In this document: one piece after another, positions 1-64,000 of the stretch
Layout of the letters: each line of letters opens with the position of its first letter
How positions within the stretch are numbered: the stretch's first letter is position 1
Notes under the pieces: model-generated
Database searches by the model: none
What the model saw: the letters and a program-made list of their open reading frames with translations, nothing else
What the model was told of the DNA's origin: nothing
Made by a program: the position numbers and the translations under genes
Assembly (NCBI GenBank): GCA_047602405.1
Contig: JASGHJ010000002.1
Coordinates: forward strand, 2,048,001 to 2,112,000
Direction of reading: 5' to 3'
From: Anaeromyxobacteraceae bacterium
GTDB lineage: Bacteria; Myxococcota; Myxococcia; Myxococcales; Anaeromyxobacteraceae
DNA: 64,000 nt

Positions 1-701
1 GGCGCCCAGGCGGCGACCTGCGTCGCGCCGACGAGCGTGCCGGAGCGCTCCGGGTCGACCCGCCCCCGGAGCTCGGCGCGGGTCGCGGCGTCGAGCGGCG
101 TCGCGCCCGTCGAGCCCACCACGAGCGCGTCGGCCGAGGCGATCCAGGCCGCCCCGCCCTCCGGCACCGCCGGGTCGAGGCGCCGCCGGAGGAGCTCGGT
201 GCGGACCCGCACGGCGAGGCGCCAGCCCTCGCGGCCCGCCGGGCTGATCGCGGCGAGGCGGGAGATCTCGTCGCCCTCCCGGTAGACCAGGAACGCGAGG
301 TCGTCGCCCGGCAGCCGCACCGGCGACACCGCGGCGCGCAGCCCCACCGCGTCGGCCTCCCGGCCGCCCTCCCGGGCGCGCAGCTCGCCGGCGGCGTCGA
401 GGAGGATCGCCGCGTCCACCTGCTCGAGCTGGCCCACCAGGATCGAGAGGATCGCCCGCAGCGCGCTCTCGCTGTGCCCCTCGAGGCGCGGGCGCGCCGC
501 GACCTTGCGGATGGCGGCGTCCACGCCGGCGACGTCGAGGTCGATGCCGCTCGCGGCCGCCTCGGCGCGGGCGAGCTCCTCGGCGGTGGCGGCGCGCCCG
601 AGCACCGCCTCGGTGCGGCGGATCATGACGAAGCCCACCAGCACCACCGGGGCGAGCGCCGCGACGAGGAGGAACAGCGCGAGCTTGCGCTGGAGGGTCA
701 C
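1..701 (-). CDS. Membrane-anchored sensor protein, N-terminal part (runs off the window edge); likely a sensor kinase or similar signalling protein
   Basis: GTG at 701 overlaps the upstream stop (GTGA). Manual translation [29 protein letters not shown]... gives one TM helix followed by an extracytoplasmic-type domain. Frame is open to position 1. Confidence 0.6.
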   Translation of the reverse strand, partial: MTLQRKLALFLLVAALAPVVLVGFVMIRRTEAVLGRAATAEELARAEAAASGIDLDVAGVDAAIRKVAARPRLEGHSESALRAILSILVGQLEQVDAAILLDAAGELRAREGGREADAVGLRAAVSPVRLPGDDLAFLVYREGDEISRLAAISPAGREGWRLAVRVRTELLRRRLDPAVPEGGAAWIASADALVVGSTGATPLDAATRAELRGRVDPERSGTLVGATQVAAWA

Positions 702-3700
702 GCCGCGGCCCCGCCGCCCGGCGCCTGCCCCGAGCCCGTCGAAGGATCCACGAGGTGCACGCTGCCCTGGAGCTTCTTCGCCTTCGCCTTCAGGTCGGCG
801 GCGGACTTCGCGAGGTCGGCGTGGTTCGCGAACCGGCCGGGCGGCACCACCACGGTCGCGATCGAGAGCGAGAGGAGCGGGAACCGCCGCTGCGTGCCGA
901 ACCGATCGACGGCCTCGATGTAGCCGCGCTCGCGGTCGCCCTTGTCGTAGTAGAGCGGGATCACCCGGTCGAACGCGCCGATGATCTCCTTGCAGACGAG
1001 GTCCGCCTTCTCGGGCGCGTTGAGGAGCACGAAGTCGTCGCCGCCCACGTGGCCGACGAAGCCGTGCTCGCCGCCGAGCTCGGCCACCGCGTGGCGCAGG
1101 ATCCCGGCGGTCTGGAAGATGACGCCGTCCGCCTTCGCGTAGCCGTACGTGTCGTTGTAGGCCTTGAGGTTGTCGAGGTCGACGTAGGAGAGCGCGAACG
1201 GCAGCCGCGCCTCGATGCGGCGCTCCACCTCCCGGTCGATGGCGCGCCCGCCGGGCAGCCGGGTCATCGGCGAGGTCGAGAGCGCGGCCTCGCGGCGGCG
1301 GATCACCGCGTCCACCCGCGCGACGAGCTCCTGGGCGTCGAAGGGCTTCGTGAGGTAGTCGTCGGCGCCGAGGCGCAGCCCGCGCACCTTGTCGGCGGTC
1401 TCGCCGCGCGCCGACAGGAACACCGCCGCGAACGGCTCCTGCGCCCGCACGTCGGCGAGCGACTCGAGGAGGCCGAAGCCGTCGCCGTCCGGGAGCTGCA
1501 CGTCCACGAGGAGGAGCTGCGGCGAGCTCTCGACCACGAGGCGCCGCGCCTCGCCCTTCGTCCCCGCCTCGAGCACCTCGTAGCCCTGGCTGCGGAGCAC
1601 CTCGGCGCAGATGGCCCGGATGGCCGGGTCGTCGTCCACGACGAGGATGCGGGCGCCGGTGGCGCGCGCCCGCCGGAGCAGGGGCTCGATGGCCTGCGCG
1701 AGCCGGTCCGGCCCGGCGGGCTTCTCGAGGAACGCCTCGGCGCCCGCGCGGTACGAGGCCTCGCGCTGCGCCGGCGCGCTGAAGGCCATGACGGCGGCGT
1801 GCCGCGTCTCGGCGTCGTGGCGGAGGATCTCGGCGAGCGGGACGCCCTGCAGCGCGGGGAGCCGCGGCTCGAAGACGATGACCCGCGGCCGGTGGCGGCG
1901 CGCCACGGCGACCGCCTCGTCGGGCGTGCTCGCGGTCAGGGCGCGGAAGCCGCGCGAGGCGAGCGCGCCCCGGGCGAGCCGCGCCGCGTCCGGCTCGTCG
2001 ACCACGAGGACGAGCGGCGCGTGGGGATCCGCCGCCGGGCGCTCGGGCGGCGGCTCGGCGGGCGGCTCCTCCGGGAGCACCGCCACGAAGCGCACGCCCA
2101 GCGCCGGGTCGCTCTCCGCCCAGATCGCGCCGCCGTGCTGGGCGACGATGCCGCGGCAGATCGAGAGGCCGAGCCCGGTGCCCCGGACCCGCCGGTTCTT
2201 GTCGGTGCGCGCCTGCTCGAACTTCTCGAAGATCCGCTCGAGGTCGTCCTCGGGCAGCTCCTCGCCCTCGTTCAGCACCGAGAGCCCGACCACGCCGGGC
2301 ACCTCGTCGGAGCGGAACACCCGCACCCGGATCGGGCTGTGGTCCGGCGCGAACTTCACCGCGTTCGTGAGCAGGTTCGAGAGCACCTGGCCGATGCGCG
2401 CGGGGTCGGCGACGAGCCGCACCGGGCCCGCCGGCGCCTCGACGACGATCTCCTGGCCGCGCTCGGTGGCCGCGGGGCCGTAGCGCTCGGCGGTCACCCG
2501 CACGAGCTCGTCGAGCGGGGTGACCTCCGGCACCATCTCGAGCTTGCCCTTCGAGAGCCGGGCGAGGTCGAGGAGGTCGTCGACCATCCCGTTCAGCTTC
2601 TCGGTCGAGTCCCGCGCCATCTTGAGGTAGCGGGCCTGCTTCTCGCCGAGCTCCCCGGCGAGGCCGCCCAGCACGAGGTCGAGCGCGCCGGTGATGGAGG
2701 TGAGCGGCGTGCGCAGCTCGTGGCTCACCACCTGGACGAACTCCTCCTTGCGCTCGTCGAGCTCCTTCTGGGCGGTCACGTCGCGCAGCGCGATCGCGAC
2801 GCCGGCGAGCCGGCCGTCCGGGCCGGGCACCGGCGAGACGATCGACGAGAGCGTCCGCTCGCCGATGTGGATCTCCTCGGTGACGAAGGCGCGCCCGGAG
2901 GGATCGGGCTCGAGCCCGCGCACGAGGTCGAACGGGTAGAAGCCGAGCGCCTCCTTCAGCCACTTCACCGCGACCGGACCCTGCGCCGCCGCGCCGAGCA
3001 TCCGGCGCGCGGCGGGGTTCGCGACCACCTCGTCGGAGCCGGCCGGCGCGAAGAGGCAGGCCGTCCGCCATGCTCTCCACCACGCGCTCGAGGCGGAGCC
3101 GGTCGCCCTCGAGCCGCTGGGCGAAGGCCCGCAGCGCCGCGCCCATCTCGTTCACGAGCACGTCGAGGACCCGCGCGTCGCCCTCCCCGAACGCCTCCGG
3201 CGTCGCGCTCTCGAGGAGCACGATCCCGGAGGGTGCCCCGTCGATCTGCACGGTGACGGTGAGCTGCGAGGGGAACGGCGCGGCGCCCTCGGCGGGCGGC
3301 GGGCTGCCGAGCACCCGGACCTGCAGGTGCGCCTCGTCGAGCGTGCGGCCGGTGCGCTCCGCGTGGGCGGCGAGCGCGTTCTCCTTCACCTGCAGGAGCC
3401 CGCGCTCGTCGAGCCCCACGAGCGGGTGGATGAGGAGCACCGGGGAGGCGCCCTCCGGCGCGAGGAGCGCGGCGGCGAGGTCGCAGGGCACGATGCGCGG
3501 CAGCCGGTCGACGAGCTTCTCGAGGAGCTTCGGCAGGTCGGCGGCGAGGCCGACGTCGCGCGCGAGCTCGGAGGCGGCCTCGAGGGCCGCGAGGCGCCCC
3601 TCGGCCTCGGCGTAGAGGCGCGCCCGCTCGGCCTTGAGGTGCACCTGGTCGAGCGCCCGGAGGACCGTGGCCCTGAGGTCCGCCGTGTCCCACGGCTTCG

Positions 3701-4010
3701 TGATGTAGCGGAAGACCTCCCCCTTGTTGATCGCGGCGACGATCTCCCGGGGATCGGTGTAGGCGGTGAGGAGGATGGCGCAGAGGTCCGGGTGGAGCCG
3801 GCGCGCCTCCTGGATGAGCTCGATGCCGGTCCGGCCGGGCATGCGCTGGTCGGTGACGAGCAGGTCCACCGGCTGCTTCCCGAGGATCTCGAGGGCCTTG
3901 GCGGGCGACGGCGCGGTCAGCGACGCGTAGCCCTCGTCCGGCGGGAACGTGCGCCGGAGGAGCTCCAGCACCTCGGGTTCGTCGTCGACGAAGAGGATCG
4001 TGTGCGCCAA
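698..4010 (-). CDS. Hybrid signalling protein REC-GAF-PAS-HisKA-HATPase-REC-REC-GGDEF, with one +1 frameshift near 3055
   Basis: TTG at 4010 gives (M)[17 protein letters not shown]...[11 protein letters not shown]...YITKPWD (REC). ORF 698..3028 has H-box [11 protein letters not shown]-box [25 protein letters not shown]...DVQLPDGDG...KPF, and [10 protein letters not shown]...GHVGGDDF. Span is 3313 nt = 3n+1; removing one C from CTGCCTCTTC restores [19 protein letters not shown]. Confidence 0.85.
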
Positions 4011-4175
4011 GACGGACCGTACGGGTTGCGTTGTTTCGACGGCGAGGCGGGTGGCGTACCGCGTGGGACCTACGATGGTAGCACGGGGTCCGCGGGTGGG
4101 AAGGAGGTAGCCCTTGCGGTGAATGGCCGAAAAGGACTATGTAGGCCGGCTCTTTACGCCAGGGACCCCCCAGCC

Positions 4176-6026
<1,851 letters not shown>

Positions 6027-6038
6027 GTTTCACGGGGT

Positions 6039-6091
6039 GCTCGTCCCTCGACTCCGGGCCGCCTGCGGGCGGCCCTACGCTCGGGATGAGC
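6039..6091. repeat. Nested palindromic (REP-like) element between convergent genes
   Basis: Outer stem gctcgtccc...gggatgagc enclosing inner stem gggccgcc-tgcg-ggcggccc. Only one copy in this window. Confidence 0.4.
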
Positions 6092-6104
6092 GGAGAGGGA
6101 GGCG

Positions 6105-7640
6105 TCAGGGCCGCAGCACCCAGACGCAGTAGGACTCGTCGCCGACGACGTCGGAGCGCTCGCAGCCGAGCTTCCGGAGCCGCGGCGCGAGCGCGGACGG
6201 CGGCGGCTGCGCGCGCACGGTCAGCACGTCGAGCACCACCACCGCCGGGCCCTCGCGGGCCACGAACGCCGCGGCCTCGCCCCACGCATCGGCCACGTCG
6301 TGGTTGCGCGCCTCGTCGAAGAGGATGTGCGAGCCCCAGCGGTGGCCGTGCGGGTACCACGCCCGCGCCGCGCCGAGGTGGCCGAGCACGTTCATCGCGG
6401 TGAAGTCGACGACCCCGACGAGCGGCAGGCCTTCGACGCCGGCGCGCCGGATGAGCTCCGCGGTCGCGCCGGCCGCCGAGAACTTCAGCCGGAGGTCCTC
6501 CCGCAGGGCGACGCCCGCCGCGGCCACGTGCACGGCCGCGAGCAGCGCGAACGCCGCGCGCGCGAGCCGGCCGGGCCGCACCGGCGACGCCCCGGCCACC
6601 CAGGCCGCGAACGAGAGGCAGAGCCAGAGGAAGCCCCAGTGGCGCAGGTAGCCGACGAACCGGAGCTGCCCGAACGCCAGCAGGCCCCCTGCCCCGACCG
6701 CGAGGAGCGCCGCGGCGGCCGGCGAGCGGCGGAGCGCGACGATCGCGCCGGCGAGGAGCGCCGCCCCGAGCGCGGCCACCGCGCCCTCCGGGAGCGCGGA
6801 GACGACGACGTTCGTCGACCAGAACCAGAGGCCCGGCTCCGGGAGCGGCAGCCAGGCGCGGACCACGGTGGCGAGCATGAACCCGGCCCGCGTCCCGTCC
6901 CACGCGAGCTCCCAGCCGCCCGCGTAGGCGCCGTCGGGCGGGGTGCGGATGGAGAGCGCGGTGAGGAGGACGCCGGCGGCGCCCAGGGCGAGCCCGGCCC
7001 ACGCCCGGCGCCGCGCCGGTGCCGGCGGCGGGCGGAGCACGAGCTCGCCGCCGAGCACCGCGAGAACGGCGACCACGAGGAAGAGCCCGTGCGGCGTGGT
7101 GTACGCGGCGGCCGCCGCGACGGCGCCGACGGTGAGGGGCCGCTCCCGGCGCCGGGTGAAGGCCCACGCGAGGACGGCGAGGCCGAGCACCGACAGGGCG
7201 TAGTTCCGCGCGAGGACGCCGTACTCGTACACCGGGAAGTAGCCGAGCACGCACAGGAGCCGCAGCCAGCGCGGGCCCGGCGCGAGCCGCAGCACGACGA
7301 ACGCGGAGGCGCCCGCGAGCGCGACCGACAGGGCCTGCATGGCCCAGGGCGCGCCCGGCCACCGGGTGAGCGGCCAGAGGAGGAGGTACCAGCTCGCCGG
7401 GTGGCCGCCGTAGCGGATGGCGTGGAAGAGCGCGAGCGGCGACGCGGCGTCGCGCGCCGCGAGCCAGGCGTCCATCTCGTCGCGCCAGAGCTCGTGGCGC
7501 GAGGCGCCGAGGCCCGCGAGGAGGAGCACCGCGGCCGCGCCCGCCAGCGCGAAGGCGAGCTCGCCGCGCCCGGCCGGCGCCGGCCCGGGCGGCGGAGGCG
7601 GCGCGGAGGGCGAACGCTCGGGGCGGGCGCGTCGGCTCAC
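6105..7640 (-). CDS. Polytopic membrane protein, GT-C (PMT/ArnT-like) glycosyltransferase
   Basis: Acidic motif after the first TM (HELWRDEMDAW...GHPASWYLLL), ARNYAL motif, about 11 hydrophobic segments. Confidence 0.6.
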   Translation of the reverse strand: MSRRARPERSPSAPPPPPGPAPAGRGELAFALAGAAAVLLLAGLGASRHELWRDEMDAWLAARDAASPLALFHAIRYGGHPASWYLLLWPLTRWPGAPWAMQALSVALAGASAFVVLRLAPGPRWLRLLCVLGYFPVYEYGVLARNYALSVLGLAVLAWAFTRRRERPLTVGAVAAAAAYTTPHGLFLVVAVLAVLGGELVLRPPPAPARRRAWAGLALGAAGVLLTALSIRTPPDGAYAGGWELAWDGTRAGFMLATVVRAWLPLPEPGLWFWSTNVVVSALPEGAVAALGAALLAGAIVALRRSPAAAALLAVGAGGLLAFGQLRFVGYLRHWGFLWLCLSFAAWVAGASPVRPGRLARAAFALLAAVHVAAAGVALREDLRLKFSAAGATAELIRRAGVEGLPLVGVVDFTAMNVLGHLGAARAWYPHGHRWGSHILFDEARNHDVADAWGEAAAFVAREGPAVVVLDVLTVRAQPPPSALAPRLRKLGCERSDVVGDESYCVWVLRP

Positions 7641-7741
7641 CCGGGCATGGTTCCACGGATGCCGCGGCAGGACCCAGCGAAAAGCGGACGGAAGGTCGAG
7701 CGGGGCGCGTGGAGCGCGATCGGACCGCGGGGCCGGAACGA

Positions 7742-7769
7742 CGAAGGGGGCCCGCGAGGGCCCCCTTCG
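7742..7769 (-). terminator. Hairpin terminator downstream of rplC
   Basis: Perfect 12-bp stem cgaagggggccc-gcga-gggcccccttcg, 34 nt after the rplC stop. Confidence 0.7.
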
Positions 7770-7802
7770 AGAGACGTCGGTGCGGCGTGCCGCGAAGGTC
7801 GA

Positions 7803-8513
7803 CTACACCTTCGGCTTCGCGCGCTGACGCTCCTCCTGCTTCTTCTTGACGCGCGGCTGGCCCTTCACCGCGGTGTCGACGATGAGCGTGCCCTCGACGT
7901 GGCCGGGGACGGCGCCCTTCACGAGCAGGAGGTTCTGCTCCGGCTCCATGCCGACGATGGTGAGGTTCTGGATGGTGACGTTGTCGACGCCGTACTGGCC
8001 GGGGAGGTGCTTGCCCTTCCAGACCTTGCCAGGCGTCTTGCGCTGGCCGACGGCGCCGATGTGGCGGTGGTGCTCGTGCGAGGTCGAGGAGTCGCGGGCG
8101 GCGCCCTTCATGCCCCACTTCTTCACGACGCCGGCGAAGCCGCGGCCCTTCGTGACGCCCTGGATGTCGATGCGCTGGTTGACCTTGAACACCTGGTCGA
8201 CCTTGAGCACGTCGCCGGCCTTGAGGTCGCCGAGGAGCTTCGCGTCCTTGACCCGGAACTCCTTGAGGGTCCGGAAGATCGCGGTGCCCGCCTTCTTGAA
8301 GACGCCGACCTCGGGCTTCGAGAGCCGGTGGGCGTGCTTCTCGTCGACGGTGCCCCAGCCGAGCACGACGGCGTCGTAGCCGTCCTTCGCGGCGGTCTTG
8401 CGCGCCACGACGGTGCACGGGCCCGCCTCGAGGACGGTCACGGGAACGGCGTCGCCTTCCGCCGTGTAGATCTGCGTCATCCCCAGCTTCTTCGCCAGGA
8501 GTCCGGTCGCCAT
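7803..8513 (-). CDS. rplC: 50S ribosomal protein L3, stand-alone
   Basis: GLLAKKLGMTQIY, VPVTVLEAGP, KDGYDAV, DIQGVTKGRGFAGVVKKWG, TPGKVWKGKHLPG, LLLVKGAVPG. Confidence 0.96.
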   Translation of the reverse strand: MATGLLAKKLGMTQIYTAEGDAVPVTVLEAGPCTVVARKTAAKDGYDAVVLGWGTVDEKHAHRLSKPEVGVFKKAGTAIFRTLKEFRVKDAKLLGDLKAGDVLKVDQVFKVNQRIDIQGVTKGRGFAGVVKKWGMKGAARDSSTSHEHHRHIGAVGQRKTPGKVWKGKHLPGQYGVDNVTIQNLTIVGMEPEQNLLLVKGAVPGHVEGTLIVDTAVKGQPRVKKKQEERQRAKPKV

Positions 8514-8585
8514 GTGTGGTTCACCTCTGTATTGGTCCGCCGCGCGACGAGAGGGCCGCGGAGGACGTGCGTTGAAAGGACGCGC

Positions 8586-8614
8586 GTTCTACCGGGTCCC
8601 CACCGCAAAGTCAA
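8586..8614 (-). promoter_or_regulatory. sigma70-type promoter of rplC
   Basis: Minus strand TTGACT-N17-TAGAAC. Confidence 0.6.
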
Positions 8615-8627
8615 GCGCGACGCGGAC

Positions 8628-9275
8628 TTACACCGCGGCGGGCAGCGACACCTCGAGCGCGCCGTCCACCACCCGCAGCTCCCCGCCGAGCGCGGCGGCC
8701 ACCCTGCGCGCGAGCGGCAGCGAGAGGGCCCTGCCCTTCATGTCGGAGGGCGACCCCTTCATCGGGTCCGCCAGCGCCTCGGCGGCGACCGGGCGGCCCG
8801 AGAGCCGGACCCGCACCACCGGCCCGTCGCCGCGGGCGCTGGCCGTGGTCGCGGTGCCCTCCCCGGCCACGCCGGCGACGAGGAGGTCGAGGAGCCGGTC
8901 GAGGAGGATCTTGTCGACGAGGACCGAGAGCCCCTCCACCGCCTCGACCGACACCGCACCCAGGTCGGCCGCGCGGCGCCCGGCGGCGGCCTCGAGCGCC
9001 GGGCCGATCGCCTGGGAATCCGGGCGGTTGGGGATGCCGCCCACGTCCAGCCGCTCGGTCAGGAAGTGGTCCTCGACGAGCTGCCTCACGCGACCGAGCG
9101 CGCGCAGCATCATGTCCGCCATCTTCTCGCCGCGCGCGCCGCCGCGGTCGGCCGCCGACATCCGCGACAGGAGCTCGGCGGTCCAGAGCGCGGTCGAGAG
9201 CGGGTTGCGGACCTCGTGTGCGACGAAGCCCAGCTTGCCCGCGCGCCGCTCGGCCTCCTCCTCTTCGCTCGCCAT
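8628..9275 (-). CDS. Small soluble HisKA protein with a degenerate ATPase domain (pseudo-kinase/phosphotransferase-like)
   Basis: ATG 9275 [27 protein letters not shown] (H-box intact); N-box region reads DRLLDLL and G2 region reads KGRALSL. Confidence 0.65.
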
Positions 9276-9480
9276 GTCCGCTCCGCGCTCTACGCCGGGA
9301 ACCGCTCGGAAGGCAACCACGGGAAACCGGGAAACCCGAGAAGGTTTTACTGGCCCCAAACTGCCCAGGTTCCGGGCGCTTGCCGCCGGGGCTGACCTTC
9401 TTACAGGCCCCACGGGCGCAGGGGCTGGCGCCTGAACCGCCAACCCCCCGGAAAGAGGAGCCTCCGGGCGTGCGGCCGTC

Positions 9481-9496
9481 GGGCACGTGCATTGCT
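9481..9496 (+). promoter_or_regulatory. sigma54 (-24/-12) promoter of the RpoH-family sigma gene
   Basis: GGGCACGTGCATTGCT = GG-N10-GC with GGCACG and TTGC, about 40 nt before the ATG. Confidence 0.7.
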
Positions 9497-9538
9497 CTCG
9501 TTCCCTGTGCTTCACTCCTCGATGCACCCGGAGCCCTG

Positions 9539-10459
9539 ATGATCCGCTCGACCCGCCCCGCAGGAGCTTCGACCACCATCGAGCGCTACCTCGCCGAGCT
9601 TCACCGGCACCCGCTCCTCACGGCCGAGCAGGAGCAGGAGGCCGCCCGGCGCTTCCGCGACGAGGGCGACACCCGCGCGGCGCACCTGCTCGTCACCTCC
9701 AACCTGCGCTTCGTGGTGAAGGTCGCGCACGAGTACCGCTCGTACGGGTTCCGGCTCGCCGACCTCGTGCAGGAGGGGAACATCGGCCTGATGAAGGCGG
9801 TGCAGAAGTTCGACCCCGAGAAGGGCATCCGCCTCATCTCGTACGCGGTCTGGTGGATCCGCGCGTACATCCAGAACTACATCCTCCGCTCCTGGTCGCT
9901 CGTGAAGCTCGGGACCACGCAGGCCCAGCGGAAGCTGTTCTTCTCGCTCGCCCGCACGCGCCGCGAGCTCGACCGCCTCTCCGCCGGACACGGCGCCGAC
10001 TCCGACGGCCGCGACGACGACAAGGTCGCGAGCCGGCTCCACGTGAAGGCGGCCGAGGTCCGCGAGATGGCGCAGCGGCTCGAGGCCCGCGACCTCTCGC
10101 TGGACGCCCCGCTCGGCGACGACGGCGCGCACACCCACGTCGAGCTCGTGCCGGGGCAGGACCCGGCCCAGGACGACGTGCTCTCCGGCGAGGAGGAGCG
10201 CGCGCTCGTGAACCACCGCGTGGCGACCGCCCTCGCGCGGCTCGACGCCCGCGAGCGGTTCATCATCGAGCACCGCGTGATGGGCGAGCAGGAGATGACG
10301 CTGAAGGACCTCGGCGACCACTTCGGCTTCTCCCGCGAGCGCGCCCGGCAGCTCGAGCTGCGCGCGAAGGAGAAGCTCAGGCGCGAGCTCGGGACGCTGG
10401 CGGAGGAGCTCGACTGGCCGGCCGACGCGAAGCCGGAGGAGATCGGCGAGGTCGCCTAG
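9539..10459 (+). CDS. rpoH: RNA polymerase sigma-32 (RpoH)-family factor; may be a myxobacterial-type paralog
   Basis: [45 protein letters not shown], RpoH-box-like [12 protein letters not shown], region 4 SRERARQLE. Confidence 0.9.
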
Positions 10460-10473
10460 GGCCGTTTCGTCTC

Positions 10474-10490
10474 GGGGGGCTTCGCCCCCC
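10474..10490. terminator. Small hairpin between convergent genes
   Basis: ggggggc-ttc-gcccccc; no U-tract. Confidence 0.35.
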
Positions 10491-10503
10491 TCCGGCTGCG
10501 CCC

Positions 10504-11882
<1,379 letters not shown>

Positions 11883-11886
<4 letters not shown>

Positions 11887-13385
11887 GCGGCGTTCTCCGC
11901 ACGCGCCGCACGGACCTGCTGGAGCGTGATGGTGAAGATGGTCCCGCCGTCGGGCGGGCAGCGGTAGCCGATGTGCCCGCCGTGCTCCGCCACGATGCGC
12001 GCCGAGATCGCGAGCCCGAGGCCGTTGCCCTCGCGCTTCGTGGTGAAGAACGGCTTGAACACCGAGGCGCGGAGGTCGGGCGGGATGCCCGGGCCGGAGT
12101 CCGCGATCTCGACGGCGACGTTCCCCTCGCCCGGCCGGGTCCGCACGGTGAGGGAGCCGCCGCCCGCCGGGAGCATCGCCTGGCAGGCGTTGAGGCACAC
12201 GTTGAGGAAGACCTGCTCGAGCTGGGAGGGGTCGGCGAGCACCGGCGGCACGCCGGCCCCGAGGTCGGCGTTCACGGTGATGGCGCCGTTCCGCCCCTGC
12301 TGGCGGATCAGGAAGAGCACCTTCTCGAGCGTCGCGTTGACGTCGGTCGAGCGGAGGTGCGCCTTCGGCGGCCGGGCGAAGCTGAGCAGGCTCTCCATCG
12401 TGTGCGTGAGCCGCTCGACCTGGTGGCGCATCTCGCCGATCACCTCGGCGAGCCGCGGGTTCGCGGCGAGGTCCTCGGCGAGCAGCTCGAGCGCGCCGGA
12501 GAGCCCCGCCAGCGGGTTCTTGATCTCGTGGGCGAGGCCGGTCGCGATCTCGCCGACGGCGGCGAAGCGATCGGCGCGGACCATGCGCTCGCGGTAGAAC
12601 GCCTCGAGCTCCGCCTGGCTCCGGCGCAGCGCGGTCAGCATCGCGTCGAAGCCCCGGGCGGCGACCCCGAGCTCGTCCGGCCGGCCCTCGTCCGCGCGCA
12701 CGGTCAGCTCGCCCGCCTCGGCCCGCTTCATGGCCGTGATGAGCCGCTCGAGCGGGGAGACCGCCTCGCGGCCGAAGAGCCAGAGCGTGATGGCGACGAG
12801 GCAGAGGAGCGCCGCCCCCGCCGAGAGCGAGAGCGTCCGCGCGAGCTGGTTCTCGGCGGCGATGATGGGCGCGCGGGTGAAGCGCAGGTCGAGCCAGCCG
12901 TTCACCGGGTTGGCGGTGCCGTGGCAGCGCGCGCAGGAGGCGTCGTTCTTGATCGGCTGCAGGACCGCGTACTCGGCGCTCCGCCCGAGGGGCGCCTGGA
13001 TGGTCATGACCTTCGTGACCGCGCCGAGGTTCTGCCAGGGCACCGTCCCGATGAGCACCGGCGCGGTCGAGACCGAGATGTGGCCGCTCGGCGCGATCAG
13101 GCTGGCGGCGAGGAGGTCGGAGGAGTGCGAGACGAGCGTGTCGAGGAGCGGCGCCACCTCGGCCGGGCGGCCTGCCAGCATGGTGTTCGACACCCCGGTC
13201 GCCACCGAGTCGGTGAAGATCTCCGAGCGCTCGCGGCGCGCCCGCTCGAGGTCCGCCCCGTAGATCTTCACGGCGGACGCGACCATGGCGGCGAGCGTCA
13301 GCGCGAAGAGGAACGCCGTGGGCAGGAACACCCGCGCGCGGATGCTCGAGTCGAGGCGACGGTAGAATCGGGCGAACAGGTTCAT
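11883..13385 (-). CDS. HAMP sensor histidine kinase with a periplasmic c-type heme motif
   Basis: Two TMs flank a domain containing SCARCHG (CxxCH); HAMP DELG; H-box LAHEIKNPL; PFFTTK and GNGLGL. Confidence 0.92.
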
Positions 13386-13459
13386 CCGGGGGGGAAAGCG
13401 CCCGCACTATCGCAAGTTCGGGGCCCCCGGGGAAGCGAGTCCCGCCCTGGCGCGTGCGG

Positions 13460-14722
13460 CTAGGCCGTGCCCGGCCTGACCCCGCCGCCGAGGTCGAAGA
13501 TGTGCTTCGCCGCGGCGACCAGGGCCTCGCCCGTGCCCCCGTCCCTCGCCGCCTCGCGCAGGCGCGTGGAGGGCCGGTGGAGGAGCTTCGCGACGATCGA
13601 GCCCGCCATGGCGTCCAGGCGGGCCGCGAGCTCGGGGTCCTCTCCCAGGCGGCGGAGCGTCCGCTCGACCTCCTCCTTCGCGATCTGGCTGGCGCGGGAG
13701 CGCATCTCCTGGATGAGCGGCGCGGCGCGGCGCTCGGCCTCCGCGCGGGTCGTCTTCTCGACCTCCTCCGCGATGATCCGCTCGGCGTGCGCCACCGCGG
13801 CGGCGCGCTCGTTCATGGCGGCGCGCATGACGCGGTCGAGGTCGTCGACGTCGCAGAGGTAGACGTGCTCGAGCTTGCCGCTCTCGGCCGGGATGGCGCG
13901 CGGCACGGCGAGGTCGACCATCACGAGGCTGCGGCGGCGCTCCTTCATGAAGGCGGCCATCGCCGCCGGCTGGAACGCGGCGGGGACCACGGGGGCCGCG
14001 GAGACCACGATGTCCGCCGAGCGGAGCTCGTGCTCGAGCGACTCGAGCGGGCGCGCGACGCCGCCCACCTCGGCCGCGAGCGCCTCGCCGTTCGCGAGGG
14101 TGCGGTTCACGACCACGATGCTCGCGCCCTGATCGCGGAGGTGCTGCGCCGAGAGGCGGGCCATCTCGCCCGCGCCGACGACGAGCACGCGCTTCCCCTC
14201 GACGGCGCCGATCACCTTCTCGGCGAGGGCGGCGGCGGCGTGGCCCCAGGAGACGCCGGAGCGGCCGACCGCGGTCTCGGTGCGGACCCGCTTCGCGACG
14301 TTGAGCGCCTTGCCGAGCACGCCCGCGAGCTCCTTGCCGGCCTGCCCGAGCTCGGTGGACTTCTGGAACGCGTCCTTCACCTGGCCGAGGATCTGCGGCT
14401 CGCCGAGGATGGCGGACTCGAGGCTGGAGGCGACGCGCACGAGGTGGCGGAAGGCCTCCTCGCCGACGAGCTCGAAGAGCGGCAGCTCGCGGCCGGCGCG
14501 CTGCTCGAGCGCACGGCGGAGCGAGAGCACGGCCACGGCCGGGCACTGCGAGGCGGCGTAGATCTCGACCCGGTAGCAGGTCGAGACCAGCGCGACCTCG
14601 TCGATCCCGTCGAGCGCGGCCAGGCCCGCCAGCACGCCCTCGTACGCCTCGGGGCGCAGTGCCAGCGCCTCTCGATCGGCGACGGCGGCACCCTTCTGGT
14701 TGAGCCCAATGGCGACGAGCAC
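13460..14722 (-). CDS. hemA: Glutamyl-tRNA reductase
   Basis: GTG 14722 [19 protein letters not shown] (catalytic Cys); [42 protein letters not shown]. Confidence 0.93.
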
Positions 14723-14759
14723 GGGGGGAGCTCCTTCGGTCCGGGGATGCCCCCGCATG

Positions 14760-14775
14760 AGCAATCGGCGTGCCC
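14760..14775 (-). promoter_or_regulatory. sigma54 promoter of hemA
   Basis: Minus strand GGGCACGCCGATTGCT (GG-N10-GC). Confidence 0.75.
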
Positions 14776-14828
14776 CTCGGTCGGACGAGGGATTTCCGGG
14801 GGTTTGGCCGGGGAGGACGCGAAAGCTT

Positions 14829-14844
14829 TGCGGGAGGTGCCCCG
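14829..14844. promoter_or_regulatory. Candidate enhancer (UAS) site upstream of the hemA promoter
   Basis: TGCGGGAGGTGCCCCG, 13/16 identical to the site at 41171, starting 54 nt beyond the promoter. Confidence 0.45.
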
Positions 14845-15092
14845 GACGAGCGGGGTCCGCGAAAGTGATGCACGGTGGGTCCACCTGCGGCGGTTGGTCA
14901 CAGGGTTTTCCCGTAACCTCATGTACTTGGAAGGTTTCGTGGGTACGCGGCGATTCACCGCAAGCGAACTCGAGGTCGCTTCCGGGTTGACCGACTCGGG
15001 TGTTTGCCCGATGCCCGACCCGGGGATGTTTCCTCACCGGGACGGGTACCGAGGGGGTACCGCGCGAGCCGCTCCTCGGCGAGACTGCCGCC

Positions 15093-15383
15093 ATGGCGAA
15101 CAAGTTCAACGGCGGCGCGAAGGTCGACGGCGGCTACTACTGGAACCCGAAGAACTGGGAGGTCGAGATCGTCCCCGACGGCGGCGGCACGCTCGCCGCG
15201 CCGGCGGACGTGAGCTACCTCAAGATCCCGCTCCTCGTCGCGATCCCGGCCAGCGTCACCCTCGGCGCGTCGTTCATGATGGCGCTCCCGATGATCGGGT
15301 TCATCGTCTTCGTGTCCGGGCTCTTCCAGCGGCTGTCCGGGAAGTCGGCGGTGACGACGCCGGGCGCGGGCGCGAAGCACTAG
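15093..15383 (+). CDS. Small hypothetical membrane protein (96 aa)
   Basis: [25 protein letters not shown] followed by a hydrophobic hairpin; strong GC3 codon bias. Confidence 0.75.
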
Positions 15384-15404
15384 CCATCTGCATCAGGGCG
15401 CCTC

Positions 15405-17051
15405 TCAGGGCGCCGGAGTCACGCCGCCGGGCAGCTGCCGCAGCACCTCGTAGGCCCGCGCGGCGCCCTCCATGTTGCCGTGCCGCGCCCGGAACGCGAC
15501 GAGGGTCCGCCAAGCGTTCGGATCCTGCGGCGCGAGGCGCGCGAACTGCTCGAGCGCCGCGTCGGCCTCGTCGAGGCGCCCGAGGTCCTCCGCCGCGAGC
15601 GCGAGGTTGCGCCAGGCGGAGCGCTTTCCGGGCTCGACCGCGAGCGCCTGCTGGAAGGCCGCGTAGGCCTCGTCGGACCGGCCCAGCTCCCGGGCGTTCA
15701 CCCCGAGGTTGTTCCAGTGCTTCGCCTCGGCCGGCTCGAGGGCCGCCGCCTGGCGCAGCGCGACGATGGCGTCCTCGCGCTGACCGCCGGCCCGGTAGCC
15801 CTCGGCGAGTGCCTCGAGGGCGATGGCGTTCGCCGGGTCGACCTCGAGCGCGGCGCGGAAGAGCGCCTCGTTCGAGCGCCAGTCGCCGACCCGGGCCCAT
15901 GCGACGCCCGCGTAGGCGAGCACGGCCACCGCGCCCACCACCCCGAGCACCTGCGACGCGCGCGGTGTCCGGACGAGGGCGTGGAGCCCCCAGACCACCG
16001 CGATGAAGAGGCCCACGCCGGGCAGGTAGGTGTAGCGCTCGCCGATCACCTGCGAGCCAACCTGCACGAGGCCGATCACCGGCACGAGCGTCCCGAGGAA
16101 CCAGGCGATCCCGACCGCGACCGCCGGCGTCCGCCGCGCCAGCCAGGCGACGGCGGCGAGGCCCGTGAGCACGGCGACGCCGAGGGCGACCTCCCACGCA
16201 GGCAGGGCGACCGGGTGGCGGTGGAAGATCGAGAGCCCGGACGGCCAGGCGTGGAGGAGCACGTAGCGCCCGTACCCCACGACCGCGGTCGCGACGCGGG
16301 CTCCGAGCGTGAACGACGCCTCCGCGACGGTGCCGCCCGCGAGCTGCGCCCGCATCGTCATCACGCTCGAGCCGACGGAGAGCGCGAGGAGCGGCAGCTT
16401 CTCGAGCGCGAGCGTCCGGAGCGGGGTCGTGTCGGTGCGGCGGAGTGGCCAGAGATCGAGGAGCAGGAGCAGGAAGGGCAGCGTGACCCACATCGGCTTC
16501 GCGAGGAGGCTCGCGGCCATGAGCGCGGCCACCGCCGCCAGCCGCCCCATCGACGGCCGCGCCGCGTGGCGCAGGTAGGCGAGCAGCGCGAGGAGCCCGA
16601 ACGCGGTCGAGAGCACGTCCTTTCGCTCCGCGACCCAGGCCACCGACTCGACGTGGAGCGGGTGCACCGCGAAGAGCGCCGCCACGAGCGCGCTCCGTCC
16701 GCGCGCGCCGGTCGCGCGGTCGAGGAAGCGGAACAGGAGGACGGTGCAGGCCGCGTGCAGGAGCGCGTTGACCGCGTGCGGGCCGGCCGCACCCGGCCCG
16801 AAGAGCGAGGCGTCCAGCATGTGCGACAGCCAGCTCAGCGGGTGCCAGTTGCTCGCATGGAAGGTCGTGAAGGCCCAGCGCACGCCCTCCCAGGTCAGGC
16901 CCGCCTGGACGGTCGAGTTCTCGAAGACGTAGCGGTTGTCGTCGAGGTGGATGTAGGGGTGCCCCAGCGTGCGCGCGTAGAGCGCGAGGGCGACCGCGGC
17001 GAGCCCCGCGGAGATCGCGGCGGCGGAGGGCTTCCTGGGTGTCGGATCCAT
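15405..17051 (-). CDS. TMTC-like GT-C membrane protein with C-terminal TPRs (copy 1)
   Basis: HLDDNRYV, NWHPLSWLSHMLD, HPLHVESVAWVAERKDVL, ERYTYLP, TPR WNNLG. Confidence 0.85.
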   Translation of the reverse strand: MDPTPRKPSAAAISAGLAAVALALYARTLGHPYIHLDDNRYVFENSTVQAGLTWEGVRWAFTTFHASNWHPLSWLSHMLDASLFGPGAAGPHAVNALLHAACTVLLFRFLDRATGARGRSALVAALFAVHPLHVESVAWVAERKDVLSTAFGLLALLAYLRHAARPSMGRLAAVAALMAASLLAKPMWVTLPFLLLLLDLWPLRRTDTTPLRTLALEKLPLLALSVGSSVMTMRAQLAGGTVAEASFTLGARVATAVVGYGRYVLLHAWPSGLSIFHRHPVALPAWEVALGVAVLTGLAAVAWLARRTPAVAVGIAWFLGTLVPVIGLVQVGSQVIGERYTYLPGVGLFIAVVWGLHALVRTPRASQVLGVVGAVAVLAYAGVAWARVGDWRSNEALFRAALEVDPANAIALEALAEGYRAGGQREDAIVALRQAAALEPAEAKHWNNLGVNARELGRSDEAYAAFQQALAVEPGKRSAWRNLALAAEDLGRLDEADAALEQFARLAPQDPNAWRTLVAFRARHGNMEGAARAYEVLRQLPGGVTPAP

Positions 17052-17115
17052 CGGCGGGCCGCAGGTTAGCGCGGAACCGGCGGGCGGACGACCCGTGCTA
17101 GGCTCGGCCGCACGG

Positions 17116-18996
17116 ATGGAGGGACCCGGAGACAAGCGCCGTGCCGCGCCCTGGGCCGCGGCCGTGGCGCTCGCAGCGGCCGTGCCCTTCCTGGGCACCC
17201 TCGGCCACGGCTTCGCGCTCGACGACGCCGTGGAGGTCGTCCGGAACGACCAGCTCCGCTCGCTCGGGAACCTCCCGCGGATGTTCACGACGGGGGCCTG
17301 GGCCGGCGCCGGCGAGGCGAACCCGCTCTACCGGCCGCTGACCACGTTCTCGTACGCGCTCGACTTCGCCCTCGGTGGCCTCACGCCGGTCGGCTACCAC
17401 GTCACGAACGTGCTCCTGCACGTCGCGGTCTCGCTGCTCGTGCTCGCGCTCGCGCGGCGGCTCGGGTTCGGGCCCATCGCCTCGGCGGCCGGTGCGGTGC
17501 TCTTCGCCGTGCACCCGGTGCACGTCGAGGCGGTCGCGAACGTCGCGGGGCGGAAGGACGTGCTCGCGACCGGGTTCACGATCCTGACCGTGCTCGCGCA
17601 CGCGCGGGCGGTGCAGGCGGCGCGGCCGTGGCCCGCGCTCGTGTGGCCGCCGCTCGCGTTGCTCGCCGCGCTGCTCGCGAAGGAGTCCGGCGCCGCCGCC
17701 ATCCCGCTCGCGCTCGGGTTCACGCTCGTCGTCGAGCCGGAGCCCTGGCGCGCCGCTCGCCGGCGGGTGGTCGGGCTGGGCGTCGCGTACCTCGGGGTGT
17801 TCGCGCTGTACCTGGGCCTCCGCTGGAACGCGCTCGGGACGCTCTCCCTGCCACTCTCCTCGATCCCCTGGGTGGAGAACCCGCTCGCGTACGCCGACCC
17901 GCTCGTCCGCGTGCTCACGGCGGTGGTGGTCCTCGGCCACGGCCTCGGCGTGCTCGTGTTCCCGCGCACGCTCGGGCCGGACTGGTCGTACGAGGCGATC
18001 CCGCTCGCGCGCGGCGTGACCGACCCGCGGTTCGTGCTCGCGCTCGTCGCCATCGTCGCGGTGCTCGCAGCGGGGTGGCTGGTGCGGCGGGCCCGCCCTC
18101 CCCTCGCCTACCTCGTGCTCTGGTACGCGGCGGGCGTGTTCCTGACCTCGAACCTCGTCCTCAAGGTCGGCACCGTCTTCGGCGAGCGGCTCCTCTACCT
18201 CTCGAGCGTCGCCTTCTGCCTGGGCGCGGTGATGGTCGTGAAGCTCGCGGCCGAGCGCGTCGAGCCGGGCGGCATCCGGGTGGGCGTGGGGCGGCTCGTG
18301 CCGGTCGTGGGCTCGATCCTGCTCGTGGTGCTCGCCGCGCGTGCCTGGGCGTACGCGGGGAAGTGGCGGGACGAGGTGACGCTCTTCGAGACCGCGGTGC
18401 GGGCCGCCCCCGGCTCGGCGAAGGCGCGGCTGCTCCTCGGCGCCGCGTACATGGAGGAGGAGCGCACGGCGGAGGGCGTGGCAGCGCTCGAGGCCGGCGT
18501 GGCCCGGCTCGCGGCCGCGCCCTTCGACGCGGGTCCGCGGATCCAGCTCGGCGTCGCGTACGAGCGGGCCGGGCGCACCTCGGACGCCGGGAAGCTCTAC
18601 GAGGAGCTCCTCGCCGGCCACCCCGACCTCCCCGACGCGCTCTGGAGGCTCGGCGTGGTGCGCTGGCAGCAGGGCCGGCGCGACATCTCGGAGGCGCTCT
18701 GGCGAAAGGCGCTCGAGGTCGACCCCATGCACGCCCGCGCGATGACCGATCTCGGCCTGCTCCTGCAGGCTCGAGGGGATCTCGGGGGCGCGGAGGCGCT
18801 CTGGCTGCGCGCCGCGCAGGCGGACCCGCTCGCGGCGGGCCCCTGGCTGCAGCTCGGCAGCGCGCGGCTCTCCCGCGGGGACGTCCCGGGCGCGCGCGCA
18901 GCGTGGGGCCGGTTCCTCGAGCTCGCGCGCTACGGGGTGTACCCCGGGCAGCGCGAGGTCGTGGAGGCGAAGCTGAAGGAGCTGCAGGGGCGCTAG
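17116..18996 (+). CDS. TMTC-like GT-C membrane protein with TPRs (copy 2)
   Basis: FALDDAVEV, LYRPLTTFSY, HPVHVEAVANVAGRKDVL, LAKE, ENPL, LGPDWS, GERLLYL, TPRs. Confidence 0.87.
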   Translation: MEGPGDKRRAAPWAAAVALAAAVPFLGTLGHGFALDDAVEVVRNDQLRSLGNLPRMFTTGAWAGAGEANPLYRPLTTFSYALDFALGGLTPVGYHVTNVLLHVAVSLLVLALARRLGFGPIASAAGAVLFAVHPVHVEAVANVAGRKDVLATGFTILTVLAHARAVQAARPWPALVWPPLALLAALLAKESGAAAIPLALGFTLVVEPEPWRAARRRVVGLGVAYLGVFALYLGLRWNALGTLSLPLSSIPWVENPLAYADPLVRVLTAVVVLGHGLGVLVFPRTLGPDWSYEAIPLARGVTDPRFVLALVAIVAVLAAGWLVRRARPPLAYLVLWYAAGVFLTSNLVLKVGTVFGERLLYLSSVAFCLGAVMVVKLAAERVEPGGIRVGVGRLVPVVGSILLVVLAARAWAYAGKWRDEVTLFETAVRAAPGSAKARLLLGAAYMEEERTAEGVAALEAGVARLAAAPFDAGPRIQLGVAYERAGRTSDAGKLYEELLAGHPDLPDALWRLGVVRWQQGRRDISEALWRKALEVDPMHARAMTDLGLLLQARGDLGGAEALWLRAAQADPLAAGPWLQLGSARLSRGDVPGARAAWGRFLELARYGVYPGQREVVEAKLKELQGR

Positions 18997-19002
18997 GCGC
19001 GC

Positions 19003-19896
19003 TCAGCCCCGCCGCGAGAACTCGGCGTGGAACGCGTCGAGCTGTGCGGCGAGGTCGAGGGGCTTCGCCCGGAGCAACGCCGCCGCCTTCTCGACGACGA
19101 GCCCGCCCTTGAGCGGCCGCGGCGCGGGGAGCTTCACGTCGGCGGTCCTCACCGGGATGATCTCGCCCGTTAGGCCGAACCGCGCGGCGACCCGCTTCGC
19201 GAACTCCACCCGGTCGACGACGGTGGAGCCGCAGGTGTGGAGGACGCCCTTGAAGTCGTGCTCGAGGAGGAGCTCGCAGGTCATCTCGGCGCCGTTGCGC
19301 GCGAGCGTCGTGGAGACGTGCTGGTCGAAGAACGCCTTCACCGGCTCGCCCTTCCGGAGCTTCTCGACGATCTGGGTCGCGAACGTGGACTTCGCGCCGG
19401 GGCGGCCGGAGTACACGACCGCCACGCGGGCCACCGCGCAGTCCGGCGCGAGCACGAGGGCCGCCTCCTCGCCCGCGCGCTTCGAGCGTGCGTAGGCGCC
19501 GCGCGGGTTCGGGACGTCCTCCTCGCGGTAAGGGCCCCGCTCCCCGTCGAACACGTAGTCGGTCGAGATCGCGACGAGGCGCGCGCCGAGCTTGCGGCAC
19601 GCGCGGGCGACCTGCTCCGTGCCGCCGACGTTCACGGCCCACGCGGTCACGGGGTCGCGCTCGCAGCCGTCCACGTCGGTGGCCGCGCCCGCGTGGAGCA
19701 CGGCCTGGGCGCCGAAGGCGAGGAGCGCGGCCTCCAGGCCGCGCCCGTCGCCGAGGTCGGCGTCGGCGTAGCGGTGCGCGCCGGGCGGGAGGCGGTCCGG
19801 GCCCCGGCCGACGGCCAGGACCTCGTGCTTCGCCTCGAGGAGCGCCACGGCCTCGCCGCCGAGGAGCCCGTTCGCGCCGGTGATCGCGACCTTCAT
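19003..19896 (-). CDS. rfbD: dTDP-4-dehydrorhamnose reductase (RmlD/RfbD family)
   Basis: MKVAITGANGLLG, TDVDGCE, ISTDYVFDG, PYREED, YARSK, APRP. Confidence 0.85.
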   Translation of the reverse strand: MKVAITGANGLLGGEAVALLEAKHEVLAVGRGPDRLPPGAHRYADADLGDGRGLEAALLAFGAQAVLHAGAATDVDGCERDPVTAWAVNVGGTEQVARACRKLGARLVAISTDYVFDGERGPYREEDVPNPRGAYARSKRAGEEAALVLAPDCAVARVAVVYSGRPGAKSTFATQIVEKLRKGEPVKAFFDQHVSTTLARNGAEMTCELLLEHDFKGVLHTCGSTVVDRVEFAKRVAARFGLTGEIIPVRTADVKLPAPRPLKGGLVVEKAAALLRAKPLDLAAQLDAFHAEFSRRG

Positions 19897-19930
19897 GCGT
19901 CCGGCTTGTAGCCGCGCGGGCGGCCCCGGG

Positions 19931-21763
19931 TCAACGAGGGGCGAGCTGCCCCGCGGCCGCGGCCTGGGCCTGCGACAGCCGGCGCAGGATGTCGGGATCG
20001 CCCGGCCGGGCGGCGGCTGCGCGGGAGAAGGCGTCGACCGCCTGCGGCCACGCGCCCGCACGGGAATAGAAGATGCCCGCGTTGCGCTGCACGTTCGCGT
20101 CGGCCGGGGCGACCCGCTGGGCCTCTGCGAAGGCCTGCCACGCCTCCTCGAGCTGGCCCAGCATCGCGAGCTGGATCGCGAGCTCCGCGCGCGCGGTGCC
20201 GTTCGCGGGGTCCGCCGCGACCGCGTCCCGGAACACCTGCAGCGCCTCGGGCGCCCTGCCCGCCTTCCGGAGGAAGTCGGCGTACCCGAAGCGCGCGGCC
20301 ATGAAGCGCGGGCCCGACTCGATGGAGCTCCGGAAGGCGTGCTCGGCGGTGTCGCGGTCGCCCACCTCGCTCGCGATCACCGCGAGGTTGAGGAGATCCC
20401 GCGGGCTGCCGGGGAGGATGCGGTTCGCCTCGAGGATGTGCTCGTAGGCGCCCTGCAGGTCCTTGCGGTCGCGCAGGCGCAGCGCGAGCACGCCGTGGGC
20501 GCGGGCGTTCGGTCCGGTGACGGCGAGGGTGTGCTCGAAGAGGGTCACCTCGTCGCGCCACAGGCCGACCTGCTGGAAGCTCAGGATCCCGAGCACGGCG
20601 ACCACGACCACCGCACCCGCTGCCAGCGCGCGGCGGGCCGCGAGCGACGCGGGGGCGGGGACACTCCAGACGAGCGCTACGAGGAGCCCGACGGCCGGGA
20701 AGTAGGTGTACCGGTCCGCGATGGAGGCCGCGCCGAGCTGGATGAGCCCGCTCACCGGCACGAGCGTGCCCGCGAACCAGCACCAGCCGACCGTCACCCA
20801 GGGGAGCCGGCCGGCGACGGCCAGCGCACCCACGGTCGCCGCGAGCACGAGGAAGGCCGCCCCCGCGACCTGCCAGGCCGCCCAGCCGCCGACCGGCAAG
20901 GGATAGAAGAACGCGAGGTCCACGGGCCAGGCCACGAGGCCCGCGTAGCGGACGATCCCCACGACCGCGTTCGCCGCCCGCTCGCCGAGGGGGACCTCGG
21001 AGACTGCCCCCCAGCGCGACTGGGCTACGGAGGCGAGGACGGAGGCAACGAGCGCGAGCGCGAGGAGCGGCAGCTTCTCCCGCCACAGCGGCCAGGATCT
21101 GCGCGAGGCGAGCCCCGCGAGCGTGCTGCGCCCGAGCGGCCAGACGTCGAGCAGCAGCAACACGAACGGCAGCGTCACGAGCATCGCCTTCGAGGCGAGG
21201 CTCGCCGCGAAGGCGAGCGCGACGAAGGCCCAGCCGCGCGGCGACGGCCGCCGCGCGTACGAGGCGTAGGCCAGGAGCGCGAGGAGTCCGAAGAAGATCG
21301 AGAGGACGTCCTTCCGCTCCGCGACCCAGGCGACCGACTCCACGCGCGTGGGATGCACCGCGAACACCGCCGCGACGAGGGCGCTCCGCCAGAACGCCCC
21401 GGTGAGCCGCTCGAGGACGAGCAGCACCAGCACGGCGTTCGCGGCGTGGAGGGCGACGTTCACGAGGTGGAAGGCGCCCGGCGAGGCCCCGAAGAGCGAC
21501 GCGTCCAGCATGAGCGACAGCCACGTCAAGGGATGCCAGTTCGCGAAGTGCAGCGTCGTGAACGCCCAGGCGACGTTGTCGAGGCTCAGGCCGCGCAGCA
21601 CCCGCGCGTTCGAGGCGACGTACTCGGGATCGTCGTAGCCGGTGAAGGGGTGGCCGGCCACGCGGGCATAGACGGCGACGACCGCGAGGACGAGGCCGGC
21701 GGCGACGGCGAAGCGCGCCGCGCTCGGCGGCTGGGACCGGGGCTCGGTAGGGTCGGTGCTCAC
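19931..21763 (-). CDS. TMTC-like GT-C membrane protein with TPRs (copy 3)
   Basis: GYDDPEYV, NWHPLTWLSLMLD, HPTRVESVAWVAERKDVL, ADRYTYFP, TPRs. Confidence 0.85.
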   Translation of the reverse strand: MSTDPTEPRSQPPSAARFAVAAGLVLAVVAVYARVAGHPFTGYDDPEYVASNARVLRGLSLDNVAWAFTTLHFANWHPLTWLSLMLDASLFGASPGAFHLVNVALHAANAVLVLLVLERLTGAFWRSALVAAVFAVHPTRVESVAWVAERKDVLSIFFGLLALLAYASYARRPSPRGWAFVALAFAASLASKAMLVTLPFVLLLLDVWPLGRSTLAGLASRRSWPLWREKLPLLALALVASVLASVAQSRWGAVSEVPLGERAANAVVGIVRYAGLVAWPVDLAFFYPLPVGGWAAWQVAGAAFLVLAATVGALAVAGRLPWVTVGWCWFAGTLVPVSGLIQLGAASIADRYTYFPAVGLLVALVWSVPAPASLAARRALAAGAVVVVAVLGILSFQQVGLWRDEVTLFEHTLAVTGPNARAHGVLALRLRDRKDLQGAYEHILEANRILPGSPRDLLNLAVIASEVGDRDTAEHAFRSSIESGPRFMAARFGYADFLRKAGRAPEALQVFRDAVAADPANGTARAELAIQLAMLGQLEEAWQAFAEAQRVAPADANVQRNAGIFYSRAGAWPQAVDAFSRAAAARPGDPDILRRLSQAQAAAAGQLAPR

Positions 21764-21821
21764 GGGGGGCGGAGTATACCGTCGGCCGGTCCCGCGCCGG
21801 GCGGCATGGTATGGAGGCGGC

Positions 21822-23135
21822 GTGCGCGCGTCCCTGCTCGCCCTCGCGGCGGTGCTCCTCGCCGAGGCGCTCGGCGTCTCGCACGGCAACCTGAGCAGGA
21901 CCGCGCTCGTGCTCGTGCTGCTCGGGGTCGTCGCGGTGGCGCTCGCCGTCGCGTCGCCCGGGCAGGGCCGGCCCCCCTGGGCCGAGGTCGCGCTCGGCGC
22001 CGGGATCGCGGCAGGCTTCGCCTACAACGCGCTGTTCCAGCCCGGCTGGCACGCGACCCACGCGCTCATGCCCGCGTTCCGTCCGGTGCTCGCCCTGGCG
22101 GCGGTGCTCGCCGCCACCTACGCCTGGACGGATGCGCCCCCGGTGCTCCGGCGAGCCCGCCCCCTCGCGCTCGCGGCGCTCTGGCTCGTGCTCGTCGCGC
22201 TGGTGTTTCGGGCCTACCCGGCACCGCGCATCGACGTCTGGGACCTGCAGCAGGGCGCGGTCGCCGGCCTGCTCCGCGGCCAGGACCCGTACGCGCTCGC
22301 GTACCCGAACACCTACGGCCCGGGGACCTCGCTCCTCTCTCCCCGCGTGCTCTCGCCCGACGGGGCCGAGATCCTTGGCTTCCCCTACCCGCCCCTCGCC
22401 ATCCTCGCCGGCGTCCCAGGCTTCGCGCTCCTCGGGGACGTGCGCTGGTCGCATGCGGCGCTCACCCTCGCAGCCGCCGCCGGGATCTGGCTGCTCGGAC
22501 GCCGGGGCCGCACGGCGGAGCTCGCCGCGCTGCTCGTGCTCTTCCAGCCGAACGGGTTCTTCCTGGTGGAGCAGGCCTGGACGGAGCCGGTGGTGCTCGC
22601 GTGCCTCGTCGGCCTCGCGCTCGCGCTCCAGCGTCGCCCGGAGTCGGTCTGGCCGGGCGTCGCAGCCGGGCTCGCCCTCGCGGCGAAGCAGTACACCCCG
22701 CTCCTCCTCGTGCCGCTCCTCGCGGCCGAGCCGCCGCGGGCGCGCCTCCGGGGGGCGGCGGTCGCGGCCGCGGTGGCGGCCGTGATCTACGTGCCGTTCG
22801 CGGTGTGCGACCCCGCGGCCTTCTGGCACAGCCTCGTCGAGTTCCAGCTCGCCCAGCCGTTCCGGAGCGACTCGCTCTCGGCCTCGGCGCTCCTGTTCCG
22901 CCGCCTCGGTGTGCAGCTCCCGGACTGGTTCGGGTTCGCCGCCGCCGGGGCGGTGGTGGCCCTCGGCTGGAGGCGCGCGCGGGAGCCGGCCGGCGCGCTC
23001 GCCGTCGCGGCGCTCGCGTGGCTCGTGCTGATCCTCCTCGCGAAGCAGGCGTTCGCGAACTACTACGGGCTCGCGGTGGGGATGCTCGCGGCGGGGGTGG
23101 CGGCAGTGCCCCCGCCCCGGCCCGACGGCCTGTAG
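21822..23135 (+). CDS. Polytopic membrane protein, probably GT-C (GT87-like)
   Basis: IDVW...GQDPY, GFPYPPL, GDVR, LAAKQY motifs; many TMs; GTG start inferred. Confidence 0.6.
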   Translation: MRASLLALAAVLLAEALGVSHGNLSRTALVLVLLGVVAVALAVASPGQGRPPWAEVALGAGIAAGFAYNALFQPGWHATHALMPAFRPVLALAAVLAATYAWTDAPPVLRRARPLALAALWLVLVALVFRAYPAPRIDVWDLQQGAVAGLLRGQDPYALAYPNTYGPGTSLLSPRVLSPDGAEILGFPYPPLAILAGVPGFALLGDVRWSHAALTLAAAAGIWLLGRRGRTAELAALLVLFQPNGFFLVEQAWTEPVVLACLVGLALALQRRPESVWPGVAAGLALAAKQYTPLLLVPLLAAEPPRARLRGAAVAAAVAAVIYVPFAVCDPAAFWHSLVEFQLAQPFRSDSLSASALLFRRLGVQLPDWFGFAAAGAVVALGWRRAREPAGALAVAALAWLVLILLAKQAFANYYGLAVGMLAAGVAAVPPPRPDGL

Positions 23136-23146
23136 AATGCGCGGGC

Positions 23147-25438
23147 TTGCCGCCCGCTCCGTCTGCCCGCCGCGCCGCCCTCGCCGCCGCCGCGTGGCCA
23201 CTCACCGCCGCCCTCGCCTCGATCGCCCCGCTCCTCGCGGTGCTCGCCTCCGGCCACTCCCTCGTCTGGCGCGACACCGCCCAGCTCATGGGCCCGCTCC
23301 GACCCGCGATCGTGGCGGCGCTGCGCGCGGGGCACCTCCCGACCTGGAACCCGTGGGAGGGCACAGGGCAGCCGCTTCTGGGTCAGTACCTGCACGGACT
23401 CCTGCACCCGCTCTCCCTCGCGGTCGCCGCGGTGACCGACTCGATGGATGCGCTCCTCGTGGCCATGGTGGCGTTCGCCGCCGCGGGCGCGTGGGCCGCT
23501 GCGCGCACGCTCCGCGCCTCGCCGCTCGCCGCGCTCGCCGCGGGGCTCGCGTATGGGCTGTCGGGCTACGTGCTCGGCATGACGTCCAACGCCCAGTACC
23601 TGCTCTCGTCGGCGACGGGGCCGTGGGCCGTGGCGGGGCTGGTGCTCGCAGCGACGTCGCCGCGCGGCTGGCTCGCGGCGGCGACCGGAGTCGCGGCGCT
23701 CGCGCTCTCCGGAGACCCGGGCGCGGTGATCGCCTTCGGCGCGGTCGGGCTCGCCCTCGCCGCGGCCGAGGCCGGCCTGCGCCGCGCGTGGCCGGCGCTC
23801 GCCGGCGCCGCGGCCGGCGTGGCGCTCGCGGCGGTGCAGCTGGTGCCGACCGCGGTAGCGCTCTCGGACAGCCTGCGCGGGCTCGGCGTCCTCTCGGACG
23901 CGGATCGCCTGCGCTGGGCGCTCGCGCCCAAGCGGCTCCTCGAGCTCGCCGCCCCGGGGCTCGCGGTGGGGATCCCATCGAGCTACGAGGCCCCCGTGTT
24001 CGCCGCGCTCGACGGCTCCACCCCCGACCGCTTCCCGTTCGCGCCGAGCGTGTACGTCGGGGCCGTGGTGATGGCGCTCGCGGCCGCGGGGATGCTGCGC
24101 GACCGGCGCGGCAAGGTGCTCGCGGCGCTGGCCGCCATGCTGCTCTGGCTCGCGCTCGGCCACTGGCTCGGCGCCCAGCAGGCGCTCTCGTGGGTCCCGG
24201 TCTGGGGCACGCTCCGGTACTGGGAGAAGCTCGTCGCGCCGCTCACGCTCGTGCTCGGGCTCGCGGCGGCCGCCGGGGTGGACGGCCTGGAGGCGCCGGA
24301 TGGTCGGCAGCGCCTGCGCCGGCTGTGCGGGAGGCTGGCCCTGGGTCTCGCCATTGCCGCGGGCCCGTACCTCCTCGGCTGGCTCTCGCACGGGGGCGGC
24401 GCCCCCGTCTCGGAGCGGGCGCTCGTCGGCGTGGCGCACGCCCTCGGCGGACTAGCGCTCCTCGCCGGAGGCCTCCTCGCACCCACGCGCTGGACCACCG
24501 CCGCGGCCGTGGCGGCCATCGCGATCACCGGCGCCGCGGCGAGCCCGTTCGCCCTGCACGCGGGGTCGCGCGCGGCGCTCGACACGCGTCCGCCTGCCCT
24601 CGACGCGGCACCGCCCGGGGCCCGCCTCGCCGCGCCGCTCGGCTGCGACTTCCCCGGTGGCGCCGGGGCGCTCGACGCCGCCGATCTCCTCGCCCTCTGC
24701 GAGCGCCGCTCCGGGCGGCCCTCCACGAACGCCGCCTCGCGCACCGACAGCTTCCCGACCTACAGCGCGCTCGCGCCCCGCCGCTGGGAGAGCGTATTGG
24801 GCGCGGGGCCGTACTTCTGGGAGCTCGCGCGGCGGTTCTCGACGACGCACGTGGTCTCCCGGCTCCCCGCGAACGACGCGGAGGCGCGGGCCCTCGAGGC
24901 CGCGACCGCGCTCGCCGGCCCCGCGCTCCGGCTCGACGGCGGCGGCCTGCTCGTGTTTCCCCTGCCCCACCGCCCCTGGGCGTCCTTCGCCCCCGCGGTG
25001 GTCCCGGCGAGCGGGCCGGACACCGCCGCCGAGGCACTCGGGCGCGTGCTCGAGGCGGGCTCGCCCGCGGTTGTGGTCGAGGGCCAGGCGCCCGACGGCA
25101 CCTCACCGGGCAGGGTGCTGGACCTCGGCCGCGAGGACGTCCACCTCTGGGTCGAGGCGGAGACCGCGGGGCCCGGGGTGCTCGTCGTGAACGACGCATG
25201 GGCGCCGGGATGGCGCGCGACGATCGACGGCCGCGAGGTCGCGATCCTGCCCGCGGACCTGCTCGTCCGCGCCGTCGCCTGGCCCGCCGGCCGGCATCGC
25301 CTGGAGATGTGGTACGAGGCGCCCGGTCTCCGGGCCGGGCAGGCCATCTCGTTGACCGCGCTCCTCGCGTGCGCGGCGGCCTTGTGGTGGCAACACCGCC
25401 GGACCGCGGCCGTGGATCGGCCGGGTCCCACCCGCTAG
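23147..25438 (+). CDS. YfhO-like GT-C membrane protein
   Basis: 3' part of ORF 19880..25438: WRDTAQ, PTWNPWEGTGQPL, AYGLSGY, LAAVQLVP; C-terminal LVVNDAWAPGWRATIDG...AVAWPAGRHRLEMWY. TTG start inferred. Confidence 0.8.
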   Translation: MPPAPSARRAALAAAAWPLTAALASIAPLLAVLASGHSLVWRDTAQLMGPLRPAIVAALRAGHLPTWNPWEGTGQPLLGQYLHGLLHPLSLAVAAVTDSMDALLVAMVAFAAAGAWAAARTLRASPLAALAAGLAYGLSGYVLGMTSNAQYLLSSATGPWAVAGLVLAATSPRGWLAAATGVAALALSGDPGAVIAFGAVGLALAAAEAGLRRAWPALAGAAAGVALAAVQLVPTAVALSDSLRGLGVLSDADRLRWALAPKRLLELAAPGLAVGIPSSYEAPVFAALDGSTPDRFPFAPSVYVGAVVMALAAAGMLRDRRGKVLAALAAMLLWLALGHWLGAQQALSWVPVWGTLRYWEKLVAPLTLVLGLAAAAGVDGLEAPDGRQRLRRLCGRLALGLAIAAGPYLLGWLSHGGGAPVSERALVGVAHALGGLALLAGGLLAPTRWTTAAAVAAIAITGAAASPFALHAGSRAALDTRPPALDAAPPGARLAAPLGCDFPGGAGALDAADLLALCERRSGRPSTNAASRTDSFPTYSALAPRRWESVLGAGPYFWELARRFSTTHVVSRLPANDAEARALEAATALAGPALRLDGGGLLVFPLPHRPWASFAPAVVPASGPDTAAEALGRVLEAGSPAVVVEGQAPDGTSPGRVLDLGREDVHLWVEAETAGPGVLVVNDAWAPGWRATIDGREVAILPADLLVRAVAWPAGRHRLEMWYEAPGLRAGQAISLTALLACAAALWWQHRRTAAVDRPGPTR

Positions 25439-25451
25439 GATGCGCGCGCCG

Positions 25452-26393
25452 ATGCCCGCCTGCCCTCACCCGCCCGACCGCGCGCGCGTACGCTTCGCCG
25501 CGCGCGACTACGTGACGGGCGACGACTTCCAGGTGGCAGACTGCGGCGCCTGCGGACTCGCGGTCACGCTGCCCACGCCCGCCGATCTCGGCCGCTACTA
25601 CCCCGCGGCCTACTACGGCGCCGCCGGTGAGCGGCGCTTCCCCGCGCCCGTCGAGTGGCTCCAGGGGAAGCTCTACGGCTCCCGCGCCGAGACGGTGGAG
25701 CGGCTCGCCGGCAGTCCCGGGCGCGTGCTCGACGTGGGCTGCGGGCCGGGCCGCCTCCTCGAGGCCTTCCGCCGGCGCGGCTGGGAGGTCCAGGGCACCG
25801 AGCTCGGCGAGGACGCGGCGCGCGCCGCGCGGGCGAAGGGCATCCCCGTCCACGTCGGTCCGCTCGAGGCTGCCGGGATCGCGGATGGCAGCCTCGATGC
25901 CGTGACGATGTGGCACGTGCTCGAGCACTGGCCGGACCCGGCGGTCGCGCTCGCGCACGCGGCGCGCCTGCTCCGGCCGGGCGGCGTGCTCATGGTCGGG
26001 GTCCCGAACTTCGGCAGCCCCGAGGCCCGGGCGACGCGCGACGGCTGGTTCCACCTCGACGTGCCCCGTCACCTCGCCCACCTCGACCCGGCCGCGCTCT
26101 CGCGCCTGCTCGGCGAGGCGGGCGTGCGGCCCGTGCGCTGGTCGTTCCTCGCGCCGGAGTTCGACGTGTTCAGCTTCGTGCAGTCCGCCGAGAACGCCCT
26201 CGGCCTGCCGCGGAACCTGCTCTACTCGCGGCTCCGCTCGGCGGGGGCCCGGCTCGGCTCCGCGGGCGCGCTCGCGACCGCGGCGGCGTTCGTGCTGGCC
26301 GCGCCGCTCGGGGTGCTCGCGGTGCCGGCGACGGCGATCCTCTCCGCGCTCGGGCGCGGGTCGTCGGTCACTGCGCTCGCCGTCAAGGGCTGA
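25452..26393 (+). CDS. Class I SAM-dependent methyltransferase
   Basis: [34 protein letters not shown]. Start may instead be 25440. Confidence 0.88.
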
Positions 26394-27153
26394 CGGGCGC
26401 GAGCCTCCGCCCCTGCCCCGAGAGCCGCGCAGGTGACGTCAGCCCCCACCGCGCGAGCCGGAACTCGAGCGCAGTGCCGAGCACGCCGAAGCCGTACTTC
26501 ACGCTCCGGCGGAAGTTGATGGAGGACGCCTCGGCGAAGTAGCGGGTCGGACAGGTCAGCTCGCCGATGTCGAAGCCGAACCAGAGCGCCTGCGCGAGCA
26601 TCTGGTTGTCGAAGACGAAGTCGTCCGAGTTCTCCTCGAGCGGCAGGGTCTCGAGGAGCTTGCGCGAGAACGCCCGGTAGCCGGTGTGGTACTCGGCGAG
26701 CTTGTAGCCGAGGAGCAGGTTCTCGGTGAACGTGAGCGTCCGGTTCGCGACGTACTTCCAGAGCGGCATGCCGCCCCGGCGGGCGCCGACGCCGAGGATG
26801 CGCGAGCCGAGCACGCAGTCGAAGTGCCCACTCGCGATCATCGACGCCATCGCGGGCACCAGCTTCGGCGAGTACTGGTAGTCGGGGTGGACCATCACCA
26901 CGAGATCCGCCCCTCGGGCGAGCGCCTCGCGGTAGCAGGTCTTCTGGTTGCCGCCGTAGCCGCGGTTCTTCGGGTGCACGATGACGTGCAGCCCGAGCCG
27001 GGCGGCGACCTCCTTCGTCGCGTCGCGGCTCGCGTCGTCGACGACGATGACGTCGTCCACGACCGAGCGGTCGAGCTCGGCGACGGTGCGCTCCAGCGTC
27101 TTCTCGGCGTTGTACGCGGGCATGACGACGCACACCCGCTGGCCGACGATCAT
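26383..27153 (-). CDS. GT2 glycosyltransferase (DPM1-like polyprenol-phosphate glycosyltransferase)
   Basis: [41 protein letters not shown]. Confidence 0.9.
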
Positions 27154-27170
27154 GACGAGACCTTAGCGGC

Positions 27171-28058
27171 CTACTGGACGATGCGGAAGAGCTGCACCCG
27201 GTTGTTGTACCGGTCGGCGAGGAACAGGACCCCCTCCGCGTTCGCGCAGAGCTGCCCCGGGTAGTTCACGAGCCCCTCGCTCCAGCCGAGGCCGAGCTGG
27301 CGCCCCAGGAAGCCGCCGTCCGGCCCGAGGGCCACCACGCCGCTCCCGTTCTGGTCGACGACGAGGAGCTTCCCCTGCACCACCGCGAGGTAGGTGCCGA
27401 AGCTCATCCGCTCCTGGAGCCCCTGCGCGAGCGGCTTCAGCGCGGCCGCGGACTTCTCGGCGGAGTACAGCACGCCGCCCACGGCGTCGAGCGCGTAGAT
27501 CGTGCCCGAGGCGTCCATGGCGACGTCGGTGAACATGGCCTTGCCCTTCGGCAGCTCGAGCGAGCGGGCGACGGTGCCGCCCGCGCCCAGGACGAGGACC
27601 TTGCCGGTGGTGAGTTCGAGCGCGAGCACCTCGTCGGCCGGGCCGATCTTGAACGCCCCGACGCGCGCGCCCTCGACGCCCGGGAACTCGACCACCCCGC
27701 CGAAGCCGCCGTTCGCGTCCATCTTCACGATCCGGTGGGTCTTGCCGTCGAGCGCGAAGAGGTTGCCCTTCGAGTCGAGCTGCAGCCGGAGGGGCACGGT
27801 GAGCTGCGGGAGCTTCAGCTCCGTGCCACCCCCGAGGCGGCCGTCGCGGGCCGTGAACGTGAGCAGCCGGGCGTTGCCGGTGTCGGCGACCACGAAGCGC
27901 CCGTCGTCGGTGCAGGCCACGCCCTCGGGCGCGACCAGCGGGCCTTCCTTGGCGTCCGTGTAGACCGTGCCGGCGTGGACGAACGTGAAGCTCGCGGCGC
28001 GGGCGGTGCCGCCGGCGAGCAGCAGGGCGACAGCGAGGAGTGCGCGGGTCACGGTCAT
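27171..28058 (-). CDS. Secreted NHL-repeat beta-propeller protein, last gene of the osc-like cluster
   Basis: Signal peptide MTVTRALLAVALLLAGGTARA; PEGVA...FVVADTGNARL; YPGQL...LFLADRYNNRVQLF. Confidence 0.85.
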   Translation of the reverse strand: MTVTRALLAVALLLAGGTARAASFTFVHAGTVYTDAKEGPLVAPEGVACTDDGRFVVADTGNARLLTFTARDGRLGGGTELKLPQLTVPLRLQLDSKGNLFALDGKTHRIVKMDANGGFGGVVEFPGVEGARVGAFKIGPADEVLALELTTGKVLVLGAGGTVARSLELPKGKAMFTDVAMDASGTIYALDAVGGVLYSAEKSAAALKPLAQGLQERMSFGTYLAVVQGKLLVVDQNGSGVVALGPDGGFLGRQLGLGWSEGLVNYPGQLCANAEGVLFLADRYNNRVQLFRIVQ

Positions 28059-29329
28059 CACCTCCGGTACCGCTCGTGGCACTTCGTGCAGAGCTCGCTC
28101 GTCGTGGCGTACGGCATCATGTGCTTGTACTCGGTGCCGTGCGACCGGTGGCACGAGAGGCAGTTCACCTGCAGGTTCTTGTTGCGCGGGTCCTGCACCT
28201 TCGGGCCCATCGGGTGCGAGGAGTGCTTCAGCCAGTCGTGGCAGGTGCCGCAGAGTTCGGGCACGTCGGCCTTCTTGAGCAGCAGCGCCGTGTTGCCGGC
28301 GTGCGGCTCGTGGCAGGCCGAGCAGTCGCCGTCCTTCACGGGAGCGTGCTTCGTCGGCGAGAGGGTCTGCCGCTTCACGGTGTCGGCGTGGCAGCTCCCG
28401 CAGACCTGCACCTGGTTGGCCTTCACGAGCGCCTTGCCCCGCGAGGCGTGGGGCGAGTGGCACGAGAGGCACGCCTGGCCCTCGACGACCGGACGGTGCA
28501 CCCGGCCCTGGTCGAGCATCTTCGTGACCTGGCTCGCGTGGCAACCCTTGCAGAGGTCGAGCCCGACCTTCTTGGTCGAGAGCGCGTCCGGCGCGGTGGG
28601 CGCCGGATGGCACTGGGTGCACATCGCCTTCGCCACCGGCGCGTGGACCGTGTCGTAGAGGATGCCGCGCACGTTCGAGCCGTGCGGATCGTGGCAGCTC
28701 GTGCACGTGGACTTCTCGACCTTGTAGCCCTGGTGCGCCTTCGAGAAGAGCGGCGAGGTCGTCTTGTGGCAGCCCAGGCAGAGTGCCGGCTCGGCCGCCT
28801 TGAGGATGCCCCGGGCGGCCGCGGAGCCGTGCGGGTCGTGACAGGCGCCGCAGCCCTCGGTCACGGGCCGGTGCTTGAACTTCGCCTTCGCCGCCGCCTC
28901 GACGACCGGCTTGTGGCACCCGGCGCAGAGCTCGGTCTCCGGCTTCAGGAGCACGTTCTTCACGGAGGAGGCGTGCGGGTCGTGGCAGGAGACGCAGCCT
29001 TTCTCCTTGATCACCGGGTGGGTGCTCACCGGCTTCGCGGGCACCACGTTCGCGTGGCAGGAGACGCAGGCCCCGTCGCCGGTGCGGGCGAGGAGCTTCC
29101 CGTGGTCGGCGGCGTGCGGGTTGTGACACCCCGTGCAGGCCCGCGCCTTCACCGGCGTGTGCACGAACGGCTTCTCGAGCGTCTTCTGCAGCTGCCCGCC
29201 GTGGCAGTCGATGCAGAGCTTGCCGTCGGCGCCGGGCTTCAGCTTGAACTTGGGGTTCGGCGCGGCGGCGAGGGCCGGGCCCGCGGCGAAGCCACAAGCA
29301 AGGGCGAGGGCGAGGATGCGGGTCTTCAT
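28058..29329 (-). CDS. 16-heme periplasmic cytochrome c (paired CXXCH repeats)
   Basis: Signal peptide MKTRILALALACGFAAGPALA; 16 CxxCH counted; H-x-P...CxxCHxPH repeat. Confidence 0.93.
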   Translation of the reverse strand: MKTRILALALACGFAAGPALAAAPNPKFKLKPGADGKLCIDCHGGQLQKTLEKPFVHTPVKARACTGCHNPHAADHGKLLARTGDGACVSCHANVVPAKPVSTHPVIKEKGCVSCHDPHASSVKNVLLKPETELCAGCHKPVVEAAAKAKFKHRPVTEGCGACHDPHGSAAARGILKAAEPALCLGCHKTTSPLFSKAHQGYKVEKSTCTSCHDPHGSNVRGILYDTVHAPVAKAMCTQCHPAPTAPDALSTKKVGLDLCKGCHASQVTKMLDQGRVHRPVVEGQACLSCHSPHASRGKALVKANQVQVCGSCHADTVKRQTLSPTKHAPVKDGDCSACHEPHAGNTALLLKKADVPELCGTCHDWLKHSSHPMGPKVQDPRNKNLQVNCLSCHRSHGTEYKHMMPYATTSELCTKCHERYRR

Positions 29330-29337
29330 GGGGCCCC

Positions 29338-31305
29338 TCACTTCTTCTTCTCCACGACGTGGCAGCTGTCGCAGTCCCGGGCCGCGAAGGGCGCGTGGAC
29401 CTTTGCCTTGAAGAACTTGGGGTCCTTCGAGGCGTGCGGGGTGTGGCAGCTCACGCAGTCCATCGCCTTCGGCTCGATGGCGAGGTGGGCGGCCGCGAAC
29501 TTCTTCTCCTTCGGGTCGTGGCAGTTGCCGCACATGTCCTGCACCGGCTCGACCGCGAGCGCCGCGAACTTCGAGGCGTGCGGCTGGTGGCAGGTCGCGC
29601 AGTCGGAGACCGGGTCGTGCGCCTTCTCGGCCGCGATCTTGTCCTTCAGCGTCTTGTGGCACGAGAAGCACAGGTCCGGGGTCTTCGCGAGGAGGAGCTT
29701 CTTCAGCCCCGCCTTGTGCGGGCTGTGGCACTTCGAGCACTGGCCCTGGTCGAACGCCGCGTGGACGCTCTTCTGACCGGCGACCTTCTTCACCTCACCC
29801 GCGTGGCACTTCGCGCAGAGGGCCTTCTCGTCGGTCACCAGCATGCCCTGCACGTTCGAGCCGTGCGGGTCGTGGCAGGTCAGGCAGTCGCCCTTCGCGA
29901 AGGGGCCGTGCTTCGTGCCGTTCCCGGCCGCCACCTCGGCCATGAGGTCGCCGTGGCACTTCTTGCAGAGCGCGGCGCCCGCGTCGCGGAGGAGGCTCGG
30001 GTTCGCCGTGGCGTGCCCGTCGTGGCAGACGTCGCAGGTGCCGTCGAGCACCGGCTTGTGCGTGTAGGCGCGCACGAACCGGGTCTCGGCGTCCTTGTGG
30101 CAGGAGTAGCAGACCCGGTCGCTGCGGGACTTCAGCATCCCCGGGAAGGCCGAGCCGTGCGGGTCGTGACAGGCGATGCACTGCTCCTTCTTGAACGGCT
30201 GGTGCACGACCTTCTGCTTCAGGTCCTCCTTCGACTTCGCGTGGCAGGCCTGGCACTGCGCCGTGGCGGCCGCCTTGAGGAGGGCCGGCTCCTTCGAGGC
30301 GTGCGAGGCATGGCAGCTGCCGCAGCCCTGCGCGGAGTCGACCGGCTTGTGCGGCACGACCTTCTTGTCCGTCACTCCGGCGTGGCAGCGGGCGCAGAGG
30401 GCGTTGCCCGCCGCGAGCGTGAGCTTCGGGGAGGCGGAGGCGTGCGGATCGTGGCACCGGATGCAGTCGCCGGCCTTCACCGGTGCGTGGACCACCTTCT
30501 GCCCACCGGTGACGTCCTTCTCGGAGTGGCAGTCGGCGCAGAGCTTCCCGCCCTGGGAGGTGGTGGCGAACGGCTTCCCGGAGCGGGCGGGCTGATGGCA
30601 CGACGAGCAGGTCGCCGAGCTCACCGGGTCGTGAACCGAGGCCTTGAGGAGCGCCTTGCCGTCGGAGGCGTGCGGGTCGTGGCACTTGCTGCAGCTCACG
30701 ACCGGGTACTCCTCGTGCGCCTTCTTGAAGGCGCCCGACGAGGCGGAGTGGCAGGAACCGCACAGCGCGGCCTCCGCCTTCACGAGGAGCTGCGGCTGGT
30801 CGGAGGCGTGCGCGACGTGGCAGACCGCGCAGCCCTGCTTCTTGAGCGGCTCGTGCACCACCCGCTTCTCGAACGGCTTCCTGTCGTGACAGTCGTAGCA
30901 GGAGGCCGCGCCCTCGGCCTTGAGCATGAACTTCGCGTTCGAGCCGTGGGCGTCGTGGCACTGCGTGCACTTGCCCCCCTTGAGCACGGCGTGGACGTGC
31001 TTCTTGTCCATGCCGAGCTTCTCGGGCTTGTGGCAGCCGTAGCAGAGCTGGCTGCCCGGCTGCTTGAGCGCGAGCTTCGGCACGATGCCGTGCCGCAGGT
31101 GGCAGTCCTCGCAGCGCTTCTCCTTCACGGAGGTGTGCAGGACCTTGTTGCCGAGGTACCGGTCGGCGAACTTCTTGTGGCACTCCAGGCAGTCCTTCGT
31201 CTTGAAGGTCCGCTGCTGGGCGCCGGCGGCGGCCGGGACCGCGAGCGCCAGCGCGAGCGCCGCCCAGAGGCCGGTTCGAAGATTGGCGTGCACGGTGGCT
31301 CCCAC
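29338..31305 (-). CDS. 26-heme periplasmic cytochrome c (paired CXXCH repeats)
   Basis: Signal peptide; 26 CxxCH counted. Confidence 0.93.
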   Translation of the reverse strand: MGATVHANLRTGLWAALALALAVPAAAGAQQRTFKTKDCLECHKKFADRYLGNKVLHTSVKEKRCEDCHLRHGIVPKLALKQPGSQLCYGCHKPEKLGMDKKHVHAVLKGGKCTQCHDAHGSNAKFMLKAEGAASCYDCHDRKPFEKRVVHEPLKKQGCAVCHVAHASDQPQLLVKAEAALCGSCHSASSGAFKKAHEEYPVVSCSKCHDPHASDGKALLKASVHDPVSSATCSSCHQPARSGKPFATTSQGGKLCADCHSEKDVTGGQKVVHAPVKAGDCIRCHDPHASASPKLTLAAGNALCARCHAGVTDKKVVPHKPVDSAQGCGSCHASHASKEPALLKAAATAQCQACHAKSKEDLKQKVVHQPFKKEQCIACHDPHGSAFPGMLKSRSDRVCYSCHKDAETRFVRAYTHKPVLDGTCDVCHDGHATANPSLLRDAGAALCKKCHGDLMAEVAAGNGTKHGPFAKGDCLTCHDPHGSNVQGMLVTDEKALCAKCHAGEVKKVAGQKSVHAAFDQGQCSKCHSPHKAGLKKLLLAKTPDLCFSCHKTLKDKIAAEKAHDPVSDCATCHQPHASKFAALAVEPVQDMCGNCHDPKEKKFAAAHLAIEPKAMDCVSCHTPHASKDPKFFKAKVHAPFAARDCDSCHVVEKKK

Positions 31306-31306
31306 C

Positions 31307-33029
31307 TCAGGCGCCGATGCGGGTGACGAAGACCTTGACCGGGAAGACGCCGCGAAGCTTGTCGGCGTACTCCTGGATCGCCTTCCCGACCGCCTCGACG
31401 TAGAGCTTCTTCGTGATCTCGGCCTCGACCTGCTCGAACGGCTGCTGGCTCGGCGGGGTGACGTCGGCCACTCGGATGGCGAAGTGCTGGTCCTCCGTGG
31501 CGTAGAGCCGGACGTCGCCCGGCTTCGCGCCGTCGAGGAGCTTCCGGAGCTCGTCGGTCATGGCCTTCGCCGAGACGACCCCGTCGCTCAGTACAACCGT
31601 GGCCTTATTGGGATCGAGCTGCCGCTCGCTGTTCTGGCGCAGCCAGCGGACGTCGGTGCCCGCGCCGAGCTTCGCCACGGCCGCCTCCGCGTCCTTGCGA
31701 GCCCCGAACCCGACGGTCTCGAGCTTGTAGAAGACCGGGAAGGCGTAGTCGGCGAGGTGGGCGTCGTAGTGCTTGCGCGCCGCGCCCTCCTCGACCTTCA
31801 CCTCCGGCGCGATCATCTTCCGGAGGAAGTAGCCGAAGACGATCTGGTCCTCGTAGGCGGACCGCGCTCGTTTGTACTCGGCGGAGTCGACGATGCCGAG
31901 CTCCTTCGCGCGGATGGGGACGACCCGGAGCGACACGAGGGCGTCCATCGTGAGCTCCTTCAGGCGGTTGACCTTCTTCTCGCGGGCCCCCCGGTCCATG
32001 CCGTGGAAGAGCTGCTTCTCGAGCGCCTCGGTGAGGTCGCCGACCGTGATGGGCGCCCCGCCCTTGAAGGTCGCGAGGACCCGCTTGTCGGTCTTGAGCT
32101 TCTCCCAGCCCTTCGCGTCGTAGTTGACCTTCTTCACGAGCGCCCAGTCGATCTTGGCGTCCGCGTCCGTGAGCTTCTTGTAGTAGGCCTCGAGCGTGAG
32201 CTTGTTCTGGCGGGCGACAGACTGCTTCTCGGCCTCGGCCTTCGCCTCGGCGGACTCGCCGAAGCGGAATCTCGTCCACCCGGGCCACCACGAAGCCGTC
32301 CTGGAGCTTGACGGCGTCGGTCAGGTGCCCCGCCTCGGTGAGCTGCACGGCGCCGAGCACCGCGGGGGCGAGATCCTTCCGCCCCGCCCAGGAGGACTCG
32401 AGGCCCCCGGTCGCCTTCTTGGCCTCGAGCGCCACGCCCGCGAGCGCGCCGAAGTCCTTGCCGTCGATGACGGCCTTGCGGAACACCTGGGCCTCGTCGA
32501 GCGTGGGGAACTTGATGGAGCGGAGCTTCCACTCCTTCACGGCCTCCCGGTAGAGCTTCTCGACCTCGAGCGCGTCCGGCTTCACGCCCTTCAGCGCGTC
32601 CCGCTGCACGCGCTCGCGGAGGGCCTCCTTCTCCCAGGACTCGACCGCGAACCTCACTTCGTCGAGGTCCTGGATGCCGGACTGGTGCGCCTCGGCGAGG
32701 AGGAGCCGGACGTTGAGGAGCCGCTGCAGCATCGGCTCGAACTCCATCTTCGCGGGCTTCGCGCCGCCCTTGTGCTCCTGGTGCGAGGCCGCCATGGCCT
32801 CCGCGAGCATCGAGAGGGTCACCTGCTCGTCGCCCGCCGTCGCGATGACGGTGTCGGCGAAGCGCTGGTCGAAGAGCGGCAGGTTCACCGAGGCGACCAT
32901 GTCGGGGGCGCCGCCGGTGCCCGCCGCGGCGGGCGGCGTGAGCGCCACGGGCTTCGAGGAACCGGCGCCCGGCATGGCGAGCGCGAGCCCGGGGGCGAGC
33001 GCGAGGACGGCGAGAAGGCGATTCGACAC
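31307..33029 (-). CDS. SurA/PrsA-like parvulin PPIase chaperone (OscH-like), +1 frameshift near 32268
   Basis: GTG 33029 with signal peptide; two SurA-N/rotamase-like halves split between ORFs 31605..33098 and 31307..32137. Span 3n+1; GAGATTCCGC corrected to GAGATCCGC restores VDEIRFGESAEAK. Confidence 0.75.
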
Positions 33030-33093
33030 GGTGGTCTCCCTGCGGCGCCGTCGCGCGGCGCGGTGTTCGGTGCGAGTCGGTGGCCTCGGCGTG

Positions 33094-33109
33094 TGCAACC
33101 CGTGTGCCC
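33094..33109 (-). promoter_or_regulatory. Internal sigma54 promoter for the chaperone/26-heme/16-heme/NHL genes
   Basis: Minus strand GGGCACACGGGTTGCA (GG-N10-GC). Confidence 0.72.
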
Positions 33110-33161
33110 TACCCCGGTCGCAGGGCCCGTTTCAACGGTATGAATTTACTCGGCTTCGAGT

Positions 33162-33177
33162 TGGGCCATAGCACCCA
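33162..33177. promoter_or_regulatory. Candidate UAS palindrome
   Basis: TGGGC-CATAGC-ACCCA, starting 53 nt beyond the sigma54 promoter. Confidence 0.55.
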
Positions 33178-33257
33178 CTCGCACGCGGTGCGCCGCCCGG
33201 CCCCACCCCCCGAAGCTTCTGCGCGGCCCGACGGAAAACCGAGGTGCAAGCGGTGTC

Positions 33258-34376
33258 TCAGCGCGAAGGCGGCGGGCGCGCCGCCATCATCCCATCGATC
33301 GCCTTTCGCACCATCCGGCAGGCCGCCTCGTGCGCGGTGAACACCCGCCCCTGCTTGAAGAGCGTCTCGCCGTCGTCGCCGCGGTTGTGCGAGGTGGACT
33401 GCCAGACGATGGCGCCGGTGTGGCCGTCGAGGACCGAGAGCGTGAAGGAGAGCCGCAGCGCGGCGGGCGTGCCCGGATCCTCGAAGTCGAAGATCTCGCC
33501 CGCCACCATGAGGTCCGCCTCCATCGCGCCGAGCAGCGTCCGGGCCTGCTCGAGGTTGACCCCGCCCTGCAGGATGACCCGGTACCGCAGGAGCAGGTCC
33601 CGCGTGACGCCGGGCTCCACCACGCGGAAGCGCTCCTGCGAGAGGAGGCCCTGCACCGCGGCGAGCGCGAGCGCCTCGCCAGCGCCGCGCACGCGCGAGT
33701 GGTTCACCCACGGCAGCACCACCACCTTGGGCGCGCGCACCTTCCCGAGGAAGGTGCTGCGGAACGGGATCTTCGGTGCGTAGGTCGGATCCGAGCCACA
33801 GCGCGGCGCGCGCGGACCGGCCCCCGAGAGCGCGCGGGCGAGCGAGCGGGACAGGCCCGCCGCGGCCTGCTCCTCGAGGCGCTCCACCTCGTGCACCAGC
33901 CCCAGCTTGAAGAGCCCCGGGCTCTCGTCACCGGCGCGGCCGAAGCCATCCATCCAGAGGATCGTGGGCTCCGGGCCGGTGGAGACGAGCCGCATCGAGA
34001 GCGCGATCCGCGGTGGATCTCCGGGCGTGTACTGCTCGAGCACCGTCGCGACGATGCCGTCCACGGCGAGCTCGTCCGCCGCGGTGCTCGCCGCGAGGGG
34101 GTCGACGGCGCCGGTGTACCGGATCCGGTGGCGCTCCAGGAACGCGTCCACCGCCGCGCCCGTGACGACCTCGATCCCCTGGCGGGCGAGCGCGGACTCG
34201 AACGTCGCGAGCAGGCGGCGCACCGGAACCGCGACCCCGCTCACGTTCTCGATCGGCAGGAGCGCGACGCGGGTGACCGCGCGCGCCTCGTCGCCGCGCG
34301 CCGGCCCCCCCGCCAGCGCGGCCGCGAGGGCGACGGCCGCGAGCGCCCTACTTGAAGAGCTGGTCGAGGAGATCAT
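33258..34376 (-). CDS. Secreted protein with two tandem PelC/CsgG/LpoB-like domains (OscG-like)
   Basis: RVALLPIEN and KVVVLPWVN repeats; ...DGHTGAIVW; position in the cluster. Confidence 0.7.
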   Translation of the reverse strand: MISSTSSSSRALAAVALAAALAGGPARGDEARAVTRVALLPIENVSGVAVPVRRLLATFESALARQGIEVVTGAAVDAFLERHRIRYTGAVDPLAASTAADELAVDGIVATVLEQYTPGDPPRIALSMRLVSTGPEPTILWMDGFGRAGDESPGLFKLGLVHEVERLEEQAAAGLSRSLARALSGAGPRAPRCGSDPTYAPKIPFRSTFLGKVRAPKVVVLPWVNHSRVRGAGEALALAAVQGLLSQERFRVVEPGVTRDLLLRYRVILQGGVNLEQARTLLGAMEADLMVAGEIFDFEDPGTPAALRLSFTLSVLDGHTGAIVWQSTSHNRGDDGETLFKQGRVFTAHEAACRMVRKAIDGMMAARPPPSR

Positions 34377-34929
34377 CCACCGCCGCCTCGGTCACGTCGT
34401 TGAGCGGCTCGCCCCCGCTGCCGAGGAGCCGCCCGGAGAGCGTGACCCCGCCCTTCGTCGTCTGGCCCGCCCAGACCACCCTGCCCGTGGCGGTCTCCTG
34501 GAGCTGCACCGAGAGCGAGATGGTGTTCGCGGCCGCAGCGCCCTGGCGGACCTCGCCGTACTCCTTCACCGTCCCGGTGAAGATCGCGTCGGCCTTGAGG
34601 GTCTTCCCGAGCTTCATGACCTCCTCGACCGAGGGTGCCACCGGGTTCGCGACCCCCGCGATGCCGATGCCCCGGACCACCTCGCCGCCGGGCAGCACGT
34701 AGAAGGCGTTCGTGGCGAGGAGCATGGTCGCGAAGACGTCGCGCACGCGCTCACCGGCGAGCGTGTCGCGCGCGAGGTTCGAGAACGGCAGCACCGCCAC
34801 GGTCTTCACGGCCCCGAAGTCCATGTTCCGGTCCATGTAGGTCCGCTTCTGCGCCTTGGAGGCGGCGCAGGAAAGCCCCCCTGCGGCGAGGGCGAGAACG
34901 AGCGCGATGGTGGAGAGGCGACGTGGCAT
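34348..34929 (-). CDS. PelC/CsgG-like lipoprotein (OscF-like)
   Basis: Lipobox GGLSC; TVAVLPFSN...AGER; ADAIFTGTVKEY; ETATGRVVW. Confidence 0.78.
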   Translation of the reverse strand: MPRRLSTIALVLALAAGGLSCAASKAQKRTYMDRNMDFGAVKTVAVLPFSNLARDTLAGERVRDVFATMLLATNAFYVLPGGEVVRGIGIAGVANPVAPSVEEVMKLGKTLKADAIFTGTVKEYGEVRQGAAAANTISLSVQLQETATGRVVWAGQTTKGGVTLSGRLLGSGGEPLNDVTEAAVDDLLDQLFK

Positions 34930-34952
34930 GGGCTTCACTCCGGGTGGGTATC

Positions 34953-37167
34953 CTATCGTATCGCGACGAAGAGGTTCGTGATGAACGACCAGCCGTCCGA
35001 ATCGACCGACGGTCCACGCGTGGCCTCGACCGCATAGCTCGAGTCGATGTAGACCCCGGGCCGCAGCGTGAGCCGCGCCCCGGGGCCCCAGCTGCGCTGA
35101 CGCTCGTCGATCGAGCCGTTCAGCGTCTCGGAGTACCCGAAGCGTACGTTGAGCGCCCCGCCCCTCAACGGAGTCGCGTTCAGCGTGAACGAGGAGAGCG
35201 TGGCGACCTTGCCGGCCTCGTAGGAGCGGGCGAGCGAGCCGCCGAGCGAGAGGGCCGGGAACGGGGCCCAGGCGACGTTACCCTCGATCCGGGATCGCCG
35301 GGTCCACGGCCCGCCGTTCGCGCTGTTCGAGGCAACGGAATAGGACGCGCCGAAGGTGGCGGTCCGGTGCGGGGAAACGTCGCAGGCCACGCCCGCCAGG
35401 GCCGAGCGCGCGACACCCGAGCGCGCCCCGCGCCCGACGCTCGCCGCGCCATTCGTGGAAAGGCTGATGCCGTCAAAGGGCTCGGCGCGCATGAGCCCGC
35501 CGCCGCTCGCGCCCCAGGTGCGGCCGTAGCGGGTCTCGCCGGTCGTGGCGCCAACATTGAGGGAGCCCCCTGCAGTCGGGATGGGCTCGAAGTTGAGGTT
35601 CGCGCTCGCCTGGGTCTGGCCGACGTGCCCGTCCGCGCCCGACGAGTCGGTGCGCCCGAGCCGTGCGAGCCACGAGGCCCGTGGGCCGAGGCTGCGCCCG
35701 GCACCGAGCCCACTGGCGAGTGCCCATGTGCTCCGGGTGCCGTGCGTGACGAAGGCGCTCGTGTCGAACGCGAGGCCCCAGCGCGGGTCCAGGAGGAGCC
35801 TGAGGCCGGCGTTGAGCGTCCCTCCTGTTTCCCCACTGTGCCCCTTCACCTCGTCCGCGGGGCGCCCGTAGTAGGCCTGCAGCTCCGTGACCTGGAGCTC
35901 GCGGTAGGCCGGATCGCTCGTGACGCCGTCCGCCAGCGGGAGGGTCACGAGCTTCACGTAGCGGGCGCGCACGGTGGCGATCTCGGATCTCGAAGCGCGC
36001 GTCGAACGCGGGGAACGTCACGCGCCCGCCGGCCGCGGGGTCCACCGTCTCCCGCTGCGTCCAGAGGACGTTGTCGTCGGAGGTCCAGACGGTCCAGGCG
36101 AGCCGCTGCCAGACGCTCTCGGGGAGCATCCGGTCGACCCAGACGTAGAGGCGGTTGATCGGGGTGGAGGCGTCCGGGAAGCGCAGGCCCAGCTCCCGTC
36201 GGCGGAGCCGGTCGGCGAGGGGCTGGCCGTAGCCGAGGTCGAGCCCGGCGGTGCCCGTGAAGTCCCCGTCGATGAGGCGGGCGTTCGTGACGAGCCGCGA
36301 GGTGGCCTCCGTGGAGAGGTCGCCCGCGGCCGGCACGTGCGCCAGCCCCTCCGCCGCGAGCTGGAGGGTGAGCACCGTCGCGCCCGGCTGGGCGGCCACC
36401 CAGCTGTCCCGCCGCCCCACCGTGTAGGAGGCGCTGGCGCTGCCGCGGCGGTCCCAGAAGCGCGTGGACCAGAGTGCCGCGAAGCTTTCGCTCGCATCCT
36501 TCGTGGATATGCTGGAGATTTGGTCGTCGGACGAGCCGTAGCGGACCGACGCCCGCAGATCGAGGTCCCGGAGCTCGCGGTAGGCCGTGGCAACGGTCGC
36601 CGTAAACGTCTGCTGGTCGTCGGTCCGCCGCGCCTCGTCATGCCGGTCGGTGAGGCCGAGTGCGAGATCCACGGTGGGCCCGCCCTCCGGCCGCCAGCCT
36701 GCGCTCGCACTCCAGACGTCCCGCATTCGGATCGGTCCGGATCTCCGCGCCACCCCCTCCGTGTCTTGAGCACCCCAAGCCTGCTGGCGGTCGTAGGAGA
36801 GTTGGCCAGCGAGGATGGGTGGACCAAACCCGATCCGGAGGTTGCCGAGCCAGGTCTCTCGGTCCTGGCGCGTATCGAGGCCATCCAGGGACCCGTCCAG
36901 GTGGGCCGCCGCGAAGGAACCCAGGCCAGAGAGCGTGAGGTACGGGTAGATCGACTTGTCGAAGGTGAGGCGGTACTGCTGCGTGAGCGCGGCCTCGTCC
37001 TGCCTGTAGGCCGTGCCGTCCGCGCCGCGGGTCTCGTGTTCGGAGAGCCGGTACGAGGGCTCGAGCGTGAGCGCCCACGAATCGCCGCGCGCGAGCGCCG
37101 GCGCGGCCGCGAGGGCGCACCCCAGCAGCGCTGCGCAGGCACCGGGCGCGTGGCTCCGGACCCTCAC
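34953..37167 (-). CDS. Outer-membrane beta-barrel (OscE-like) with an inserted soluble domain, +1 frameshift near 35985
   Basis: Signal peptide; alternating amphipathic strands in ORFs 35473..37167 and 34953..35972. Span 3n+1; removing one C from GAGATCCGAG gives FEIEIATVRARYVKL. Confidence 0.72.
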
Positions 37168-38578
37168 CGCCGCTCACCCCCAACGACGAGCCGCCCGGGC
37201 TCGCCGGCCACGTCCACGAGCCCGAGCACCTGGCGCGCGGCGAGCCCCACCACCGCGATGGCCCCTCGCGAGGGGAGCGCCACGAAGAGCACGTTCTGCG
37301 CGTCGTCGAGGGCGAGCTCGCCGGGGACGTCGGGCAGCCGGACCCCACCCGCCGGGACGAGCGAGAAGGGGTCGAACAGAATCCAGCCGATCGTCGTCGC
37401 CCGCGGCCACCCAGAGGTAGTCGGTCCGCGGCTCGACGAAGATCGCGCGGGTCGCCGCGCCGACGTAGACGCGCGCCGAAGCCGCGCCTCCCGGGAGCGT
37501 GAGCGCGGTGACGTGGGGCGCGCCCCGGTGAAGCACGAACAGCCGGGTCGCGGCCCGGTTGAGCTGGACCCGCACCGGCTCCGCCTCCGTCGCGTACGTC
37601 GCCGCGACCGCGCGGTTCGGGAGATCGAGCACGGTCACCGAGGCCGAGCGCGCATTCGGGACGTAGGCGAGGCGGCCGGTCCGGTCGAGCTGGAGCCGGC
37701 CCGGCTCCTCGCCGGTCCGCACCCGGGCGAGCTCGAGCCCGCCGCGGGGATCCAGGAACGCCACCGAGGCCGCGCCCGCGCATGCCACCACGAGGCTCGC
37801 GCCGTCCGGAGAGACGAGGAGGTCGGCCGGCGCGTCGCCCGGCTGCAGCCGCTCCCGGGAGAGCTCGGCGCCGCTCAGGAGAATCCAGCACCTGCACCTC
37901 GTCGCGGCGCGGCAGCGACACGAACACCCGCTGCGACCTTGCATCGAGGGCCACGCCGCCGGGCTCGGCGTCGGTGCCGAGCGCGGCCACCACCTCCCGG
38001 CGCAGCCTGTCGACGAGGACGACCCGGCGCTCACCGGGGGTGAGCACCGCCGCGACGGCGGCCGGATTGGGCGCCTGTGGCTCGAACACCGCGAACCGGG
38101 GCGAGAACGCCATCGCGCCCTCGAGCGCGCGTGAGACCTCCAGCGAGGCCCACCGCACGAGCGGCCGCCCCGCCTCGATGGAGAAGGGCGCCTCCAGCCG
38201 GACCGGCTCTCCCACCGAGAGGTCGCTCCGCCCGGCGTCGCCCTGGAGCGCCGCACCGCGCGCCTGCACGAGGAGGCCCGCGTAGCTGCCCGCCGGCAGG
38301 TGGCCCCGCGCGAGGAGCCGCTGGCTGCGGGTGTCTCGCCCCGAGAGGTCCGAGACCGCGACCTCGAGCGGCACCGCCGTGCCGTCCGCCCTCACCGCGG
38401 CGACCGCGCCCAGGGAGAACGAGAGCCGGGCGGCGTCGGGCGGGAGCGGCTGCACGTAGAGGAGGAGCGTCCCCTCTCCGGCCCCGGGACCCGCCCGCCG
38501 CGCGGCGACCGTGGCGCAGCCGGCGACGAGCACGGCCGCGAGGGGCAACAGCGCGAGGCACAGCGTGGGCTTCTGCAT
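37164..38578 (-). CDS. Lipoprotein with a YncE/YVTN-type beta-propeller (OscD-like), two +1 frameshifts near 37883 and 37381
   Basis: Lipobox LVAGC; repeats EPGGVALD..RVFVS, SPDGASLVV, LAYVPNARSASVTVLD. Span 3n+2; both shifts are GATTC for GATC. The corrected stop overlaps the next GTG (GTGA). Confidence 0.75.
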
Positions 38579-38603
38579 TCCACCCTCCGTGTAGCGCGAA
38601 GCC

Positions 38604-38636
38604 AAAAAAAGGGGGCCGCCGAGGCGGCCCCCCTTC
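38604..38636 (-). terminator. Rho-independent terminator after omcS
   Basis: Minus strand gggggccgcc-tc-ggcggccccc followed by TTTTTTT. Confidence 0.85.
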
Positions 38637-38657
38637 TAACACACCATCAGGCCAGGC

Positions 38658-39971
38658 TTAGTCCTTCGCGTGGCACTTGTTGCACTGGCTGCGGGCCCAG
38701 GGGCCGAACGCGGTCGCAGGGCGGCCGTTGTACGCCGCCTGCTGCTGCGCCTGGCTGTAGCCGTAGTTGATCTTGTTCTCCGTCGTGGACGAGTCGTAGA
38801 TGGCCGCGTTGGAGGCGTCGGCGACCGTCATGAACTCGTTCAGGTAGAAGAACCGCAGCATGCTCTCGAAGCCCGACGCGTGCGCGCGGTGGCAGGAGAG
38901 GCAGGACACGTTGGTGGTCGTGTCCGCCGCCACCGGCGTGGCCGCGCGAGCCTTGAGGCCGTCGTACGTCGCGATCGAGCTGTCCGTGAAGCCGTACTCG
39001 AAGGGAACGAGCGTCGAGTAGCGATTCGCGGAGGCACCAAGAATGCCCGAGGTGATGTACCGGTTGTAGTTGTCAGCGATCTCGGCGGTCAGCTTCGCGC
39101 CGTTGCCAGCCGGGTGGCGGAGGCCGGCCATGCCGGAGGTGTAGGAGTTCTTGAGCATCTCCCCGTGGCAGTTCGCGCACCACTCGGAGGAGTTACGGCC
39201 GAGGGCGTACTGGGTCTGGGTCGTGCCCTCCGACCGGTTGTAGCTCGAGGCGACGACGGCGTCGAACACGGGAGCGGTGAACGCGAAGGAGCCCGTGAGC
39301 GACTTCGGCTGGTAGCCAACGCCGGCGAGGATGCGGTACACGCCGCGGGCGGAGACCCCGGCGATCGGGTTGGCGGAGTTCGTGTACGAACCCGAGCCGA
39401 AGATCGGGAGACCCGTCGAGGCGACGGAGCCGTCCGCGAAGCGGCGGTAACGGCCGTGCGGGTCGTGGCAGGACTGGCAGCCAAGGTTCGCGGCCGGGTA
39501 GGTGCCGCCCGGGGCGACCGTGAGCTCAGGGTCCGCGACGTAGCCGAAGTCCGCCGCGACCACGTTGTGACCGTGGCGCTCGCCGGGGTTGCCGTCCGCG
39601 GCGACCGTGCCGCGGATCGTCACGTTCATGGTCTTCTTCAGCCACGCGAAGTCGCCACCCGGGGTGTTCTCAACCGGCGTGGTGGTCGTGTCGTACGGCG
39701 TCACGCCAGCGGTGGAGATGTGGTAGCTGCTCGGCGCCGTGTCGGCCGCCTGGTGGCAGTTGAGGCACGAGCCGGACTGGTCGTTCGCCTTGAGGAGGTA
39801 CGGGCCCGTCCCCTGCGCGAAGGTGCGGCCGGTCACGTTCGGCGCGCCCTCGAACGAGTTGTGCATCGAGTGGCAGCCCTCGCACTCGGCGACGCCGCCG
39901 GAGTGGAAGGCGTACGCGTTCGTACCCACGAACGCGAGCATCGCCGCGACTGCAATCTTCATGAACTTCAT
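38658..39971 (-). CDS. omcS: OmcS-family hexaheme extracellular (nanowire) cytochrome c
   Basis: Signal peptide, then FHSGGVAECEGCHSMHNS; SCLNCH; PSSYHIST; TPGGDF; APGGTYPA; CHDPHGRYRRF; SEWCANCH; LRHPAGNGAK; CLSCHRAHASGF; ends CNKCHAKD. All match my recollection of Geobacter OmcS; 6 CxxCH. Confidence 0.93.
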   Translation of the reverse strand: MKFMKIAVAAMLAFVGTNAYAFHSGGVAECEGCHSMHNSFEGAPNVTGRTFAQGTGPYLLKANDQSGSCLNCHQAADTAPSSYHISTAGVTPYDTTTTPVENTPGGDFAWLKKTMNVTIRGTVAADGNPGERHGHNVVAADFGYVADPELTVAPGGTYPAANLGCQSCHDPHGRYRRFADGSVASTGLPIFGSGSYTNSANPIAGVSARGVYRILAGVGYQPKSLTGSFAFTAPVFDAVVASSYNRSEGTTQTQYALGRNSSEWCANCHGEMLKNSYTSGMAGLRHPAGNGAKLTAEIADNYNRYITSGILGASANRYSTLVPFEYGFTDSSIATYDGLKARAATPVAADTTTNVSCLSCHRAHASGFESMLRFFYLNEFMTVADASNAAIYDSSTTENKINYGYSQAQQQAAYNGRPATAFGPWARSQCNKCHAKD

Positions 39972-40046
39972 CTTGCTTCCCCTTGGTTGGTACTGCGGTC
40001 CCCTGCTTGCTTCGTTACTGCTGCTTGCTGCGCCTGTGATTCCCCC

Positions 40047-40070
40047 CGCCGCCCGTCCCACCGGGCGGCG
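40047..40070 (-). promoter_or_regulatory. Stem-loop in the intergenic leader of omcS
   Basis: cgccgcccg-tcccac-cgggcggcg; no U-tract on the coding strand. Confidence 0.5.
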
Positions 40071-40087
40071 TTGCTGCCTGAACCTGG

Positions 40088-41053
40088 TTACTGCGTGCTC
40101 GCTGCCGAGACCCTGAAGACGCTGACCCCGCGGTTCGCCCGCTGGGAGACGAAAAGCCGGTTGCCGGCCACGACGAGGTCGGTCGGGCCGACGAGGCTGT
40201 GGGGCCGGTTGCCGCGGTAGCCGAACTCCTTCACGAAGTTCAGCTTGCGGTCGAAGACGATGACCGCGTTCTTGAGGACGTCGGAGACGTAGATAAATCC
40301 GTCGTCCCCGCGCGCGATGGCAGAGAGCACCTGGAACTTGCCGGGGGCGCTGCCCTTCGTGCCGAATAGCATCGGCTTGCCTTGGGGCGGCGCGACGCAG
40401 GCCGCGAACATCGTTCTCAGCGTGAAGAGGACGTTCCCCTCCGCATCGACATCGAAGCCGCCCATCTCGGCCGAGGCCTTCTTCTCCTCGACCTTGCGCG
40501 GGTCGATCTCCTCGCCGGCGAAGTCGATCTCGTCGCGGAAGTCCCGCGCCGCGAAGACGGCGCCGTCGAGTCCGAAGCCGACGACCTTCAGCGCCATGAA
40601 GCTCGCGAGGTAGATGCGGTCGCCGCGCACCACGAGACCGTCCGGCTGGAAGCCCTCGAGGAAGCCCTTCGGTGCGCCGGCCAGCGTGAGCTCGCCCTTC
40701 ACCTCGCCGCGGAAGTTGCAGCGGGTGACGCGCCACCGCTCGGCGTTCACCGAGACCACCACGAGGTCGCCGCCCTCGAGCCCGGCGACGAGGCGGGGCA
40801 TCCCGAGCTCCTCGGAGGTGCCGAACGCGAACGTCTCCATGCCGGCCTGGTTGAAGACGCGGGCAACGCCGCCGGTGACCACCCAGAGCTCGCGGTTGCC
40901 GGCGTCCCAGGACAGCTTCGCCTCGGAGGCCTTGAGCAGGCCGGCCGGGCTCGCGAGGCCGTGGAGGTAGGCCACCTCGAACGCGCGGGCCGAGGCCGGG
41001 GCGACCGAGGTCGCGGCGGCGAGGGCGAGGGCGATGGAGGTCGTGGCGCGCAT
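40088..41053 (-). CDS. Secreted NHL-like beta-propeller protein upstream of omcS
   Basis: Signal peptide MRATTSIALALAAATSVAPASARA; FGTKGSAPGKF, IYVSD, EFGYRG, PTDLVV..LFVSQ. Confidence 0.82.
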   Translation of the reverse strand: MRATTSIALALAAATSVAPASARAFEVAYLHGLASPAGLLKASEAKLSWDAGNRELWVVTGGVARVFNQAGMETFAFGTSEELGMPRLVAGLEGGDLVVVSVNAERWRVTRCNFRGEVKGELTLAGAPKGFLEGFQPDGLVVRGDRIYLASFMALKVVGFGLDGAVFAARDFRDEIDFAGEEIDPRKVEEKKASAEMGGFDVDAEGNVLFTLRTMFAACVAPPQGKPMLFGTKGSAPGKFQVLSAIARGDDGFIYVSDVLKNAVIVFDRKLNFVKEFGYRGNRPHSLVGPTDLVVAGNRLFVSQRANRGVSVFRVSAASTQ

Positions 41054-41074
41054 CGTGTGGTGCACGCCCACCTG

Positions 41075-41090
41075 TGCATCAGGGAGGCCA
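41075..41090 (-). promoter_or_regulatory. sigma54 promoter of the NHL-omcS operon
   Basis: Minus strand TGGCCTCCCTGATGCA (GG-N10-GC). Confidence 0.6.
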
Positions 41091-41140
41091 ACCCCGATCC
41101 CCTGGTTTCCAGGGCTTTTCGGTTCTTCGATTACCAGGGG

Positions 41141-41186
41141 TGGGGGCTTTCACCCATGAGCACGTTCGGGTGGGGGAGATGCCCCA
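41141..41186. promoter_or_regulatory. Tandem UAS palindromes (30-bp period)
   Basis: TGGGG-GCTTTC-ACCCA (41141) and TGGGG-GAGATG-CCCCA (41171). Confidence 0.65.
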
Positions 41187-41381
41187 CCCAAGATCCCCCA
41201 ATCCACGGGGCGCCAGAATTGCGCCGCATCAGGTGCGCGCACGTAAACGTCCGTGTTCACGGAGGGACGACGGGAGCCGGAAGAGTCCGAAGGTGTGCGG
41301 CGGGAGTCACCAGGCCTGCCACCCCGGGGCACGAGGTCGAGCGCAACCCCGCGCGGACGGCGCGGTGCGCCTACCTGGGCG

Positions 41382-42377
41382 CTATCCACGGTGCGTGAAC
41401 GTACCGTCGCCCCAGGTCGCCTCGCGTACCACGTACAAGGGGCGCCCCTTCACCTCCTCGAAGATCCTCCCGACGTACTCCCCGAGGATCGCGAGGCCGA
41501 GCAGGTTGGCGCCGCCGACGACGGCCACGATGACCACGAGCCCCGTCCAGCCGGGCACGGTCTCGTGGAGGAAGTACTTGGCCACGACCGCGTACCCGCC
41601 GTAGCCGAGCGCGAAGAGCGCGGTGAGCGTCCCCACGAGCCCGATGAGCTTCACCGGCACGATCGAGAACGACAGGGCCGCGTTCCAGGCGAGCTTCGCC
41701 ATCTTCCAGAAGGGGTACTTCGTCTCCCCGTGCAGCCGGGCGGCCCGCGCGTAGCGGACGGCGGTCTGCGGGTATCCCACCCAGGCGAACATCCCCCGGA
41801 CGAACCGGTGGACCTCGTTCATCCGGAGGACGGTGTCGAGGCAGCGCCGGGAGACGAGCCGGAAGTCGCCGGCGTCCACCGGAAGCGCCGCGTGCACGAA
41901 GCGGCGCATGAGCCGGTAGAACGCCCAGGCCGTGAGCCGCTTGAAGGTGCTCTCCCCTGCCCGCTCCGCGCGCTGCCCGTAGACGACGTCGTAGCCGTCA
42001 CGGTAGTGGGCGACCATCTCGGTCACCACCTCGAGCGGGTCTTGCAGGTCGGCGTCGAGGATCACCACCGCGTCGCCGCGCGCCACCGCCATGCCGGCGG
42101 TGATGGCGCTCTGGTGCCCGAAGTTGCGCGAGAAGCTCAGCCCGCGCACGCGCGGATCCTCCGCGGCCCACCGCTCGAGGAAGGCCCAGGAGCCGTCCCG
42201 CGAGCCGTCGTCGACGAGGACGACCTCGCACGCGAAGGGCACGGTCGCGAGCCACGCCTCGAGCGCGGCCCTCAGGTGCGGCAGCCCCTCCTCCTCCTGG
42301 TAGACCGGGAAGACGAGGCTCACGAGGCCCGGCATCGGCCGGGGCTGGAGCCCGGACGCGGGCGCGGGGAAGTTCAT
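41382..42377 (-). CDS. GT2 GtrB-like undecaprenyl-phosphate glycosyltransferase
   Basis: VFPVYQEE, VDDGSRD, FSRNFGHQSA, DADLQDP, GDFRL, RFVRG, two C-terminal TMs, GEYVGRIFEEVKGRPLY. Confidence 0.92.
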   Translation of the reverse strand: MNFPAPASGLQPRPMPGLVSLVFPVYQEEEGLPHLRAALEAWLATVPFACEVVLVDDGSRDGSWAFLERWAAEDPRVRGLSFSRNFGHQSAITAGMAVARGDAVVILDADLQDPLEVVTEMVAHYRDGYDVVYGQRAERAGESTFKRLTAWAFYRLMRRFVHAALPVDAGDFRLVSRRCLDTVLRMNEVHRFVRGMFAWVGYPQTAVRYARAARLHGETKYPFWKMAKLAWNAALSFSIVPVKLIGLVGTLTALFALGYGGYAVVAKYFLHETVPGWTGLVVIVAVVGGANLLGLAILGEYVGRIFEEVKGRPLYVVREATWGDGTFTHRG

Positions 42378-43492
42378 CCGATCCACCGGTTGGAGGCGTG
42401 CACGACCACCGCCGCAGCCTGGAGCACCGTGCCCGCGCCCACGACCCACGGGAACGCCCGACCGAGCCGGCCGGCGACGCAGGCGAAGAGCGGGAAGACC
42501 ACCGCCACGTAGCGCACGTAGGACGTCATGCTGCCGGTGAGCGCCGGGATGCCCCCGACCACGAGGACGAAGACGAGCATCGCCCGGTCGAGCCTGCGCC
42601 ACGAGGTCGCGACCGCCGCCACGAACAGCACGAACGCCGCGCGGTCGAGCACGCTCGTCGTGAACCCGTTCCAGCTGAGCTTCACCTCGACGAAGTTGCG
42701 GGTGAACCAGTCGAGCGGGTGGAGCACGTTCGCGAGCGAGTTCTGCGCGAGGAACACCTTCTGGGCGTCGAACCCGGCGAGGGCGTCGCCGGTGGAGGCG
42801 TACAGGATCCCGAGGTACGCCGCGAAGCCGACCGCGAACGCGAGCGGCATCGGGAGCTTCCTCCAGGCCGGCCGCCACGCGGGCGCCAGGGCGGCGACGG
42901 CGACCGTCGCCGGCAGCGCGACCATGAGCCCGGTCGGGCGCGTCAGCGGCAGGAGGAAGGCGAAGGCGGTCGCGAGCCCGAGCTCGTTGCGCCTCAGATG
43001 GAAGAAGAGCCCGACCGCGAGCAAGAGGAAGAGCGCCTCGGTGTAGAGGAGCCCCGCGTAGAATGTGGTCGGAAACGCCACGAGGAGCAGGCACGCTCGC
43101 GAGGCCGTCGCCTCGTCGCGCTCCGCGCGGACGAGCAGGAACAGGTAGGCCACCGCGCCGAGGAAGGCCGCCGTGGAGAGCACGAGGCCGGCGACGAGGG
43201 CGTCGCCGCCCGCGAGCGGCCTCAAGAGCTTCAGCAGGAACGGCAGGAGCGGATAGAACGCGCTCGAGATGTGCTGGGGCTGGTAGCCCCAGTCGGCCAG
43301 GAACAGGTAGTGGTTCGCGTCCCAGGTCTTGAAGCACGAGCGGAGCGTCGGCTCCTCGTCGAACGGATACTGGAAGTTGGCCCAGTACGCCGGCTGGAAG
43401 AACGGCAGGATCCACGGGCTCGCGGCCACGAGCGCGAGCACGGCCAGCTTCGCGGCGAGCGCGCACGCGAGCACCTTCCAGAGCGGCTTCAC
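42374..43492 (-). CDS. PIG-V/GT76-like mannosyltransferase-family membrane protein
   Basis: WDANHYLFLADWGY, AFYPLLP, YTEALFL, TRPTG, RY...FPLF. Confidence 0.75.
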   Translation of the reverse strand: MKPLWKVLACALAAKLAVLALVAASPWILPFFQPAYWANFQYPFDEEPTLRSCFKTWDANHYLFLADWGYQPQHISSAFYPLLPFLLKLLRPLAGGDALVAGLVLSTAAFLGAVAYLFLLVRAERDEATASRACLLLVAFPTTFYAGLLYTEALFLLLAVGLFFHLRRNELGLATAFAFLLPLTRPTGLMVALPATVAVAALAPAWRPAWRKLPMPLAFAVGFAAYLGILYASTGDALAGFDAQKVFLAQNSLANVLHPLDWFTRNFVEVKLSWNGFTTSVLDRAAFVLFVAAVATSWRRLDRAMLVFVLVVGGIPALTGSMTSYVRYVAVVFPLFACVAGRLGRAFPWVVGAGTVLQAAAVVVHASNRWIG

Positions 43493-45264
43493 GGCGACGT
43501 GCTCCTCTCCGACGCCCCGGCCCGCGCGCGCGCCTCGGCGAGGCGGGCCCTGAGCTCAGGGTCGTCCGGGGCGAGGCGGGCCGCCTCCTCGAGCGGCCGC
43601 ACCGCCTCCGCCGGACGCCCGGCGTCGAGGAGGACCGTCCCGAGCGCCAGCCGGGCCGAGGGATCCTCCGGCCGCAGCGGCACCGCGGCCGCGAGCTGGG
43701 CCTCGGCCTCGCCGAGCCGCCCGCGCTCCGCGAGCGCTCCTCCGAGGTTGAGCCTCGCCGTGTAGCTCCGCGGGTTCGCGGCCACGGCGCGCGCGTACAG
43801 CGCGAGGGCCTGGCCGGGCTGCCCCCGGCCCTCGAGCAGCATCCCGAGGTTGACGAGCGCGCTCGCCTCGACGGGCGGCGCCGGGCGAAGGTCGAGGGCG
43901 GCGCGCAGCTCCCGCGCGGCGCCCGCGGCGTCACCGCCGCGCATCAGCGCCGTCCCGAGGTTGAAACGGACCTCGGCGGCGCCGGGCGACTTCTCGGCGG
44001 CGTCCGCCCAGAGCGAGCGCTCGTCCTTCCACGCCGGGAGGTGCGCCCAGACGAGGGCGGCGCCCGCGAGCCCGGCCGCGGCCAGCAAGCCCGAGCGAAC
44101 GGCCTCGGCGCGCGGGCCGCGCGCGAGCCGCTCGAGCGCCACGCCCACGGCGAGGCACGCGCCGGCCGAGGGCAGGTACAGGTAGCGCTCCGCGAAGCGC
44201 GCGCCGCTGATCGCCGAGGTGAAGAACGCCGGGGCGAGCGCCACGCCGAAGAGCACGAGCCCGAGCGCGGCCACGCGGTCCCGCCGCCAGGCGAGCACGA
44301 GCGCGGTCGCGAGCACCGCGGCGGCGAGCCAGCCCGCGAGCGCCGCTGAGGACGCGGCCGAGGCGGGCCAGGCGACGTCCCAGTAGGCGTTCAGCGGGAA
44401 CGGCGCGACGAGCGCGCGGACGTACCGCGCCAGCGAGACCGGCACGGTGACGAGCGGCGAGGCCACGGCGGCGCCATGCGCCCGGGGGAGCGCGAGCAAG
44501 CCCCCGAGCGCGTGCTGGCGGAGCACGAGGTAGAGCCCGGCGGCGAGCGCGAACGGCGCGAGCCGCACCACCCTCCGCGACCAGCGGTCCATCGGCGCGA
44601 GGAGCGCCTCCGCTGCCAGGAGGACGAGCGGCAAGGGCAGGACGACCTCCTTCGAGAGGCCGCCGGCGAGGTACGCGGCCGCGCCGAGCCAGGGCGCGGC
44701 CCGGCCCCCCGGGCGCAGCGCGCGGACGTACGCGAGGAGCGCGAGGAGCGCGAAGGCCGTCGCGAGGAGCTCCGGCAGGGCCGCGATCCAGAGCACGGCC
44801 TCGGAGTGGACCGGGTGGACGGCGAAGAGGACACCCGCCGCGAGCGCGGCGTCGGGCGCCGCCGTGCGATCGCCCTCCCGCAGCGCCCTCCCGAGCGCGA
44901 GGACGGCCAGCGGCACCGCCGCGTTCACGAGCACGTTGAGGAGGTGGTAGGCCCAGGCCACCCGCCCGAAGGCCTGGCCCACCGCGAGGTAGGCCACGTG
45001 CATGAGCGGGCGGTAGTAGTTCGAGGTCCCGGCCTGGTCGAAGTCCCAGACCCCTCCCCCGAAGATCTCGGGCAGGTGGCCCCACCCCGACAGCCACCGG
45101 TTCGCGACGACCTGGGCCTGGTCGTCCCAGACGAAGCCGTGTCCGAGCGACGGGAGGTAGAGCGCGAGCGACAGCGCGAAGAGCGCGGCAGGCTCGAGCC
45201 ACCCGTGCCGTCCGGAGAGGGGCGCCCCCGGAGCGGCGCCCTCATGTCCCTTTCCACGGGCCAA
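43489..45264 (-). CDS. TMTC-like GT-C membrane protein with TPRs (copy 4)
   Basis: FVWDDQAQV, YYRPL, HPVHSEAVLWI, SKE, AERYLYLPS, NLG TPRs. Confidence 0.87.
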   Translation of the reverse strand: MARGKGHEGAAPGAPLSGRHGWLEPAALFALSLALYLPSLGHGFVWDDQAQVVANRWLSGWGHLPEIFGGGVWDFDQAGTSNYYRPLMHVAYLAVGQAFGRVAWAYHLLNVLVNAAVPLAVLALGRALREGDRTAAPDAALAAGVLFAVHPVHSEAVLWIAALPELLATAFALLALLAYVRALRPGGRAAPWLGAAAYLAGGLSKEVVLPLPLVLLAAEALLAPMDRWSRRVVRLAPFALAAGLYLVLRQHALGGLLALPRAHGAAVASPLVTVPVSLARYVRALVAPFPLNAYWDVAWPASAASSAALAGWLAAAVLATALVLAWRRDRVAALGLVLFGVALAPAFFTSAISGARFAERYLYLPSAGACLAVGVALERLARGPRAEAVRSGLLAAAGLAGAALVWAHLPAWKDERSLWADAAEKSPGAAEVRFNLGTALMRGGDAAGAARELRAALDLRPAPPVEASALVNLGMLLEGRGQPGQALALYARAVAANPRSYTARLNLGGALAERGRLGEAEAQLAAAVPLRPEDPSARLALGTVLLDAGRPAEAVRPLEEAARLAPDDPELRARLAEARARAGASERSTSP

Positions 45265-45311
45265 GGCCGCGAACTCTCCCCGTCCCGTGTCCCCGCGTCA
45301 ACCCGGCGGGC

Positions 45312-48300
45312 TTACAGGTGGCAGCTCCTACACGCGGCCGCCGCCTTGTTCGCGGTGATGTCCACGTTCCCGTTCGCGTGGAGCGCCGGGTTGGTGAGCC
45401 GGACGTTCCCGCCTGCCACCGTGCCCGCCGCGTCGGAGTGGCAGAGCGAGCAGTCGTTCTGCGTCCCGAGCGACCCGTGCGCCCCGGAGTGCCACGCTCC
45501 GTTGAACGTCGGCGCGCCGTGGCAGCTCGAGCAGGTGATCGTCTCGCCCGTCCAGATCGCCGTAGCCCCCTTGCCCGTGTAGTCGAGGGTGTGGGTCACG
45601 TCGTCGGGCGTCGTCCACTGGTAGGTGCCCTGGTAGTTCCCGTGGCAGTACGTCGACGCGCAGCTCGCGGTGCCGCGGGTCCAGGAGGCCGCGACCGGCC
45701 CCTGGAGCGTCCAGGTCTTCGGGAACGACACGTCCAGCACCCCGTCCATGTGCCCGATGTTCGTGAGCGGCGGCGTGACGTGGCAGGCGTCGCACGTGTA
45801 GCCCGCGGTCACCGCCCCGGCGGTCACATGCTTCTGGTGCGCGCCGACGCCGAGCGTGGCCGTCGAGGTGTCGCCGTTCACCGCGGTGGGCGGCGCCGAC
45901 TGGACGTACTTCGGGTCCGCCGTGCCGGTGGCCGTGCGGCTCGAGTCGCCGTGACAGGAGGCGCAGGTGAGGTCGATGATGTCGAGCTTGCCGTTGATGT
46001 GGGTCGCGGCGTTCACCGACGACGACGTGTAGCCGGTGTGGCAGCGGCCGCAGTCCGGCGTCGCCGGGTGCGCCGGCCCGGGCGGCGGCGCCCCGTGGCA
46101 GCTGTTGCAGGCGGTCTGGCCCGCGCTCACCTGCGTCCACTTCGGCGTGGTCGCGACGCCGCCGGCGGCGAGCGTCGCGCCGTGGCAGTAGGTCGAGGCG
46201 CAGGTCGCGGCGTTGCGGTCCCACGCGGGCGCCGCGCCGTCGGTCTTCACGAAGTCGCTGAAGGCCAACTGGCGCACGCCGTCGGCGTGGAGGTTGGTCG
46301 AGGGCACCGGGTGGCAGTCGCTGCAGGCGAAGGCCCGGCCGATGTTCCCGGCGTAGACGTGCTTCTGGTGCGCGCCGACCGCGAGCGTGGTGGTCGCGCT
46401 CTCGTCGCCGGTGCCGGTCGGCGGCGCGGCCCTCTGGAGGTCGGTGCCGGCGCGGTTCGAATCGCCGTGGCAGGACGCGCAGCTGAACGCGAGGAGGTCG
46501 AGGTTGCCGTCCGCGTGCTTCGCCTTCGAGTACTGCAGCCCGGCGTCGGCCGGGTGGCAGCCGCCGCAGGCCGCGCGCTGCGGGTGCGGCGAAGGTGGCG
46601 GGGCGGCGTGGCAGCTGCCGCAGGAGGCCTCGGACGCGCCGCCGGTCCAGGCCGGCGTCGTGTGCGTGCCGCCGGGGAGCGTCGCGCCGTGGCAGTACGA
46701 GCTCGAGCAGCTCGTGCCGTTCCAGGTGGTCGTCTTCCCGTTGATGGTCTTGAACGCGGTCGCGACGGTGCCGTTCGCGTGCGAGAGGTCGGCCGGGACC
46801 GCGTGGCACGCGTCGCAGGCGACGCCGTCGGTCAGGGTCGAGCCGTTCACGTGCGCGGCGTGCGCGCCGACGGCGCGGGTCGAGGTCGCGGTCTCGTTCT
46901 GCGTGCCCTGCGGCGGCGCGGCCTTCTTGAGGTCGGCCGCGGTGTAGCTCGTCACCCGCGTGCCGTGGCAGAAAGTGCAGTTCTGCGCCCAGGTCGCCGA
47001 GCCGCCGAGGTGGCAGCCGGTGCAGGAGACGGCGACCACCCCGCCGAGGAGGTCGGCGCCGTGGCAGCCCTTGCAGCCGCCGAGATCCTGGTTCGCCTGG
47101 AGGCCGTGGTTCGTCGGGAGCACCCAGTCGGTCGGGTGGTACTTCGTGACGTCGACCGTGCCGTTCACGTGCTTGCCGCCCGCGAGGTCGATCGCGCCGC
47201 CGGCGGTGACCGTGTTCGCGTGGCAGGTGCGGCAGGCCGCGAGCGTCGGGTGCGGCGCCGGGGGCGGCGCGCCGTGGCAGGTGCCGCAGGCGGCCTCGGC
47301 CGCGCCGCCGGTCCAGGCCGGGGCGGTCTTCGTGCCGCCGGCGTTCAGCGTGGCGCCGTGGCAGTAGGTCGACGCGCAGGTCTGCGTGGCCGTGTACGAG
47401 GGCGCCGCGCCGTCCTTCGTGGCGAGCGCGCCCCAGGTGAGCTTCCTGACGCCGTCGACGTGCGAGAGGTCGGTCGGGACCGCGTGGCACTCGGTGCACG
47501 CGACGCCGCTCGACATCGTGCCGCCGGAGAGGTGGCTCTGGTGCGCGCCGACGGCGCGGGTGGAGGTCGCGAGCTCGCCCTGCGTGCCGACCGGCGGGGC
47601 GGGCTTGTTCGCCGAGCGGTTCGCGTCGCCGTGGCAGAAGGTGCAGTTCGACTGCCAAGTCGCGCCGTGGCACGTCGCGCAGGAGATGCCGGTGCCGCCG
47701 CCGGCGAGGTCGGCGCCGTGGCAGGACTTGCAGGAGGCGAGGTCGGCGTTCGCCGCGTAGCCGTGCACGGTGGGCGTCGCCCAGTTCGCCGGGTGGTAGT
47801 CGTTCACCTCCACGGTGCCGTTCACGTGCATGCCGTTCGCGACCTTGATGGTCACGTCGTCGTTCTCCACCGTGCCGGGGTGGCAGATGTGGCAGGCGGT
47901 GGACTTCGCGGTGTGCGGGGCCGTGGTGGGTGGGGCGCCGTGGCAGGTGCCGCAGTCGGCCTGCGTCCCGTCGACCTTCGTCCACAGCGGCTGCTGGAGC
48001 GTGCCCCCGGAGAGCGTCTGGCCGTGGCAGTAGACGCTGCAGGTCGCGTTCGTGGTGTCGAACGTGGGCGTGCCCTTCGCGCCGGCGAGGCCGGAGAAGG
48101 TCACCTTCACGACGCCGTCGGAGTGGAGCTGGTCGGCCGGGACCACGTGGCACGCGCTGCACTCGAACGCCTTCGACAGCGGGCCGGCGGCGAGGTGCGC
48201 CTGGTGCGCGCCGACCGCGCGGTCGGTGGTGGCGGTCTCGCCGTCGAGGCCGATGGGCGGCGCGGACTTGAGGAGGTCGGTCGTGACGCGGGTCGAGTCG

Positions 48301-48941
48301 CCGTGGCAGGTGGCGCACCCGCCGGTGAGGTCGACCTGGCCGTTCATGTGCTTCTCGGTCACCGCCGACGGCGCCGAGCCGAGCGTGAGCGAGCCGGCGT
48401 GGCACCTCTGGCAGTCGGTGCGGGCCGGGTGCGGCGCCTTCGGGGGCACACCGTGGCAGCTGCCGCAGGAGGCCTGCGGCGGGGAGACGACGTTCCACTT
48501 CGGGGCCGGGTTCGTGCCGTCGGCGAGCGTCGCGCCGTGGCAGTAGACGGTGCAGGTGGCGGTCTCGCGGTTCCAGCTCGCGGTGAAGCCGGCCGGCGCG
48601 GCGAGGGGGCCGAAGCGCACCGCGACCTTGCCGTCGATGTGGGCGAGCGGGTTCGCGGCGTCGGGCGCCGGGTGGCACGCCGCGCAGTCAAGCTTGGGCG
48701 AGAGGTGCGCGGGGCCGAGGACGTGCGCGGAGTGCGCGCCGACCGAGAGCGCGGTCGGGCTCGACTCGCCCTTCACGGACCGCGGCGGGGCCCCGCCGTC
48801 GCTCTCGACGCCACCGTGGCACCGGGTGCACTTCGACTCGGTGGCGCCCTCGGCGCCGACGACGGTGCGGGACTGGCAGCCGGCCCCCGCGACGAGCGCG
48901 GCAGCGGTGATCACCACGAGGTGGAGCGAGCGCGACGTCAT
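45312..48941 (-). CDS. Giant repetitive multiheme cytochrome c lipoprotein (35 putative hemes; CxxxxCH/CxxCH type)
   Basis: Lipobox-like AGAGC; 29 CX2CH, 2 CX3CH and 4 CX4CH counted; six modules each containing VGAHxxH. Confidence 0.92.
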   Translation of the reverse strand: MTSRSLHLVVITAAALVAGAGCQSRTVVGAEGATESKCTRCHGGVESDGGAPPRSVKGESSPTALSVGAHSAHVLGPAHLSPKLDCAACHPAPDAANPLAHIDGKVAVRFGPLAAPAGFTASWNRETATCTVYCHGATLADGTNPAPKWNVVSPPQASCGSCHGVPPKAPHPARTDCQRCHAGSLTLGSAPSAVTEKHMNGQVDLTGGCATCHGDSTRVTTDLLKSAPPIGLDGETATTDRAVGAHQAHLAAGPLSKAFECSACHVVPADQLHSDGVVKVTFSGLAGAKGTPTFDTTNATCSVYCHGQTLSGGTLQQPLWTKVDGTQADCGTCHGAPPTTAPHTAKSTACHICHPGTVENDDVTIKVANGMHVNGTVEVNDYHPANWATPTVHGYAANADLASCKSCHGADLAGGGTGISCATCHGATWQSNCTFCHGDANRSANKPAPPVGTQGELATSTRAVGAHQSHLSGGTMSSGVACTECHAVPTDLSHVDGVRKLTWGALATKDGAAPSYTATQTCASTYCHGATLNAGGTKTAPAWTGGAAEAACGTCHGAPPPAPHPTLAACRTCHANTVTAGGAIDLAGGKHVNGTVDVTKYHPTDWVLPTNHGLQANQDLGGCKGCHGADLLGGVVAVSCTGCHLGGSATWAQNCTFCHGTRVTSYTAADLKKAAPPQGTQNETATSTRAVGAHAAHVNGSTLTDGVACDACHAVPADLSHANGTVATAFKTINGKTTTWNGTSCSSSYCHGATLPGGTHTTPAWTGGASEASCGSCHAAPPPSPHPQRAACGGCHPADAGLQYSKAKHADGNLDLLAFSCASCHGDSNRAGTDLQRAAPPTGTGDESATTTLAVGAHQKHVYAGNIGRAFACSDCHPVPSTNLHADGVRQLAFSDFVKTDGAAPAWDRNAATCASTYCHGATLAAGGVATTPKWTQVSAGQTACNSCHGAPPPGPAHPATPDCGRCHTGYTSSSVNAATHINGKLDIIDLTCASCHGDSSRTATGTADPKYVQSAPPTAVNGDTSTATLGVGAHQKHVTAGAVTAGYTCDACHVTPPLTNIGHMDGVLDVSFPKTWTLQGPVAASWTRGTASCASTYCHGNYQGTYQWTTPDDVTHTLDYTGKGATAIWTGETITCSSCHGAPTFNGAWHSGAHGSLGTQNDCSLCHSDAAGTVAGGNVRLTNPALHANGNVDITANKAAAACRSCHL

Positions 48942-49045
48942 CTATCCCCCTGCTGCTCGGTGCGACCGCCCCCGCGGACACACCTCTGCCGGCGACACGC
49001 CGTGGAGAAGCTCCCCACCCCACGTGAACCCGGTGTGAAGGGCGC

Positions 49046-49087
49046 AGTGTAGGGAATCTCGCCGGCGGAGTTCTGGATCGGGATCAA
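49046..49087 (-). promoter_or_regulatory. FNR/CRP-family class II promoter for the giant cytochrome
   Basis: Minus strand TTGAT-CCCG-ATCCA (49074-49087), centred at -41.5 relative to a TACACT -10 box (49046-49051). Confidence 0.65.
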
Positions 49088-49249
49088 CTCGCGCACGCGA
49101 AACCCTCAGGTGCGCTGGGGTTCTTCCGAGCGGCACGAAGAACACGGAGAAGGGGGGCACACCGACCCCCCGATTGGAATGCCCCCCTCCGTCACGTAGA
49201 GCCGCACCCCTCCCCCGAGAACCGCGGCTCGACTGCTGCGAGACCCCTT

Positions 49250-49266
49250 AGCACGCGTCGTGCCGA
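49250..49266 (-). promoter_or_regulatory. sigma54 promoter about 300 nt upstream of the giant cytochrome
   Basis: Minus strand TCGGCACGACGCGTGCT (GG-N10-GC). Confidence 0.65.
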
Positions 49267-49329
49267 CGTCCGCGCGAGGCGCGTTCACGTGAATCCGCGG
49301 GCTTGGAGGCGAATGTGCGCGGGAGCGAA

Positions 49330-49375
49330 TGGGCCAAATGCCCCAGCGCGGGTCGGGGGTGGGGGCAAATCCCCA
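49330..49375. promoter_or_regulatory. Tandem UAS palindromes (30-bp period)
   Basis: TGGGC-CAAATG-CCCCA (49330) and TGGGG-GCAAAT-CCCCA (49360). Confidence 0.65.
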
Positions 49376-49435
49376 CCCACCTTCACCCAATCGATCGTTC
49401 GCGACGGCCGGGCTCCGCGCGAGCGCGCGCGCGGC

Positions 49436-50098
49436 TCACTTCGCGTCGACGCGCACGACCCCGTGCGCGATCGCGAACCTCACGAGCTCGGTCCGGTTGT
49501 GGACGCCGAGCTTGCGCATCACGTGCTCGCGGTGGCTCATCGCGGTCTTCACCGCGATCTCGAGGATCGCGGCGACGTCCTTCGTGCTCTTCCCCTCGGC
49601 GACGAGCCGGAGCACCTGCTTCTCACGGTCCGTCAGCGTCTCGTAGGGATTGGCGCCGCCCGCCTCGCCCGGCGCCGGCTCGACCGCCGCGCGGGCGACC
49701 GACGGATCGAGCACGAGCCCGCCGCGGTGCACGGCGCGGATCGCCGCGGAGAGCTCGGTCCCCGCCGAGCGCTTCAGCACGTAGCCCGCCGCGCCGGCGC
49801 GCACGAGGCGCCGGACGTACTCGGGGTCGTCGTGCTGCGAGAGGACGAGCACGCGCGCCCGCGCGCCGCGGCGTCGGAGCTCGAGGGCCGCCTCGAGCCC
49901 GCCCAGCCCGGGCATCGCGACGTCCATCACCACGACGTCGGGATCGAGGCGCGCCGCCGCGTCGACGGCCTCGCGGCCGTCGGAGGCCTCGCCGACCACC
50001 TCGAGATCCGGCTGCCGCTCGAGCAGCGCGCGCACGCCCTCCCGGAGGACCGCGTGGTCGTCCGCCAGCAGCACGCGGATGCGGGGCGCCTCCGTCAC
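49436..50098 (-). CDS. NarL/LuxR-family response regulator
   Basis: IRVLLADDHAVLREG, DVAMPGLGG, GYVLK, LTDREKQVL..AEG, KTAMSHR. Confidence 0.93.
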   Translation of the reverse strand: MTEAPRIRVLLADDHAVLREGVRALLERQPDLEVVGEASDGREAVDAAARLDPDVVVMDVAMPGLGGLEAALELRRRGARARVLVLSQHDDPEYVRRLVRAGAAGYVLKRSAGTELSAAIRAVHRGGLVLDPSVARAAVEPAPGEAGGANPYETLTDREKQVLRLVAEGKSTKDVAAILEIAVKTAMSHREHVMRKLGVHNRTELVRFAIAHGVVRVDAK

Positions 50099-51165
50099 GC
50101 CCTCTCTCCTGCCACGGGCCCGCGCCCGGCGCCAGGCAGCGGCACCTCGATCTCGACCCGGGTCCCCTGCCCCGGCGCCGACTCGATCCGCACCGCGCCG
50201 CCGAGGAGCCCTGCCCGCTCGCGCAGGCCCGTCAGCCCGAACCCGCCCCGCCGGCCCCGATCGCGGGGCGCGGCGGGGTCGAACCCCTGGCCGTCGTCCT
50301 CCACGGAGGCCACGAGCGCGCCGCCGCGCGCCTCCACCTGCACGAGCACCTGGCTCGCGCGCGCGTGGCGAGCCGCGTTGCCGATCGCCTCCTGGAGCAT
50401 GCGGAAGACGGCGGTCTCGGCCGCGCGGGGCAGCCGACCCTCGACGCCCTCGTCGAGCTCGCACCGGACCGCCACGCCCCGCCGCCCGAGCTCCCGGTCG
50501 GCGATGGCCTGCACCGCGGAGGCGAACCCGAGGTCGTCGAGCGCCCCGGGCCGCAGGTCCCGCACGATCCGCTCCACCTCGTCGAGCGTGCGCAGCGCGA
50601 GCGCCTTCACCTCGCCGAGCCCGGGGTCGCGCCCCTCCCGCAGGGCCTCCGCGGCGCGGTCGATCCCGAGCGCCAGCGCGGCGAGGCTCTGGCTCGTGTC
50701 GTCGTGGAGCTCGCGCGCGACGCGCCGCCGCTCGCCCTCCTGCGCCTCGAGCACCTCCCACACGCGGCCCGCGTGCGCGGCCTCCCGCTCGACGAGCGCC
50801 GCGCTCTGCGCGACGAGGCGCACGTGCTCCTGCAGGCCCTCGCGCATCCGCTCGAGCGCGCGCCCGAGCCGGCCGACCTCGTCGAGCCCGACGTCGGCGA
50901 CGGGGACCTCGAGCTCGCCGCGGGCGATCCGCTCCGCCTCCGCGCCGAGCCGCTCGAGCGGCGCGGTCACGCTGCGGGCCGCGCCCCAGGCGAGCGCGGC
51001 CGCGAAGCCGAGGTGGAGGGCGAGCACGGCCGCGAGCGCGCGGCCGCTCGCAACGGGCACGGCGCCCGAGAGCACGAGGCCGAGGAGCGCCACCGGCACG
51101 AGCGCGGTCACCGCGACGAGCACGAGCACGCGGGTGCGGAGCGGGAGCGCGCGCGGCCGGGCCAT
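50095..51165 (-). CDS. HisKA_3 sensor kinase with HAMP and no periplasmic domain
   Basis: ERRRVARELHDDTSQSL, QEAIGNAARHA, DDGQGF, GFGLTGLRER; two adjacent TMs. Confidence 0.9.
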   Translation of the reverse strand: MARPRALPLRTRVLVLVAVTALVPVALLGLVLSGAVPVASGRALAAVLALHLGFAAALAWGAARSVTAPLERLGAEAERIARGELEVPVADVGLDEVGRLGRALERMREGLQEHVRLVAQSAALVEREAAHAGRVWEVLEAQEGERRRVARELHDDTSQSLAALALGIDRAAEALREGRDPGLGEVKALALRTLDEVERIVRDLRPGALDDLGFASAVQAIADRELGRRGVAVRCELDEGVEGRLPRAAETAVFRMLQEAIGNAARHARASQVLVQVEARGGALVASVEDDGQGFDPAAPRDRGRRGGFGLTGLRERAGLLGGAVRIESAPGQGTRVEIEVPLPGAGRGPVAGERA

Positions 51166-51280
51166 GGCGGGCGAGTCTCGCACGCGACAGTGGGGCTTGC
51201 CAGGCACACAGGTCGGCCACCCCTTGGAGTCCGTCTCCGAGACCATGCCCGGCCCGTTGCGGTGACAGTAGGATGGCAAC

Positions 51281-52990
51281 ATGGCACCTTGCCGTTGGCT
51301 CAAGCTCGCCTTTCCGAAGGCCCTCGCTTCGGGGTGCGCCCTAGCCGCGTTTGTCGCGGCGACGGCATGGACGTGGCGCAGGCTTGGTAGTTTGGTGATC
51401 GACGGCGGCCGGGAACTCGAGGTTCCAAGGCGACTCGCCGAAGGAGCGCACCTCTACAGTGAGGTACGCTGGTACTGGGGTCCGCTGGCTCCCTGGCTGA
51501 ACGCACTGCTCTACCGGACCTTCGGGGTCCACGCGGACACTCTCATGTGGGCCGGGATCGTGACTGCCGGCTTGTGCTGTGCCGCGATCTACCTCCTCGT
51601 AGAACGCTTCTCGACCGCATGGGTCGCAGCCGCGGCGTCCCTGGCCTTCACTTTCGGGTTTGCCTTTGCAGTGCGCAACCCGTACGCGATTTTCAACTTC
51701 GTGATGCCTTTCAACTTCTCCGCGACCTACGGCATCACCCTAGCAATCTGGAGTCTCTATTTTGTCATTCTGCACGCGGAGAATGGACGCTCAGCGACGC
51801 TCGGATTGTCCGCCGTGTTGGCAGGCCTCGCTGCGCTCACCAAGGCAGAGGTCGGTATTGCTGTAACGGCAGCGCATGTCGCATTCCTCGTGACCACGTT
51901 GCCTCGGCCCGGCGGCGCCCGCGTCCTCTCCTGGGGAAGCGGACTGTTCGTGGCCGGGGGCGGCTACATCTTGGCTTACGTCGAGAGCCGGGGCGCCGTC
52001 TGGTCAAGCCTCCGCGAACTCGCCAATCCGGCGTCACGATTCTACGTCACGAACACCATGGGGCTCGATGACCTGATGGGAGGACCGATCAGACTCGCCG
52101 CATCATCGGTTGGCTTCGCGCTATTGGCCTTCCTGATCTGGCGAACGGGCGAGGTCAGCACGCCCAATTCGAGAGCCTGGAAGTTCCTCTGGGGATCTTG
52201 CGCGTGCAGTGTATCGTTCGCGCTCGCGGCCCTGAGCTCGAAGGTCGCAGCGATACAAGCCCTGCCGATGGCCCTCTTTGTCGGGATCGTGCATCAGGCC
52301 ATGGGCCGAAACGCGAACACCTCTCGATCGCGGTACATGCCAGTTCTCGCGCTAGCCTTGGCTGCCCTTGCTCGGATCCCGCTAAAGGTTGGGCCCGACC
52401 ACTACGGCTTCTATTTGCTCGTGCCGATGCTCGTCGCCGTGCCGGTAACGGCAGAAGCATTTGCGACTTCGAACACGCGGGTTCGTGCGCCCGCGCGCGC
52501 GGCCATCGGCGTCTTCATGATCGGACTCGCATTGAGCGGCATCGCTGCATCCAGATCATATTTGTCCGACCGAACAATGGATGTCCGCGCCCGCCGCGCA
52601 CACATCAGAGTGGCAACTTCGTGTGCGGAGGCGCAGTGGCTGCCCTGGCTCTCCGCTCTCCCGACAACTACCCGTGTGGCGGCGATCCCCGAAGGTGCGG
52701 GCCTCGTCTTCGCCGCAGGGCTGACCCCCACAACCGACGGCTTCACCTCCTACCTGCCTATGGAACTCTTCGAGCCCGAGCTCGACGCGAACCTCGCCGC
52801 CACCTGGGATGCATCACCTCCCGACGTGATCCTCTACAGGGCTCAGAATCAGGCACCGGTCTTCGGCTTCCTCGGCTTTGGCCACGACTACGCGTTGGAG
52901 GCGGGAGAGTGGATTATGCGCAACTATGCCCAGCGGGGTGACCTTGTCGATGGAATCGCGCTTTTCCTGCCAAGACACCCCGCACACTGA
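51281..52990 (+). CDS. Lower-GC polytopic membrane protein, ArnT/PMT-like GT-C candidate
   Basis: IDGGREL..P.RL..G..LY...YWGPL after TM1; LTKAE; many TMs. Sampled lines are 50-60% GC against about 77% in the next gene. Confidence 0.62.
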   Translation: MAPCRWLKLAFPKALASGCALAAFVAATAWTWRRLGSLVIDGGRELEVPRRLAEGAHLYSEVRWYWGPLAPWLNALLYRTFGVHADTLMWAGIVTAGLCCAAIYLLVERFSTAWVAAAASLAFTFGFAFAVRNPYAIFNFVMPFNFSATYGITLAIWSLYFVILHAENGRSATLGLSAVLAGLAALTKAEVGIAVTAAHVAFLVTTLPRPGGARVLSWGSGLFVAGGGYILAYVESRGAVWSSLRELANPASRFYVTNTMGLDDLMGGPIRLAASSVGFALLAFLIWRTGEVSTPNSRAWKFLWGSCACSVSFALAALSSKVAAIQALPMALFVGIVHQAMGRNANTSRSRYMPVLALALAALARIPLKVGPDHYGFYLLVPMLVAVPVTAEAFATSNTRVRAPARAAIGVFMIGLALSGIAASRSYLSDRTMDVRARRAHIRVATSCAEAQWLPWLSALPTTTRVAAIPEGAGLVFAAGLTPTTDGFTSYLPMELFEPELDANLAATWDASPPDVILYRAQNQAPVFGFLGFGHDYALEAGEWIMRNYAQRGDLVDGIALFLPRHPAH

Positions 52991-53023
52991 ACCGACATCG
53001 ATTGGCAGGTATACTCGCGGCGC

Positions 53024-54724
53024 TTGCCCGGCCCCTCCAGAGCAGCCTCGCCCCGGGCCCGGCCCGCGACGGCCCTGGCCACGCCGGCGATCGCCGCCGG
53101 CCTCGCCGCCGTGGCGTTCGCGCTGTTCGCCCGCACCGGCGCGCACGGCTTCCTCCTCTGGGACGACCAGGCCTACGTCACTGGCAACGCGCGGGTCCTC
53201 GGCGGGCTCTCGCGCGAGAGCGCCGCCTGGGCGCTCACCACGTTCCACCACGCGAACTGGCACCCGCTCACCTGGCTCTCGTTCCTGCTCGACGCCTCGC
53301 TGTCCGGCGCCGCGCCGGGCGCGATGCACCTCGAGAACGCCGCGCTCCACGCCGCGAACGCGGCGCTCGTCTTTCTCGCGCTCCTCCGGCTCACCGGCGC
53401 GCGCTGGCGGAGCGCCCTCGTCGCGGCCCTCTTCGCGGTGCACCCGACCCGCGTCGAGGCGGTGGCCTGGGTCTCGGAGCGGAAGGAGCTCCTCTCGACG
53501 CTCTTCGGGCTCCTCGCGATCCTCGCCCACGCGGCGTACGCCCGCCGGCCCTCGGCGTGGCGGTACGCGCTCGTCGTCGCCGCGGCGGCCGCGAGCCTCG
53601 CCTCGAAGGCGATGCTCGTCACCCTGCCCTTCCTCCTCCTCGGCCTCGATGCGTGGCCGCTCGACCGGCTCCGCGCGGGAGGCTGGCGGCGGGCGCTCCT
53701 CGAGAAGGTGCCGCTCCTCGCGCTATCGGCCGGCTGCGCCGCGCTCACCTACGCCGCGCAGGCCCGGGGCGGAGGGATCCCCGCGGTGGCCCTCCCGTTC
53801 GGCGAGCGGCTCGCCGGCGCGGTCGTGGCGCCGGTCCGGTACGCGGGGCTCCTCGCGTGGCCGTCCGGGCTGTCGGCGCTCTACCCGCTGCGCGACGGCG
53901 GGCCTCCGCCCTGGCAGGTCGCGGGCGCCGCGGTGCTCGTCGCCGGCGCGCTCGCGGCCGCGTTCGCGCTGCGGGGCCGCGCGCCCTGGTTCGCGGTGGG
54001 GCTGTGCGGGTTCCTCGGCACGCTCGTCCCGGTCGTGGGGCTCGTGCAGGTGGGCGCGCAGGCGCTCGCCGACCGCTACACGTACTTCCCGGCCCTGGGC
54101 CTCTTCCTCGTGGTGGCGTGGGGCGCCGCCGCGCTCGCGCGCGGCCCGGCGCGCGGCGCGGTGGTCGCCGCGGCGGTGGCGGCCCTCGTCGCGCTCTCCG
54201 CGGTCACCTGGCAGCGGATCGCGCTGTGGGGCGACGAGGTGGCGCTGTTCCAGGATGCCCTCGCCGCGACCGGCGAGAACGGTCGCGCGAGCACGCTCCT
54301 CGCCCTCGCGCTGCTCCACCGGGGCCGCGCCGGGGAGGCGCTCGCGCCGGCGGCGGACGGGACGCGGCTCGCGCCGGGCGACGCGATGGGCTGGCTCGCG
54401 CTCGGGCTCGCCGCGCGCGACACCGGCCGGGACGAGGAGGCCCTCCGCGGGCTCCGCGAGGCGGTGAAGCGTGCCCCCGACCTGCGGCAGGCGTGGGCGG
54501 CGCTCGCGGGGGCGCTGTCGCAGGCCGGCCGCAGCGCCGAGGCCGTCGAGGCCTTCCGCGCCTACCTCGCGCTCGCGCCCCGCGACGCCGACGCCTGGGC
54601 GCTCCTCGTCTGGGAGCTCGCGCGGCTCGAGCGCTACGCCGAGGCACGCGAGGCGTACGAGCGGCTCCAGGCGATCGACGCCGCGGCCGCGGCGCGCCTG
54701 CGGCGCGAGCTCGGCGGTCGGTAG
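53024..54724 (+). CDS. TMTC-like GT-C membrane protein with TPRs (copy 5)
   Basis: LWDDQAYV, NWHPLTWLS, HPTRVEAVAWVSERKE, ADRYTYFP. Confidence 0.85.
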   Translation: MPGPSRAASPRARPATALATPAIAAGLAAVAFALFARTGAHGFLLWDDQAYVTGNARVLGGLSRESAAWALTTFHHANWHPLTWLSFLLDASLSGAAPGAMHLENAALHAANAALVFLALLRLTGARWRSALVAALFAVHPTRVEAVAWVSERKELLSTLFGLLAILAHAAYARRPSAWRYALVVAAAAASLASKAMLVTLPFLLLGLDAWPLDRLRAGGWRRALLEKVPLLALSAGCAALTYAAQARGGGIPAVALPFGERLAGAVVAPVRYAGLLAWPSGLSALYPLRDGGPPPWQVAGAAVLVAGALAAAFALRGRAPWFAVGLCGFLGTLVPVVGLVQVGAQALADRYTYFPALGLFLVVAWGAAALARGPARGAVVAAAVAALVALSAVTWQRIALWGDEVALFQDALAATGENGRASTLLALALLHRGRAGEALAPAADGTRLAPGDAMGWLALGLAARDTGRDEEALRGLREAVKRAPDLRQAWAALAGALSQAGRSAEAVEAFRAYLALAPRDADAWALLVWELARLERYAEAREAYERLQAIDAAAAARLRRELGGR

Positions 54725-54751
54725 CGGCGAGCCGGCGGCTCCAGGACCACG

Positions 54752-54792
54752 AAAAGCGAAGCGGGCGGACCCGGTGGGCCCGCCCGCTCGCG
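54752..54792 (-). terminator. Hairpin terminator between convergent genes
   Basis: gcgggcgg...ccgcccgc stem, followed by TTCGCTTTT on the minus strand. Confidence 0.55.
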
Positions 54793-54815
54793 AACTTGCG
54801 CCTGCTGGACCGCCG

Positions 54816-55553
54816 CTACCCGGCCTTGTGCGCCGGGGCGGCGCCGTGGCCGCCGTGGCCGTGGCCGCCGACGAGCTTCTCGACCGGCACGCCCTCCATG
54901 CGGGCGAGCTCCACCGGGTGCTCGTGCAGCATGCGCTCGCGGGAGATCTTGCCCGTGAAGATGCCGGTGTCGAACGGGAAGACGTCCGGGTTCAGGTGCG
55001 CGTTGAAGATGTGCCAGATGGTGATGACGAAGAACGCCATCAGGCCCTCGTTCGAGTGCGCCATCTTCGCGGCCGGGATGATCTGGCCGGGGATGATCAT
55101 CGAGGCCGTCACCGGGAAGAACAGGACGAGGCCGGTGACCACCATGATCACGTTGCCGGCGACGAGGCCCCAGTACTCGAACTTCTGCTTGTAGTCGTAA
55201 CGGTCGTACAGCGGCTGCTGATCCGTCACGCCCATGTAGTACTTGAGCTGGGTGAACGCGTCGACGAAGTCCTGCCGCGTCGGCACCATCGACCAGCGCG
55301 CCTTCTTCTGGATCATCAGCAGGAAGGTGTTGCCGAAGTGGACCACCGTCGAGGCGGCGAGCACGAGCCCGCAGATCCGGTGGACCCACCGCATGGTGTC
55401 GAAGCCGAAGAACAGGTGGACGGTCGTCTGGGCCCACCCGGCCGCGTAGAACTTCTGCGGCAGGCCGGTGATGCACAGGAGCACGAAGGTCACCATGGTG
55501 ACCATGTGCTCGATGCGCTGGCTGAGGTTGAAGCGGACGACGTACGTGCTCAT
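54816..55553 (-). CDS. Diheme cytochrome b (FdnI/HydC-like; CbcB or CbcL b-domain-like)
   Basis: RFNLSQRIEH, ITGLPQKF, WVHR, YDYKQKFEYW, AHSNE, IWHIFNAH, EHPVE; His-rich tail. Confidence 0.88.
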   Translation of the reverse strand: MSTYVVRFNLSQRIEHMVTMVTFVLLCITGLPQKFYAAGWAQTTVHLFFGFDTMRWVHRICGLVLAASTVVHFGNTFLLMIQKKARWSMVPTRQDFVDAFTQLKYYMGVTDQQPLYDRYDYKQKFEYWGLVAGNVIMVVTGLVLFFPVTASMIIPGQIIPAAKMAHSNEGLMAFFVITIWHIFNAHLNPDVFPFDTGIFTGKISRERMLHEHPVELARMEGVPVEKLVGGHGHGGHGAAPAHKAG

Positions 55554-56593
55554 CGATTCACCACGGTGCGCCAGAGGTGCAGCGCGATCTGGAGGGAGAG
55601 CCCGCCCACCATGAACGGGATCATGAACTTGTAGAAGAGGAGGACCACCCAGACGATCGGCGCCTTCTCCGGCGACGGCTCGTAGTGGGAGAGCCACGCC
55701 CTCGGGAAGGTCGCCGTCGCGCCCTCGTGGCAGCGCGAGCAGGTCTTCTGCAGGTTCGCCTGGATGACGGTCGAGGTCGGGTCGTTCGTCTTCTGGATGT
55801 CGTGGATGCCGTGGCAGTCGGTGCAGCCGGCCACGATGCGCTGCGCCGGGCCCTTCTTCTGGCCCTTCGACAGCTGGGCGCCCATGCCGTGGAAGTCGGC
55901 GAGGTACGTCTTCACGACGTTCGGCGAGATGCCGTACTTGTTCATCAGCTCCACGTTGGAGTGGCAGCGGCCGCACATCTCGGCGGTGCGGAGCGAGAGG
56001 GCGCCGCCGTCGCGCGGGTCGGTCGCCTCGTGCGGGCGGTGGCAGTCGGTGCAGACCGGCACGTCCTGGTTCGTGTCGACCGCGCGGCCGTGGACCGACT
56101 GCTTGTAGGTCGCCGCCTGCGTCGGGTGGCAGCCCATGCACTTCGCGGCCACCTTCGTGCGCGACTCCTTCGCGGAGACGATGTCGTGCGCACCGTGGCA
56201 CTCGCCGCACGCCGGCGTCTTCTGCGAGCCGGCCGCGATCTTCGCGAAGTGGATGCCGTCGAGGAGCTTCGTGTACTTGTCGAGGTGGCAGCCCTTGCAG
56301 TTCTCGAAGTACGCGCGCGACGCCTCGTGGCGGGTCTTGTACGGGAGCTCGCCGGTGGCGTGGTCCGCCTTCTTCCCGACGTGGCAGTCCGTGCACTTGT
56401 TGTTCTCGCCGTGCACCGACTTGGCGAAGACCTCCTTGTTCACGTACAGGCCGAGCTTCTCGCCCGACGGGAGGTCGAAGGTCTGGTTGGGATCCTCGTG
56501 ACAGCCGAGGCACTCCTCCGACTCGGCCGGGATGCCGGCGCGGGCCGGCAAGGCGACCGTCAGACAGAGGAGCGGAAGGATGAATCTCGTCAT
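55550..56593 (-). CDS. Nonaheme cytochrome c with a C-terminal membrane anchor (CbcL c-domain/CbcA-like)
   Basis: Signal peptide; 9 CxxCH counted; C-terminal TM; ATGA overlap with the cytochrome b gene. Confidence 0.9.
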   Translation of the reverse strand: MTRFILPLLCLTVALPARAGIPAESEECLGCHEDPNQTFDLPSGEKLGLYVNKEVFAKSVHGENNKCTDCHVGKKADHATGELPYKTRHEASRAYFENCKGCHLDKYTKLLDGIHFAKIAAGSQKTPACGECHGAHDIVSAKESRTKVAAKCMGCHPTQAATYKQSVHGRAVDTNQDVPVCTDCHRPHEATDPRDGGALSLRTAEMCGRCHSNVELMNKYGISPNVVKTYLADFHGMGAQLSKGQKKGPAQRIVAGCTDCHGIHDIQKTNDPTSTVIQANLQKTCSRCHEGATATFPRAWLSHYEPSPEKAPIVWVVLLFYKFMIPFMVGGLSLQIALHLWRTVVNR

Positions 56594-56827
56594 GGGCAAC
56601 CCTCGCGGGATCACGTTCCTCGATCCCTGCACAAATCGGACGCGGCGTTTCCTACCAGCGAGCGGCCTCTGGACGCAATGGCATAACGCCCCGTAAGCCG
56701 CTGAAAATTCACGAACATTCGTCGGTGGGACCACCCGGATTTGCGCGCGCAGAAAAAGCGTTTGGCGCCCAACTCCCCCGACCCCTGCGCAGGTTTGCAC
56801 CTTTGCCCGAGCGGGACCGGGGGAGCA

Positions 56828-56841
56828 TTGACGTGCGTCAG
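56828..56841. promoter_or_regulatory. FNR/CRP-like site upstream of the cytochrome c/b pair
   Basis: TTGAC-GTGC-GTCAG; only a weak -10 at class II spacing. Confidence 0.4.
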
Positions 56842-57007
56842 TTCTCGGCGCGACACGGCGCCGCGCTCGCGCGCTCGAACGCACAGCGGGTCCGCGTCAT
56901 GCCCGCCCGCCCGGCCGCGCCTCCTGCGGCGCTTCGCCGCGATCGGCGGCGGACGGGCGACGCTCCGCGGGGGCGACCTCGGTGGCGCGCGAAAGACGTG
57001 CGGGCCC

Positions 57008-58783
57008 TCAGCGTGCCCGCGGCGCCCAGCCCTCGGCCTCGAGCCGCGCGAGCCGGACCTCGACCGGCTCCCGGGTCGGCGCCGCCGCGAGCCGCGCGCG
57101 CGCCTCGGCGGCGCGCCCCGACCTGAGCAGCACGATCGCGAGCCCGTCCTCGAGGAGCGCGTCTCCCGGCGATCGCTCGAGCGCCGCGCGGAGGCCCCCC
57201 TCCGCTGCGCGCGGGTCCCCCGCCTCCAGCCGCGCCATCGCGAGCCAGAACGCCGGCGGGGCGACGCGCGGATACGCGCTGGCGACGGGCGCGAGCACGT
57301 CCCCTGCCAGGGCCGGTTCGCCCGCGCGGAGCAGGATGAGCCCGAGCTCCTGCCCGAACTCGGGCGACGGGCGTAGGGCCTCGGCCTCGCGGTGGGCAAC
57401 GACCGCCTCGGGGGCGCGGCGGCGCTGGGCGAGCCAGAGCGCCCGCGCCCTGAGGCGCGTCTCGGGAGACGTCGCGTCCCTGGCCACCCGCTCCAGCACC
57501 TCGTAGGCCTCTCGCACCCGGCCGGCCTCGCCGAGCTGGTCGGAGTACATCCAGGCCGCGAAGAGCGCGTCGGGGGCCTCGGCCGCCGCGCGCGCCCAGA
57601 GCGCGAGGTCGGAGGCGTAGGCCCGCGAGCGCTGGAACGTCCAGGTCCCTGCCCCGAGCACGAGCGCCGCGGCCGCGACCGCGGCGAGCCGCTCCCCGGC
57701 GCGGCCTCCGAGCCGCGCGAGCCCCCAGCCCCAGAGCGCCGTGGCGCCCGGGAGCGCGAGGTACTGGAGGTGATTGGCGACCGGCGCGATCTGCCGGTAG
57801 GCCATGTCGACGAGCCCCAGCACGGGGAGGACGAGGAGCAGGTGCCACCCGAGGGCGAGCCGCAGCGGCCCGAGCGCGCGCGCCCGCCCGGACACGAGCC
57901 CGCCGATCACCGCTACCCCGCCGGCCGCGCGCACCAGGTACGCGACCGCCTCCCGGGGCGGAGCCTCCGGGTACGTCACCGCGACGCCCCAGGGGAAGAA
58001 GGCGCGCTGCACGTAGTCACCGAGCGCGTACCCCGCGTCGGCGAGGCGCGCCAGCGCCCCGCGAGGCACCACCGTCGCCGTGCTCATCGCGTTGCCGTGC
58101 TGGAAGAGCAGCGTCCCCGCGCCCGCGACGAGCGAGAGCACCGCGAACGGCGCGAGCCTGCGCAGCGTCCTCTGGTCCAGGGGTGCGCCGAGCGCCCACT
58201 CCGCTCCGAGGACCGCGAGGGGGAACGCCACCACCGAGGTCTTCGCGAGGAGCGCCAGGGCGAAGAGCCCGAGCGACGCGGCGCGCAGCGTCCGGCCCCG
58301 CTCCCCGCCGTCGCGCGCGTGCAGCCACGCGAGCGCGGAGCCGAAGAGGAGCACCCCCGAGAGCACGTTCTTGAGCTCGGACACCCACGCGACGGACTCG
58401 ACCGCCACGGGGTGGACCGCGAAGAGCGCGGCGCCCACCCACGCGCCGGGCACCCTCGCGCGCAGGAGCACGCGCCACAGCAGCAAGGCCGCCGCGGCGT
58501 CCAGGGCCACGTTGATCGCATGGTACCCGGCCGCGGAGTCCCCGAAGACTCGCCACTCGAGCCAGAGGACCGACCAGGTGAGCGGCCAGTAGTCCCACGC
58601 GTCGGCGGTGAACCAGATCCGCCAGAGCGGGCCGCGCACGACGCTCTCGGGCCCGAGGAGCGCGTGATCGTCGTAGACGAAGCCGCCCGCGAGGGCCGGC
58701 GCGAAGGCCGCGAACACGAGCAGCACCAGCGCGGCGCCGAGCGCGAGCTCGGGCGGGGCGGCGCGTGTCGCGGGGCGGGGCAC
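57008..58783 (-). CDS. TMTC-like GT-C membrane protein with TPRs (copy 6)
   Basis: FVYDDHAL, DYWPLTW, HPVAVESVAWVSELKNVL, LAKT, TPR-like C-terminus. Confidence 0.83.
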   Translation of the reverse strand: MPRPATRAAPPELALGAALVLLVFAAFAPALAGGFVYDDHALLGPESVVRGPLWRIWFTADAWDYWPLTWSVLWLEWRVFGDSAAGYHAINVALDAAAALLLWRVLLRARVPGAWVGAALFAVHPVAVESVAWVSELKNVLSGVLLFGSALAWLHARDGGERGRTLRAASLGLFALALLAKTSVVAFPLAVLGAEWALGAPLDQRTLRRLAPFAVLSLVAGAGTLLFQHGNAMSTATVVPRGALARLADAGYALGDYVQRAFFPWGVAVTYPEAPPREAVAYLVRAAGGVAVIGGLVSGRARALGPLRLALGWHLLLVLPVLGLVDMAYRQIAPVANHLQYLALPGATALWGWGLARLGGRAGERLAAVAAAALVLGAGTWTFQRSRAYASDLALWARAAAEAPDALFAAWMYSDQLGEAGRVREAYEVLERVARDATSPETRLRARALWLAQRRRAPEAVVAHREAEALRPSPEFGQELGLILLRAGEPALAGDVLAPVASAYPRVAPPAFWLAMARLEAGDPRAAEGGLRAALERSPGDALLEDGLAIVLLRSGRAAEARARLAAAPTREPVEVRLARLEAEGWAPRAR

Positions 58784-58861
58784 GCCGCTTCGTTACCACG
58801 AATAGACGAGGCGCGCGGCCTGGGTGGCCCGCGCGCCCGTGACCCTCGTGCTGCTGGATCC

Positions 58862-59554
58862 TCAGACCGTCAGGAACGACTGCACGAGCTTCCGCCAGCC
58901 GTCCTCGCCCATCAGCCAGGGCTCGGGGGCGAGCAGCTCGCCGCCGTCGGCGGCCGCGAAGCCGAGCTGGTCCTCGAGGAACCGGCTCCACCGCGCGGAC
59001 TCGCGCTTCAGCCAGCCCTCGGCCGTCGGGCCCTGCGGGAGCGCCGACCAGCTCGCGTCGGCGGGGCGCAGCGCGACGAGCCAGCCCTTGCCGTAGCCGT
59101 CGCGCTTCACGAGCGCGGGGTCGCGGACGACCGCCGCGTTCACGCCGACCACGAACGCCGGCACCGGCGTGCGGATCTGGATCTCGCGCCCGCCGCCGGA
59201 CAGCGTCGCGATGACGTCGCCGCGCTCGACCTTCGTCCCGGCGCGCGGCACCTCGACGGAGGTCACCGACGGCAGGAGCCGCTGGGCGATGTCGTCGACG
59301 CCGAGCTCGAGCGCCCCGCCCTTCCTGGCCGCGAGCCAGGTGTGGCCGGGGGCGTAGGCGACGCCCGGACGGAAGCGGACGCCGGCGACCGAGGCGAGGC
59401 CGAGCTTTCGCTCGTGGCTCCGCTGGAGGCCGCGGCGGACGAGGGCGAAGAGGATCGCGGGGATCGCGAGGACCGCCGCCATCAGGACGACGATGCCGAC
59501 CCGGGCGGCGATGCCGGAGAGGAAGACGCCGAGGCTGGTGAGCAGTGCGGTCAT
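58862..59554 (-). CDS. Membrane-anchored GcvH-like protein lacking the lipoyl-lysine
   Basis: N-terminal TM; GHTWL, LGVDDIAQ, VN...DP.LV..D.YGKGWL; the ESVK position reads SGGG. Confidence 0.8.
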   Translation of the reverse strand: MTALLTSLGVFLSGIAARVGIVVLMAAVLAIPAILFALVRRGLQRSHERKLGLASVAGVRFRPGVAYAPGHTWLAARKGGALELGVDDIAQRLLPSVTSVEVPRAGTKVERGDVIATLSGGGREIQIRTPVPAFVVGVNAAVVRDPALVKRDGYGKGWLVALRPADASWSALPQGPTAEGWLKRESARWSRFLEDQLGFAAADGGELLAPEPWLMGEDGWRKLVQSFLTV

Positions 59555-59612
59555 GACCCGTTCCCCCCGGAAGCATCGGCCGGCCCCGCCGAGGCGGGGC
59601 CGGCCTGGTGGA

Positions 59613-59966
59613 TTACTGCGCGTGACACATGCTGCAGTCGTCGAAGGCGAACGCCTTCTTGCCCTTGCCGTGGCACTGGCCGCACGCCTCGCCCTGCTTC
59701 TCCATGCGATCGTGGGTGATGGCCGGGCCGCGCTTCTCGGCCGAGCGGCCCAGGATGCTGAAGCCGCTCGGCTGGGTGTGGCAGGTGACGCAGTTCGGCT
59801 TCTTGTCGTCGACGTGCGTGGCGTGGTCGAACTTCACCACGCCGGGGCTGTCGGGCGACTGCGGCATCACGACGGGCTGCGGCAGCTTCGCGAGGCCGCC
59901 CGCGAGGGCGCGGCCACCGAGGAGGAGCGCCCCCAGGGACACTGCGATGAGTGCGAGCTTCTTCAT
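59613..59966 (-). CDS. Triheme c7-type periplasmic cytochrome
   Basis: Signal peptide; VKFDHATH; CVTCH, CGQCH, CSMCH. Confidence 0.9.
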   Translation of the reverse strand: MKKLALIAVSLGALLLGGRALAGGLAKLPQPVVMPQSPDSPGVVKFDHATHVDDKKPNCVTCHTQPSGFSILGRSAEKRGPAITHDRMEKQGEACGQCHGKGKKAFAFDDCSMCHAQ

Positions 59967-59979
59967 GGCGTCGCTCCGA

Positions 59980-60720
59980 TCAGGTGAGGAAGTGCTGGCG
60001 GGCGAGCTGATCCCAGTCGTCGCCGGCGAGGGTCTGGGCGATGCCGTGGATCGGCGAGCCGCCGTCCTGCATCACGTGGACGAGCTGCGGGTCCATGCGG
60101 AGCGCGATGGCCTCGCCCGCGTCCTCCAGGAAGCGGCGGGCGGGGTTCTCGGCCAGGAGCTGCCGGAAGTTCGCGGCGAGGCGGGGCGCCTTCACCTTGA
60201 ACAGCCAGCCGGCGCCGTACGGGTCCTGCAGGGAGTCGGGCTTCTCGCGGGCGGCGGCGTTGACCGCGACCACGGTGCCGTCGACCGGCGACAGCATGGG
60301 GACCATGCGGGCGTCGTGGCCGATCTCGAGGGCCGGCTCGCCCTGGGCGACCTTCTCGCCCAGCGCGGGGAGGTCCACGCTGCCGGGCCCGACGAGCTTC
60401 GCGGCGAAGTCGTCGATGCCCACCGACACGAGGCCGTCGGCCTCGAGCCGCGCCCAGGTGTGGCCCGGGTGCAGGTGCACGCCGGCCGGGACCTGGAACC
60501 AGCCCTGCGCCGGGCGGAGCGCGGTGGCGCCGGCCGCCCGCGCCGCGGGGGCGCGGAGGACCTGCGTCGCCGGCTTCTTCACGTCCACCTGGATCGCCGC
60601 CTCCACCTTCTTGCCGCCCTGGACGTAGCGCCAGAACGGGATGAACAGGAGCAGGTAGCTGACCGCGAGGATGTACTCGGCCGCCTTGGCGCCGTAGATG
60701 CTCAGGAAGTCGTGGCTCAT
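59980..60720 (-). CDS. Second membrane-anchored GcvH-like protein lacking the lipoyl-lysine
   Basis: N-terminal TM; HPGHTWA, VGIDDFA, SPVDGTVVAVN, DPYGAGWLFKVK; the ESVK position reads GHDA. Confidence 0.82.
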   Translation of the reverse strand: MSHDFLSIYGAKAAEYILAVSYLLLFIPFWRYVQGGKKVEAAIQVDVKKPATQVLRAPAARAAGATALRPAQGWFQVPAGVHLHPGHTWARLEADGLVSVGIDDFAAKLVGPGSVDLPALGEKVAQGEPALEIGHDARMVPMLSPVDGTVVAVNAAAREKPDSLQDPYGAGWLFKVKAPRLAANFRQLLAENPARRFLEDAGEAIALRMDPQLVHVMQDGGSPIHGIAQTLAGDDWDQLARQHFLT

Positions 60721-60730
60721 GGCGTCCTCC

Positions 60731-61951
60731 TCAGTGCGCCGCGGGGAACCGCGGGTCTTCCTTCAGGATGGGCATGCGGTTGACGATCCAGCGGAAGAGC
60801 AGGACGCCGATGAGGCACAGCGTCACCGACACCCAGATCTCCATCCAGCTCGGGACGTACCGGACCTCGTTCTGCCAGTTGAACGCGAAGACCGAGACGT
60901 TGAGGCGGTTGAAGGCGATGCCGCACACGCCGAGCACGCCCGCGATGCGGACGAGCACGATGTTCTCGTTCCGCGCGCCGATGGCGTACAGCATCGACGG
61001 CAGGAGCACGAACCCGAGGATCTCGGTGAGGAACAGCGTGCCGTAGCCGGTGGTGAGGTAGCCCCACGCGTGCCCGTCGATCACGCCCTGCAGCTTCAGG
61101 AAGAAGTAGGCGAAGAAGACGAGCGCGCCGGCCTTGGCGAGCCCGAACTGCAGCTTGTCGAGGTCGACGTGGTGGTCGACCTGGCTCTGGAAGGCGCGGT
61201 GCGAGAGCCAGCCCTCCACGACGACCATCGAGATGCCGGCCATGATCGCGGAGATGAAGAAGAAGATGAAGATGAAGGGCGTGTACCAGAGCGGGTGGAG
61301 CTTCGTCGGGGCGAGCAGGAAGAGCGACCCGAGCGCCGACTGGTGCATGGTCGAGAACATGACCGAGAGCACCGTGAGGGCGATGAGCGCCTTCTTCATC
61401 ATGGCCTGCCACTTCTTCAGGCCGAGCCACTCGGAGGCGGGGAGCGTGAACTCGAGGAAGAGCACCGTCGAGTAGCACATCACGCACCAGGCGACCTCGA
61501 AGAGGGCCGAGGCGGTGCCGTAGTTGAAGATGGCCATGACGATGTTCCACGGCCGGCCGAGGTCGGCGAGCAGGCCGACGATGGCCATCACGTAGCCGAG
61601 GAACGCGGTCAGGATCGCGGGCCGCTCGATCGGGTGGTACTGCTTCAGCCCGAAGAGCTGGACGGTCGCGCCGATCGTGAACCCGCCGGCGGCGAGCACG
61701 ATGCCGGTCATCATGTCGAACCCGATCCAGAGCCCCCACGGGAAGGACTGGTTCAGGTTCGTCGTGGCGGCGAGGCCCACGATGAAGCGGATGGCGAGCA
61801 GCGGGAGGCCGACGGCGAGGATGATCGCCGAGACGATGTTGAACGGGGTGATGAGCGACTTCAGGTACGCCTTGAAGTCCATCCCCAGGAAGATCTTCTC
61901 GCGGACGAACGCCTGGACGGGCGACATGGCGACGGTCTCCGGGCTAGCCAT
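60731..61951 (-). CDS. NrfD/PsrC-family integral membrane subunit (HybB/HmcC-like)
   Basis: PWGLWIGFD, LAAGGF, DLGRPW, FEVAWCVMCY, STMHQSALGSL, KLHPLW, NRLNV, YVPSWME. Confidence 0.92.
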   Translation of the reverse strand: MASPETVAMSPVQAFVREKIFLGMDFKAYLKSLITPFNIVSAIILAVGLPLLAIRFIVGLAATTNLNQSFPWGLWIGFDMMTGIVLAAGGFTIGATVQLFGLKQYHPIERPAILTAFLGYVMAIVGLLADLGRPWNIVMAIFNYGTASALFEVAWCVMCYSTVLFLEFTLPASEWLGLKKWQAMMKKALIALTVLSVMFSTMHQSALGSLFLLAPTKLHPLWYTPFIFIFFFISAIMAGISMVVVEGWLSHRAFQSQVDHHVDLDKLQFGLAKAGALVFFAYFFLKLQGVIDGHAWGYLTTGYGTLFLTEILGFVLLPSMLYAIGARNENIVLVRIAGVLGVCGIAFNRLNVSVFAFNWQNEVRYVPSWMEIWVSVTLCLIGVLLFRWIVNRMPILKEDPRFPAAH

Positions 61952-62822
61952 GGTGGTCTTCCTTCTCGTGCTTGGCGGCCTCGTCGCGGCTCTTCGAGAA
62001 CGCGAAGAGTCCCATGAGGAGCGGCGGCCAGAGGGTCATCACGAACGGCGGGGCGCCGAGCGCGCCGGAGACGAGCTCCGGGATGGGCTTCTTCGGGACG
62101 TCGTCGCGGAAGCCGAGCTTGTCGAGCTCGACGTCGGAGATGTAGAGCCAGCTCGTCCCGCCGGCCTCGGTCTCGCCGTAGACGTGCGGGATGTACTTGC
62201 CCGGGTTGGTGTAGATGCGGGTCTTCGCGAGCTCGAGCAGCTCGTCACGCTTGCCGAACGTGAGCGCGCCGGTCGGGCAGACCTCGGTGCACGCGGGCTT
62301 CAGGCCCTTCGCCTGCCGCTCCGCGCAGAAGGTGCACTTGCGGACCCGCGGCTTCCACGACTCGTACTCGTACTTCGGCACGTCGAACGGGCACGCGATC
62401 ATGCAGTAGCGGCAGCCCATGCACTTGTTCGCGTTGTAGACGACCGGGCCGGTGGGCAGCTTGTCCATCGCGCGGACCGGGCAGGCCGACGCGCAGCCGG
62501 GCGCGATGCAGTGCATGCACTGCTTCTTCGCGAACCGGACGGTGCCGTCCTCCTTCGCCGTCTTGTTGACGACCGTGAACACCTGCTGCGACATCTCACG
62601 GCGCCCGTCCATCACGGCGTCGTCCACCGGCGGGGCCGGCAGCTCGTTCGACTCGGAGCACGCGGCCTCGCAGCCCCGGCAGCCCACGCACAGCGTGGTG
62701 TCGACGAGCACGCCGGGCGTCGTGACGGCGCCCTCGTGCACTGCAGCGTTCGCCGCGGAAGCGCCGGCTGCACCGGCTGCCACCGCGGCGGTCTGGATGA
62801 ATCCTCTGCGTCCGATCTTCAT
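61944..62822 (-). CDS. Tat-exported 4Fe-4S subunit (HybA/HmcB-like) with a C-terminal anchor
   Basis: MKIGRRGFI; CVGCRGCEAAC; CMHCIAPGCASACP; CMGCRYCMIACPF; KCTFC...ACTEVCP; YGETEAGGT. Confidence 0.93.
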   Translation of the reverse strand: MKIGRRGFIQTAAVAAGAAGASAANAAVHEGAVTTPGVLVDTTLCVGCRGCEAACSESNELPAPPVDDAVMDGRREMSQQVFTVVNKTAKEDGTVRFAKKQCMHCIAPGCASACPVRAMDKLPTGPVVYNANKCMGCRYCMIACPFDVPKYEYESWKPRVRKCTFCAERQAKGLKPACTEVCPTGALTFGKRDELLELAKTRIYTNPGKYIPHVYGETEAGGTSWLYISDVELDKLGFRDDVPKKPIPELVSGALGAPPFVMTLWPPLLMGLFAFSKSRDEAAKHEKEDHHG

Positions 62823-62838
62823 AAGGCCCCTCCCTCTT

Positions 62839-62919
62839 TCAGCCCTGTCGGGCCGCCACCAGGTTGAGCGTCCCGAGGACCGCCACCCCGACCAGCGCCA
62901 CCACGAAGCCGACCAACAT
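62839..62919 (-). CDS. Putative 26-aa single-TM microprotein leading the operon
   Basis: MLVGFVVALVGVAVLGTLNLVAARQG, preceded by GAAAGGGA, lying between the sigma54 promoter and the Fe-S gene. Confidence 0.45.
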   Translation of the reverse strand: MLVGFVVALVGVAVLGTLNLVAARQG

Positions 62920-62986
62920 GGCTGGTTCCCTTTCACTGCAGAGAGCTGCGTTGGCGTTGCGTGAACCCCTCACGCATGTGGGTAAG

Positions 62987-63002
62987 AGCATCACCCGCGC
63001 CA
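62987..63002 (-). promoter_or_regulatory. sigma54 promoter of the Fe-S/NrfD/GcvH-like operon
   Basis: Minus strand TGGCGCGGGTGATGCT (GG-N10-GC). Confidence 0.65.
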
Positions 63003-63379
63003 ACGCGGCCCGCTGCAGCCCGGGGCCTCGAAACGCGCGCATTCACGCACCTTTCCGACCTTCACGGAAGGTGTGCAGTGTCGCGCGCGCATTCGCGCAC
63101 GGGCCCCGCGTGGTGATTCTCGACGGACCAGGAGCACGGACCCGCGACGAAGCGCGCTCACCACGAGTGATCCCACGCGCTTGCGAGCGCCCGGCCGGCG
63201 CGACGCCGCGATCGCTGAGATCCTCCACGCCCGTAACGTGATTCAACGGGCGCAAAGCACGTGTGGTGGCGGGTTCTTGCGCGCAGCCGCGCGCACGCGC
63301 CGGCGCGGCCGCGCGCGAGGGCGCAGCCCGCGGGCGACGCGAGCGGAGCACGAGCGGAGAGGCCGGGACGGCGAGCGGA

Positions 63380-64000
63380 TCAGCCCTGCTTCGCGACCTC
63401 TTCCTCGCCGTCGCGCCTGAGGCCCCACTTCTTCATCTTGTTGTAGAGCGTCACCCGGTCGATGCCGAGGATGCGGGCCGACTGGCTCACGTTGCCGCCG
63501 GTGTGGGCCAGCACCGCCGAGACGTGGCGGCGCTCGACCTCCTCCAGCGAGGCCATCGTGCCCGGCCGCGGCGGCGCCTCGCCGCGCGCGGGCAGGCCGA
63601 GGTCGGAGGTCTGGATCTGCGTGCCGGTCGCGACCACCGCGCCGCGCTCGAGCACGTTCCTGAGCTCGCGGACGTTGCCCGGCCAGTCGTGCGCCATGAT
63701 GGCCGCGAGCGCCTCGGCGGAGAGGCCGTCGAGCTTCTTCTTCATCTCGAGGGCGAGCCGCTCCACGAAGCTCTCCACGAGCAGCGGGATGTCCTCCCGG
63801 CGGTCGCGGAGCGGCGGGATCAGGATGGGGATCACGTTGAGGCGGTAGAAGAGATCCTCGCGGAACCGCCCCTCGGCGACCGCCTTGCGGAGGTCGCGGT
63901 TCGTCGCGGCGATGATCCGCACGTCGACGTCGATCTGCTCGTTGCCGCCCACCCGGTGGAACTTCCGCTCCTCGAGCACCCGGAGGAGGTCGAGCTGGAG
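63380..64000 (-). CDS. sigma54-dependent activator, C-terminal part (5' end lies outside the window)
   Basis: DVRIIAATNRDL, FREDLFYRLNV, WPGNVRELRN, GNVSQSARILGIDRVTLYNKM. Confidence 0.93.
   Translation of the reverse strand, partial: LQLDLLRVLEERKFHRVGGNEQIDVDVRIIAATNRDLRKAVAEGRFREDLFYRLNVIPILIPPLRDRREDIPLLVESFVERLALEMKKKLDGLSAEALAAIMAHDWPGNVRELRNVLERGAVVATGTQIQTSDLGLPARGEAPPRPGTMASLEEVERRHVSAVLAHTGGNVSQSARILGIDRVTLYNKMKKWGLRRDGEEEVAKQG

Follow-up and report, generated by a model that had tools for sequence, protein, structure and literature searches.

Gene content of the island

The analysed window, 64,000 nucleotides (64 kb) from an Anaeromyxobacteraceae bacterium, contains sugar-transferase genes placed around an OmcS nanowire gene cluster and a gene for a 35-heme cytochrome. 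The gene set listed in the preliminary description is present: six genes for GT-C proteins with TPRs (T1 to T6), five further GT-C-like genes, two GT2 genes (GT2a and GT2b), an RmlD-like gene and a methyltransferase gene. The island stretch is located between hemA and the cytochrome b/c genes. The features are as follows, with the evidence in brackets.

6105..7640, minus strand: GT-C-like membrane protein outside the named families, with an uncertain start codon; an outlier flanked by typA and an L3-like gene
15405..17051, minus strand: T1, TMTC-like GT-C protein with TPRs, WHP clade (Pfam, motifs, AlphaFold model)
17116..18996, plus strand: T2, TMTC-like GT-C protein with TPRs (keeps DD, YRP, KE, DW and ERxxY)
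19003..19896, minus strand: RmlD-like nucleotide-sugar reductase (PF04321, E 7e-59)
19931..21763, minus strand: T3, TMTC-like GT-C protein with TPRs, WHP clade (Pfam, motifs)
21822..23135, plus strand: GT87-like GT-C protein (PF09594, E 1e-9)
23147..25438, plus strand: YfhO-like GT-C protein (PF09586, E 2e-7)
25440..26393, plus strand: SAM-dependent methyltransferase (Pfam)
26383..27153, minus strand: GT2a, soluble DPM1-type GT2 (PF00535)
27171..41053, minus strand: OmcS nanowire gene cluster (Pfam, comparison with genome G100)
38658..39971, minus strand: OmcS hexaheme nanowire subunit, candidate client (6 CxxCH)
41382..42377, minus strand: GT2b, GtrB/PgfS/ArnC-type GT2 with hydrophobic segments (Pfam, NCBIfam)
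42374..43492, minus strand: PIG-V-like (Mannosyl_trans2) GT-C protein (PF04188, E 1e-8)
43489..45264, minus strand: T4, TMTC-like GT-C protein with TPRs (Pfam, motifs)
45312..48941, minus strand: 1209-aa 35-heme CxxxxCH/CxxCH cytochrome, candidate client (PF09698, TIGR01904)
51281..52990, plus strand: PMT_2-type GT-C protein (over Pfam cut-off)
53024..54724, plus strand: T5, TMTC-like GT-C protein with TPRs, WHP clade (Pfam, motifs)
54816..56593, minus strand: cytochrome b and 9-heme cytochrome c pair, conserved flank of the island (Pfam)
57008..58783, minus strand: T6, TMTC-like GT-C protein with TPRs, divergent clade (Pfam, motifs)

Searches with Pfam and NCBIfam models confirmed both GT2 enzymes, the RmlD-like protein and the methyltransferase; the RmlD-like protein is under the TIGR01214 cut-off (205 vs 224 bits). 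Judging from its sequence, GT2a is likely to be a polyprenyl-phosphate-sugar synthase. Its closest named models are AglJ, PpgS and a dolichyl-phosphate hexose transferase, and those of GT2b are PgfS and ArnC, all under their cut-offs. GT2b ends a gene run that leads from the 35-heme gene through T4 and the PIG-V-like gene, and no counterpart was found at the same position in genome G010. T4 lies on the same strand as the 35-heme gene and 47 bp downstream of it.

Of the five further GT-C-like genes, the four at 21822, 23147, 42374 and 51281 pass a Pfam cut-off; the gene at 6105 gave no Pfam match at E≤1e-3 and no NCBIfam match at 1e-4. The 6105 protein has seven hydrophobic segments and a DE motif (WRDE), and the closest Atlas cluster that carries a family name is GT39/PMT_2, a lead only; its homologues adjoin TMTC-like genes in G008, G082 and G104. 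The GC3 of the PMT_2-type gene at 51281 is 0.74, compared with 0.94–0.99 in the other 16 genes measured, and on this sequence feature we regard it as recently acquired. Neither a GT4 nor a Wzx-type exporter was found among the 34 proteins scanned here, nor a GtrA-type flippase among the scanned genes.

The OmcS cluster encodes an NHL protein, 16- and 26-heme cytochromes, a PPIase, two lipoprotein-like proteins, proteins of about 727 and 469 aa, OmcS and a second propeller-like protein; we take these to be the genes named osc. Those for the NHL, 16- and 26-heme, PPIase, two lipoprotein-like and 727-aa proteins match their counterparts in G100, for which OmcS has been solved, in the same order. 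By analogy with the available text of PMC13712944, the protein of about 727 aa would be a beta-barrel. Three genes of the cluster carry four +1 frameshifts in this assembly (at 32268, 35984, 37380 and 37882), which are absent from the preliminary description.

OmcS matches 6EF8 over its full length (E 3e-133). The 35 hemes claimed for the 1209-aa protein correspond to 29 CxxCH and 6 Cx3-4CH motifs, and the claimed Ser/Thr richness was also found: Ser and Thr make up 18% of OmcS and 19% of the 35-heme protein, placing both in the top 1–2% of 3,459 proteins. N-x-S/T sequons number 5 in OmcS and 10 in the 35-heme protein. The pilA gene of this genome has a separate cassette of its own with an adjoining AglB-like gene, so that pilin glycosylation can be explained without the island in the window. 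Two queries found no OmcE in this 98%-complete genome, and three other large Ser/Thr-rich or giant cytochrome genes in it have no TMTC-like neighbour.

Family, motifs and fold of T1–T6

Animal TMTC1-4 form CAZy family GT105, combine PF08409 with TPRs and are ER protein O-mannosyltransferases of cadherins; full-length prokaryotic homologues were noted as uncharacterised in 2021 (PMC7801869), and our literature search found no later characterisation of bacterial homologues. All six reading frames described for the window were found in place, each with TPR matches and a length of 548–626 aa. The TPR array is C-terminal in all six (Pfam search) and weakest in T6, which has TPR_19 only (27 bits vs a cut-off of 25). 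T2 alone passed the PF08409 (DUF1736) cut-off, at 40 bits vs 27; T1, T3, T4, T5, T6 and every other gene of the genome missed it. Since one of the six alone passes, the label "TMTC-like" is apt.

The motifs M1–M7 were scored against those of PMC7801869. As claimed, the DD motif is present in all six proteins, at residue 36–47, as is FAVHP; the described HP motif reads HPxxxE(S/A)V in five, and HPVHSEAV in T4 falls within the claimed pattern. The M2 motif SHKSYRP, a modelled mannose contact, is not intact in any of the six, which have YRP (T2, T4), WHP (T1, T3, T5) or YWP (T6). Of the residues associated with phosphate and metal, the Lys of M4, KE(T/Q), is kept in six, its metal-binding Glu in two and DW in one, with T2 having all three. 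The M7 arginine of ERxxY is present in five as (E/D)RxxY; T6 has NHLQY, the form seen in all five members of its clade found near omcS. Among aligned homologues, DD and the M4 Lys are each kept in 94 of 96, and on this alignment the motif replacements are clade-wide and not a sign of decay.

The AlphaFold model of T1 (pLDDT 73, pTM 0.79) is nearest to ArnT, Pmt4 and OSTs. The best 34 Foldseek rows listed are all ArnT, Pmt, OST, ALG, DPY19, AftB or GPI-transamidase chains, with ArnT first and Pmt4 second; the best E is 4.6e-3, TM is about 0.44–0.50, and none reaches E≤1e-3. The N-terminal domain is thus predicted to have the GT-C membrane fold expected of TMTC/GT105 members, from the model for T1 alone and by alignment for T2–T6. 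A crude hydropathy scan gave 6–8 membrane segments vs the eleven helices of TMTC, in which the N terminus is inside and the TPRs outside, and the T1 model shows more long helices.

Linkage to nanowire and pilus genes

Six of the 11 TMTC-like genes in the 6.16-Mb genome lie within 43 kb, a clustering that is not due to chance. Six of 11 are also ≤15 kb from a gene with at least three hemes, compared with 13% of a random 1,500-gene sample, and these six genes form one cluster, not six independent events.

The preliminary description had named a lack of conserved linkage to cytochrome loci as evidence against it; the linkage held up for omcS within the genus and, in Desulfuromonadia, for omcE. 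Set against expected counts that overstate significance, since kin are not independent, a TMTC-like gene lies ≤35 kb from omcS in 13 of the 20 genomes of the genus (about 2 expected; ≤10 kb in 11 of 20), 46 of the 131 TMTC-like genes of the genus lie ≤35 kb from omcS (2.4 expected), a TMTC-like gene lies ≤25 kb from the best omcE-like match in 13 of 26 Desulfuromonadia (1.4 expected), and one is near omcS in only 3 of 12 genomes of an even Desulfuromonadia sample (1.6 expected). In all genomes together, 23 of 70 OmcS loci have a TMTC-like gene in their 10-kb flanks, including Geomonas, Citrifermentans and Nitrospirota. In the complete genus genomes G015 and G021, omcS is present but lacks a TMTC-like gene in its vicinity.

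In G100, whose OmcE and OmcS are the solved chains letter for letter, all three TMTC-like genes are at filament loci (pilA, omcE, omcS). The first comes directly after pilA-N/pilA-C, and the second is the third gene after omcE and the first GT-C there. The third is the fourth gene from omcS, and is followed by a 69%-identical GT2a and then by a methyltransferase 39% identical to that of the window. The omcE-linked subfamily lies 3–23 kb downstream of omcE in 8 of the 9 genomes having it, and its direct same-strand neighbourhood with omcE recurs in two phyla.

The GT2a orthologue is single-copy, occurs in 27 of 78 genomes and is ≤3 kb from a TMTC-like gene in 14 of these. GT2a paired with a TMTC-like gene, at times together with the methyltransferase, makes up the conserved core; the remaining genes are cassettes that come and go, and the coat would therefore vary between strains. 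In the nearest relative, two cassettes are absent at the same positions and two others are present. The single ordered pathway proposed earlier was accordingly not borne out, as these cassettes differ and T1–T6 split into four lineages. In its make-up the island is a patchwork: its cassettes can be swapped, and there is no single fixed pathway.

Interpretation and comparison with known systems

We see about an even chance that this patchwork around the OmcS cluster and the 35-heme gene O-glycosylates secreted Ser/Thr-rich cytochromes in the periplasm. From the earlier reading this retains the linkage and the Ser/Thr richness and drops the single pathway, the periplasmic cap and the nanowire specificity. 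GT2a and GT2b would transfer sugars from nucleotide-sugar donors to undecaprenyl phosphate at the cytoplasmic face, where the RmlD-like enzyme and the methyltransferase would shape the sugar. The methyltransferase had been proposed as a periplasmic cap, which did not hold, as its sequence has no N-terminal signal peptide; given also that SAM is cytoplasmic, its step would precede the flipping of the sugar. A putative flippase would carry the lipid-sugar across the membrane. As in animal TMTCs, the DD loop and the TPR arm of the TMTC-like enzymes would face outside. These enzymes would hold the exported protein by their TPRs and place a first sugar on Ser/Thr, which the GT87-, PIG-V-, YfhO- and PMT_2-like enzymes may extend or decorate.

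The TMTC-like family is not nanowire-specific, and pilin loci are also partners. Five of the genome's 11 paralogues, three of which belong to the T1/T3/T5 clade, are dispersed and lack a cytochrome or pilin gene in their vicinity. In a sample of 19 TMTC-centred stretches not near omcS, 13 likewise lacked both. All 17 genus genomes in which omcS was not found have TMTC-like genes, as do 7 of the 9 other Myxococcota; clusters in Verrucomicrobiota, Acidobacteriota and Planctomycetota contain them too, and G092, which gave no omcS or omcE match, has arrays of as many as 20. It is possible, though we hold it to be the less probable outcome, that these are general cell-surface protein O-glycosyltransferases acting in trans and collected in a hypervariable envelope island, with adhesins, cadherin-like repeats, lipoproteins, pili and secretion substrates as proposed clients in place of the cytochromes. 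The 13 stretches and the cassette turnover between close relatives are consistent with this. So are the positions of other paralogues, which follow pilA-C in G100, are preceded by pilA and an ABC-transporter block in a myxobacterium, and in this genome come behind a type II secretion-like operon. The same island in G007 also fits, as it encodes a Wzx-type flippase and a DegT aminotransferase along with a protein that has ten cadherin-like domains. However, the same-strand omcE neighbourhood in two phyla (8 of 9 genomes) and the placement of all three G100 paralogues argue against this, and the five-repeat Big_9 protein of this genome is about 70 kb from the nearest paralogue.

That the acceptors are lipids or lipid-linked glycans is improbable. 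The GT-Cs would then resemble ArnT or the GtrB/GtrC serotype-conversion cassettes and decorate lipid A, LPS or a cytochrome-anchoring exopolysaccharide, in line with GT2b, which is like PgfS and ArnC and moves with the PIG-V-like GT-C as a removable cassette, and with the gene after pilA-C, by order the first gene of an "extracellular anchoring polysaccharide" cluster in the available text of PMC3495685. The nearest fold match of T1, ArnT, is a lipid modifier, but human TMTCs likewise have ArnT as their top structural homologue, so the match does not discriminate, and the TPR arm, predicted to be periplasmic, is a protein-binding module, as in animal TMTCs with their protein clients (PMC7801869). 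For the TPR-less GT-Cs, lipid acceptors may apply. It is very improbable that the majority of T1–T6 serve cytochrome export as TPR chaperones with weak or no catalytic activity, or extend glycans after an oligosaccharyltransferase: the uneven M4 Glu and DW, the lost M7 Arg of T6, the AglB-like gene beside pilA and the sequons would fit, but the near-invariant DD and M4 Lys, the clade-wide replacements and the donor-making type of GT2a, adjoining TMTC-like genes, speak against it.

Returning to cytochrome O-glycosylation, we tentatively propose a broader view, which we think rather unlikely as a whole: bacterial TMTC-like proteins would be the missing initiating O-glycosyltransferases of extracellular filaments, about one paralogue per filament or giant cytochrome, selected through the TPR arm and kept beside the client gene (pilA, omcE, omcS, giant CxxxxCH cytochromes), while swappable GT2/GT-C cassettes vary the nanowire sugar coat between strains. 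If true, such variable coats could tune insulation, bundling or phage recognition. The proposal would then also explain an insulating or anti-bundling coat, offer a handle for nanowire engineering, provide small bacterial TMTC models for structural and mechanistic work, and give cadherin O-mannosylation a counterpart in prokaryotes. It bears on two questions, the function of bacterial TMTC homologues and the enzyme behind the OmcE glycan-like density, and the G100 gene order gives three candidate enzymes, one per filament type, in a genetically tractable model organism. The linkage counts and the named candidates are new; that glycosylation clusters lie next to nanowire genes (omcE) has in general terms already been published, as the available text of PMC13712944 shows.

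In that text, glycosylation clusters of varying content lie downstream of omcE in Geobacter and Geomonas, and OmcE shows extra density, likely glycans, where such a cluster follows omcE. The D. soudanensis OmcE, whose cluster type is without glycosylation genes, shows none. The nanowire reported as extensively glycosylated in the accessible part of PMC9473688 is OmcE. As far as these two texts are available, neither names the enzyme behind the density, and the omcE-cluster account (PMC13712944) names no TMTC-like enzymes and assigns no initiating transferase. Like those clusters (PMC13712944, available text), ours has GT2, GT39-like, methyltransferase and TPR genes beside a nanowire cluster. 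Unlike them, it is in Myxococcota, with omcS and the 35-heme cytochrome and no omcE by the two queries. The OmcE paper reportedly sets glycosylated OmcE against OmcS.

In actinobacterial and fungal PMT (GT39) O-mannosylation, a polyprenyl-phosphate sugar made by the GT2 Ppm1/Dpm1 is used by a GT-C on exported Ser/Thr. The GT2 and GT-C pairing proposed here is similar, and Pmt4 is the second Foldseek row for T1, whereas PMTs have no TPR arm and are usually encoded by one housekeeping gene, not by many paralogues beside particular filament genes. The ArnC/ArnT and GtrB/GtrC cassettes resemble GT2b, the PIG-V-like gene and T4 in that a GT2 with a membrane tail and a GT-C are gained or lost as a unit; unlike T1–T6, they act on lipid A or O-antigen and have no TPRs. 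Compared with animal TMTCs, five of the six proteins are under the PF08409 cut-off, SHKSYRP is reduced, DW remains in one, the TPR tails are shorter, and the genomic setting is a bacterial island that includes donor-making GT2s. Nevertheless, T1–T6 share with TMTC1-4 the N-terminal GT-C membrane domain, the DD after the first helix, the C-terminal TPRs, the M4 Lys and an ERxxY-like motif, and with human TMTC3 the LFAVHP motif (PMC7801869).

The TMTC-like proteins and the make-up of the island

Genes in the window were predicted with a codon model, and 34 proteins were scanned with Pfam. The six GT-C+TPR open reading frames of the preliminary description (T1 to T6) were all borne out, each with a hydrophobic N-terminal domain, a DD motif at residue 36–47, the motif FAVHP..E.V and C-terminal TPRs. 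The remaining GT-C-like genes, both GT2 genes, the RmlD-like gene and the methyltransferase were likewise found as described.

Main features of the window
G000:C2:2048001-2112000: window; genome 6.16 Mb, two contigs; GC 68–78%
15405, minus strand: T1
17116, plus strand: T2
19931, minus strand: T3
26383..27153, minus strand: GT2a, DPM1-type
27171..41053, minus strand: omcS cluster
41382..42377, minus strand: GT2b, GtrB/PgfS/ArnC-type
43489, minus strand: T4
45312..48941, minus strand: giant cytochrome of 1209 aa
53024, plus strand: T5
57008, minus strand: T6

Pairwise identity among T1–T6 is 28–57%. When the six were scored for the human TMTC motifs, as given in PMC7801869, DD and the M4 Lys were present in 6/6, the M7 Arg in 5/6, the M4 Glu in 2/6 and DW in 1/6, and SHKSYRP was reduced to YRP, seen in T2 and T4 only. 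T2 alone passed the PF08409 cut-off, and the PF08409 domain is present in nearly all of 120 T2 homologues among the matches listed. A sequence search of T2 against solved structures gave TPR matches only (best 60 of 103), and no NCBIfam named family was found for any GT-C domain of the window proteins. The structures nearest to the AlphaFold model of T1 (pLDDT 73) begin with GT-C enzymes (ArnT, Pmt4 and OSTs), none of them at E ≤ 1e-3. T2 can be placed among the DUF1736 proteins, and the other five can be described as TMTC-like homologues. Full-length prokaryotic TMTC homologues are mentioned, as uncharacterised, in PMC7801869, and our search for TMTC, GT105 or DUF1736 in bacteria, conducted largely outside subscription journals, gave no bacterial study among the papers listed.

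In a FastTree tree of 96 rows, where the placement of four long branches is unsure, the six proteins fall into four lineages (T1/T3/T5, T2, T4 and T6). The T1/T3/T5 clade takes in three dispersed paralogues from the same genome and is sister to a clade of omcS-adjacent Geomonas and Citrifermentans genes. In the nearest relative, G010, whose DNA is 88–93% identical, two segments are missing from their places, 41293–45312 (GT2b, a PIG-V-like gene and T4) and 51187–53003 (PMT_2, low GC3), and two membrane genes absent from the window are present. The proposal of a single, ordered glycosylation pathway was therefore abandoned, since gene content differs from that of the nearest relative and T1–T6 represent four lineages. 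Because G010 lacks two segments and holds two other membrane genes, the island is, as judged from gene content, a conserved core of GT2a and TMTC-like genes with exchangeable cassettes.

Four +1 frameshifts (window positions 32268, 35984, 37380 and 37882) break three omcS-cluster genes. Each is an insertion at or next to a GATC site, and G010 has intact copies of the genes, so that decay of the cluster is disfavoured and long-read errors at a methylated motif are the probable cause.

Several other genes of the region recur among relatives. A 96-aa membrane protein with no Pfam family (15093–15383) lies beside hemA, and in five compared genomes (G008, G018, G022, G023 and G025) its homologues come as tandem pairs close to the omcS cluster. 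The island is flanked by a conserved module (58862–62822) encoding two GcvH-domain membrane proteins, a triheme cytochrome, NrfD and a 4Fe-4S protein. A lone gene near typA (7803–8513), presumably ribosomal protein L3-like, is conserved in place. A multi-pass membrane protein of ~1000 aa with a spermidine-synthase domain is encoded in or near omcS clusters (L128:12058-15111 and L034:7452-10430); it was Pfam-checked in G010 and in G100, the genome encoding the solved OmcE and OmcS, similar-sized genes occur in G007, G018 and G023, and none was seen in the window.

Linkage of TMTC-like genes to cytochrome loci

A profile built from T1–T6 identified 11 TMTC-like paralogues in the genome of the window (G000), six in a 43-kb part of the window and five dispersed, the latter 21–417 kb from the nearest multiheme gene. 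One dispersed paralogue (L145:4720-6648, contig C1) is the last gene of an operon labelled type II secretion-like from sequence motifs. Two others (C1:2222364 and C2:2524928) each adjoin a copy of a similar ORF of ~270–296 aa, which we take to resemble a REP-associated transposase.

Within the genus, omcS was found in 20 of 37 genomes (42 rows, merged to 38 by joining split rows), and TMTC-like genes number 131 (130 rows merged to 120 genes, plus the 11 of G000). Of these, 46 lie within 35 kb of omcS as compared to 2.4 expected under uniform placement, an expectation that overstates significance because the genomes are kin. A TMTC-like gene was found within 35 kb of omcS in 13 of the 20 genomes and within 10 kb in 11. 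Five of the seven genomes without a linked gene are fragmented or incomplete; G015 and G021 each consist of one contig and are true negatives. Gene maps of nine relatives place the omcS cluster amid glycosylation genes and giant cytochromes that vary from genome to genome, with TMTC-like genes directly after a giant cytochrome gene in G000, G007 and G022. In G021, G022, G024, G025 and G026, an OmcE-like tetraheme gene (PDB-checked for four of the five) has a TMTC-like gene behind it, either adjacent or with a single membrane-protein gene in between. The sample is biased, since the search that revealed these cases was centred on omcS or TMTC-like genes.

Beyond the genus, 70 OmcS loci from all genomes were inspected with 10-kb flanks, many of them shortened and about eight repeating genus genomes, and 23 hold a TMTC-like gene, including loci from Geomonas, Citrifermentans, a Geobacterales bin and four Nitrospirota. 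TMTC-like genes occur in 32 of 51 genomes sampled evenly from the class of Geomonas. A short OmcE-like match (E ≤ 4e-21) was found in 26 genomes, 13 of which have a TMTC-like gene within 25 kb as compared to 1.4 expected. A scatter of paralogues with no linkage to cytochromes, the alternative named in the preliminary description, was rejected for both window and genus. It was not rejected for omcS in the Desulfuromonadia, where 3 of 12 omcS-bearing genomes of the same 51-genome sample have a TMTC-like gene within 25 kb against 1.6 expected. G062, with four TMTC-like genes within 20 kb, lies outside the sample and was left out of both counts. A single-copy GT2a orthologue was found in 27 of the 78 genomes searched; its distance to a TMTC-like gene is no more than 3 kb in 14 of them and no more than 25 kb in 21. 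We conclude that the association between TMTC-like and cytochrome genes is real, non-random and partly conserved.

Proposed mechanism and candidate clients

The island encodes a putative protein O-glycosylation system of the TMTC/PMT type. Its genes, fold class, motifs and linkage were observed directly, and the steps below are inferred from GT-C and DPM1/GtrB biochemistry. On the cytoplasmic side, the GT2s would produce undecaprenyl-phosphate sugars. The RmlD-like enzyme and the methyltransferase would act in the cytoplasm too, and a flippase, of which none was found among the 34 window proteins scanned, would export the lipid-linked sugars. The TPRs of the TMTC-like enzymes would hold exported proteins for glycosylation at Ser/Thr, and the TPR-less GT-Cs would extend the sugar.

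We give an even chance to the local cytochromes being the clients. The window OmcS matches 6EF8, and its closest relative, from an Anaeromyxobacter sp., is 84–85% identical. Ser and Thr make up 18% of OmcS and 19% of the 1209-aa protein with its 35 heme motifs (98.6th and 99th percentiles of 3,459 proteins); several other large G000 cytochromes are equally Ser/Thr-rich and have no TMTC-like neighbour. OmcE was rejected as a local client, since two queries found none in G000. The pilA locus of this genome has its own cassette, oriented divergently from pilA (L144:4365-11203, contig C1), with an AglB-like oligosaccharyltransferase, a GT2, a methyltransferase and a PMT_2+TPR GT-C of a non-TMTC family that the T1–T6 profile missed. 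This set, with its archaeal-type domain, is likely to be a pilin glycosylation cassette.

It is possible, though less likely, that the clients are surface proteins in general. TMTC-like genes occur in all 17 genus genomes without an omcS match and in 7 of 9 other Myxococcota, and G092 has 20 of them with neither an omcS nor an omcE match. Of 19 stretches around paralogues that are not near omcS, three contain OmcE-like clusters, two contain pilin or pilin-ABC loci, one contains a glycosylation block next to typA, and the other 13 have neither a cytochrome nor a pilin gene. Most Atlas neighbours of T1 belong to Verrucomicrobiota, Acidobacteriota and other phyla. The corresponding island of G007 encodes, next to an omcS-like gene, a protein of 1273 aa that has ten cadherin-like/Big_9 domains (L002:1748-5569), with genes of similar size in G015 and G021; because animal TMTCs act on cadherins, it may be a candidate client. 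Lipids, in place of exported proteins, are unlikely acceptors, and a role for the TMTC-like proteins other than initiation is very improbable.

Filament loci in G100 and glycosylated nanowires

OmcE and OmcS of G100 are identical letter for letter to the solved chains 7TFS and 6EF8. This genome carries three TMTC-like genes, the products of which all keep DD and the Arg at M7. One sits in third place behind omcE, with a GT2 on either side. Another, the fourth gene from omcS, precedes a GT2 that shares 69% identity with GT2a and a methyltransferase that shares 39% with that of the window. A TMTC-like GT-C+TPR protein with DD is also encoded directly after pilA-N/pilA-C (L126:14996-16744), followed by ABC-transporter parts, the same as after pilA in a myxobacterium (L146). 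At the same locus, two genes before the pilus-assembly genes, lies a homologue of the TMEM260-like protein O-mannosyltransferases (L126:4142-5911; PF11028, E 6e-53). Of 53 genomes, 9 carry the omcE-linked subfamily, and in eight of these it lies downstream of omcE. The OmcE structure paper reportedly describes OmcS as much less glycosylated than OmcE.

By gene order, the G100 gene near omcS corresponds in Geobacter sulfurreducens to GSU2508, annotated 'TPR domain protein' and located next to the omcS sensor kinase, and the gene after pilA-C to the one that opens the GSU1498–1508 'anchoring polysaccharide' cluster, both as named in PMC3495685; references and the pilA locus tag are from PMC12954529 and bioRxiv 10.1101/2020.01.09.901157. 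Our literature search found no paper on the osc cluster. Through this association, candidate enzymes for the glycosylation of nanowires and pili can be named and put to the test in a tractable model. According to PMC9473688, OmcE is extensively glycosylated, OmcS and OmcE differ in surface glycosylation, and OmcZ has none. As reported in PMC13712944, 15–70 glycosylation genes follow omcE in freshwater Geobacter and Geomonas, including GT2, GT4, GT39, methyltransferases and TPR proteins, and these genes match the presence of extra density on OmcE.

Follow-up and report, generated by a model that had tools for sequence, protein, structure and literature searches.

The nanowire-cytochrome and heme-synthesis genes of this soil bacterium are likely switched on together through a 16-bp palindrome (the 16-mer), because one sigma54 activator likely reads the copies that they have in common. 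The 16-mer and its regulon appear to be new; the class of mechanism, two-component activation of sigma54 promoters, is ordinary. Searches of the open-access literature turned up neither a binding site nor a direct activator of omcS-type nanowire genes, whatever the organism, and none for Anaeromyxobacter cytochromes. Four promoters, their shared site and candidates for both activator and sensor can now be named in a genus that can be cultivated, which makes it directly testable how nanowire and heme genes are induced. In metagenome bins, the 16-mer may further help to predict regulons for extracellular electron transfer.

Promoters and palindromes in the window

The window, the whole stretch of 64,000 nucleotides that was analysed, contains four minus-strand sigma54 promoters of the form GG-N10-GC, all found where a preliminary description had placed them and scored here with a consensus matrix made for this analysis. 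The first (14775-14760, GGGCACGCCGATTGCT, 15.3 bits) precedes hemA (13460..14722, minus strand), which encodes glutamyl-tRNA reductase (Pfam GlutR), and the kinase and activator genes behind it. This hemA is a second, lineage-restricted copy, the other copy of the host genome lying at G000:C2:2706803. The second (33109-33094, GGGCACACGGGTTGCA, 15.2 bits) belongs to a PPIase-domain chaperone gene (31307..33029, minus strand) and to genes for 26-heme and 16-heme cytochromes and an NHL-repeat protein (27171..31293, minus strand). The chaperone gene is frameshifted near 32240 in this assembly, with Rotamase_2 in both pieces, and forms one ORF in locus L032; we infer that its product is OscH-like. 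The third (41090-41075, TGGCCTCCCTGATGCA, 10.2 bits) stands before a beta-propeller (NHL-like) gene without a Pfam hit (40088..41053, minus strand), which lies ahead of a gene for a hexaheme OmcS homologue (38658..39971, minus strand; phmmer to OmcS 6ef8/6nef, E 3e-133). The fourth (49265-49250, CGGCACGACGCGTGCT, 12.6 bits) precedes the gene for a 1209-aa cytochrome with 29 CxxCH motifs (45312..48941, minus strand). These sigma54 sites are conserved in relatives: the hemA site recurs in all 20 orthologous hemA promoters, at a distance of 33-40 nt to the start, and the chaperone site scores at least 13 in 17 related loci as well as in the window. Scanning 38400-41400 for sigma70 promoters and terminators gave none above shuffled sequences. 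A search for RNA data yielded 20 runs, all of them assembled contigs containing no more than 0.11 of the sequence words, and no raw reads of this organism.

Palindromes occur upstream of all four promoters at the positions previously reported. The NHL-omcS promoter has a proximal copy at 41141-41156 (gap to the sigma54 site 50 nt, 19.1 bits) and a distal copy at 41171-41186 (gap 80, 20.5 bits), and the 29-heme cytochrome promoter has one at 49330-49345 (gap 64, 18.1 bits) and a weak second copy at 49360-49375 (gap 94, 7.3 bits). The chaperone copy (33162-33177, gap 52, 14.9 bits) is poorly conserved in relatives, and the hemA copy (14829-14844, gap 53, 11.1 bits) is indeed weaker, one end being shared with an NmpR-type site. 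Of the gaps first given as 54, 53, 51 and 64, the last stands; the others become 53, 52 and 50 on a single measure, the one-base inconsistency having arisen because two counting conventions were mixed. Doublets of 30 bp are real at both loci, although the copy at 49360 is weak, but relatives depart from an exact 30-bp period, their second sites lying at 17, 19-21 or 29-31 bp.

The literal pattern TGGG-N8-CCCA proved too loose to serve as the motif: it is unspecific on its own because its 78 genomic matches fall mostly within genes. The refined consensus used in its place, TG(G/C)G(T/G)(G/C)A-WW-T(C/G)(A/C)C(C/G)CA, occurs with at most one mismatch at four of 169 putative sigma54 promoters of the genome, three of them in the window. 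The 33094 promoter, whose 16-mer has two mismatches to this consensus, is absent from these 169, its frameshifted gene having escaped the gene caller. A matrix derived from 98 sites that lie outside the host genome (G000) and G010, chosen with a consensus that G000 helped to define, places its top nine matches in G000 in intergenic DNA, seven of them before multiheme or omcS genes. Intergenic DNA makes up 15% of G000, where 'intergenic' is approximate, as the gene caller is a simple codon model that misses frameshifted genes. Two of the three strongest 16-mers of the genome lie outside the window, at C1:325916 and C1:329265, and precede decaheme cytochromes; no good sigma54 site was found near them (best scores 5.7 and 7.2), which does not support the initial picture of a regulon made up of sigma54 promoters throughout.

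Conservation and spacing of the 16-mer

Strict matches to the refined consensus number 50 in 24 of 37 genus genomes, against none for the reversed control, with the pattern derived from G000 and four of the 50 matches supplied by it. In many genomes the first match adjoins hemA, omcS or multiheme genes, and a sigma54 score of at least 9 is reached within 300 nt at 15 of these 24 loci; the background is 196 out of 1937 upstream positions, at a limit of 200 nt. Among relatives the 16-mer recurs upstream of omcS, the second hemA copy and large cytochromes and is retained at NHL/omcS promoters, and 11 of 40 more distant genomes have a strict match. This distribution supports the 16-mer as a probable regulatory site, conserved and tied to the sigma54 promoters of omcS, hemA and large cytochromes. 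An origin of the palindromes as GC-rich repeats arising by chance, or as RNA hairpins without a protein partner, would fit the frequency of the literal pattern and the finding that motif and reversed control become equally common once one or two mismatches are allowed. Such an origin is hardly credible given the strict counts in the genus and the placement of the 16-mers, which are intergenic, lie upstream of predicted starts and keep their position at orthologous and non-orthologous targets.

Gaps between 16-mer and sigma54 site cluster near 31, 51-53, 62-63, 72-75, 83, 95-96 and 103 nt and are phased at 10.5 bp (Rayleigh p 0.002, 49 distinct gap values); in a smaller set, the phasing of distinct gaps is not significant once the period search is allowed for (p 0.18). 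The 16-mers thus stand in rough helical phase with the sigma54 sites.

Candidate readers of the 16-mer

The 16-mer is probably read by the NtrC-type sigma54 activator encoded at 10504..11865 (minus strand), presumably switched on by the neighbouring kinase. This protein, encoded behind hemA and the CxxCH kinase, consists of a receiver, an AAA+ domain and a Fis-type HTH with the helix SRDTLRYR. Among the three regulators proposed at the outset, it is the best fit. Close orthologues with a nearly invariant HTH occur in 26 of the 37 genus genomes, including 22 of the 24 that are motif-positive, and the two without one are 68-70% complete. Among the 11 distant genomes with strict matches, an activator HTH match at E 1e-10 is missing in four (G063, G073, G075, G083); two of the three strict matches in G073 lie inside ORFs. 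A quick tree places the protein in a clade of 17 activators (SH-aLRT 99), members of which adjoin omcS operons at loci from the Acidobacteriota and the Thermodesulfobacteriota (L102/L313, L122, L298), with the gene order kinase-activator-promoter-NHL-omcS in L102/L313.

The outer bases of the site track the recognition helix. Next to activators with S-R-D-x-L-R-Y, G2 and C15 occur in the best site at four of four loci, as against none of six with Y-D-x-(L/I)-R-Y, two G000 paralogue promoters included. Five of the 16 rows compared yielded no site, and L115, with the helix TRDQLRYR and a site that matches the core but lacks the outer G, was left out because its sigma54 match lies inside omcS on the opposite strand. 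Since the Tyr-type activators form one clade, this covariation represents a single evolutionary event and its Fisher p overstates the evidence. The recognition-helix Arg of the 10504-type activators aligns with Fis Arg85, the residue that in Fis sites makes contact with the outer G (PMC4784862).

Rather unlikely as the reader is the NarL-type regulator encoded with a HisKA_3 kinase at 49436..51165 (minus strand), which would bind the 16-mer and modulate promoters opened by another activator. The 16-mer is a 7-2-7 inverted repeat, the geometry of NarL-family sites, and the doubled site at 49330/49360 is 61-91 nt from the end of the NarL-type gene. The distribution of the regulator in the genus (27 of 37 genomes) matches the motif, orthologues occur in Acidobacteriota whose omcS promoters bear the motif (G053, G054, G055), and such a reader would explain 16-mers without a sigma54 promoter. 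However, no close orthologue (best at most 52% identity, or none) was found in G056, G062, G064, G071 and G079, genomes of unstated completeness that bear the motif or near variants together with 10504-clade activators. The NarL pair travels with a 9-heme cytochrome/cytochrome b operon (L297, L314), and it leaves unexplained how the outer bases follow the activator helix.

Reading by the activator at 63380 or by a Tyr-type paralogue (G000:C2:513585, C1:451501) is very unlikely. The former is encoded in the same cytochrome island, also with a CxxCH kinase, and the paralogues have the DxLRY helix and the site core in common with the 10504 type. Yet 63380 was rejected on a genome distribution mismatched with that of the motif: orthologues occur in seven motif-negative genomes (G006, G009, G011, G016, G019, G046, G047), were not found in the motif-positive G048, G050 and G004, and show no significant co-occurrence with it (Fisher p 0.64). 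Before their adjacent operons, the Tyr-type paralogues have variant sites of their own, which lack the outer G.

In Geobacter sulfurreducens, the osc (OmcS companion) cluster, with GSU2506/GSU2507, is similarly built (PMC13194489, PMC11077965, PMC10599522): like the window, it combines an OmcS homologue and NHL gene with large multiheme cytochromes, a chaperone of the PPIase type, and a kinase linked to a sigma54 activator. Two Geobacteraceae loci with osc gene order (L315, L316) have an activator with the helix SRITLYRK, outside the 10504 clade, and neither a sigma54 site of at least 11.5 bits nor a 16-mer directly before NHL-omcS. Extending the motif to Geobacter-type omcS loci failed: none of 20 Geobacteraceae loci has a full 16-mer before the NHL/omcS sigma54 site, and weak core matches are the most that appear. 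From their sequences, Geobacter-type omcS loci evidently use a different activator from the 10504 clade. Regulons of NtrC-family (Fis-HTH) sigma54 enhancer-binding proteins have been mapped in Desulfovibrio vulgaris (PMC4641369, PMC3333781). They likewise involve two-component activators with receiver, AAA+ and Fis HTH, and palindromic sites, often tandem and mostly less than 100 nt from the -24/-12 promoter; unlike them, the regulon described here consists of genes for nanowire cytochromes and heme. The 16-mer sequence was not found in the regulon texts searched or in five supplements, the scope being text rather than figure logos.

A possible second activator, predicted heme sensing and a model

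Control of all four promoters by a single activator, as first proposed, is too simple, because at the chaperone and hemA promoters conservation of the 16-mer falls short of that of an NmpR-type element. The hemA promoter has a proximal NmpR-type site at 14819..14833 (CCGCA-N5-TTCGC on the minus strand; gap 42-45 in orthologues) and a distal one at 14859..14873 (GTGCA-N5-TTCGC on the minus strand), with a similar element in aligned orthologues. The core CGCA-N5-TGCG is found in 17 of 20 hemA orthologues at gap 42-45, whereas the left half of the 16-mer is kept at gap 49-55 in 13. At the chaperone promoter, the conserved element is the site at 33179..33193 (GCGCA-N5-TGCGA on the minus strand), with a second, weaker one at 33210-33224; orthologous promoters have an NmpR-type site (GCGCA-N5-TGCGC) in 18 of 18 cases and a 16-mer nearby in three of 18 (read by eye). 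Upstream of NHL-omcS there are two adjacent matches with one mismatch each (41210..41238).

NmpRSTU of Myxococcus xanthus (PMC11841059) likewise combines an NtrC-like activator, a heme-based sensor and a heme-synthesis gene in the regulon, and the NmpR consensus GCGCA-N5-TGCGC recurs at two to three window promoters. The 16-mer differs from the NmpR site in sequence and in the arrangement of half-sites, and the window kinase has a periplasmic CxxCH Cache-like domain where the NmpRSTU sensor is a protoglobin. The host genome has a protoglobin kinase (C2:1353038) with an opposite-strand activator nearby (C2:1348396), a pair that fits the published NmpR gene order, judged by gene order alone. An NmpR-type activator might drive the promoters by itself, leaving the 16-mer as an accessory element, a repressor site or in part a by-product of overlapping half-sites. 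Besides this pair and the conservation counts, the bases common to both sites at hemA and the 29-30 bp period of NmpR doublets (15-bp site plus 14-15 bp; PMC11841059) speak for it. Such sole control is nevertheless quite unlikely: the 29-heme promoter has no NmpR-type match, the TGGG...CCCA form is unlike NmpR sites, and the 16-mer is kept at NHL/omcS promoters across relatives. The flanks of 47 exact 16-mers are without NmpR half-sites, and the 16-mer was accordingly rejected as a junction of two NmpR sites.

In the model built around the 10504 activator, a kinase with a predicted periplasmic heme c would activate this protein. Once phosphorylated, the activator would occupy one or two 16-mers on a single helix face, 50-95 nt upstream, and open the sigma54 complex, increasing expression of NHL-omcS, the 29-heme cytochrome and the hemA-kinase-activator genes that include its own, the last giving positive feedback and extra heme precursor. 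At the hemA and chaperone promoters, the main or an additional input would come from a second activator that uses NmpR-type sites; NmpR-type control is oxygen-responsive in Myxococcus (PMC11841059). The signal at the kinase heme might be redox state or a gas such as NO. More tentatively, and on balance doubtful, sigma54 activators with D-x-L-R-Y and heme-c sensor kinases may form a cross-phylum master switch for OmcS-type nanowires outside Geobacter. In Anaeromyxobacter the switch would have acquired a private hemA copy as part of its own feedback loop, and its sites would interlock with oxygen-responsive NmpR-type sites, so that nanowires would need both low oxygen and a periplasmic heme signal; one Arg/Tyr change in the helix would set its regulon apart from those of the paralogues.

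The candidate sensor is the membrane histidine kinase at 11883..13385 (minus strand), in which alignment and structure-model comparison place a periplasmic CxxCH Cache-like domain. All 16 orthologues in the alignment keep its residues C151, C154 and H155, and the Cache sensors matched by its model include the heme sensor GSU0935 at rank 2 (E 1.5e-3, low TM-score). The kinase is thus predicted to carry periplasmic heme c. The sCache_heme domains comprise DUF3365/Tll0287 and the GSU0582/GSU0935 sensor domains (PMC12889525). Unlike these, the kinase has no PF11845 hit in a Pfam search; like them, its model is a single Cache fold with CxxCH on a short helix between the last strands.

A palindrome upstream of sigma54 promoters

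All four sigma54 sites and their 16-bp palindromes reported in the preliminary description were located in the window, upstream of hemA (14760), a chaperone operon (33094), NHL-omcS (41075) and a 29-heme cytochrome (49250), with gaps of 53, 52, 50/80 and 64/94 nt between palindrome (16-mer) and sigma54 site. The motif as literally worded there is unspecific, having 78 matches genome-wide. A first matrix built from the five window sites, used to scan the source genome (G000, contigs C1 and C2), gave intergenic matches elsewhere, ahead of decaheme cytochromes (C1:325916, C1:329265 and a doublet of 29-bp period at C2:1331300/1331329) and at a response-regulator/Fe-S kinase locus (C2:1491318). Window and outside matches together yielded the refined consensus TG(G/C)G(T/G)(G/C)A-WW-T(C/G)(A/C)C(C/G)CA. 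The strict pattern exceeds background, with 50 matches in 24 of 37 genus genomes against none for the reversed control, these genomes being kin and G000, the source of the pattern, contributing 4 of the 50. When the first strict match per genome is taken, a sigma54 score of at least 9 lies within 300 nt in 15/24 loci; the genes beside these first matches include hemA (L060, L068, L073), omcS (L054, L069, L071, L074) and other cytochromes. Among the 169 putative sigma54 promoters of G000 the site is confined to 4. A second matrix of 98 sites from relatives places its top nine G000 positions exclusively between genes and scores the window sites at 20.5, 19.1, 18.1, 14.9, 11.1 and 7.3 bits.

Judged from sequence, the 16-mer is a real and well-conserved feature, and its arrangement would work like a standard NtrC-family enhancer. 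In Desulfovibrio the majority of activator sites are found no more than 100 nt from the promoter (PMC4641369). Measured to the sigma54 site, the gaps are helically phased (R 0.36 for a 10.5-bp period, 0.59 for 11 bp, n=98 sites; p 0.002 on 49 distinct gap values); in a smaller set p was 0.003 (n=33 sites) or 0.02 (24 distinct values), and 0.18 once the period search is allowed for. The extra helical turn noticed earlier at 49250 is therefore one step of a general phasing. The earlier impression of novelty held in the text of open-access papers, where motif strings and Anaeromyxobacter cytochrome regulation retrieved no description. The site and its putative regulon appear to be new and of a known kind, the sigma54 enhancer.

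A candidate reader and its predicted sensor kinase

Three regulators had been proposed as readers: the NtrC-type activator at 10504, behind hemA and a CxxCH kinase (11883), a second activator at 63380, and a NarL-type protein at 49436. Close orthologues occur in 26, 31 and 27 of the 37 genus genomes, respectively, and Fisher tests against motif presence, uncorrected for kinship, give p values of 0.0002, 0.64 and 0.001. The distribution of the 63380 activator does not follow the motif, which makes it an unlikely reader; the other two both follow it within the genus and are separated by distant loci. A close NarL orthologue was sought in G056, G062, G064, G071 and G079 (completeness not given) and not found. 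The helix (S/T)(R/Y)DxLRY is common to activators encoded next to omcS operons in loci of Acidobacteriota, Thermodesulfobacteriota and other Myxococcota; a quick tree unites them with 10504 in a clade of 17 (SH-aLRT 99). Locus L313 has the order CxxCH kinase, activator, sigma54 site, NHL, omcS; two 16-mers lie directly behind the activator gene in L122, and four just upstream of it in L295. Of 11 distant genomes with a strict match to the 16-mer, four gave no hit to the activator helix-turn-helix, which counts against this reader. The 10504 activator is, on this comparative evidence, probably the reader of the 16-mer.

Its specificity was compared at the outer bases, with sites scored on the inner ten bases only (16 rows, five without a site, L115 dropped as intragenic). 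Outer G2/C15 is present in the best site at 4/4 loci beside activators whose recognition helix begins with Arg (SRDxLRY) and at 0/6 beside the Tyr type (YDx(L/I)RY; e.g. TTGGTGAAATAACCAA), the six including the two paralogues of G000 itself, at C2:513585 and C1:451501. Because the Tyr type forms one clade, this covariation counts as a single event. The helix Arg aligns with Fis Arg85, a residue that contacts the outer guanine of Fis sites (PMC4784862). Two duplicated G000 operons (C1:445098-453036 and C2:507214-516439) each include a dedicated activator of the Tyr type and, 94-95 nt from a sigma54 promoter, a variant site; they encode a beta-barrel-like protein, a hexaheme cytochrome, an Fe-S protein and an aldehyde-oxidoreductase-like enzyme. 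Two top sites in G000 lack a sigma54 site, which likewise counts against the model, so that 10504 might also work at them through some other mechanism.

In the 11883 kinase, two predicted membrane helices flank a Cache-like domain whose CxxCH is invariant in 16/16 orthologues. Foldseek ranks WalK and the c-heme sensor GSU0935 highest for its model (pLDDT 82.5). According to PMC12889525, Cache-like CxxCH domains carry heme c, and NO sensing is described for some of them. Geobacter loci with the order kinase, PAS-activator, NHL, omcS, omcT depart from the window arrangement, as their activator has another recognition helix and a promoter of this type is missing; for GSU2506/GSU2507, the literature in its accessible part offers expression or deletion data only.

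Target promoters and NmpR-type sites

A sigma54 site together with one or two 16-mers marks the NHL or omcS promoters of many Anaeromyxobacteraceae-like loci, as well as those of some Acidobacteriota loci (L097, L100, L101, L122). The window hemA is a second copy, present in 20/37 genus genomes, mostly with the activator gene a few kb away; another, more distant copy occurs in nearly all. A strong sigma54 site precedes the second copy in 20/20, and the left half of the 16-mer lies at gap 49-55 in 13/20. The sigma54 site of the chaperone promoter is shared by the window and 17 related loci, only 3 of these 18 having a 16-mer nearby. Better conserved than the 16-mer is CGCA-N5-TGCG, found at hemA in 17/20 and, read by eye, at the chaperone promoter in 18/18. 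It fits GCGCA-N5-TGCGC, the consensus of the oxygen-responsive activator NmpR, demonstrated by EMSA in Myxococcus xanthus (PMC11841059). G000 has a protoglobin kinase (C2:1353038) with a nearby NmpR-like activator on the opposite strand (C2:1348396), a gene arrangement like the one which that paper describes for Anaeromyxobacter. At hemA two 16-mers often flank the element and have its half-sites in common with it. A mere junction of NmpR sites does not account for the 16-mer, because its own flanks lack NmpR half-sites. The proposal that one activator co-induces heme synthesis and cytochrome export gains a named candidate in 10504 and is too simple as stated, a better conserved NmpR-type element lying at the hemA and chaperone promoters; dual control with an NmpR-type input is likely from these site patterns.

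Divergent from hemA lies a 96-aa protein gene (15093-15383, plus strand; no Pfam hit), conserved there in relatives. In several relatives a second pair of 16-mers, at gaps 138-141 and 161-162, may act on this gene. The 16-mer at C2:1491318, among the strongest, has a sigma54 site just 21 nt away. It is flanked by a receiver gene, which is followed by a membrane-bound hydrogenase-like operon, and by the gene of an Fe-S/hydrogenase-domain kinase; the site may link an electron-donor module to the regulon or be a repressor site. Three tandem 9-10-heme lipoprotein cytochromes occupy C1:323015-332207, two with a top-scoring 16-mer (C1:325916, C1:329265), NmpR-like repeats and a TTGACC hexamer, and without a clear sigma54 site. 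At the C2 decaheme gene (C2:1329185-1330987) the two copies of the 29-bp doublet lie 50 and 79 nt from a weak GG-N10-GC, which is the geometry seen at the NHL promoter.

Gene setting

The window (G000:C2:2048001-2112000, 73% GC) contains, from gene calls and Pfam, an osc-like cluster with an OmcS homologue (38658-39971; E 3e-133 to OmcS 6ef8) whose closest relative, from Anaeromyxobacter sp., is 85% identical. It also holds NHL genes, a PPIase-domain chaperone, 26-, 16- and 29-heme cytochromes, hemA, two kinase/sigma54-activator pairs and one NarL pair. Directly 3' of omcS, before export-type genes, a GC-rich hairpin followed by seven T (~38600-38630, minus strand) was not listed in the sigma70/terminator scan; the export-type genes have their own sigma54 site in several relatives and none in G000.

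Frameshifts at ~32240, ~35984, ~37350, ~37890 and, past the window end, ~68140 and ~70750 affect 5/40 genes compared with the intact relative (L031-L033): three osc machinery genes, purU and one other. They are likely assembly indels, though decay of export genes may be the cause.

Three glycosyltransferase-like membrane genes (41293-45312) separate the 29-heme cytochrome from the NHL-omcS promoter, an insertion missing from the close relative L032. Many more are dispersed over the cytochrome island, which suggests that surface glycosylation is tied to the cluster.

An operon for 4Fe-4S, NrfD, GcvH-like, triheme cytochrome and GcvH-like proteins (58862-64000 and onward) has its own sigma54 site (C2:2111002). 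Ahead of it come a CxxCH kinase, a 181-aa gene and the 63380 activator, and Acidobacteriota locus L314 contains this block too. A sigma70-family factor gene (9539-10459, plus strand) behind a strong sigma54 site (C2:2057481) makes a sigma cascade possible.

Follow-up and report, generated by a model that had tools for sequence, protein, structure and literature searches.

An omcS-companion (osc) gene cluster with a single OmcS-family hexaheme cytochrome in an Anaeromyxobacter-type bacterium

Introduction

Whether a bacterium outside Geobacter carries an intact osc cluster, and what its hexaheme cytochrome would do there, is the question raised by ten genes in a 64,000-nucleotide stretch of DNA from an Anaeromyxobacteraceae bacterium (hereafter, the window). 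The osc (omcS-companion) cluster of Geobacter sulfurreducens comprises GSU2505–GSU2493 (Shen et al. 2025, Cell Chem Biol 32:239, as cited in passages of PMC13194489, PMC12977616, PMC13712944, and PMC12307469). An earlier note on the window had described the ten genes as a cluster of this type in a non-Geobacter host.

Gene content and order of the cluster

Open reading frame and homology analysis of the window revealed that the ten genes are co-oriented on the minus strand between positions 27171 and 41053, in the order first described (Table 1). We compared them with a G. sulfurreducens-type reference cluster, that of G076; the forward BLAST search covered 35.5 kb of G076. The G076 counterparts of all ten genes had their best match in the whole genome at this locus, in the same order, and for the first and the last NHL genes this was the only genome match. 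The eight-gene block GSU2500–GSU2493, as defined in section 6 of PMC12977616, was recovered in order downstream of the hexaheme gene by the same whole-genome queries. The CxxCH motifs of the three cytochromes number exactly 6, 26, and 16.

The first NHL gene had no Pfam family, and its match to an NHL-type NCBIfam model was below threshold; we identify it by its homology to the G076 gene that lies upstream of omcS. We infer that the label oscA denotes this GSU2505-type gene and that oscB denotes GSU2502. A chance origin of the locus is excluded because the hexaheme protein matches the OmcS structure (PDB 6EF8) with an E-value of 3e-133 and the same gene block is present in 36 of 78 fetched loci.

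The locus is an osc cluster in an Anaeromyxobacter-type bacterium, a new instance of a published and widespread system. Both the cluster type and the correspondence of the flanking genes to osc genes, as proposed in the earlier note, were borne out. The window and the G. sulfurreducens cluster share the upstream NHL gene, the OmcS-family hexaheme gene, and the eight-gene block in identical order, with identities of 26%–61%. They differ in that the window (i) does not have the omcT, GSU2501/oscC-type, and 1035-aa GSU2502-type genes and (ii) comes from a myxobacterial host. The region of the cluster also carries a quinol-oxidase-like module and hemA.

Table 1. Positions of the ten cluster genes and the putative terminator in the window.
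Feature	Position	Strand	Evidence
NHL-type beta-propeller with signal peptide; GSU2505 homolog	40088..41053	-	37% over 298 aa, E 1e-53 vs G076 gene
Hexaheme cytochrome of the OmcS family (437 aa, with signal peptide), putative subunit of a filament	38658..39971	-	PDB 6EF8, E 3e-133
GC hairpin and U7, likely intrinsic terminator	38604..38637	-	RNA fold z -2.67; hairpin also in L001
OscD-like lipoprotein, LVAGC lipobox, YncE/YVTN-type propeller	37164..38578	-	35% over 465 aa vs G076, read through with X
OscE-like large outer-membrane beta-barrel with inserted domain	34953..37167	-	26% over 699 aa, E 2e-54 vs G076
OscF-like PelC/GNA1162-family lipoprotein, GGLSC lipobox	34348..34938	-	61% to G076; PF05643 above cut-off
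OscG-like protein, two PelC-like domains	33258..34376	-	36% to G076; PelC profile matches
OscH-like SurA/PpiD-type chaperone, two parvulin domains	31307..33029	-	29% over 564 aa, E 2e-86; Rotamase_2 in both halves
OscI-like 26-heme paired-CXXCH cytochrome	29338..31305	-	26 CxxCH; 48–49% to G076
OscJ-like 16-heme paired-CXXCH cytochrome, intact	28058..29329	-	16 CxxCH; 49% to G076
NHL propeller, GSU2493-type, last gene of block	27171..28058	-	PF01436; 38% over 295 aa vs G076

Frameshifts in three accessory genes

Four +1 frameshifts stand in the sequence as given, at approximately 37882 and 37380 in the propeller gene, at 35984 in the barrel gene, and at 32268 in the PPIase gene. Three of them (37882, 37380, and 32268) are located at GATTC; that at 35984 is not, and lies between two GATC motifs. 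The frameshifted genes have no in-frame stops after read-through. Across the genome, +1 shifts were found at 83 of 144 coding GATTC sites and 113 of 198 GAATC sites (57%–58%), compared with 0–1.7% at 14 control motifs. A relative (L001) whose genes are 84%–93% identical and intact does not have the extra base at any of the four sites, and a relative's contigs in sequencing run X1 omit one base at 32269 and 37380. Because of this genome-wide excess over the controls and the intact L001 genes, we consider that all four frameshifts probably arose as errors of assembly at GATC sites and that the genes are likely intact in the living cell. The concern, raised in the earlier note, that the frameshifts might be real is thus probably unfounded.

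An error motif specific to RGATCY was considered and not sustained: this context was richer in shifts (71/102), but other flanks were also commonly shifted. No Dam-family methyltransferase was found above the Pfam cut-off in the genome, and a sequencing-run look-up returned one DNA run (share 0.06) and listed no RNA holder. Some 200 +1 insertions at GATC are detectable in the assembly, and pseudogene or programmed-frameshift calls in this genome need a check for that motif.

The hexaheme subunit

The hexaheme protein is 55% identical to OmcS of G076, 50% to OmcT, 47% to the OmcJ-like paralog, and 45% to the GSU2501-type paralog. Only one of six scored candidates in the genome belonged to the OmcS family, and tblastn agreed; the earlier note's claim of one such gene without an omcT-like paralog stands, with the hexaheme gene as the only OmcS-family gene in the genome. 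The omcT gene and the GSU2501-type and GSU2502-type genes are absent from the cluster, and no omcJ was found elsewhere in the genome; the nearest GSU2502-type homolog is a partial match (31%) located 0.8 Mb away. The oscD start lies 80 bp after omcS, with no genes between.

Comparison with the OmcS filament (PDB 6EF8/6NEF) revealed a full-length match of the mature proteins (416 aa in the window versus 407 aa), with six CxxCH motifs and the 12 best-conserved histidines in common. By contrast, 45% of positions differ, and the window protein does not have His247 and His53 of OmcS. Both positions are variable across the family, being His in 60 and 10 of the 103 aligned sequences, respectively, and a reading of the His247 loss as a ligand switch was rejected given the 60/103 occurrence.

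In the alignment, 11 histidines are invariant in all 103 OmcS-family sequences and His16 is present in 95; the window protein has all 12 of these candidate heme ligands. The N-terminal inter-subunit His (CHSMH) expected by the earlier note is conserved, with the motif CEGCHSMH present and His16 retained. We take His16 to be the residue donated to the heme of the neighbouring subunit, a reading that agrees with conservation in an 11 + 1 pattern. The pattern also fits the ligation described for OmcS in the relevant part of PMC6584659, in which 11 axial histidines come from the same subunit and one from its neighbour. His16 is no marker of wire formers, because OmcT, GSU2501, and OmcJ carry it too.

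The bacterium likely makes OmcS-type filaments, judging from the analysis of subunit and cluster together. The statement that the organism can polymerise nanowires was an overstatement, and what holds of it is an expectation: section 6 of PMC12977616 cautions that, of the four G. sulfurreducens paralogs, OmcS alone is known to assemble into a wire, and that authentic OmcS is not identifiable by sequence outside the genus.

The hairpin and U7 directly 3' of omcS, which fold with a z-score of -2.67 and are shared with L001, are likely an intrinsic terminator, which would lift the output of the subunit above that of the downstream genes; a consensus scan did not list them. Scans for sigma-70 and sigma-54 promoters gave no consensus match.

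Predicted folds of the accessory proteins

The OscE barrel was modelled in the form of its intact L001 homolog (84% identical); the alignment-based AlphaFold2 model had a pLDDT of 90 and replaced a single-sequence model of the N-terminal half of the barrel (pLDDT 36.6). We counted approximately 28 long strands in the L001 model, and its fold matches were all membrane barrels. Among the matches listed, MtrB (6R2Q) had the highest TM-score, 0.36 (418 residues aligned, RMSD 7.9, Z 12.7), and many porins had Z-scores equal to or above that of MtrB. OscE had no sequence relative in the PDB and no sequence match to PelB. A CBM32 assignment of the inserted domain was discarded, the match (E 0.097) being too weak to count.

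The OscF family profile matched PelC structures 5T11, 5T10, and 9H80 with E-values from 5e-8 to 6e-7; the OscG profile matched 5T0Z, 5T11, 9H80, and 4HRV; and the C-terminal half of OscG is homologous to OscF (hhalign 99.5%). OscE is an outer-membrane beta-barrel in the model, and the profile matches give OscF and OscG PelC-type folds, a likeness at the level of fold and not of assembly; OscF is predicted to be a ring former. An OscE–OscF complex prediction scored 0.00, with the controls not folded either, which is no evidence either way. The resemblance to PelBC (PDB 9H80) and the PelC dodecamer (5T11), namely, an outer-membrane barrel together with PelC-fold lipoproteins, is likewise at the fold level; OscE is much larger, by our own count of strands, and its cargo would be a heme protein.

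Among the remaining products, the OscD-like protein matched TIGR03866 below the cut-off and has an intact L001 homolog (469 aa, 86%), and the OscH-like protein has an intact L001 homolog at 88%. OscI and OscJ matched the DmsE family (TIGR03508) with 296 and 225 bits, respectively, against a cut-off of 192. The genome also encodes cytochrome c assembly proteins (3 PF01578 matches) and plentiful other multiheme cytochromes (31 PF14522 matches).

Distribution of the layout

The host groups with Anaeromyxobacter, and 19 of the 36 genomes of this genus that were compared have an OmcS homolog. All ten genes occur in complete genomes of the genus, as in G023, which has one OmcS match. A single hexaheme gene in the omcS slot is the commonest layout among the fetched loci (27 of 36 near-complete loci). 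Because the omcT, GSU2502-type, and GSU2501-type genes are missing from the slot in these 27 loci, they define the G. sulfurreducens layout and not the family. The description of the cluster as a minimal version applies relative to G. sulfurreducens and not in general. Nor is the instance unusual; the earlier note had taken the system type as described and this instance as possibly undescribed. OmcS homologs in Anaeromyxobacter dehalogenans are reported in a passage of PMC10954620, and section 6 of PMC12977616 gives the single-hexaheme pattern for Geobacter relatives also.

Phylogeny of the subunit

The window subunit falls in a 24-row clade (support 100/99) with Geomonas-type omcS-slot genes, to which it is 70% identical, outside the 7-row GSU2501 clade (100/100) and outside the OmcT/J clades. 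With its best identity to OmcS, it is a candidate ortholog of GSU2504. The backbone of the tree does not fix where G076 OmcS falls relative to this clade, and a sister relationship between the window clade and the GSU2501 clade was not rejected (p-AU 0.10). In Clade 3A Geobacter relatives, as presented in PMC12977616, only a GSU2501-like gene precedes the eight-gene block, and all 12 block-bearing genomes of the 33-genome survey given there encode a GSU2501-type gene. By contrast, the sole hexaheme of the window groups outside the GSU2501 clade.

Unlike the subunit, the accessory genes group with Anaeromyxobacter. Because the two trees conflict, the sequences point to a possible cross-phylum swap of the subunit gene in either direction; a test on direction gave a p-AU of 0.066, insufficient to choose. 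This conflict was not found stated in the literature searched; Shen et al. 2025 and its supplements lay outside that search and may show it.

Discussion

We regard the following reading of the locus as somewhat probable: the osc cluster is likely intact in the living cell, and its single hexaheme protein would be folded and exported through the barrel to stack up as an OmcS-type filament. The subunit would be exported to the periplasm, loaded with six hemes, and held by the SurA-like OscH; a PelC-like ring of OscF and OscG beneath the OscE barrel would pass it out; and each subunit would lend one N-terminal His to its neighbour's heme. Electrons would cross the periplasm by way of the 26- and 16-heme cytochromes to reach the base of the filament, and the terminator after omcS would provide many subunits per machine. 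Roles of this kind have been proposed for the Osc proteins, with OscH in folding, OscEFG in secretion, and OscD in morphology (a passage of PMC13194489 citing Shen et al. 2025). Two papers term a part of OscEFG in secretion a hypothesis or speculative.

The same barrel and cytochromes could instead form a porin–cytochrome conduit, in which OscE sheathes an MtrA/DmsE-like OscI or OscJ and the hexaheme protein acts as terminal reductase at the surface, as a monomer or a short oligomer, with no micrometre filament. We consider this unlikely. A large barrel whose cluster also encodes DmsE/MtrA-like paired-CXXCH cytochromes does resemble MtrAB (PDB 6R2Q) in family and fold, both cytochromes exceed the DmsE-family cut-off, MtrB leads the listed matches in TM-score, and PMC12977616 suggests that the block may have served secretion before there were OmcS wires. 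However, identity to MtrAB is 7%–8% with a low TM-score, and the barrel match is generic in view of the porins. The chaperone, ring, and propeller genes and the OmcS-type cargo have no Mtr counterpart; bulk export is a better match than a 1:1 conduit for a set with its own chaperone, a pair of PelC-like proteins, and a subunit-favouring terminator; and the subunit resembles a solved filament former over its whole length at 55% identity.

Filaments might also be made, but for adhesion, the structure of a biofilm, or the local storage of charge and not for long-range respiration, with other cytochromes or pili passing electrons to minerals. The role of the filament in respiration is contested in PMC11077965, and G. 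sulfurreducens without OmcS, or without all three filament cytochromes, still reduces Fe(III) oxide, as stated in parts of PMC11077965 and PMC13194489; the patchiness of the family within the genus and the many other multiheme cytochromes of this genome agree with such a function. We nevertheless judge it quite improbable, given that the cluster encodes 42 hemes' worth of periplasmic cytochromes, that its region has the quinol-oxidase-like module and hemA, and that the title of Shen et al. 2025 calls OmcS wires "essential." Least probable is a decaying locus with real frameshifts, three broken accessory genes, and no machine built: the frameshifts are there in the given sequence and no Dam-type methyltransferase above the Pfam cut-off accounts for GATC errors, but each of the four is an extra base (+1) that lies at a GATC motif or between two, with stop-free read-through, the same signature recurs at about 200 coding sites, and the close relative is intact.

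The tree conflict allows a further, tentative proposal, to which we give somewhat less than even credence: the filament subunit may be cargo that can be exchanged. The subunit gene alone would have been transferred across phyla, so that Geomonas-type Geobacteraceae and the present Anaeromyxobacter lineage share an omcS clade, each keeping its own export machine. In that case the ten-gene cassette, which has a single subunit of the omcS-slot type and lacks GSU2501-, omcT-, and GSU2502-type genes, would be natural proof that a subunit and nine accessory genes suffice for a wire. If true, this would counter GSU2501 as the obligatory cargo of the block, and a subunit moving between phyla without its machine bears on exporter specificity.

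For a published, widespread system, a single instance changes little. With just one OmcS-family gene, however, the genome is free of the paralogs that complicate work on G. sulfurreducens, and one deletion could test the role of the filament in respiration. The ten-gene cassette is also a compact candidate for heterologous expression, and the complete-genome relatives such as G023 offer the same.

Organization and identity of the cluster

From the ORFs, frame plots and a reading of all three frames, we identified ten genes, all on the minus strand from 41053 to 27171, whose three cytochromes contain 6, 26 and 16 CxxCH motifs, in line with the layout proposed in the earlier note. The cluster is a real, coherent and ordinary member of the published osc family, common in its genus. 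GC content in the cluster region (69–74%) is near that of the genome (74%). The sole PDB sequence match of the hexaheme protein was OmcS (6EF8), with the whole mature chain covered (E 3e-133). As reference we chose the Geobacteraceae genome G076, whose omcS includes the 6EF8 sequence stretch and whose gene order agrees with GSU2505–GSU2493; GSU numbers and the letters A, B and D–H were assigned from gene order, anchored by oscC (GSU2501), oscI (GSU2495) and oscJ (GSU2494) as given in an excerpt of PMC13194489.

The forward comparison, covering ORFs within 35.5 kb of G076, and the reverse search, in which the best match of every G076 counterpart in the whole 6.16-Mb genome fell inside the window, agree on the suspected likeness to the G. 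sulfurreducens omcS neighbourhood. All four G076 hexahemes matched one and the same gene genome-wide, which upholds the claim of a single omcS and no omcT-like paralog. For the GSU2502-type gene (1035 aa), the whole-genome search gave only a partial homolog (31%), outside the cluster. A GC hairpin followed by U7 lies directly after omcS both in the window and in L001, the locus of a close Anaeromyxobacter sp. with intact genes. The oscJ-type 16-heme gene of G076 changes frame near codon 290–300, with only 10 CxxCH in one ORF; an excerpt of PMC13194489 describes an oscJ frameshift (position 868) by which G. sulfurreducens strains differ. Should such a change be real in a strain that makes wires, OscJ would not be needed at full length.

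Features of the cluster and its surroundings
Feature	Position	Strand	+1 frameshift (about)	Identity to G076 counterpart
Upstream NHL		-		37%
Hexaheme		-		55% omcS, 50% omcT, 47% omcJ-like, 45% GSU2501
Lipoprotein propeller (oscD)		-	37882, 37380	35%
Barrel (oscE)		-	35984	26%
F		-		61%
G		-		36%
PPIase (oscH)		-	32268	29%
26-heme cytochrome		-		48–49%
16-heme cytochrome		-		49%
Last NHL		-		38%
Two more RGAWTCY sites	9015, 49053
hemA	13460–15133
Glycosyltransferase-like genes	15405–27153, 41382–45264, 52991–58792
29-CxxCH cytochrome	45312–48941	-
HmcB/HmcC-like gene group	55550–62969	-

Frameshifts

Four +1 frameshifts split three cluster genes; translated with X at each break, the propeller, barrel and PPIase are stop-free over 469, 737 and 572 residues. 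Both propeller breaks and the PPIase break read GATTC, an extra base inside GATC, and the barrel break has a GATC motif on either side, the two being spaced 7 bases apart. The extra base is absent from L001 at all four sites (DNA 87.6% identical over 12.5 kb). In a whole-genome codon-model test, the reading frame shifted by +1 at 83 of 144 GATTC and 113 of 198 GAATC sites within coding sequence (together 196/342 testable coding sites), against 0–1.7% for 14 control pentamers. Contigs from sequencing run X1, which belong to a relative and lend weak support, have one base fewer at 32269 and 37380. Motif-locked, one-directional insertions on a genome scale point to probable assembly errors, and real frameshifts, which would have told against the earlier note, are unlikely. 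We infer base modification in long reads as the cause of the GATC insertions; a bioRxiv abstract states that systematic errors arise from such modifications. Pseudogene or frameshift calls anywhere in this genome are suspect.

Heme-ligand histidines

OmcS takes 11 ligands from its own subunit and one from the neighbouring subunit (Filman et al., PMC6584659, excerpt). We aligned 103 intact family members, namely the window protein and 102 of the 110 six-CxxCH ORFs from the fetched loci. Eleven histidines (OmcS numbering 2, 13, 51, 110, 144, 147, 243, 257, 332, 335 and 404) are invariant, and His16 occurs in 95 members. The window protein retains all twelve, including His16, the presumed N-terminal inter-subunit histidine singled out earlier, which we take to be the ligand shared between OmcS subunits. 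Since OmcT, GSU2501 and OmcJ carry His16 as well, it is at most necessary for wire forming. The eight members lacking this presumed inter-subunit ligand (in loci L046, L047, L051, L055, L050 (807), L036 (8646), L068 and L074) are candidate chain caps, anchors or non-filament forms.

Predicted folds and proposed function

We modelled the intact barrel homolog of L001 (84% identical) with AlphaFold2 from an alignment of 36 rows; the model (pLDDT 90.1, pTM 0.65) has about 28 long strands by our own count and an inserted domain near residues 236–400. Its Foldseek and VIA matches were membrane barrels throughout, with low TM-scores, the top listed being MtrB (0.36). The family profiles of F and G match PelC-type chains 5T11, 5T10, 9H80 and 5T0Z (E 5e-8 to 9e-5) and also GNA1162, and F is homologous to the second half of G. 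The PPIase contains two parvulin domains, and both long cytochromes pass the DmsE-family cut-off.

By analogy, the cluster is probably an intact cassette that exports and assembles an OmcS-type filament, in which the Osc proteins would act as in a published proposal cited in an excerpt of PMC13194489; excerpts of PMC13712944 and PMC12307469 term these roles a hypothesis. A porin–cytochrome conduit with a non-filamentous hexaheme seems rather unlikely. Less likely still is a filament that is made but has no long-range respiratory role, for which the abstract of PMC11077965 may be cited. Decay of the locus, whose frameshifts point to assembly errors, appears very improbable.

Phylogeny of the subunit and the accessory genes

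The loci were collected using the window's own protein, so that its kin are over-sampled, and the tested groups were defined post hoc from trees already seen. The subunit tree has 59 rows (42 of an earlier 102, with 60 more distant rows omitted, and 17 added Geobacteraceae). The window protein falls in a 24-row clade (100/99) together with 13 Geomonas-type omcS genes; neither the GSU2501 clade (100/100) nor the OmcT/OmcJ clade (97/97) includes it, and G076 OmcS lies in the unresolved backbone. Grouping Geomonas-type with G076-type omcS was rejected (p-AU 2e-8), and a union of the window clade with the GSU2501 clade was not (p 0.10). In the tree of the accessory genes D, F, G and H (32 rows; a quick method with SH-aLRT as the only support measure), by contrast, Geomonas-type machines stand apart from the window. 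This conflict agrees with the identities: to Geomonas locus L007, 70% for the subunit versus 26–52% for accessory genes; to same-genus locus L089, 40–43% versus 30–59%. The simplest reading of these sequences is that the subunit gene was transferred between the two phyla; as Anaeromyxobacter-type rows without Geomonas were not rejected as one group (p 0.066), either direction is possible.

Distribution and variants

The closest named locus is L001 (84–93% amino acid identity across the genes). The accessory genes lie within a clade of 13 rows, and those of its members that have a name belong to the Anaeromyxobacteraceae or elsewhere in the Myxococcota. An OmcS-family match was obtained for 19 of 36 same-genus genomes (a single match in three of the 19) and for none of the order's 24 other genomes; among 22 same-genus genomes at least 90% complete, 14 matched the OscG profile. 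All ten genes are present, in three arrangements, in stretches taken from five genomes of the genus, four of which consist of a single contig. Of 78 loci retrieved by means of the subunit, 36 have the full set D to H (9 from Acidobacteriota, 7 each from Myxococcota and Thermodesulfobacteriota, 3 from Nitrospirota, remaining 10); in 27 of these a single hexaheme separates the upstream NHL gene from oscD, several having a second copy nearby. The earlier note considered the system known and this instance perhaps undescribed: the system is indeed published, and OmcS homologs of A. dehalogenans are already in print (PMC10954620, excerpt). The single-subunit layout and the proposed subunit swap are of secondary use and do not amount to a new kind of system.

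Several variants were observed: (i) in near relatives (L002, L003, L004, L005, L017, L018, L019, L020, L039, L059 and L062), a second hexaheme gene that lies upstream of the first NHL gene in divergent orientation and is absent in the window and L001; (ii) circularly permuted osc operons in other same-genus genomes (L089, L090, L091, L093 and L032), with the first NHL gene at the block's end and, in some of them, another hexaheme after it; (iii) a divergent version in Ignavibacteria, Krumholzibacteria and Acidobacteriota (L066, L061, L075 and L063), with a subunit about 30% identical and no oscD or oscH match detected; (iv) five OmcS-family genes in 11 kb in L057 (Nitrospirota); and (v) two identical copies in L008 (Desulfuromonadales).

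Genes around the cluster

A 1209-aa cytochrome, which has 29 CxxCH motifs as well as GSu CxxxxCH...CxxCH repeats, is encoded 4 kb upstream of the cluster. Further away, genes for an HmcB/HybA-like Fe-S protein, an HmcC/NrfD-like membrane subunit, two glycine-cleavage-H-like proteins, a c7-type triheme and a 9-CxxCH cytochrome form a possible quinol oxidase module supplying periplasmic cytochromes. On either side of the cluster lie numerous genes for glycosyltransferase-like membrane proteins (GT2, GT87, PIG-V-like and several TMTC-like TPR proteins), which might glycosylate surface cytochromes.

Follow-up and report, generated by a model that had tools for sequence, protein, structure and literature searches.

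An Nhc/Hmc-type redox operon with lysine-less H-protein folds, one of them fused to HmcD, next to a sigma54 two-component system in an Anaeromyxobacteraceae bacterium

Introduction

NhcABCD of Desulfovibrio desulfuricans consists of a nine-haem cytochrome (NhcA), a protein with four [4Fe-4S] clusters, an NrfD-family membrane subunit and a small D subunit, and has no catalytic subunit, according to the available part of PMC8076601; that paper treats 81 NhcC sequences, among which the homolog described here might be included. HmcABCDEF of Desulfovibrio vulgaris contains the gene order hmcB-hmcC-hmcD (available parts of bioRxiv 10.1101/2023.11.02.564894 and PMC6303296). In the available part of PMC6303296, HmcC is put into one group with QrcD and HybB, which are quinone reductases; its function and direction are called uncertain. 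Modules of a tail-anchored Fe-S protein, a HybB-like protein and a cytochrome c, which have no catalytic subunit and for which no conserved flanking genes are reported (bioRxiv 10.1101/2023.11.02.564894), and the stand-alone NrfCD pair of Melioribacter, also without a catalytic subunit (PMC3534657), are already in print; in the portions of both sources that were available, no H-fold proteins are mentioned. The H-protein fold itself is that of GcvH, GcvH-L and LbpA, and the lipoyl lysine is strictly conserved in all aligned GcvH and LbpA sequences (10.64898/2026.10.01.755906, in its available part).

Here we describe an operon in a 64,000-nucleotide stretch of Anaeromyxobacteraceae DNA (the window) that combines such a redox module with two H-like proteins, A and B. 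The first-pass annotation, made from the sequence alone, had considered the composition novel. For the whole this stands, as no paper on a lysine-less H-fold family or on such a composition was found in a literature search from which subscription journals were mostly absent; it does not extend to modules without a catalytic subunit.

Organisation of the operon

The genes and the sigma54 promoter listed in the first-pass annotation are real, each being recovered on the minus strand (Table 1), and, as it had also stated, no NiFe or molybdopterin subunit is encoded inside the unit.

Table 1. Features of the operon and its upstream region (positions within the window)
Feature	Position	Strand	Evidence and remarks
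H-like B	59554-58862	minus	PF01597, 64.7 bits
Triheme cytochrome c7, predicted signal peptide	59966-59613	minus	3 CxxCH; TIGR04257 49.3 bits, cut-off 40
H-like A	60720-59980	minus	PF01597, 64.7 bits
HmcD-like helix of H-like A	60610-60720		residues 1-37
HmcC/NhcC-like NrfD-family membrane subunit	61951-60731	minus	PF03916, E 1e-18
HmcB/NhcB-like Tat-signal Fe-S protein	62822-61944	minus	16 Cys in four cluster motifs
Microprotein ORF, 26 aa	62919-62839	minus	hydrophobic single helix
Sigma54-type (-24/-12) promoter-like site, TGGCGCGGGTGATGCT	63002-62987	minus	10/12 consensus positions
Predicted enhancer site 1	63110..63124		about 120 bp upstream of promoter; 16.3 bits
Predicted enhancer site 2, palindrome GTYGAGWWWCTCRAC	63214..63228		15.8 bits
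Predicted enhancer site 3, weaker	63233-63247
Sigma54 activator, 3' part	63380..64000	minus	Pfam; receiver-AAA+-HTH, 460 aa
Archaemetzincin (181 aa) and HAMP histidine kinase (592 aa, two haem-c motifs)	beyond window, upstream of activator		locus L004

A microprotein-like reading frame precedes hmcB in 26 of 63 loci. When a profile of these microproteins is used as query, two B-type N-termini come out on top of 2123 (27.4 and 26.0 bits, the next at 16.1), and the 26-residue microprotein is probably an anchor that has become separated from a third H-like gene, of the B type. The window also contains a gene for a nine-haem cytochrome, at 55550-56593. Public RNA runs came from relatives only (share at most 0.09); four of them, as contigs, cover coding bins, without strand or level.

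The redox core

There is nothing new in the redox core, an Nhc/Hmc-type module of HmcB, HmcC, HmcD and a cytochrome. It had been labelled HybAB/NrfCD-like, but the closest families are HmcB (NF045715, 349 bits) and HmcC (NF045714, 461 bits), scoring far above HybA (234 bits) and HybB (248 bits). The order hmcB-hmcC-hmcD and these best family scores are common to the unit and the D. vulgaris complex. However, the scores are under the curated cut-offs (420 and 550 bits, respectively), and neither the 16-haem HmcA, the cytochrome b HmcE nor the cytoplasmic HmcF is encoded in the locus. In a tblastn search of the genome, HmcA of locus L165 gave one weak match of 95 residues elsewhere, and HmcE of locus L136 and a partial HmcF query gave none. 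With NhcABCD as presented in the available part of PMC8076601, the operon has in common a cytochrome, a four-[4Fe-4S] subunit, an NrfD subunit, a small D subunit and the lack of a catalytic subunit. It differs in that it contains a triheme c7 instead of the nine-haem NhcA, its D subunit bears a probably cytoplasmic H-fold, and a second H-fold protein, the microprotein and the haem-kinase/peptidase/sigma54 set are extra.

HmcB has a Tat signal, four predicted [4Fe-4S] clusters and a carboxy-terminal anchor. In HmcC, 17 of the 20 NhcC residues given in Table 2 of PMC8076601 (available part) match, the correspondence being by numbering offsets of 11, 6 and 4 and not by alignment, and the quinone site and proton path are predicted to be intact. 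Fusions of the cytochrome c7 occur with HmcC in locus L048 and with an H-like A in P0138. The first-pass annotation had proposed a quinol:cytochrome c7 oxidoreductase; a predicted c7/quinone module with presumably non-lipoylated H-folds is retained from this, while the direction from quinol to c7 is not established.

The H-like proteins

In H-like protein A, profile comparisons show the small HmcD subunit joined to a GcvH fold without the lipoyl lysine, a fusion that is new. Its HmcD-like helix is followed by a linker, the GcvH fold (residues 75-205) and a helical extension with a DGG motif (residues 206-246). H-like B consists of a plain hydrophobic anchor, a likewise lysine-less GcvH fold and the DGG extension. 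A comes directly after hmcC in 41 of the 65 hmcC loci, and the hydrophobic HmcD peptide that follows hmcC in Hmc operons is present here as the N-terminus of A. The HmcD model NF045712 is matched by 29 of 116 family members, with a best E-value of 6e-8; residues 1-37 of A in the window match HmcD alone among 18,950 models, weakly (E 0.043; 13.8 bits, cut-off 34). A profile of A-type N-termini finds the true HmcD of L136 among 2239 proteins (26.5 bits, E 5.5e-7), and scores 18.1 bits for the HmcD of L165 and 16.0 bits for that of L166. Profile-profile comparison of the A N-terminus with the L136 HmcD gives a probability of 83.8 (E 7.9e-6). In loci L055, L141 and L157, a 52-residue form containing only the helix occupies the position of A after hmcC.

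Of the N-terminal transmembrane helices previously assigned to both proteins, the anchor of B is upheld; the helix of A is under the hydropathy threshold of 1.6, yet it is present in the model (residues 5-34) and is homologous to HmcD. Lysine plus arginine are more numerous after the helix in 125 of the 134 A-type and 107 of the 116 B-type proteins; together with the domain fusions of the family, given below, this speaks for H-folds in the cytoplasm.

The predicted model of A has the H-protein fold (Foldseek E 2.6e-12) and can be superposed on the pea H protein with a Z-score of 19.5 and an rmsd of 1.7 for 129 residues. When A and B are aligned with solved GcvH chains, the lipoyl lysine corresponds to A137 in A and to G122 in B, which bears out the loss of the lysine that had been read from the motifs. 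The lipoyl column contains lysine in 8 of 258 family rows, some of which are duplicates, compared with 19 of 19 canonical GcvH sequences, and in 3 of 116 rows of alignment A2; the glutamate upstream of the lipoyl site is kept in 28 of the 258 rows and again in all 19 canonical sequences. The shared carboxy-terminal extension is equally well founded, its DGG motif being 96-98% conserved and located past the end of canonical GcvH. Residues conserved specifically in the family are D103 (95%), D219-G220-G221 and W236, and H87 is conserved besides. The H-like proteins have the fold of GcvH, GcvH-L and LbpA, but differ in the missing lysine, the membrane anchor and the DGG extension.

The NCBIfam model NF045810 (GcvH-related protein) gives 24.5 and 25.1 bits, under its cut-off of 150 bits, and Atlas matches are to GCV_H-named clusters only. 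A tally of 280/301 was set aside because it consisted mostly of canonical GcvH; genome G196, which is unpublished, occurs in that tally alone and supports none of the claims made here. Fusions found in the family are receiver-H, Fe-S-H (with a NuoG-type Fe-S part) and H-TM-c7. In a quick-search tree, canonical GcvH falls to one side (support 94) and the A-types are mostly together; as clade tests are unfinished, no order of events is claimed. Prediction of a complex of A (residues 70-246) and B (residues 54-230), both with alignments, scored 0.00 in two runs, which is no evidence either way.

The upstream signalling genes and the regulon

Features of a sigma54-dependent operon are present: a -24/-12 site, an upstream enhancer and an adjacent GAFTGA activator, for which binding is predicted. 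In most of 36 related units a sigma54-like site lies between -40 and -150 relative to the leading gene. The score of enhancer site 2 was obtained with a matrix trained without the source genome, and that of enhancer site 1 was reached by 0 of up to 60 shuffles. An enhancer together with a sigma54 site is found in 29 of the 36 units, 31 of which were training rows, and in 1 of 170 control intergenic strands; in the other 7 units the pair was not found. Solo H-like copies in the source genome have the same enhancer palindrome and sigma54 site as the operon. The genome-wide enhancer scan is unspecific, with more than 380 sites above 14 bits, and no further targets are listed. A 19-base motif, present at five sites in the source genome, was rejected as lineage-specific and replaced by the palindrome; a single cassette, copied recently, accounts for three of its five sites.

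Within the activator, archaemetzincin and kinase set, NF033823 is matched with 150.8 bits (cut-off 145), and the zinc motif of the archaemetzincin is intact in the source genome. Two haem motifs are present in 59 of 61 kinase sensor segments. The Geobacter periplasmic sensors GSU0935 and GSU0582 bind c-type haem. The kinase sensor domain has no Pfam or PDB sequence match. Its model suggests the Cache/PAS fold that these sensors have, GSU0935 being the third-ranked Foldseek match (E 1.3e-5). The Geobacter sensors differ in having one haem motif, not two, and in being chemoreceptors rather than histidine kinases.

Co-occurrence and alternative explanations

Judged by gene content, the H-folds track the signalling set of kinase, archaemetzincin and activator more than the redox core. 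The explanation that fits best, to which we would give about even chances, is that they are cytoplasmic, membrane-tethered adaptors, which through putative protein contacts would couple the redox module with the regulator that belongs to it. Among 60 family loci, a kinase and a sigma54 activator are present in 39, HmcB and HmcC in 36, both in 32 and an archaemetzincin in 36, while none of these sets occurs at 19 canonical GcvH loci. Nine of the 60 have neither set nearby and four have HmcBC without the signalling pair, some of these loci being short or at contig ends. Because redox core and signalling genes occur together in 32 loci, adaptors are separated from structural subunits by few genomes, all of them drafts. 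The sampling as a whole is biased to Anaeromyxobacteraceae, and some genomes entered it twice.

That the H-folds belong to the redox complex as structural or assembly subunits, the kinase link being mere co-regulation, is closest to the first-pass annotation and seems unlikely to us. It would agree with the fusion of A to HmcD and its place after hmcC, with the finding of HmcC in 30 of the 37 H-fold genomes and 6 of the other 43 in a set of 80 chosen genomes, and with the retention of A and B in genomes where both have moved away from hmcBC. Against it stand genomes G170, G019 and G221, in which the H domain of A has been lost and the helix alone kept. G170 (96% complete) has hmcB-hmcC-hmcD-c7, but no H-fold, haem kinase or enhancer was found in it; conversely, G244 (97% complete) contains kinase, peptidase, activator and B, and no HmcC homolog was found there. 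Soluble, Cys-rich H-likes also accompany a peptidase, an activator and a PAS kinase at loci with HdrA or NuoE/NuoF genes alongside. No counterpart of the relatives' Cys4 gene was found in the source genome. Given the solo copies, the moved loci and the absence of H-folds when the module is kept but the kinase is not, the H-folds are not obligatory to the redox module. A lack of conservation of the GcvH-like genes next to NrfD/HybA homologs, which the first-pass annotation had set as a ground against its own proposal, is thereby observed in part.

We are similarly doubtful that H-fold and DGG extension together make up a novel binding site for a ligand or metal, or are a substrate of the archaemetzincin, the signal then being a small molecule or a cleavage instead of a protein contact. 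The family-specific residues and H87 would suit such a site, and the peptidase, whose zinc motif is intact here, is frequent, occurring in 35 of the 37 H-fold genomes as well as in the loci counted above, although some of these 35 matches are an unrelated copy near gyrB. All three helix-only loci are without an adjacent peptidase; B, however, is kept in G019 and G221, where no peptidase lies between kinase and activator. Because of these two genomes and locus L074, where A is present with no peptidase nearby, there is no strict dependency between H-fold and peptidase.

It is improbable that a hydrogenase or formate dehydrogenase from another locus uses the unit as a spare arm for electron transfer. 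HybA and HybB, the related Fe-S and NrfD subunits of hydrogenase-2, are the second-best families, and the genome has a formate dehydrogenase-like cluster and, at G000:C1 (about 1.95 Mb), a separate hydrogenase-2-like one, but both clusters have Fe-S/NrfD subunits of their own, HybO and HybC are absent from the unit, and the Hmc scores are far higher. An indirect link to these enzymes via c7 is possible and is part of the explanation with adaptors. Lipoylation at another lysine, which would make the H-likes dithiol carriers like LbpA or GcvH-L, is very improbable: the fold is intact and lysine occupies the column next after the lipoyl position in 58 of 258 rows, but arginine stands there in 116 as well as in A and B of the window, no lysine column of B exceeds 37%, the conserved lysines of A belong to the HmcD helix or to positions with a structural role, and a complete gcvT-gcvH-gcvP operon with a normal lipoyl motif is present elsewhere in the genome.

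Discussion

With the H-folds as adaptors, the operon may work as follows. For the HmcBCD module, the prediction is electron transfer between c7 in the periplasm and the quinone pool. HmcB would face the periplasm, because of its Tat signal and C-tail, and HmcC would reduce menaquinone electrogenically and reversibly, as proposed for QrcD, HybB and HmcC. A may dock on HmcC via its HmcD helix. The kinase, by means of two c-type haems, would monitor whether the c7/HmcB side is reduced or oxidised, the activator would bind the palindrome, and kinase, archaemetzincin and activator would likely switch the operon on. In the least supported step, the H-folds might touch kinase, activator or peptidase, tuning the loop as feedback from within the regulon. 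Because the lipoate lysine is absent and the company is a sensor kinase with haem motifs, the H-likes likely signal and do not carry electrons. Of the structural, regulatory or ligand-binding roles offered in the first-pass annotation, the regulatory one fits best, and the idea of an obligatory part of the redox module is not sustained. As a counterpoint, co-occurrence could mean a shared regulon of which the H-likes are only outputs.

More tentatively, and with rather less confidence, the lipoate-less H-fold with DGG may be an unrecognised signal module that wires quinone-linked HmcBCD or NADH-linked NuoEFG-like/HdrA clusters to an archaemetzincin-containing sigma54 two-component system, the Nhc-type complex then being mainly the sensor arm of the two-haem kinase.

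What Hmc/Nhc-type complexes do, and what their small HmcD subunit contributes, has yet to be settled. With an HmcD fusion that occurs in nature, variants reduced to the helix and a defined sigma54 regulon, both questions become open to experiment in a genus that can be cultured. The family is large, 342 clusters (50% identity) reaching an E-value of 1e-30, with record titles that cover at least seven phyla; its named matches are called 'glycine cleavage H'. If the H-folds signal, a large misannotation would be corrected, bacterial archaemetzincins would obtain a genomic context, and the lipoyl-carrier fold would gain a use without lipoate.

Organization of the operon

All elements listed by the first-pass annotation, namely the promoter, the microprotein, the Fe-S and NrfD proteins, two GcvH-like proteins and a triheme cytochrome c7, are present on the minus strand, in the order of the table. 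A HAMP kinase with two haem motifs, an archaemetzincin (the peptidase) and a sigma54 activator are encoded just upstream. Among named homologs, those closest to H-like A come from Anaeromyxobacter.

Features of the window and of related loci (L numbers, sampled loci; P numbers, proteins of the H-fold family)
Feature	Location	Strand
sigma54 site	63002-62987	-
Microprotein (26 aa)	62839-62919	-
HmcB-like Fe-S protein	61944-62822	-
HmcC-like NrfD protein	60731-61951	-
H-like A	59980-60720	-
Triheme c7	59613-59966	-
H-like B	58862-59554	-
TPR membrane protein (repeats C-terminal; encoded between H-like B and the nine-haem cytochrome)	57008-58783	-
Nine-haem cytochrome with C-terminal helix and cytochrome b561 gene	54816-56593	-
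Small protein, GGYYW motif	15093-15383	+
Further multihaem-cytochrome-looking genes (by N-terminal sequence)	28058-31293, 38658-39971, 45312-48941
Receiver-H fusion	P0190
Cytochrome-helix-H fusion	P0210
H-helix-c7 fusion	P0138
Tandem H-H	P0124, L100
2Fe-2S/4Fe-4S-H fusion	L050, L162
Fused Fe-S/NrfD ORF, hydrogenase-2-like cluster	L006:7940-10207
Fused Fe-S/NrfD ORF, formate dehydrogenase-like cluster	L005:8087-10294

The nine-haem and b561 pair, which we take to be reminiscent of a split CbcL, directly follows the operon in many relatives, where the next genes encode an M48/M56 peptidase, an uncharacterized membrane protein and a dCache kinase accompanied by a LuxR-type regulator. Upstream of the pair in the window, a search for an enhancer or sigma54 site found neither. 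Among the loci read, the TPR membrane protein occupies its position only in the source genome and one other (G195), and several similar genes lie elsewhere in the window. The GGYYW-motif protein has no Pfam match; in relatives, a pair of such genes ends the conserved cluster (L037:1445-2349).

The H folds track signalling genes

A survey of 79 loci from species-representative genomes comprised 60 with members of the H-fold family and 19 with canonical GcvH. Kinase and activator are present in 39 of the 60 family loci, HmcB and HmcC in 36, both sets in 32, the peptidase in 36 and neither set in nine, while none of these sets occurs at the 19 canonical loci. For the 38 family loci of at least 15 kb, the numbers are 30 (kinase and activator), 27 (HmcB and HmcC) and 25 (both). 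One genome (G244) contains the kinase, peptidase, activator, the small Cys4 gene of relatives and a B-type protein, and a search of it for HmcC found none. Conversely, the hmcB-hmcC-hmcD-c7 unit of G170 is plain, and neither an H fold nor a haem kinase nor an enhancer was found there. Three genomes (G236, G271 and G075) have an hmcB-hmcC-c7 operon lacking an H gene, the first two with two A and B pairs each elsewhere. The C types of Desulfobacterales-type loci occur together with peptidase, activator and a PAS kinase, beside HdrA-like genes; in L050, L051 and L162 the same combination of C type and signalling genes adjoins NuoE/NuoF-like genes. Overall, the H folds track the signalling genes more closely than the redox core.

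In 80 genomes that were picked by H-fold presence from 301 sampled ones, kin not being independent, HmcC is found in 30 of 37 genomes with H folds versus 6 of 43 without; for the peptidase family the counts are 35 of 37 and 9 of 43, some peptidase hits being an unrelated copy. A second archaemetzincin-like gene, unrelated to the H-fold cluster, lies right after gyrB in L160 (8853-9419). That the H fold is a ligand site or a substrate of the peptidase seems unlikely. The kinase sensor has a Cache/PAS fold, with two haem motifs, one spaced CxxxxCH, in 59 of 61 segments.

Architecture of the H-fold proteins

The 301 classified sequences comprise 141 of type A (HmcD helix), 119 of type B (plain helix), 25 of type C (soluble, with a Cys-rich N-terminus) and 16 unclear ones. 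In the predicted structure of H-like A (pLDDT 87, 116 sequences in the alignment), an N-terminal helix is joined by a loose linker to a complete H fold, and the C-terminal extension that bears the DGG motif is well predicted. Sequence comparison identifies H-like A as a fusion of HmcD with an H fold: the HmcD model matches 29 of 116 family members, and residues 1-37 of the window protein match it weakly and no other model. A profile from A-type N-termini alone recovers genuine, unfused HmcD genes from three Hmc loci, and profile-profile comparison agrees. The slot right after hmcC holds an A type in 41 of 65 loci, a helix-only gene in two, a Cys-rich type in two, another gene in 11 and none or an edge in nine, some genomes being counted twice; a 52-aa helix-only gene occupies it in three genomes.

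In many relatives a small Cys4 gene lies upstream; it corresponds to the C-type N-terminus (E 1e-8). The microprotein resembles the B-type anchor, and of 63 loci, 22 have a microprotein and 15 a B type in the position preceding hmcB. Together these argue that H domains have probably been shed repeatedly, the anchors being retained. Charge bias places the H domain at a predicted cytoplasmic position, and the fusions agree. A structural role for the H folds is unlikely. Proteins of 605-614 aa with a Cys-rich start, a middle part without assignment and a C-terminal H fold occur in L052 (9272-11116) and L161 (9423-11240), adjoined by small kinase-like and Fe-S genes.

A predicted regulon

The source genome contains two solo A copies with a microprotein, one decayed third copy and one solo B, all with a sigma54-like site. 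An enhancer palindrome, GTYGAGWWWCTCRAC, was derived from 31 upstream regions in other genomes. The resulting matrix gives scores of 16.3 and 15.8 for the window and 11.6-14.4 for the solo copies; two genomes held out from training score 18.1 and 17.6. Enhancer plus promoter are predicted in 29 of 36 units versus 1 of 170 control strands. From its position, the adjacent activator presumably binds the palindrome, and the operon and solo H-like copies are predicted to be one regulon. At about 1767600-1768150 (minus strand) of contig C1, a third enhancer-promoter-microprotein cassette is followed only by a short H-like A remnant.

The redox core

The core had been proposed to be HybAB/NrfCD-like, but in NCBIfam HmcB and HmcC rank first, with scores below the family cut-offs and far above those of HybA and HybB. 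That the unit is a spare hydrogenase arm is accordingly very improbable. The source genome's hydrogenase-2-like and formate dehydrogenase-like clusters each fuse the Fe-S and NrfD subunits in one ORF (755 aa and 735 aa, respectively), and three ORFs are called for the large subunit of the formate dehydrogenase.

The core is a known kind of module. NhcABCD (a cytochrome, an Fe-S subunit, an NrfD subunit and NhcD) is a cytochrome:quinone oxidoreductase without catalytic subunit (PMC8076601); Fe-S, HybB and cytochrome c modules are described, and HmcD is termed a hydrophobic peptide (bioRxiv 10.1101/2023.11.02.564894); NrfCD complexes without catalytic subunit were already known (PMC3534657); and HmcC is placed among quinone reductases, direction uncertain (PMC6303296). 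Of the 20 NhcC residues listed in PMC8076601, 17 are matched in the window HmcC-like protein via three numbering offsets, the exceptions being Y87, S200 and S218. Because searches of the source genome found no HmcA, no HmcE and, with a partial query, no HmcF, the module is taken to work like Nhc and not to be an Hmc member. An HmcC-c7 fusion in L048, and an L053 protein of the same length with three haem motifs, support c7 as the partner, though of the 60 family loci only 13 have a c7 gene. In L150 (9044-10250, genome G284), hmcC is broken into two frames in that assembly.

Loss of the lipoyl lysine

The reported loss of the lipoyl lysine was borne out: pairwise alignment to GcvH chains of known structure places A137 of H-like A and G122 of H-like B in its column. 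In a profile alignment (rows below 50 bits dropped; four truncated or divergent short rows in neither group), the column is lysine in 8 of 258 family rows versus 19 of 19 canonical controls. A normal gcvT-gcvH-gcvP operon is present elsewhere in the source genome, and lipoylation of the H-like proteins at another site is scarcely credible.

Proposed function

In the reading that we favour, for which the case is about evenly balanced, c7 and menaquinone would exchange electrons via HmcB and HmcC, the kinase haems would report the periplasmic redox state and the activator would drive the operon. The H folds, held at the cytoplasmic face by HmcD and the helix of B, would link redox module and regulator, as co-occurrence, fusions and co-regulation suggest. 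A literature search found no paper on the H-fold family or its link to the signalling set, whereas the redox core is already known; the H fold may, tentatively, be a new signalling module.
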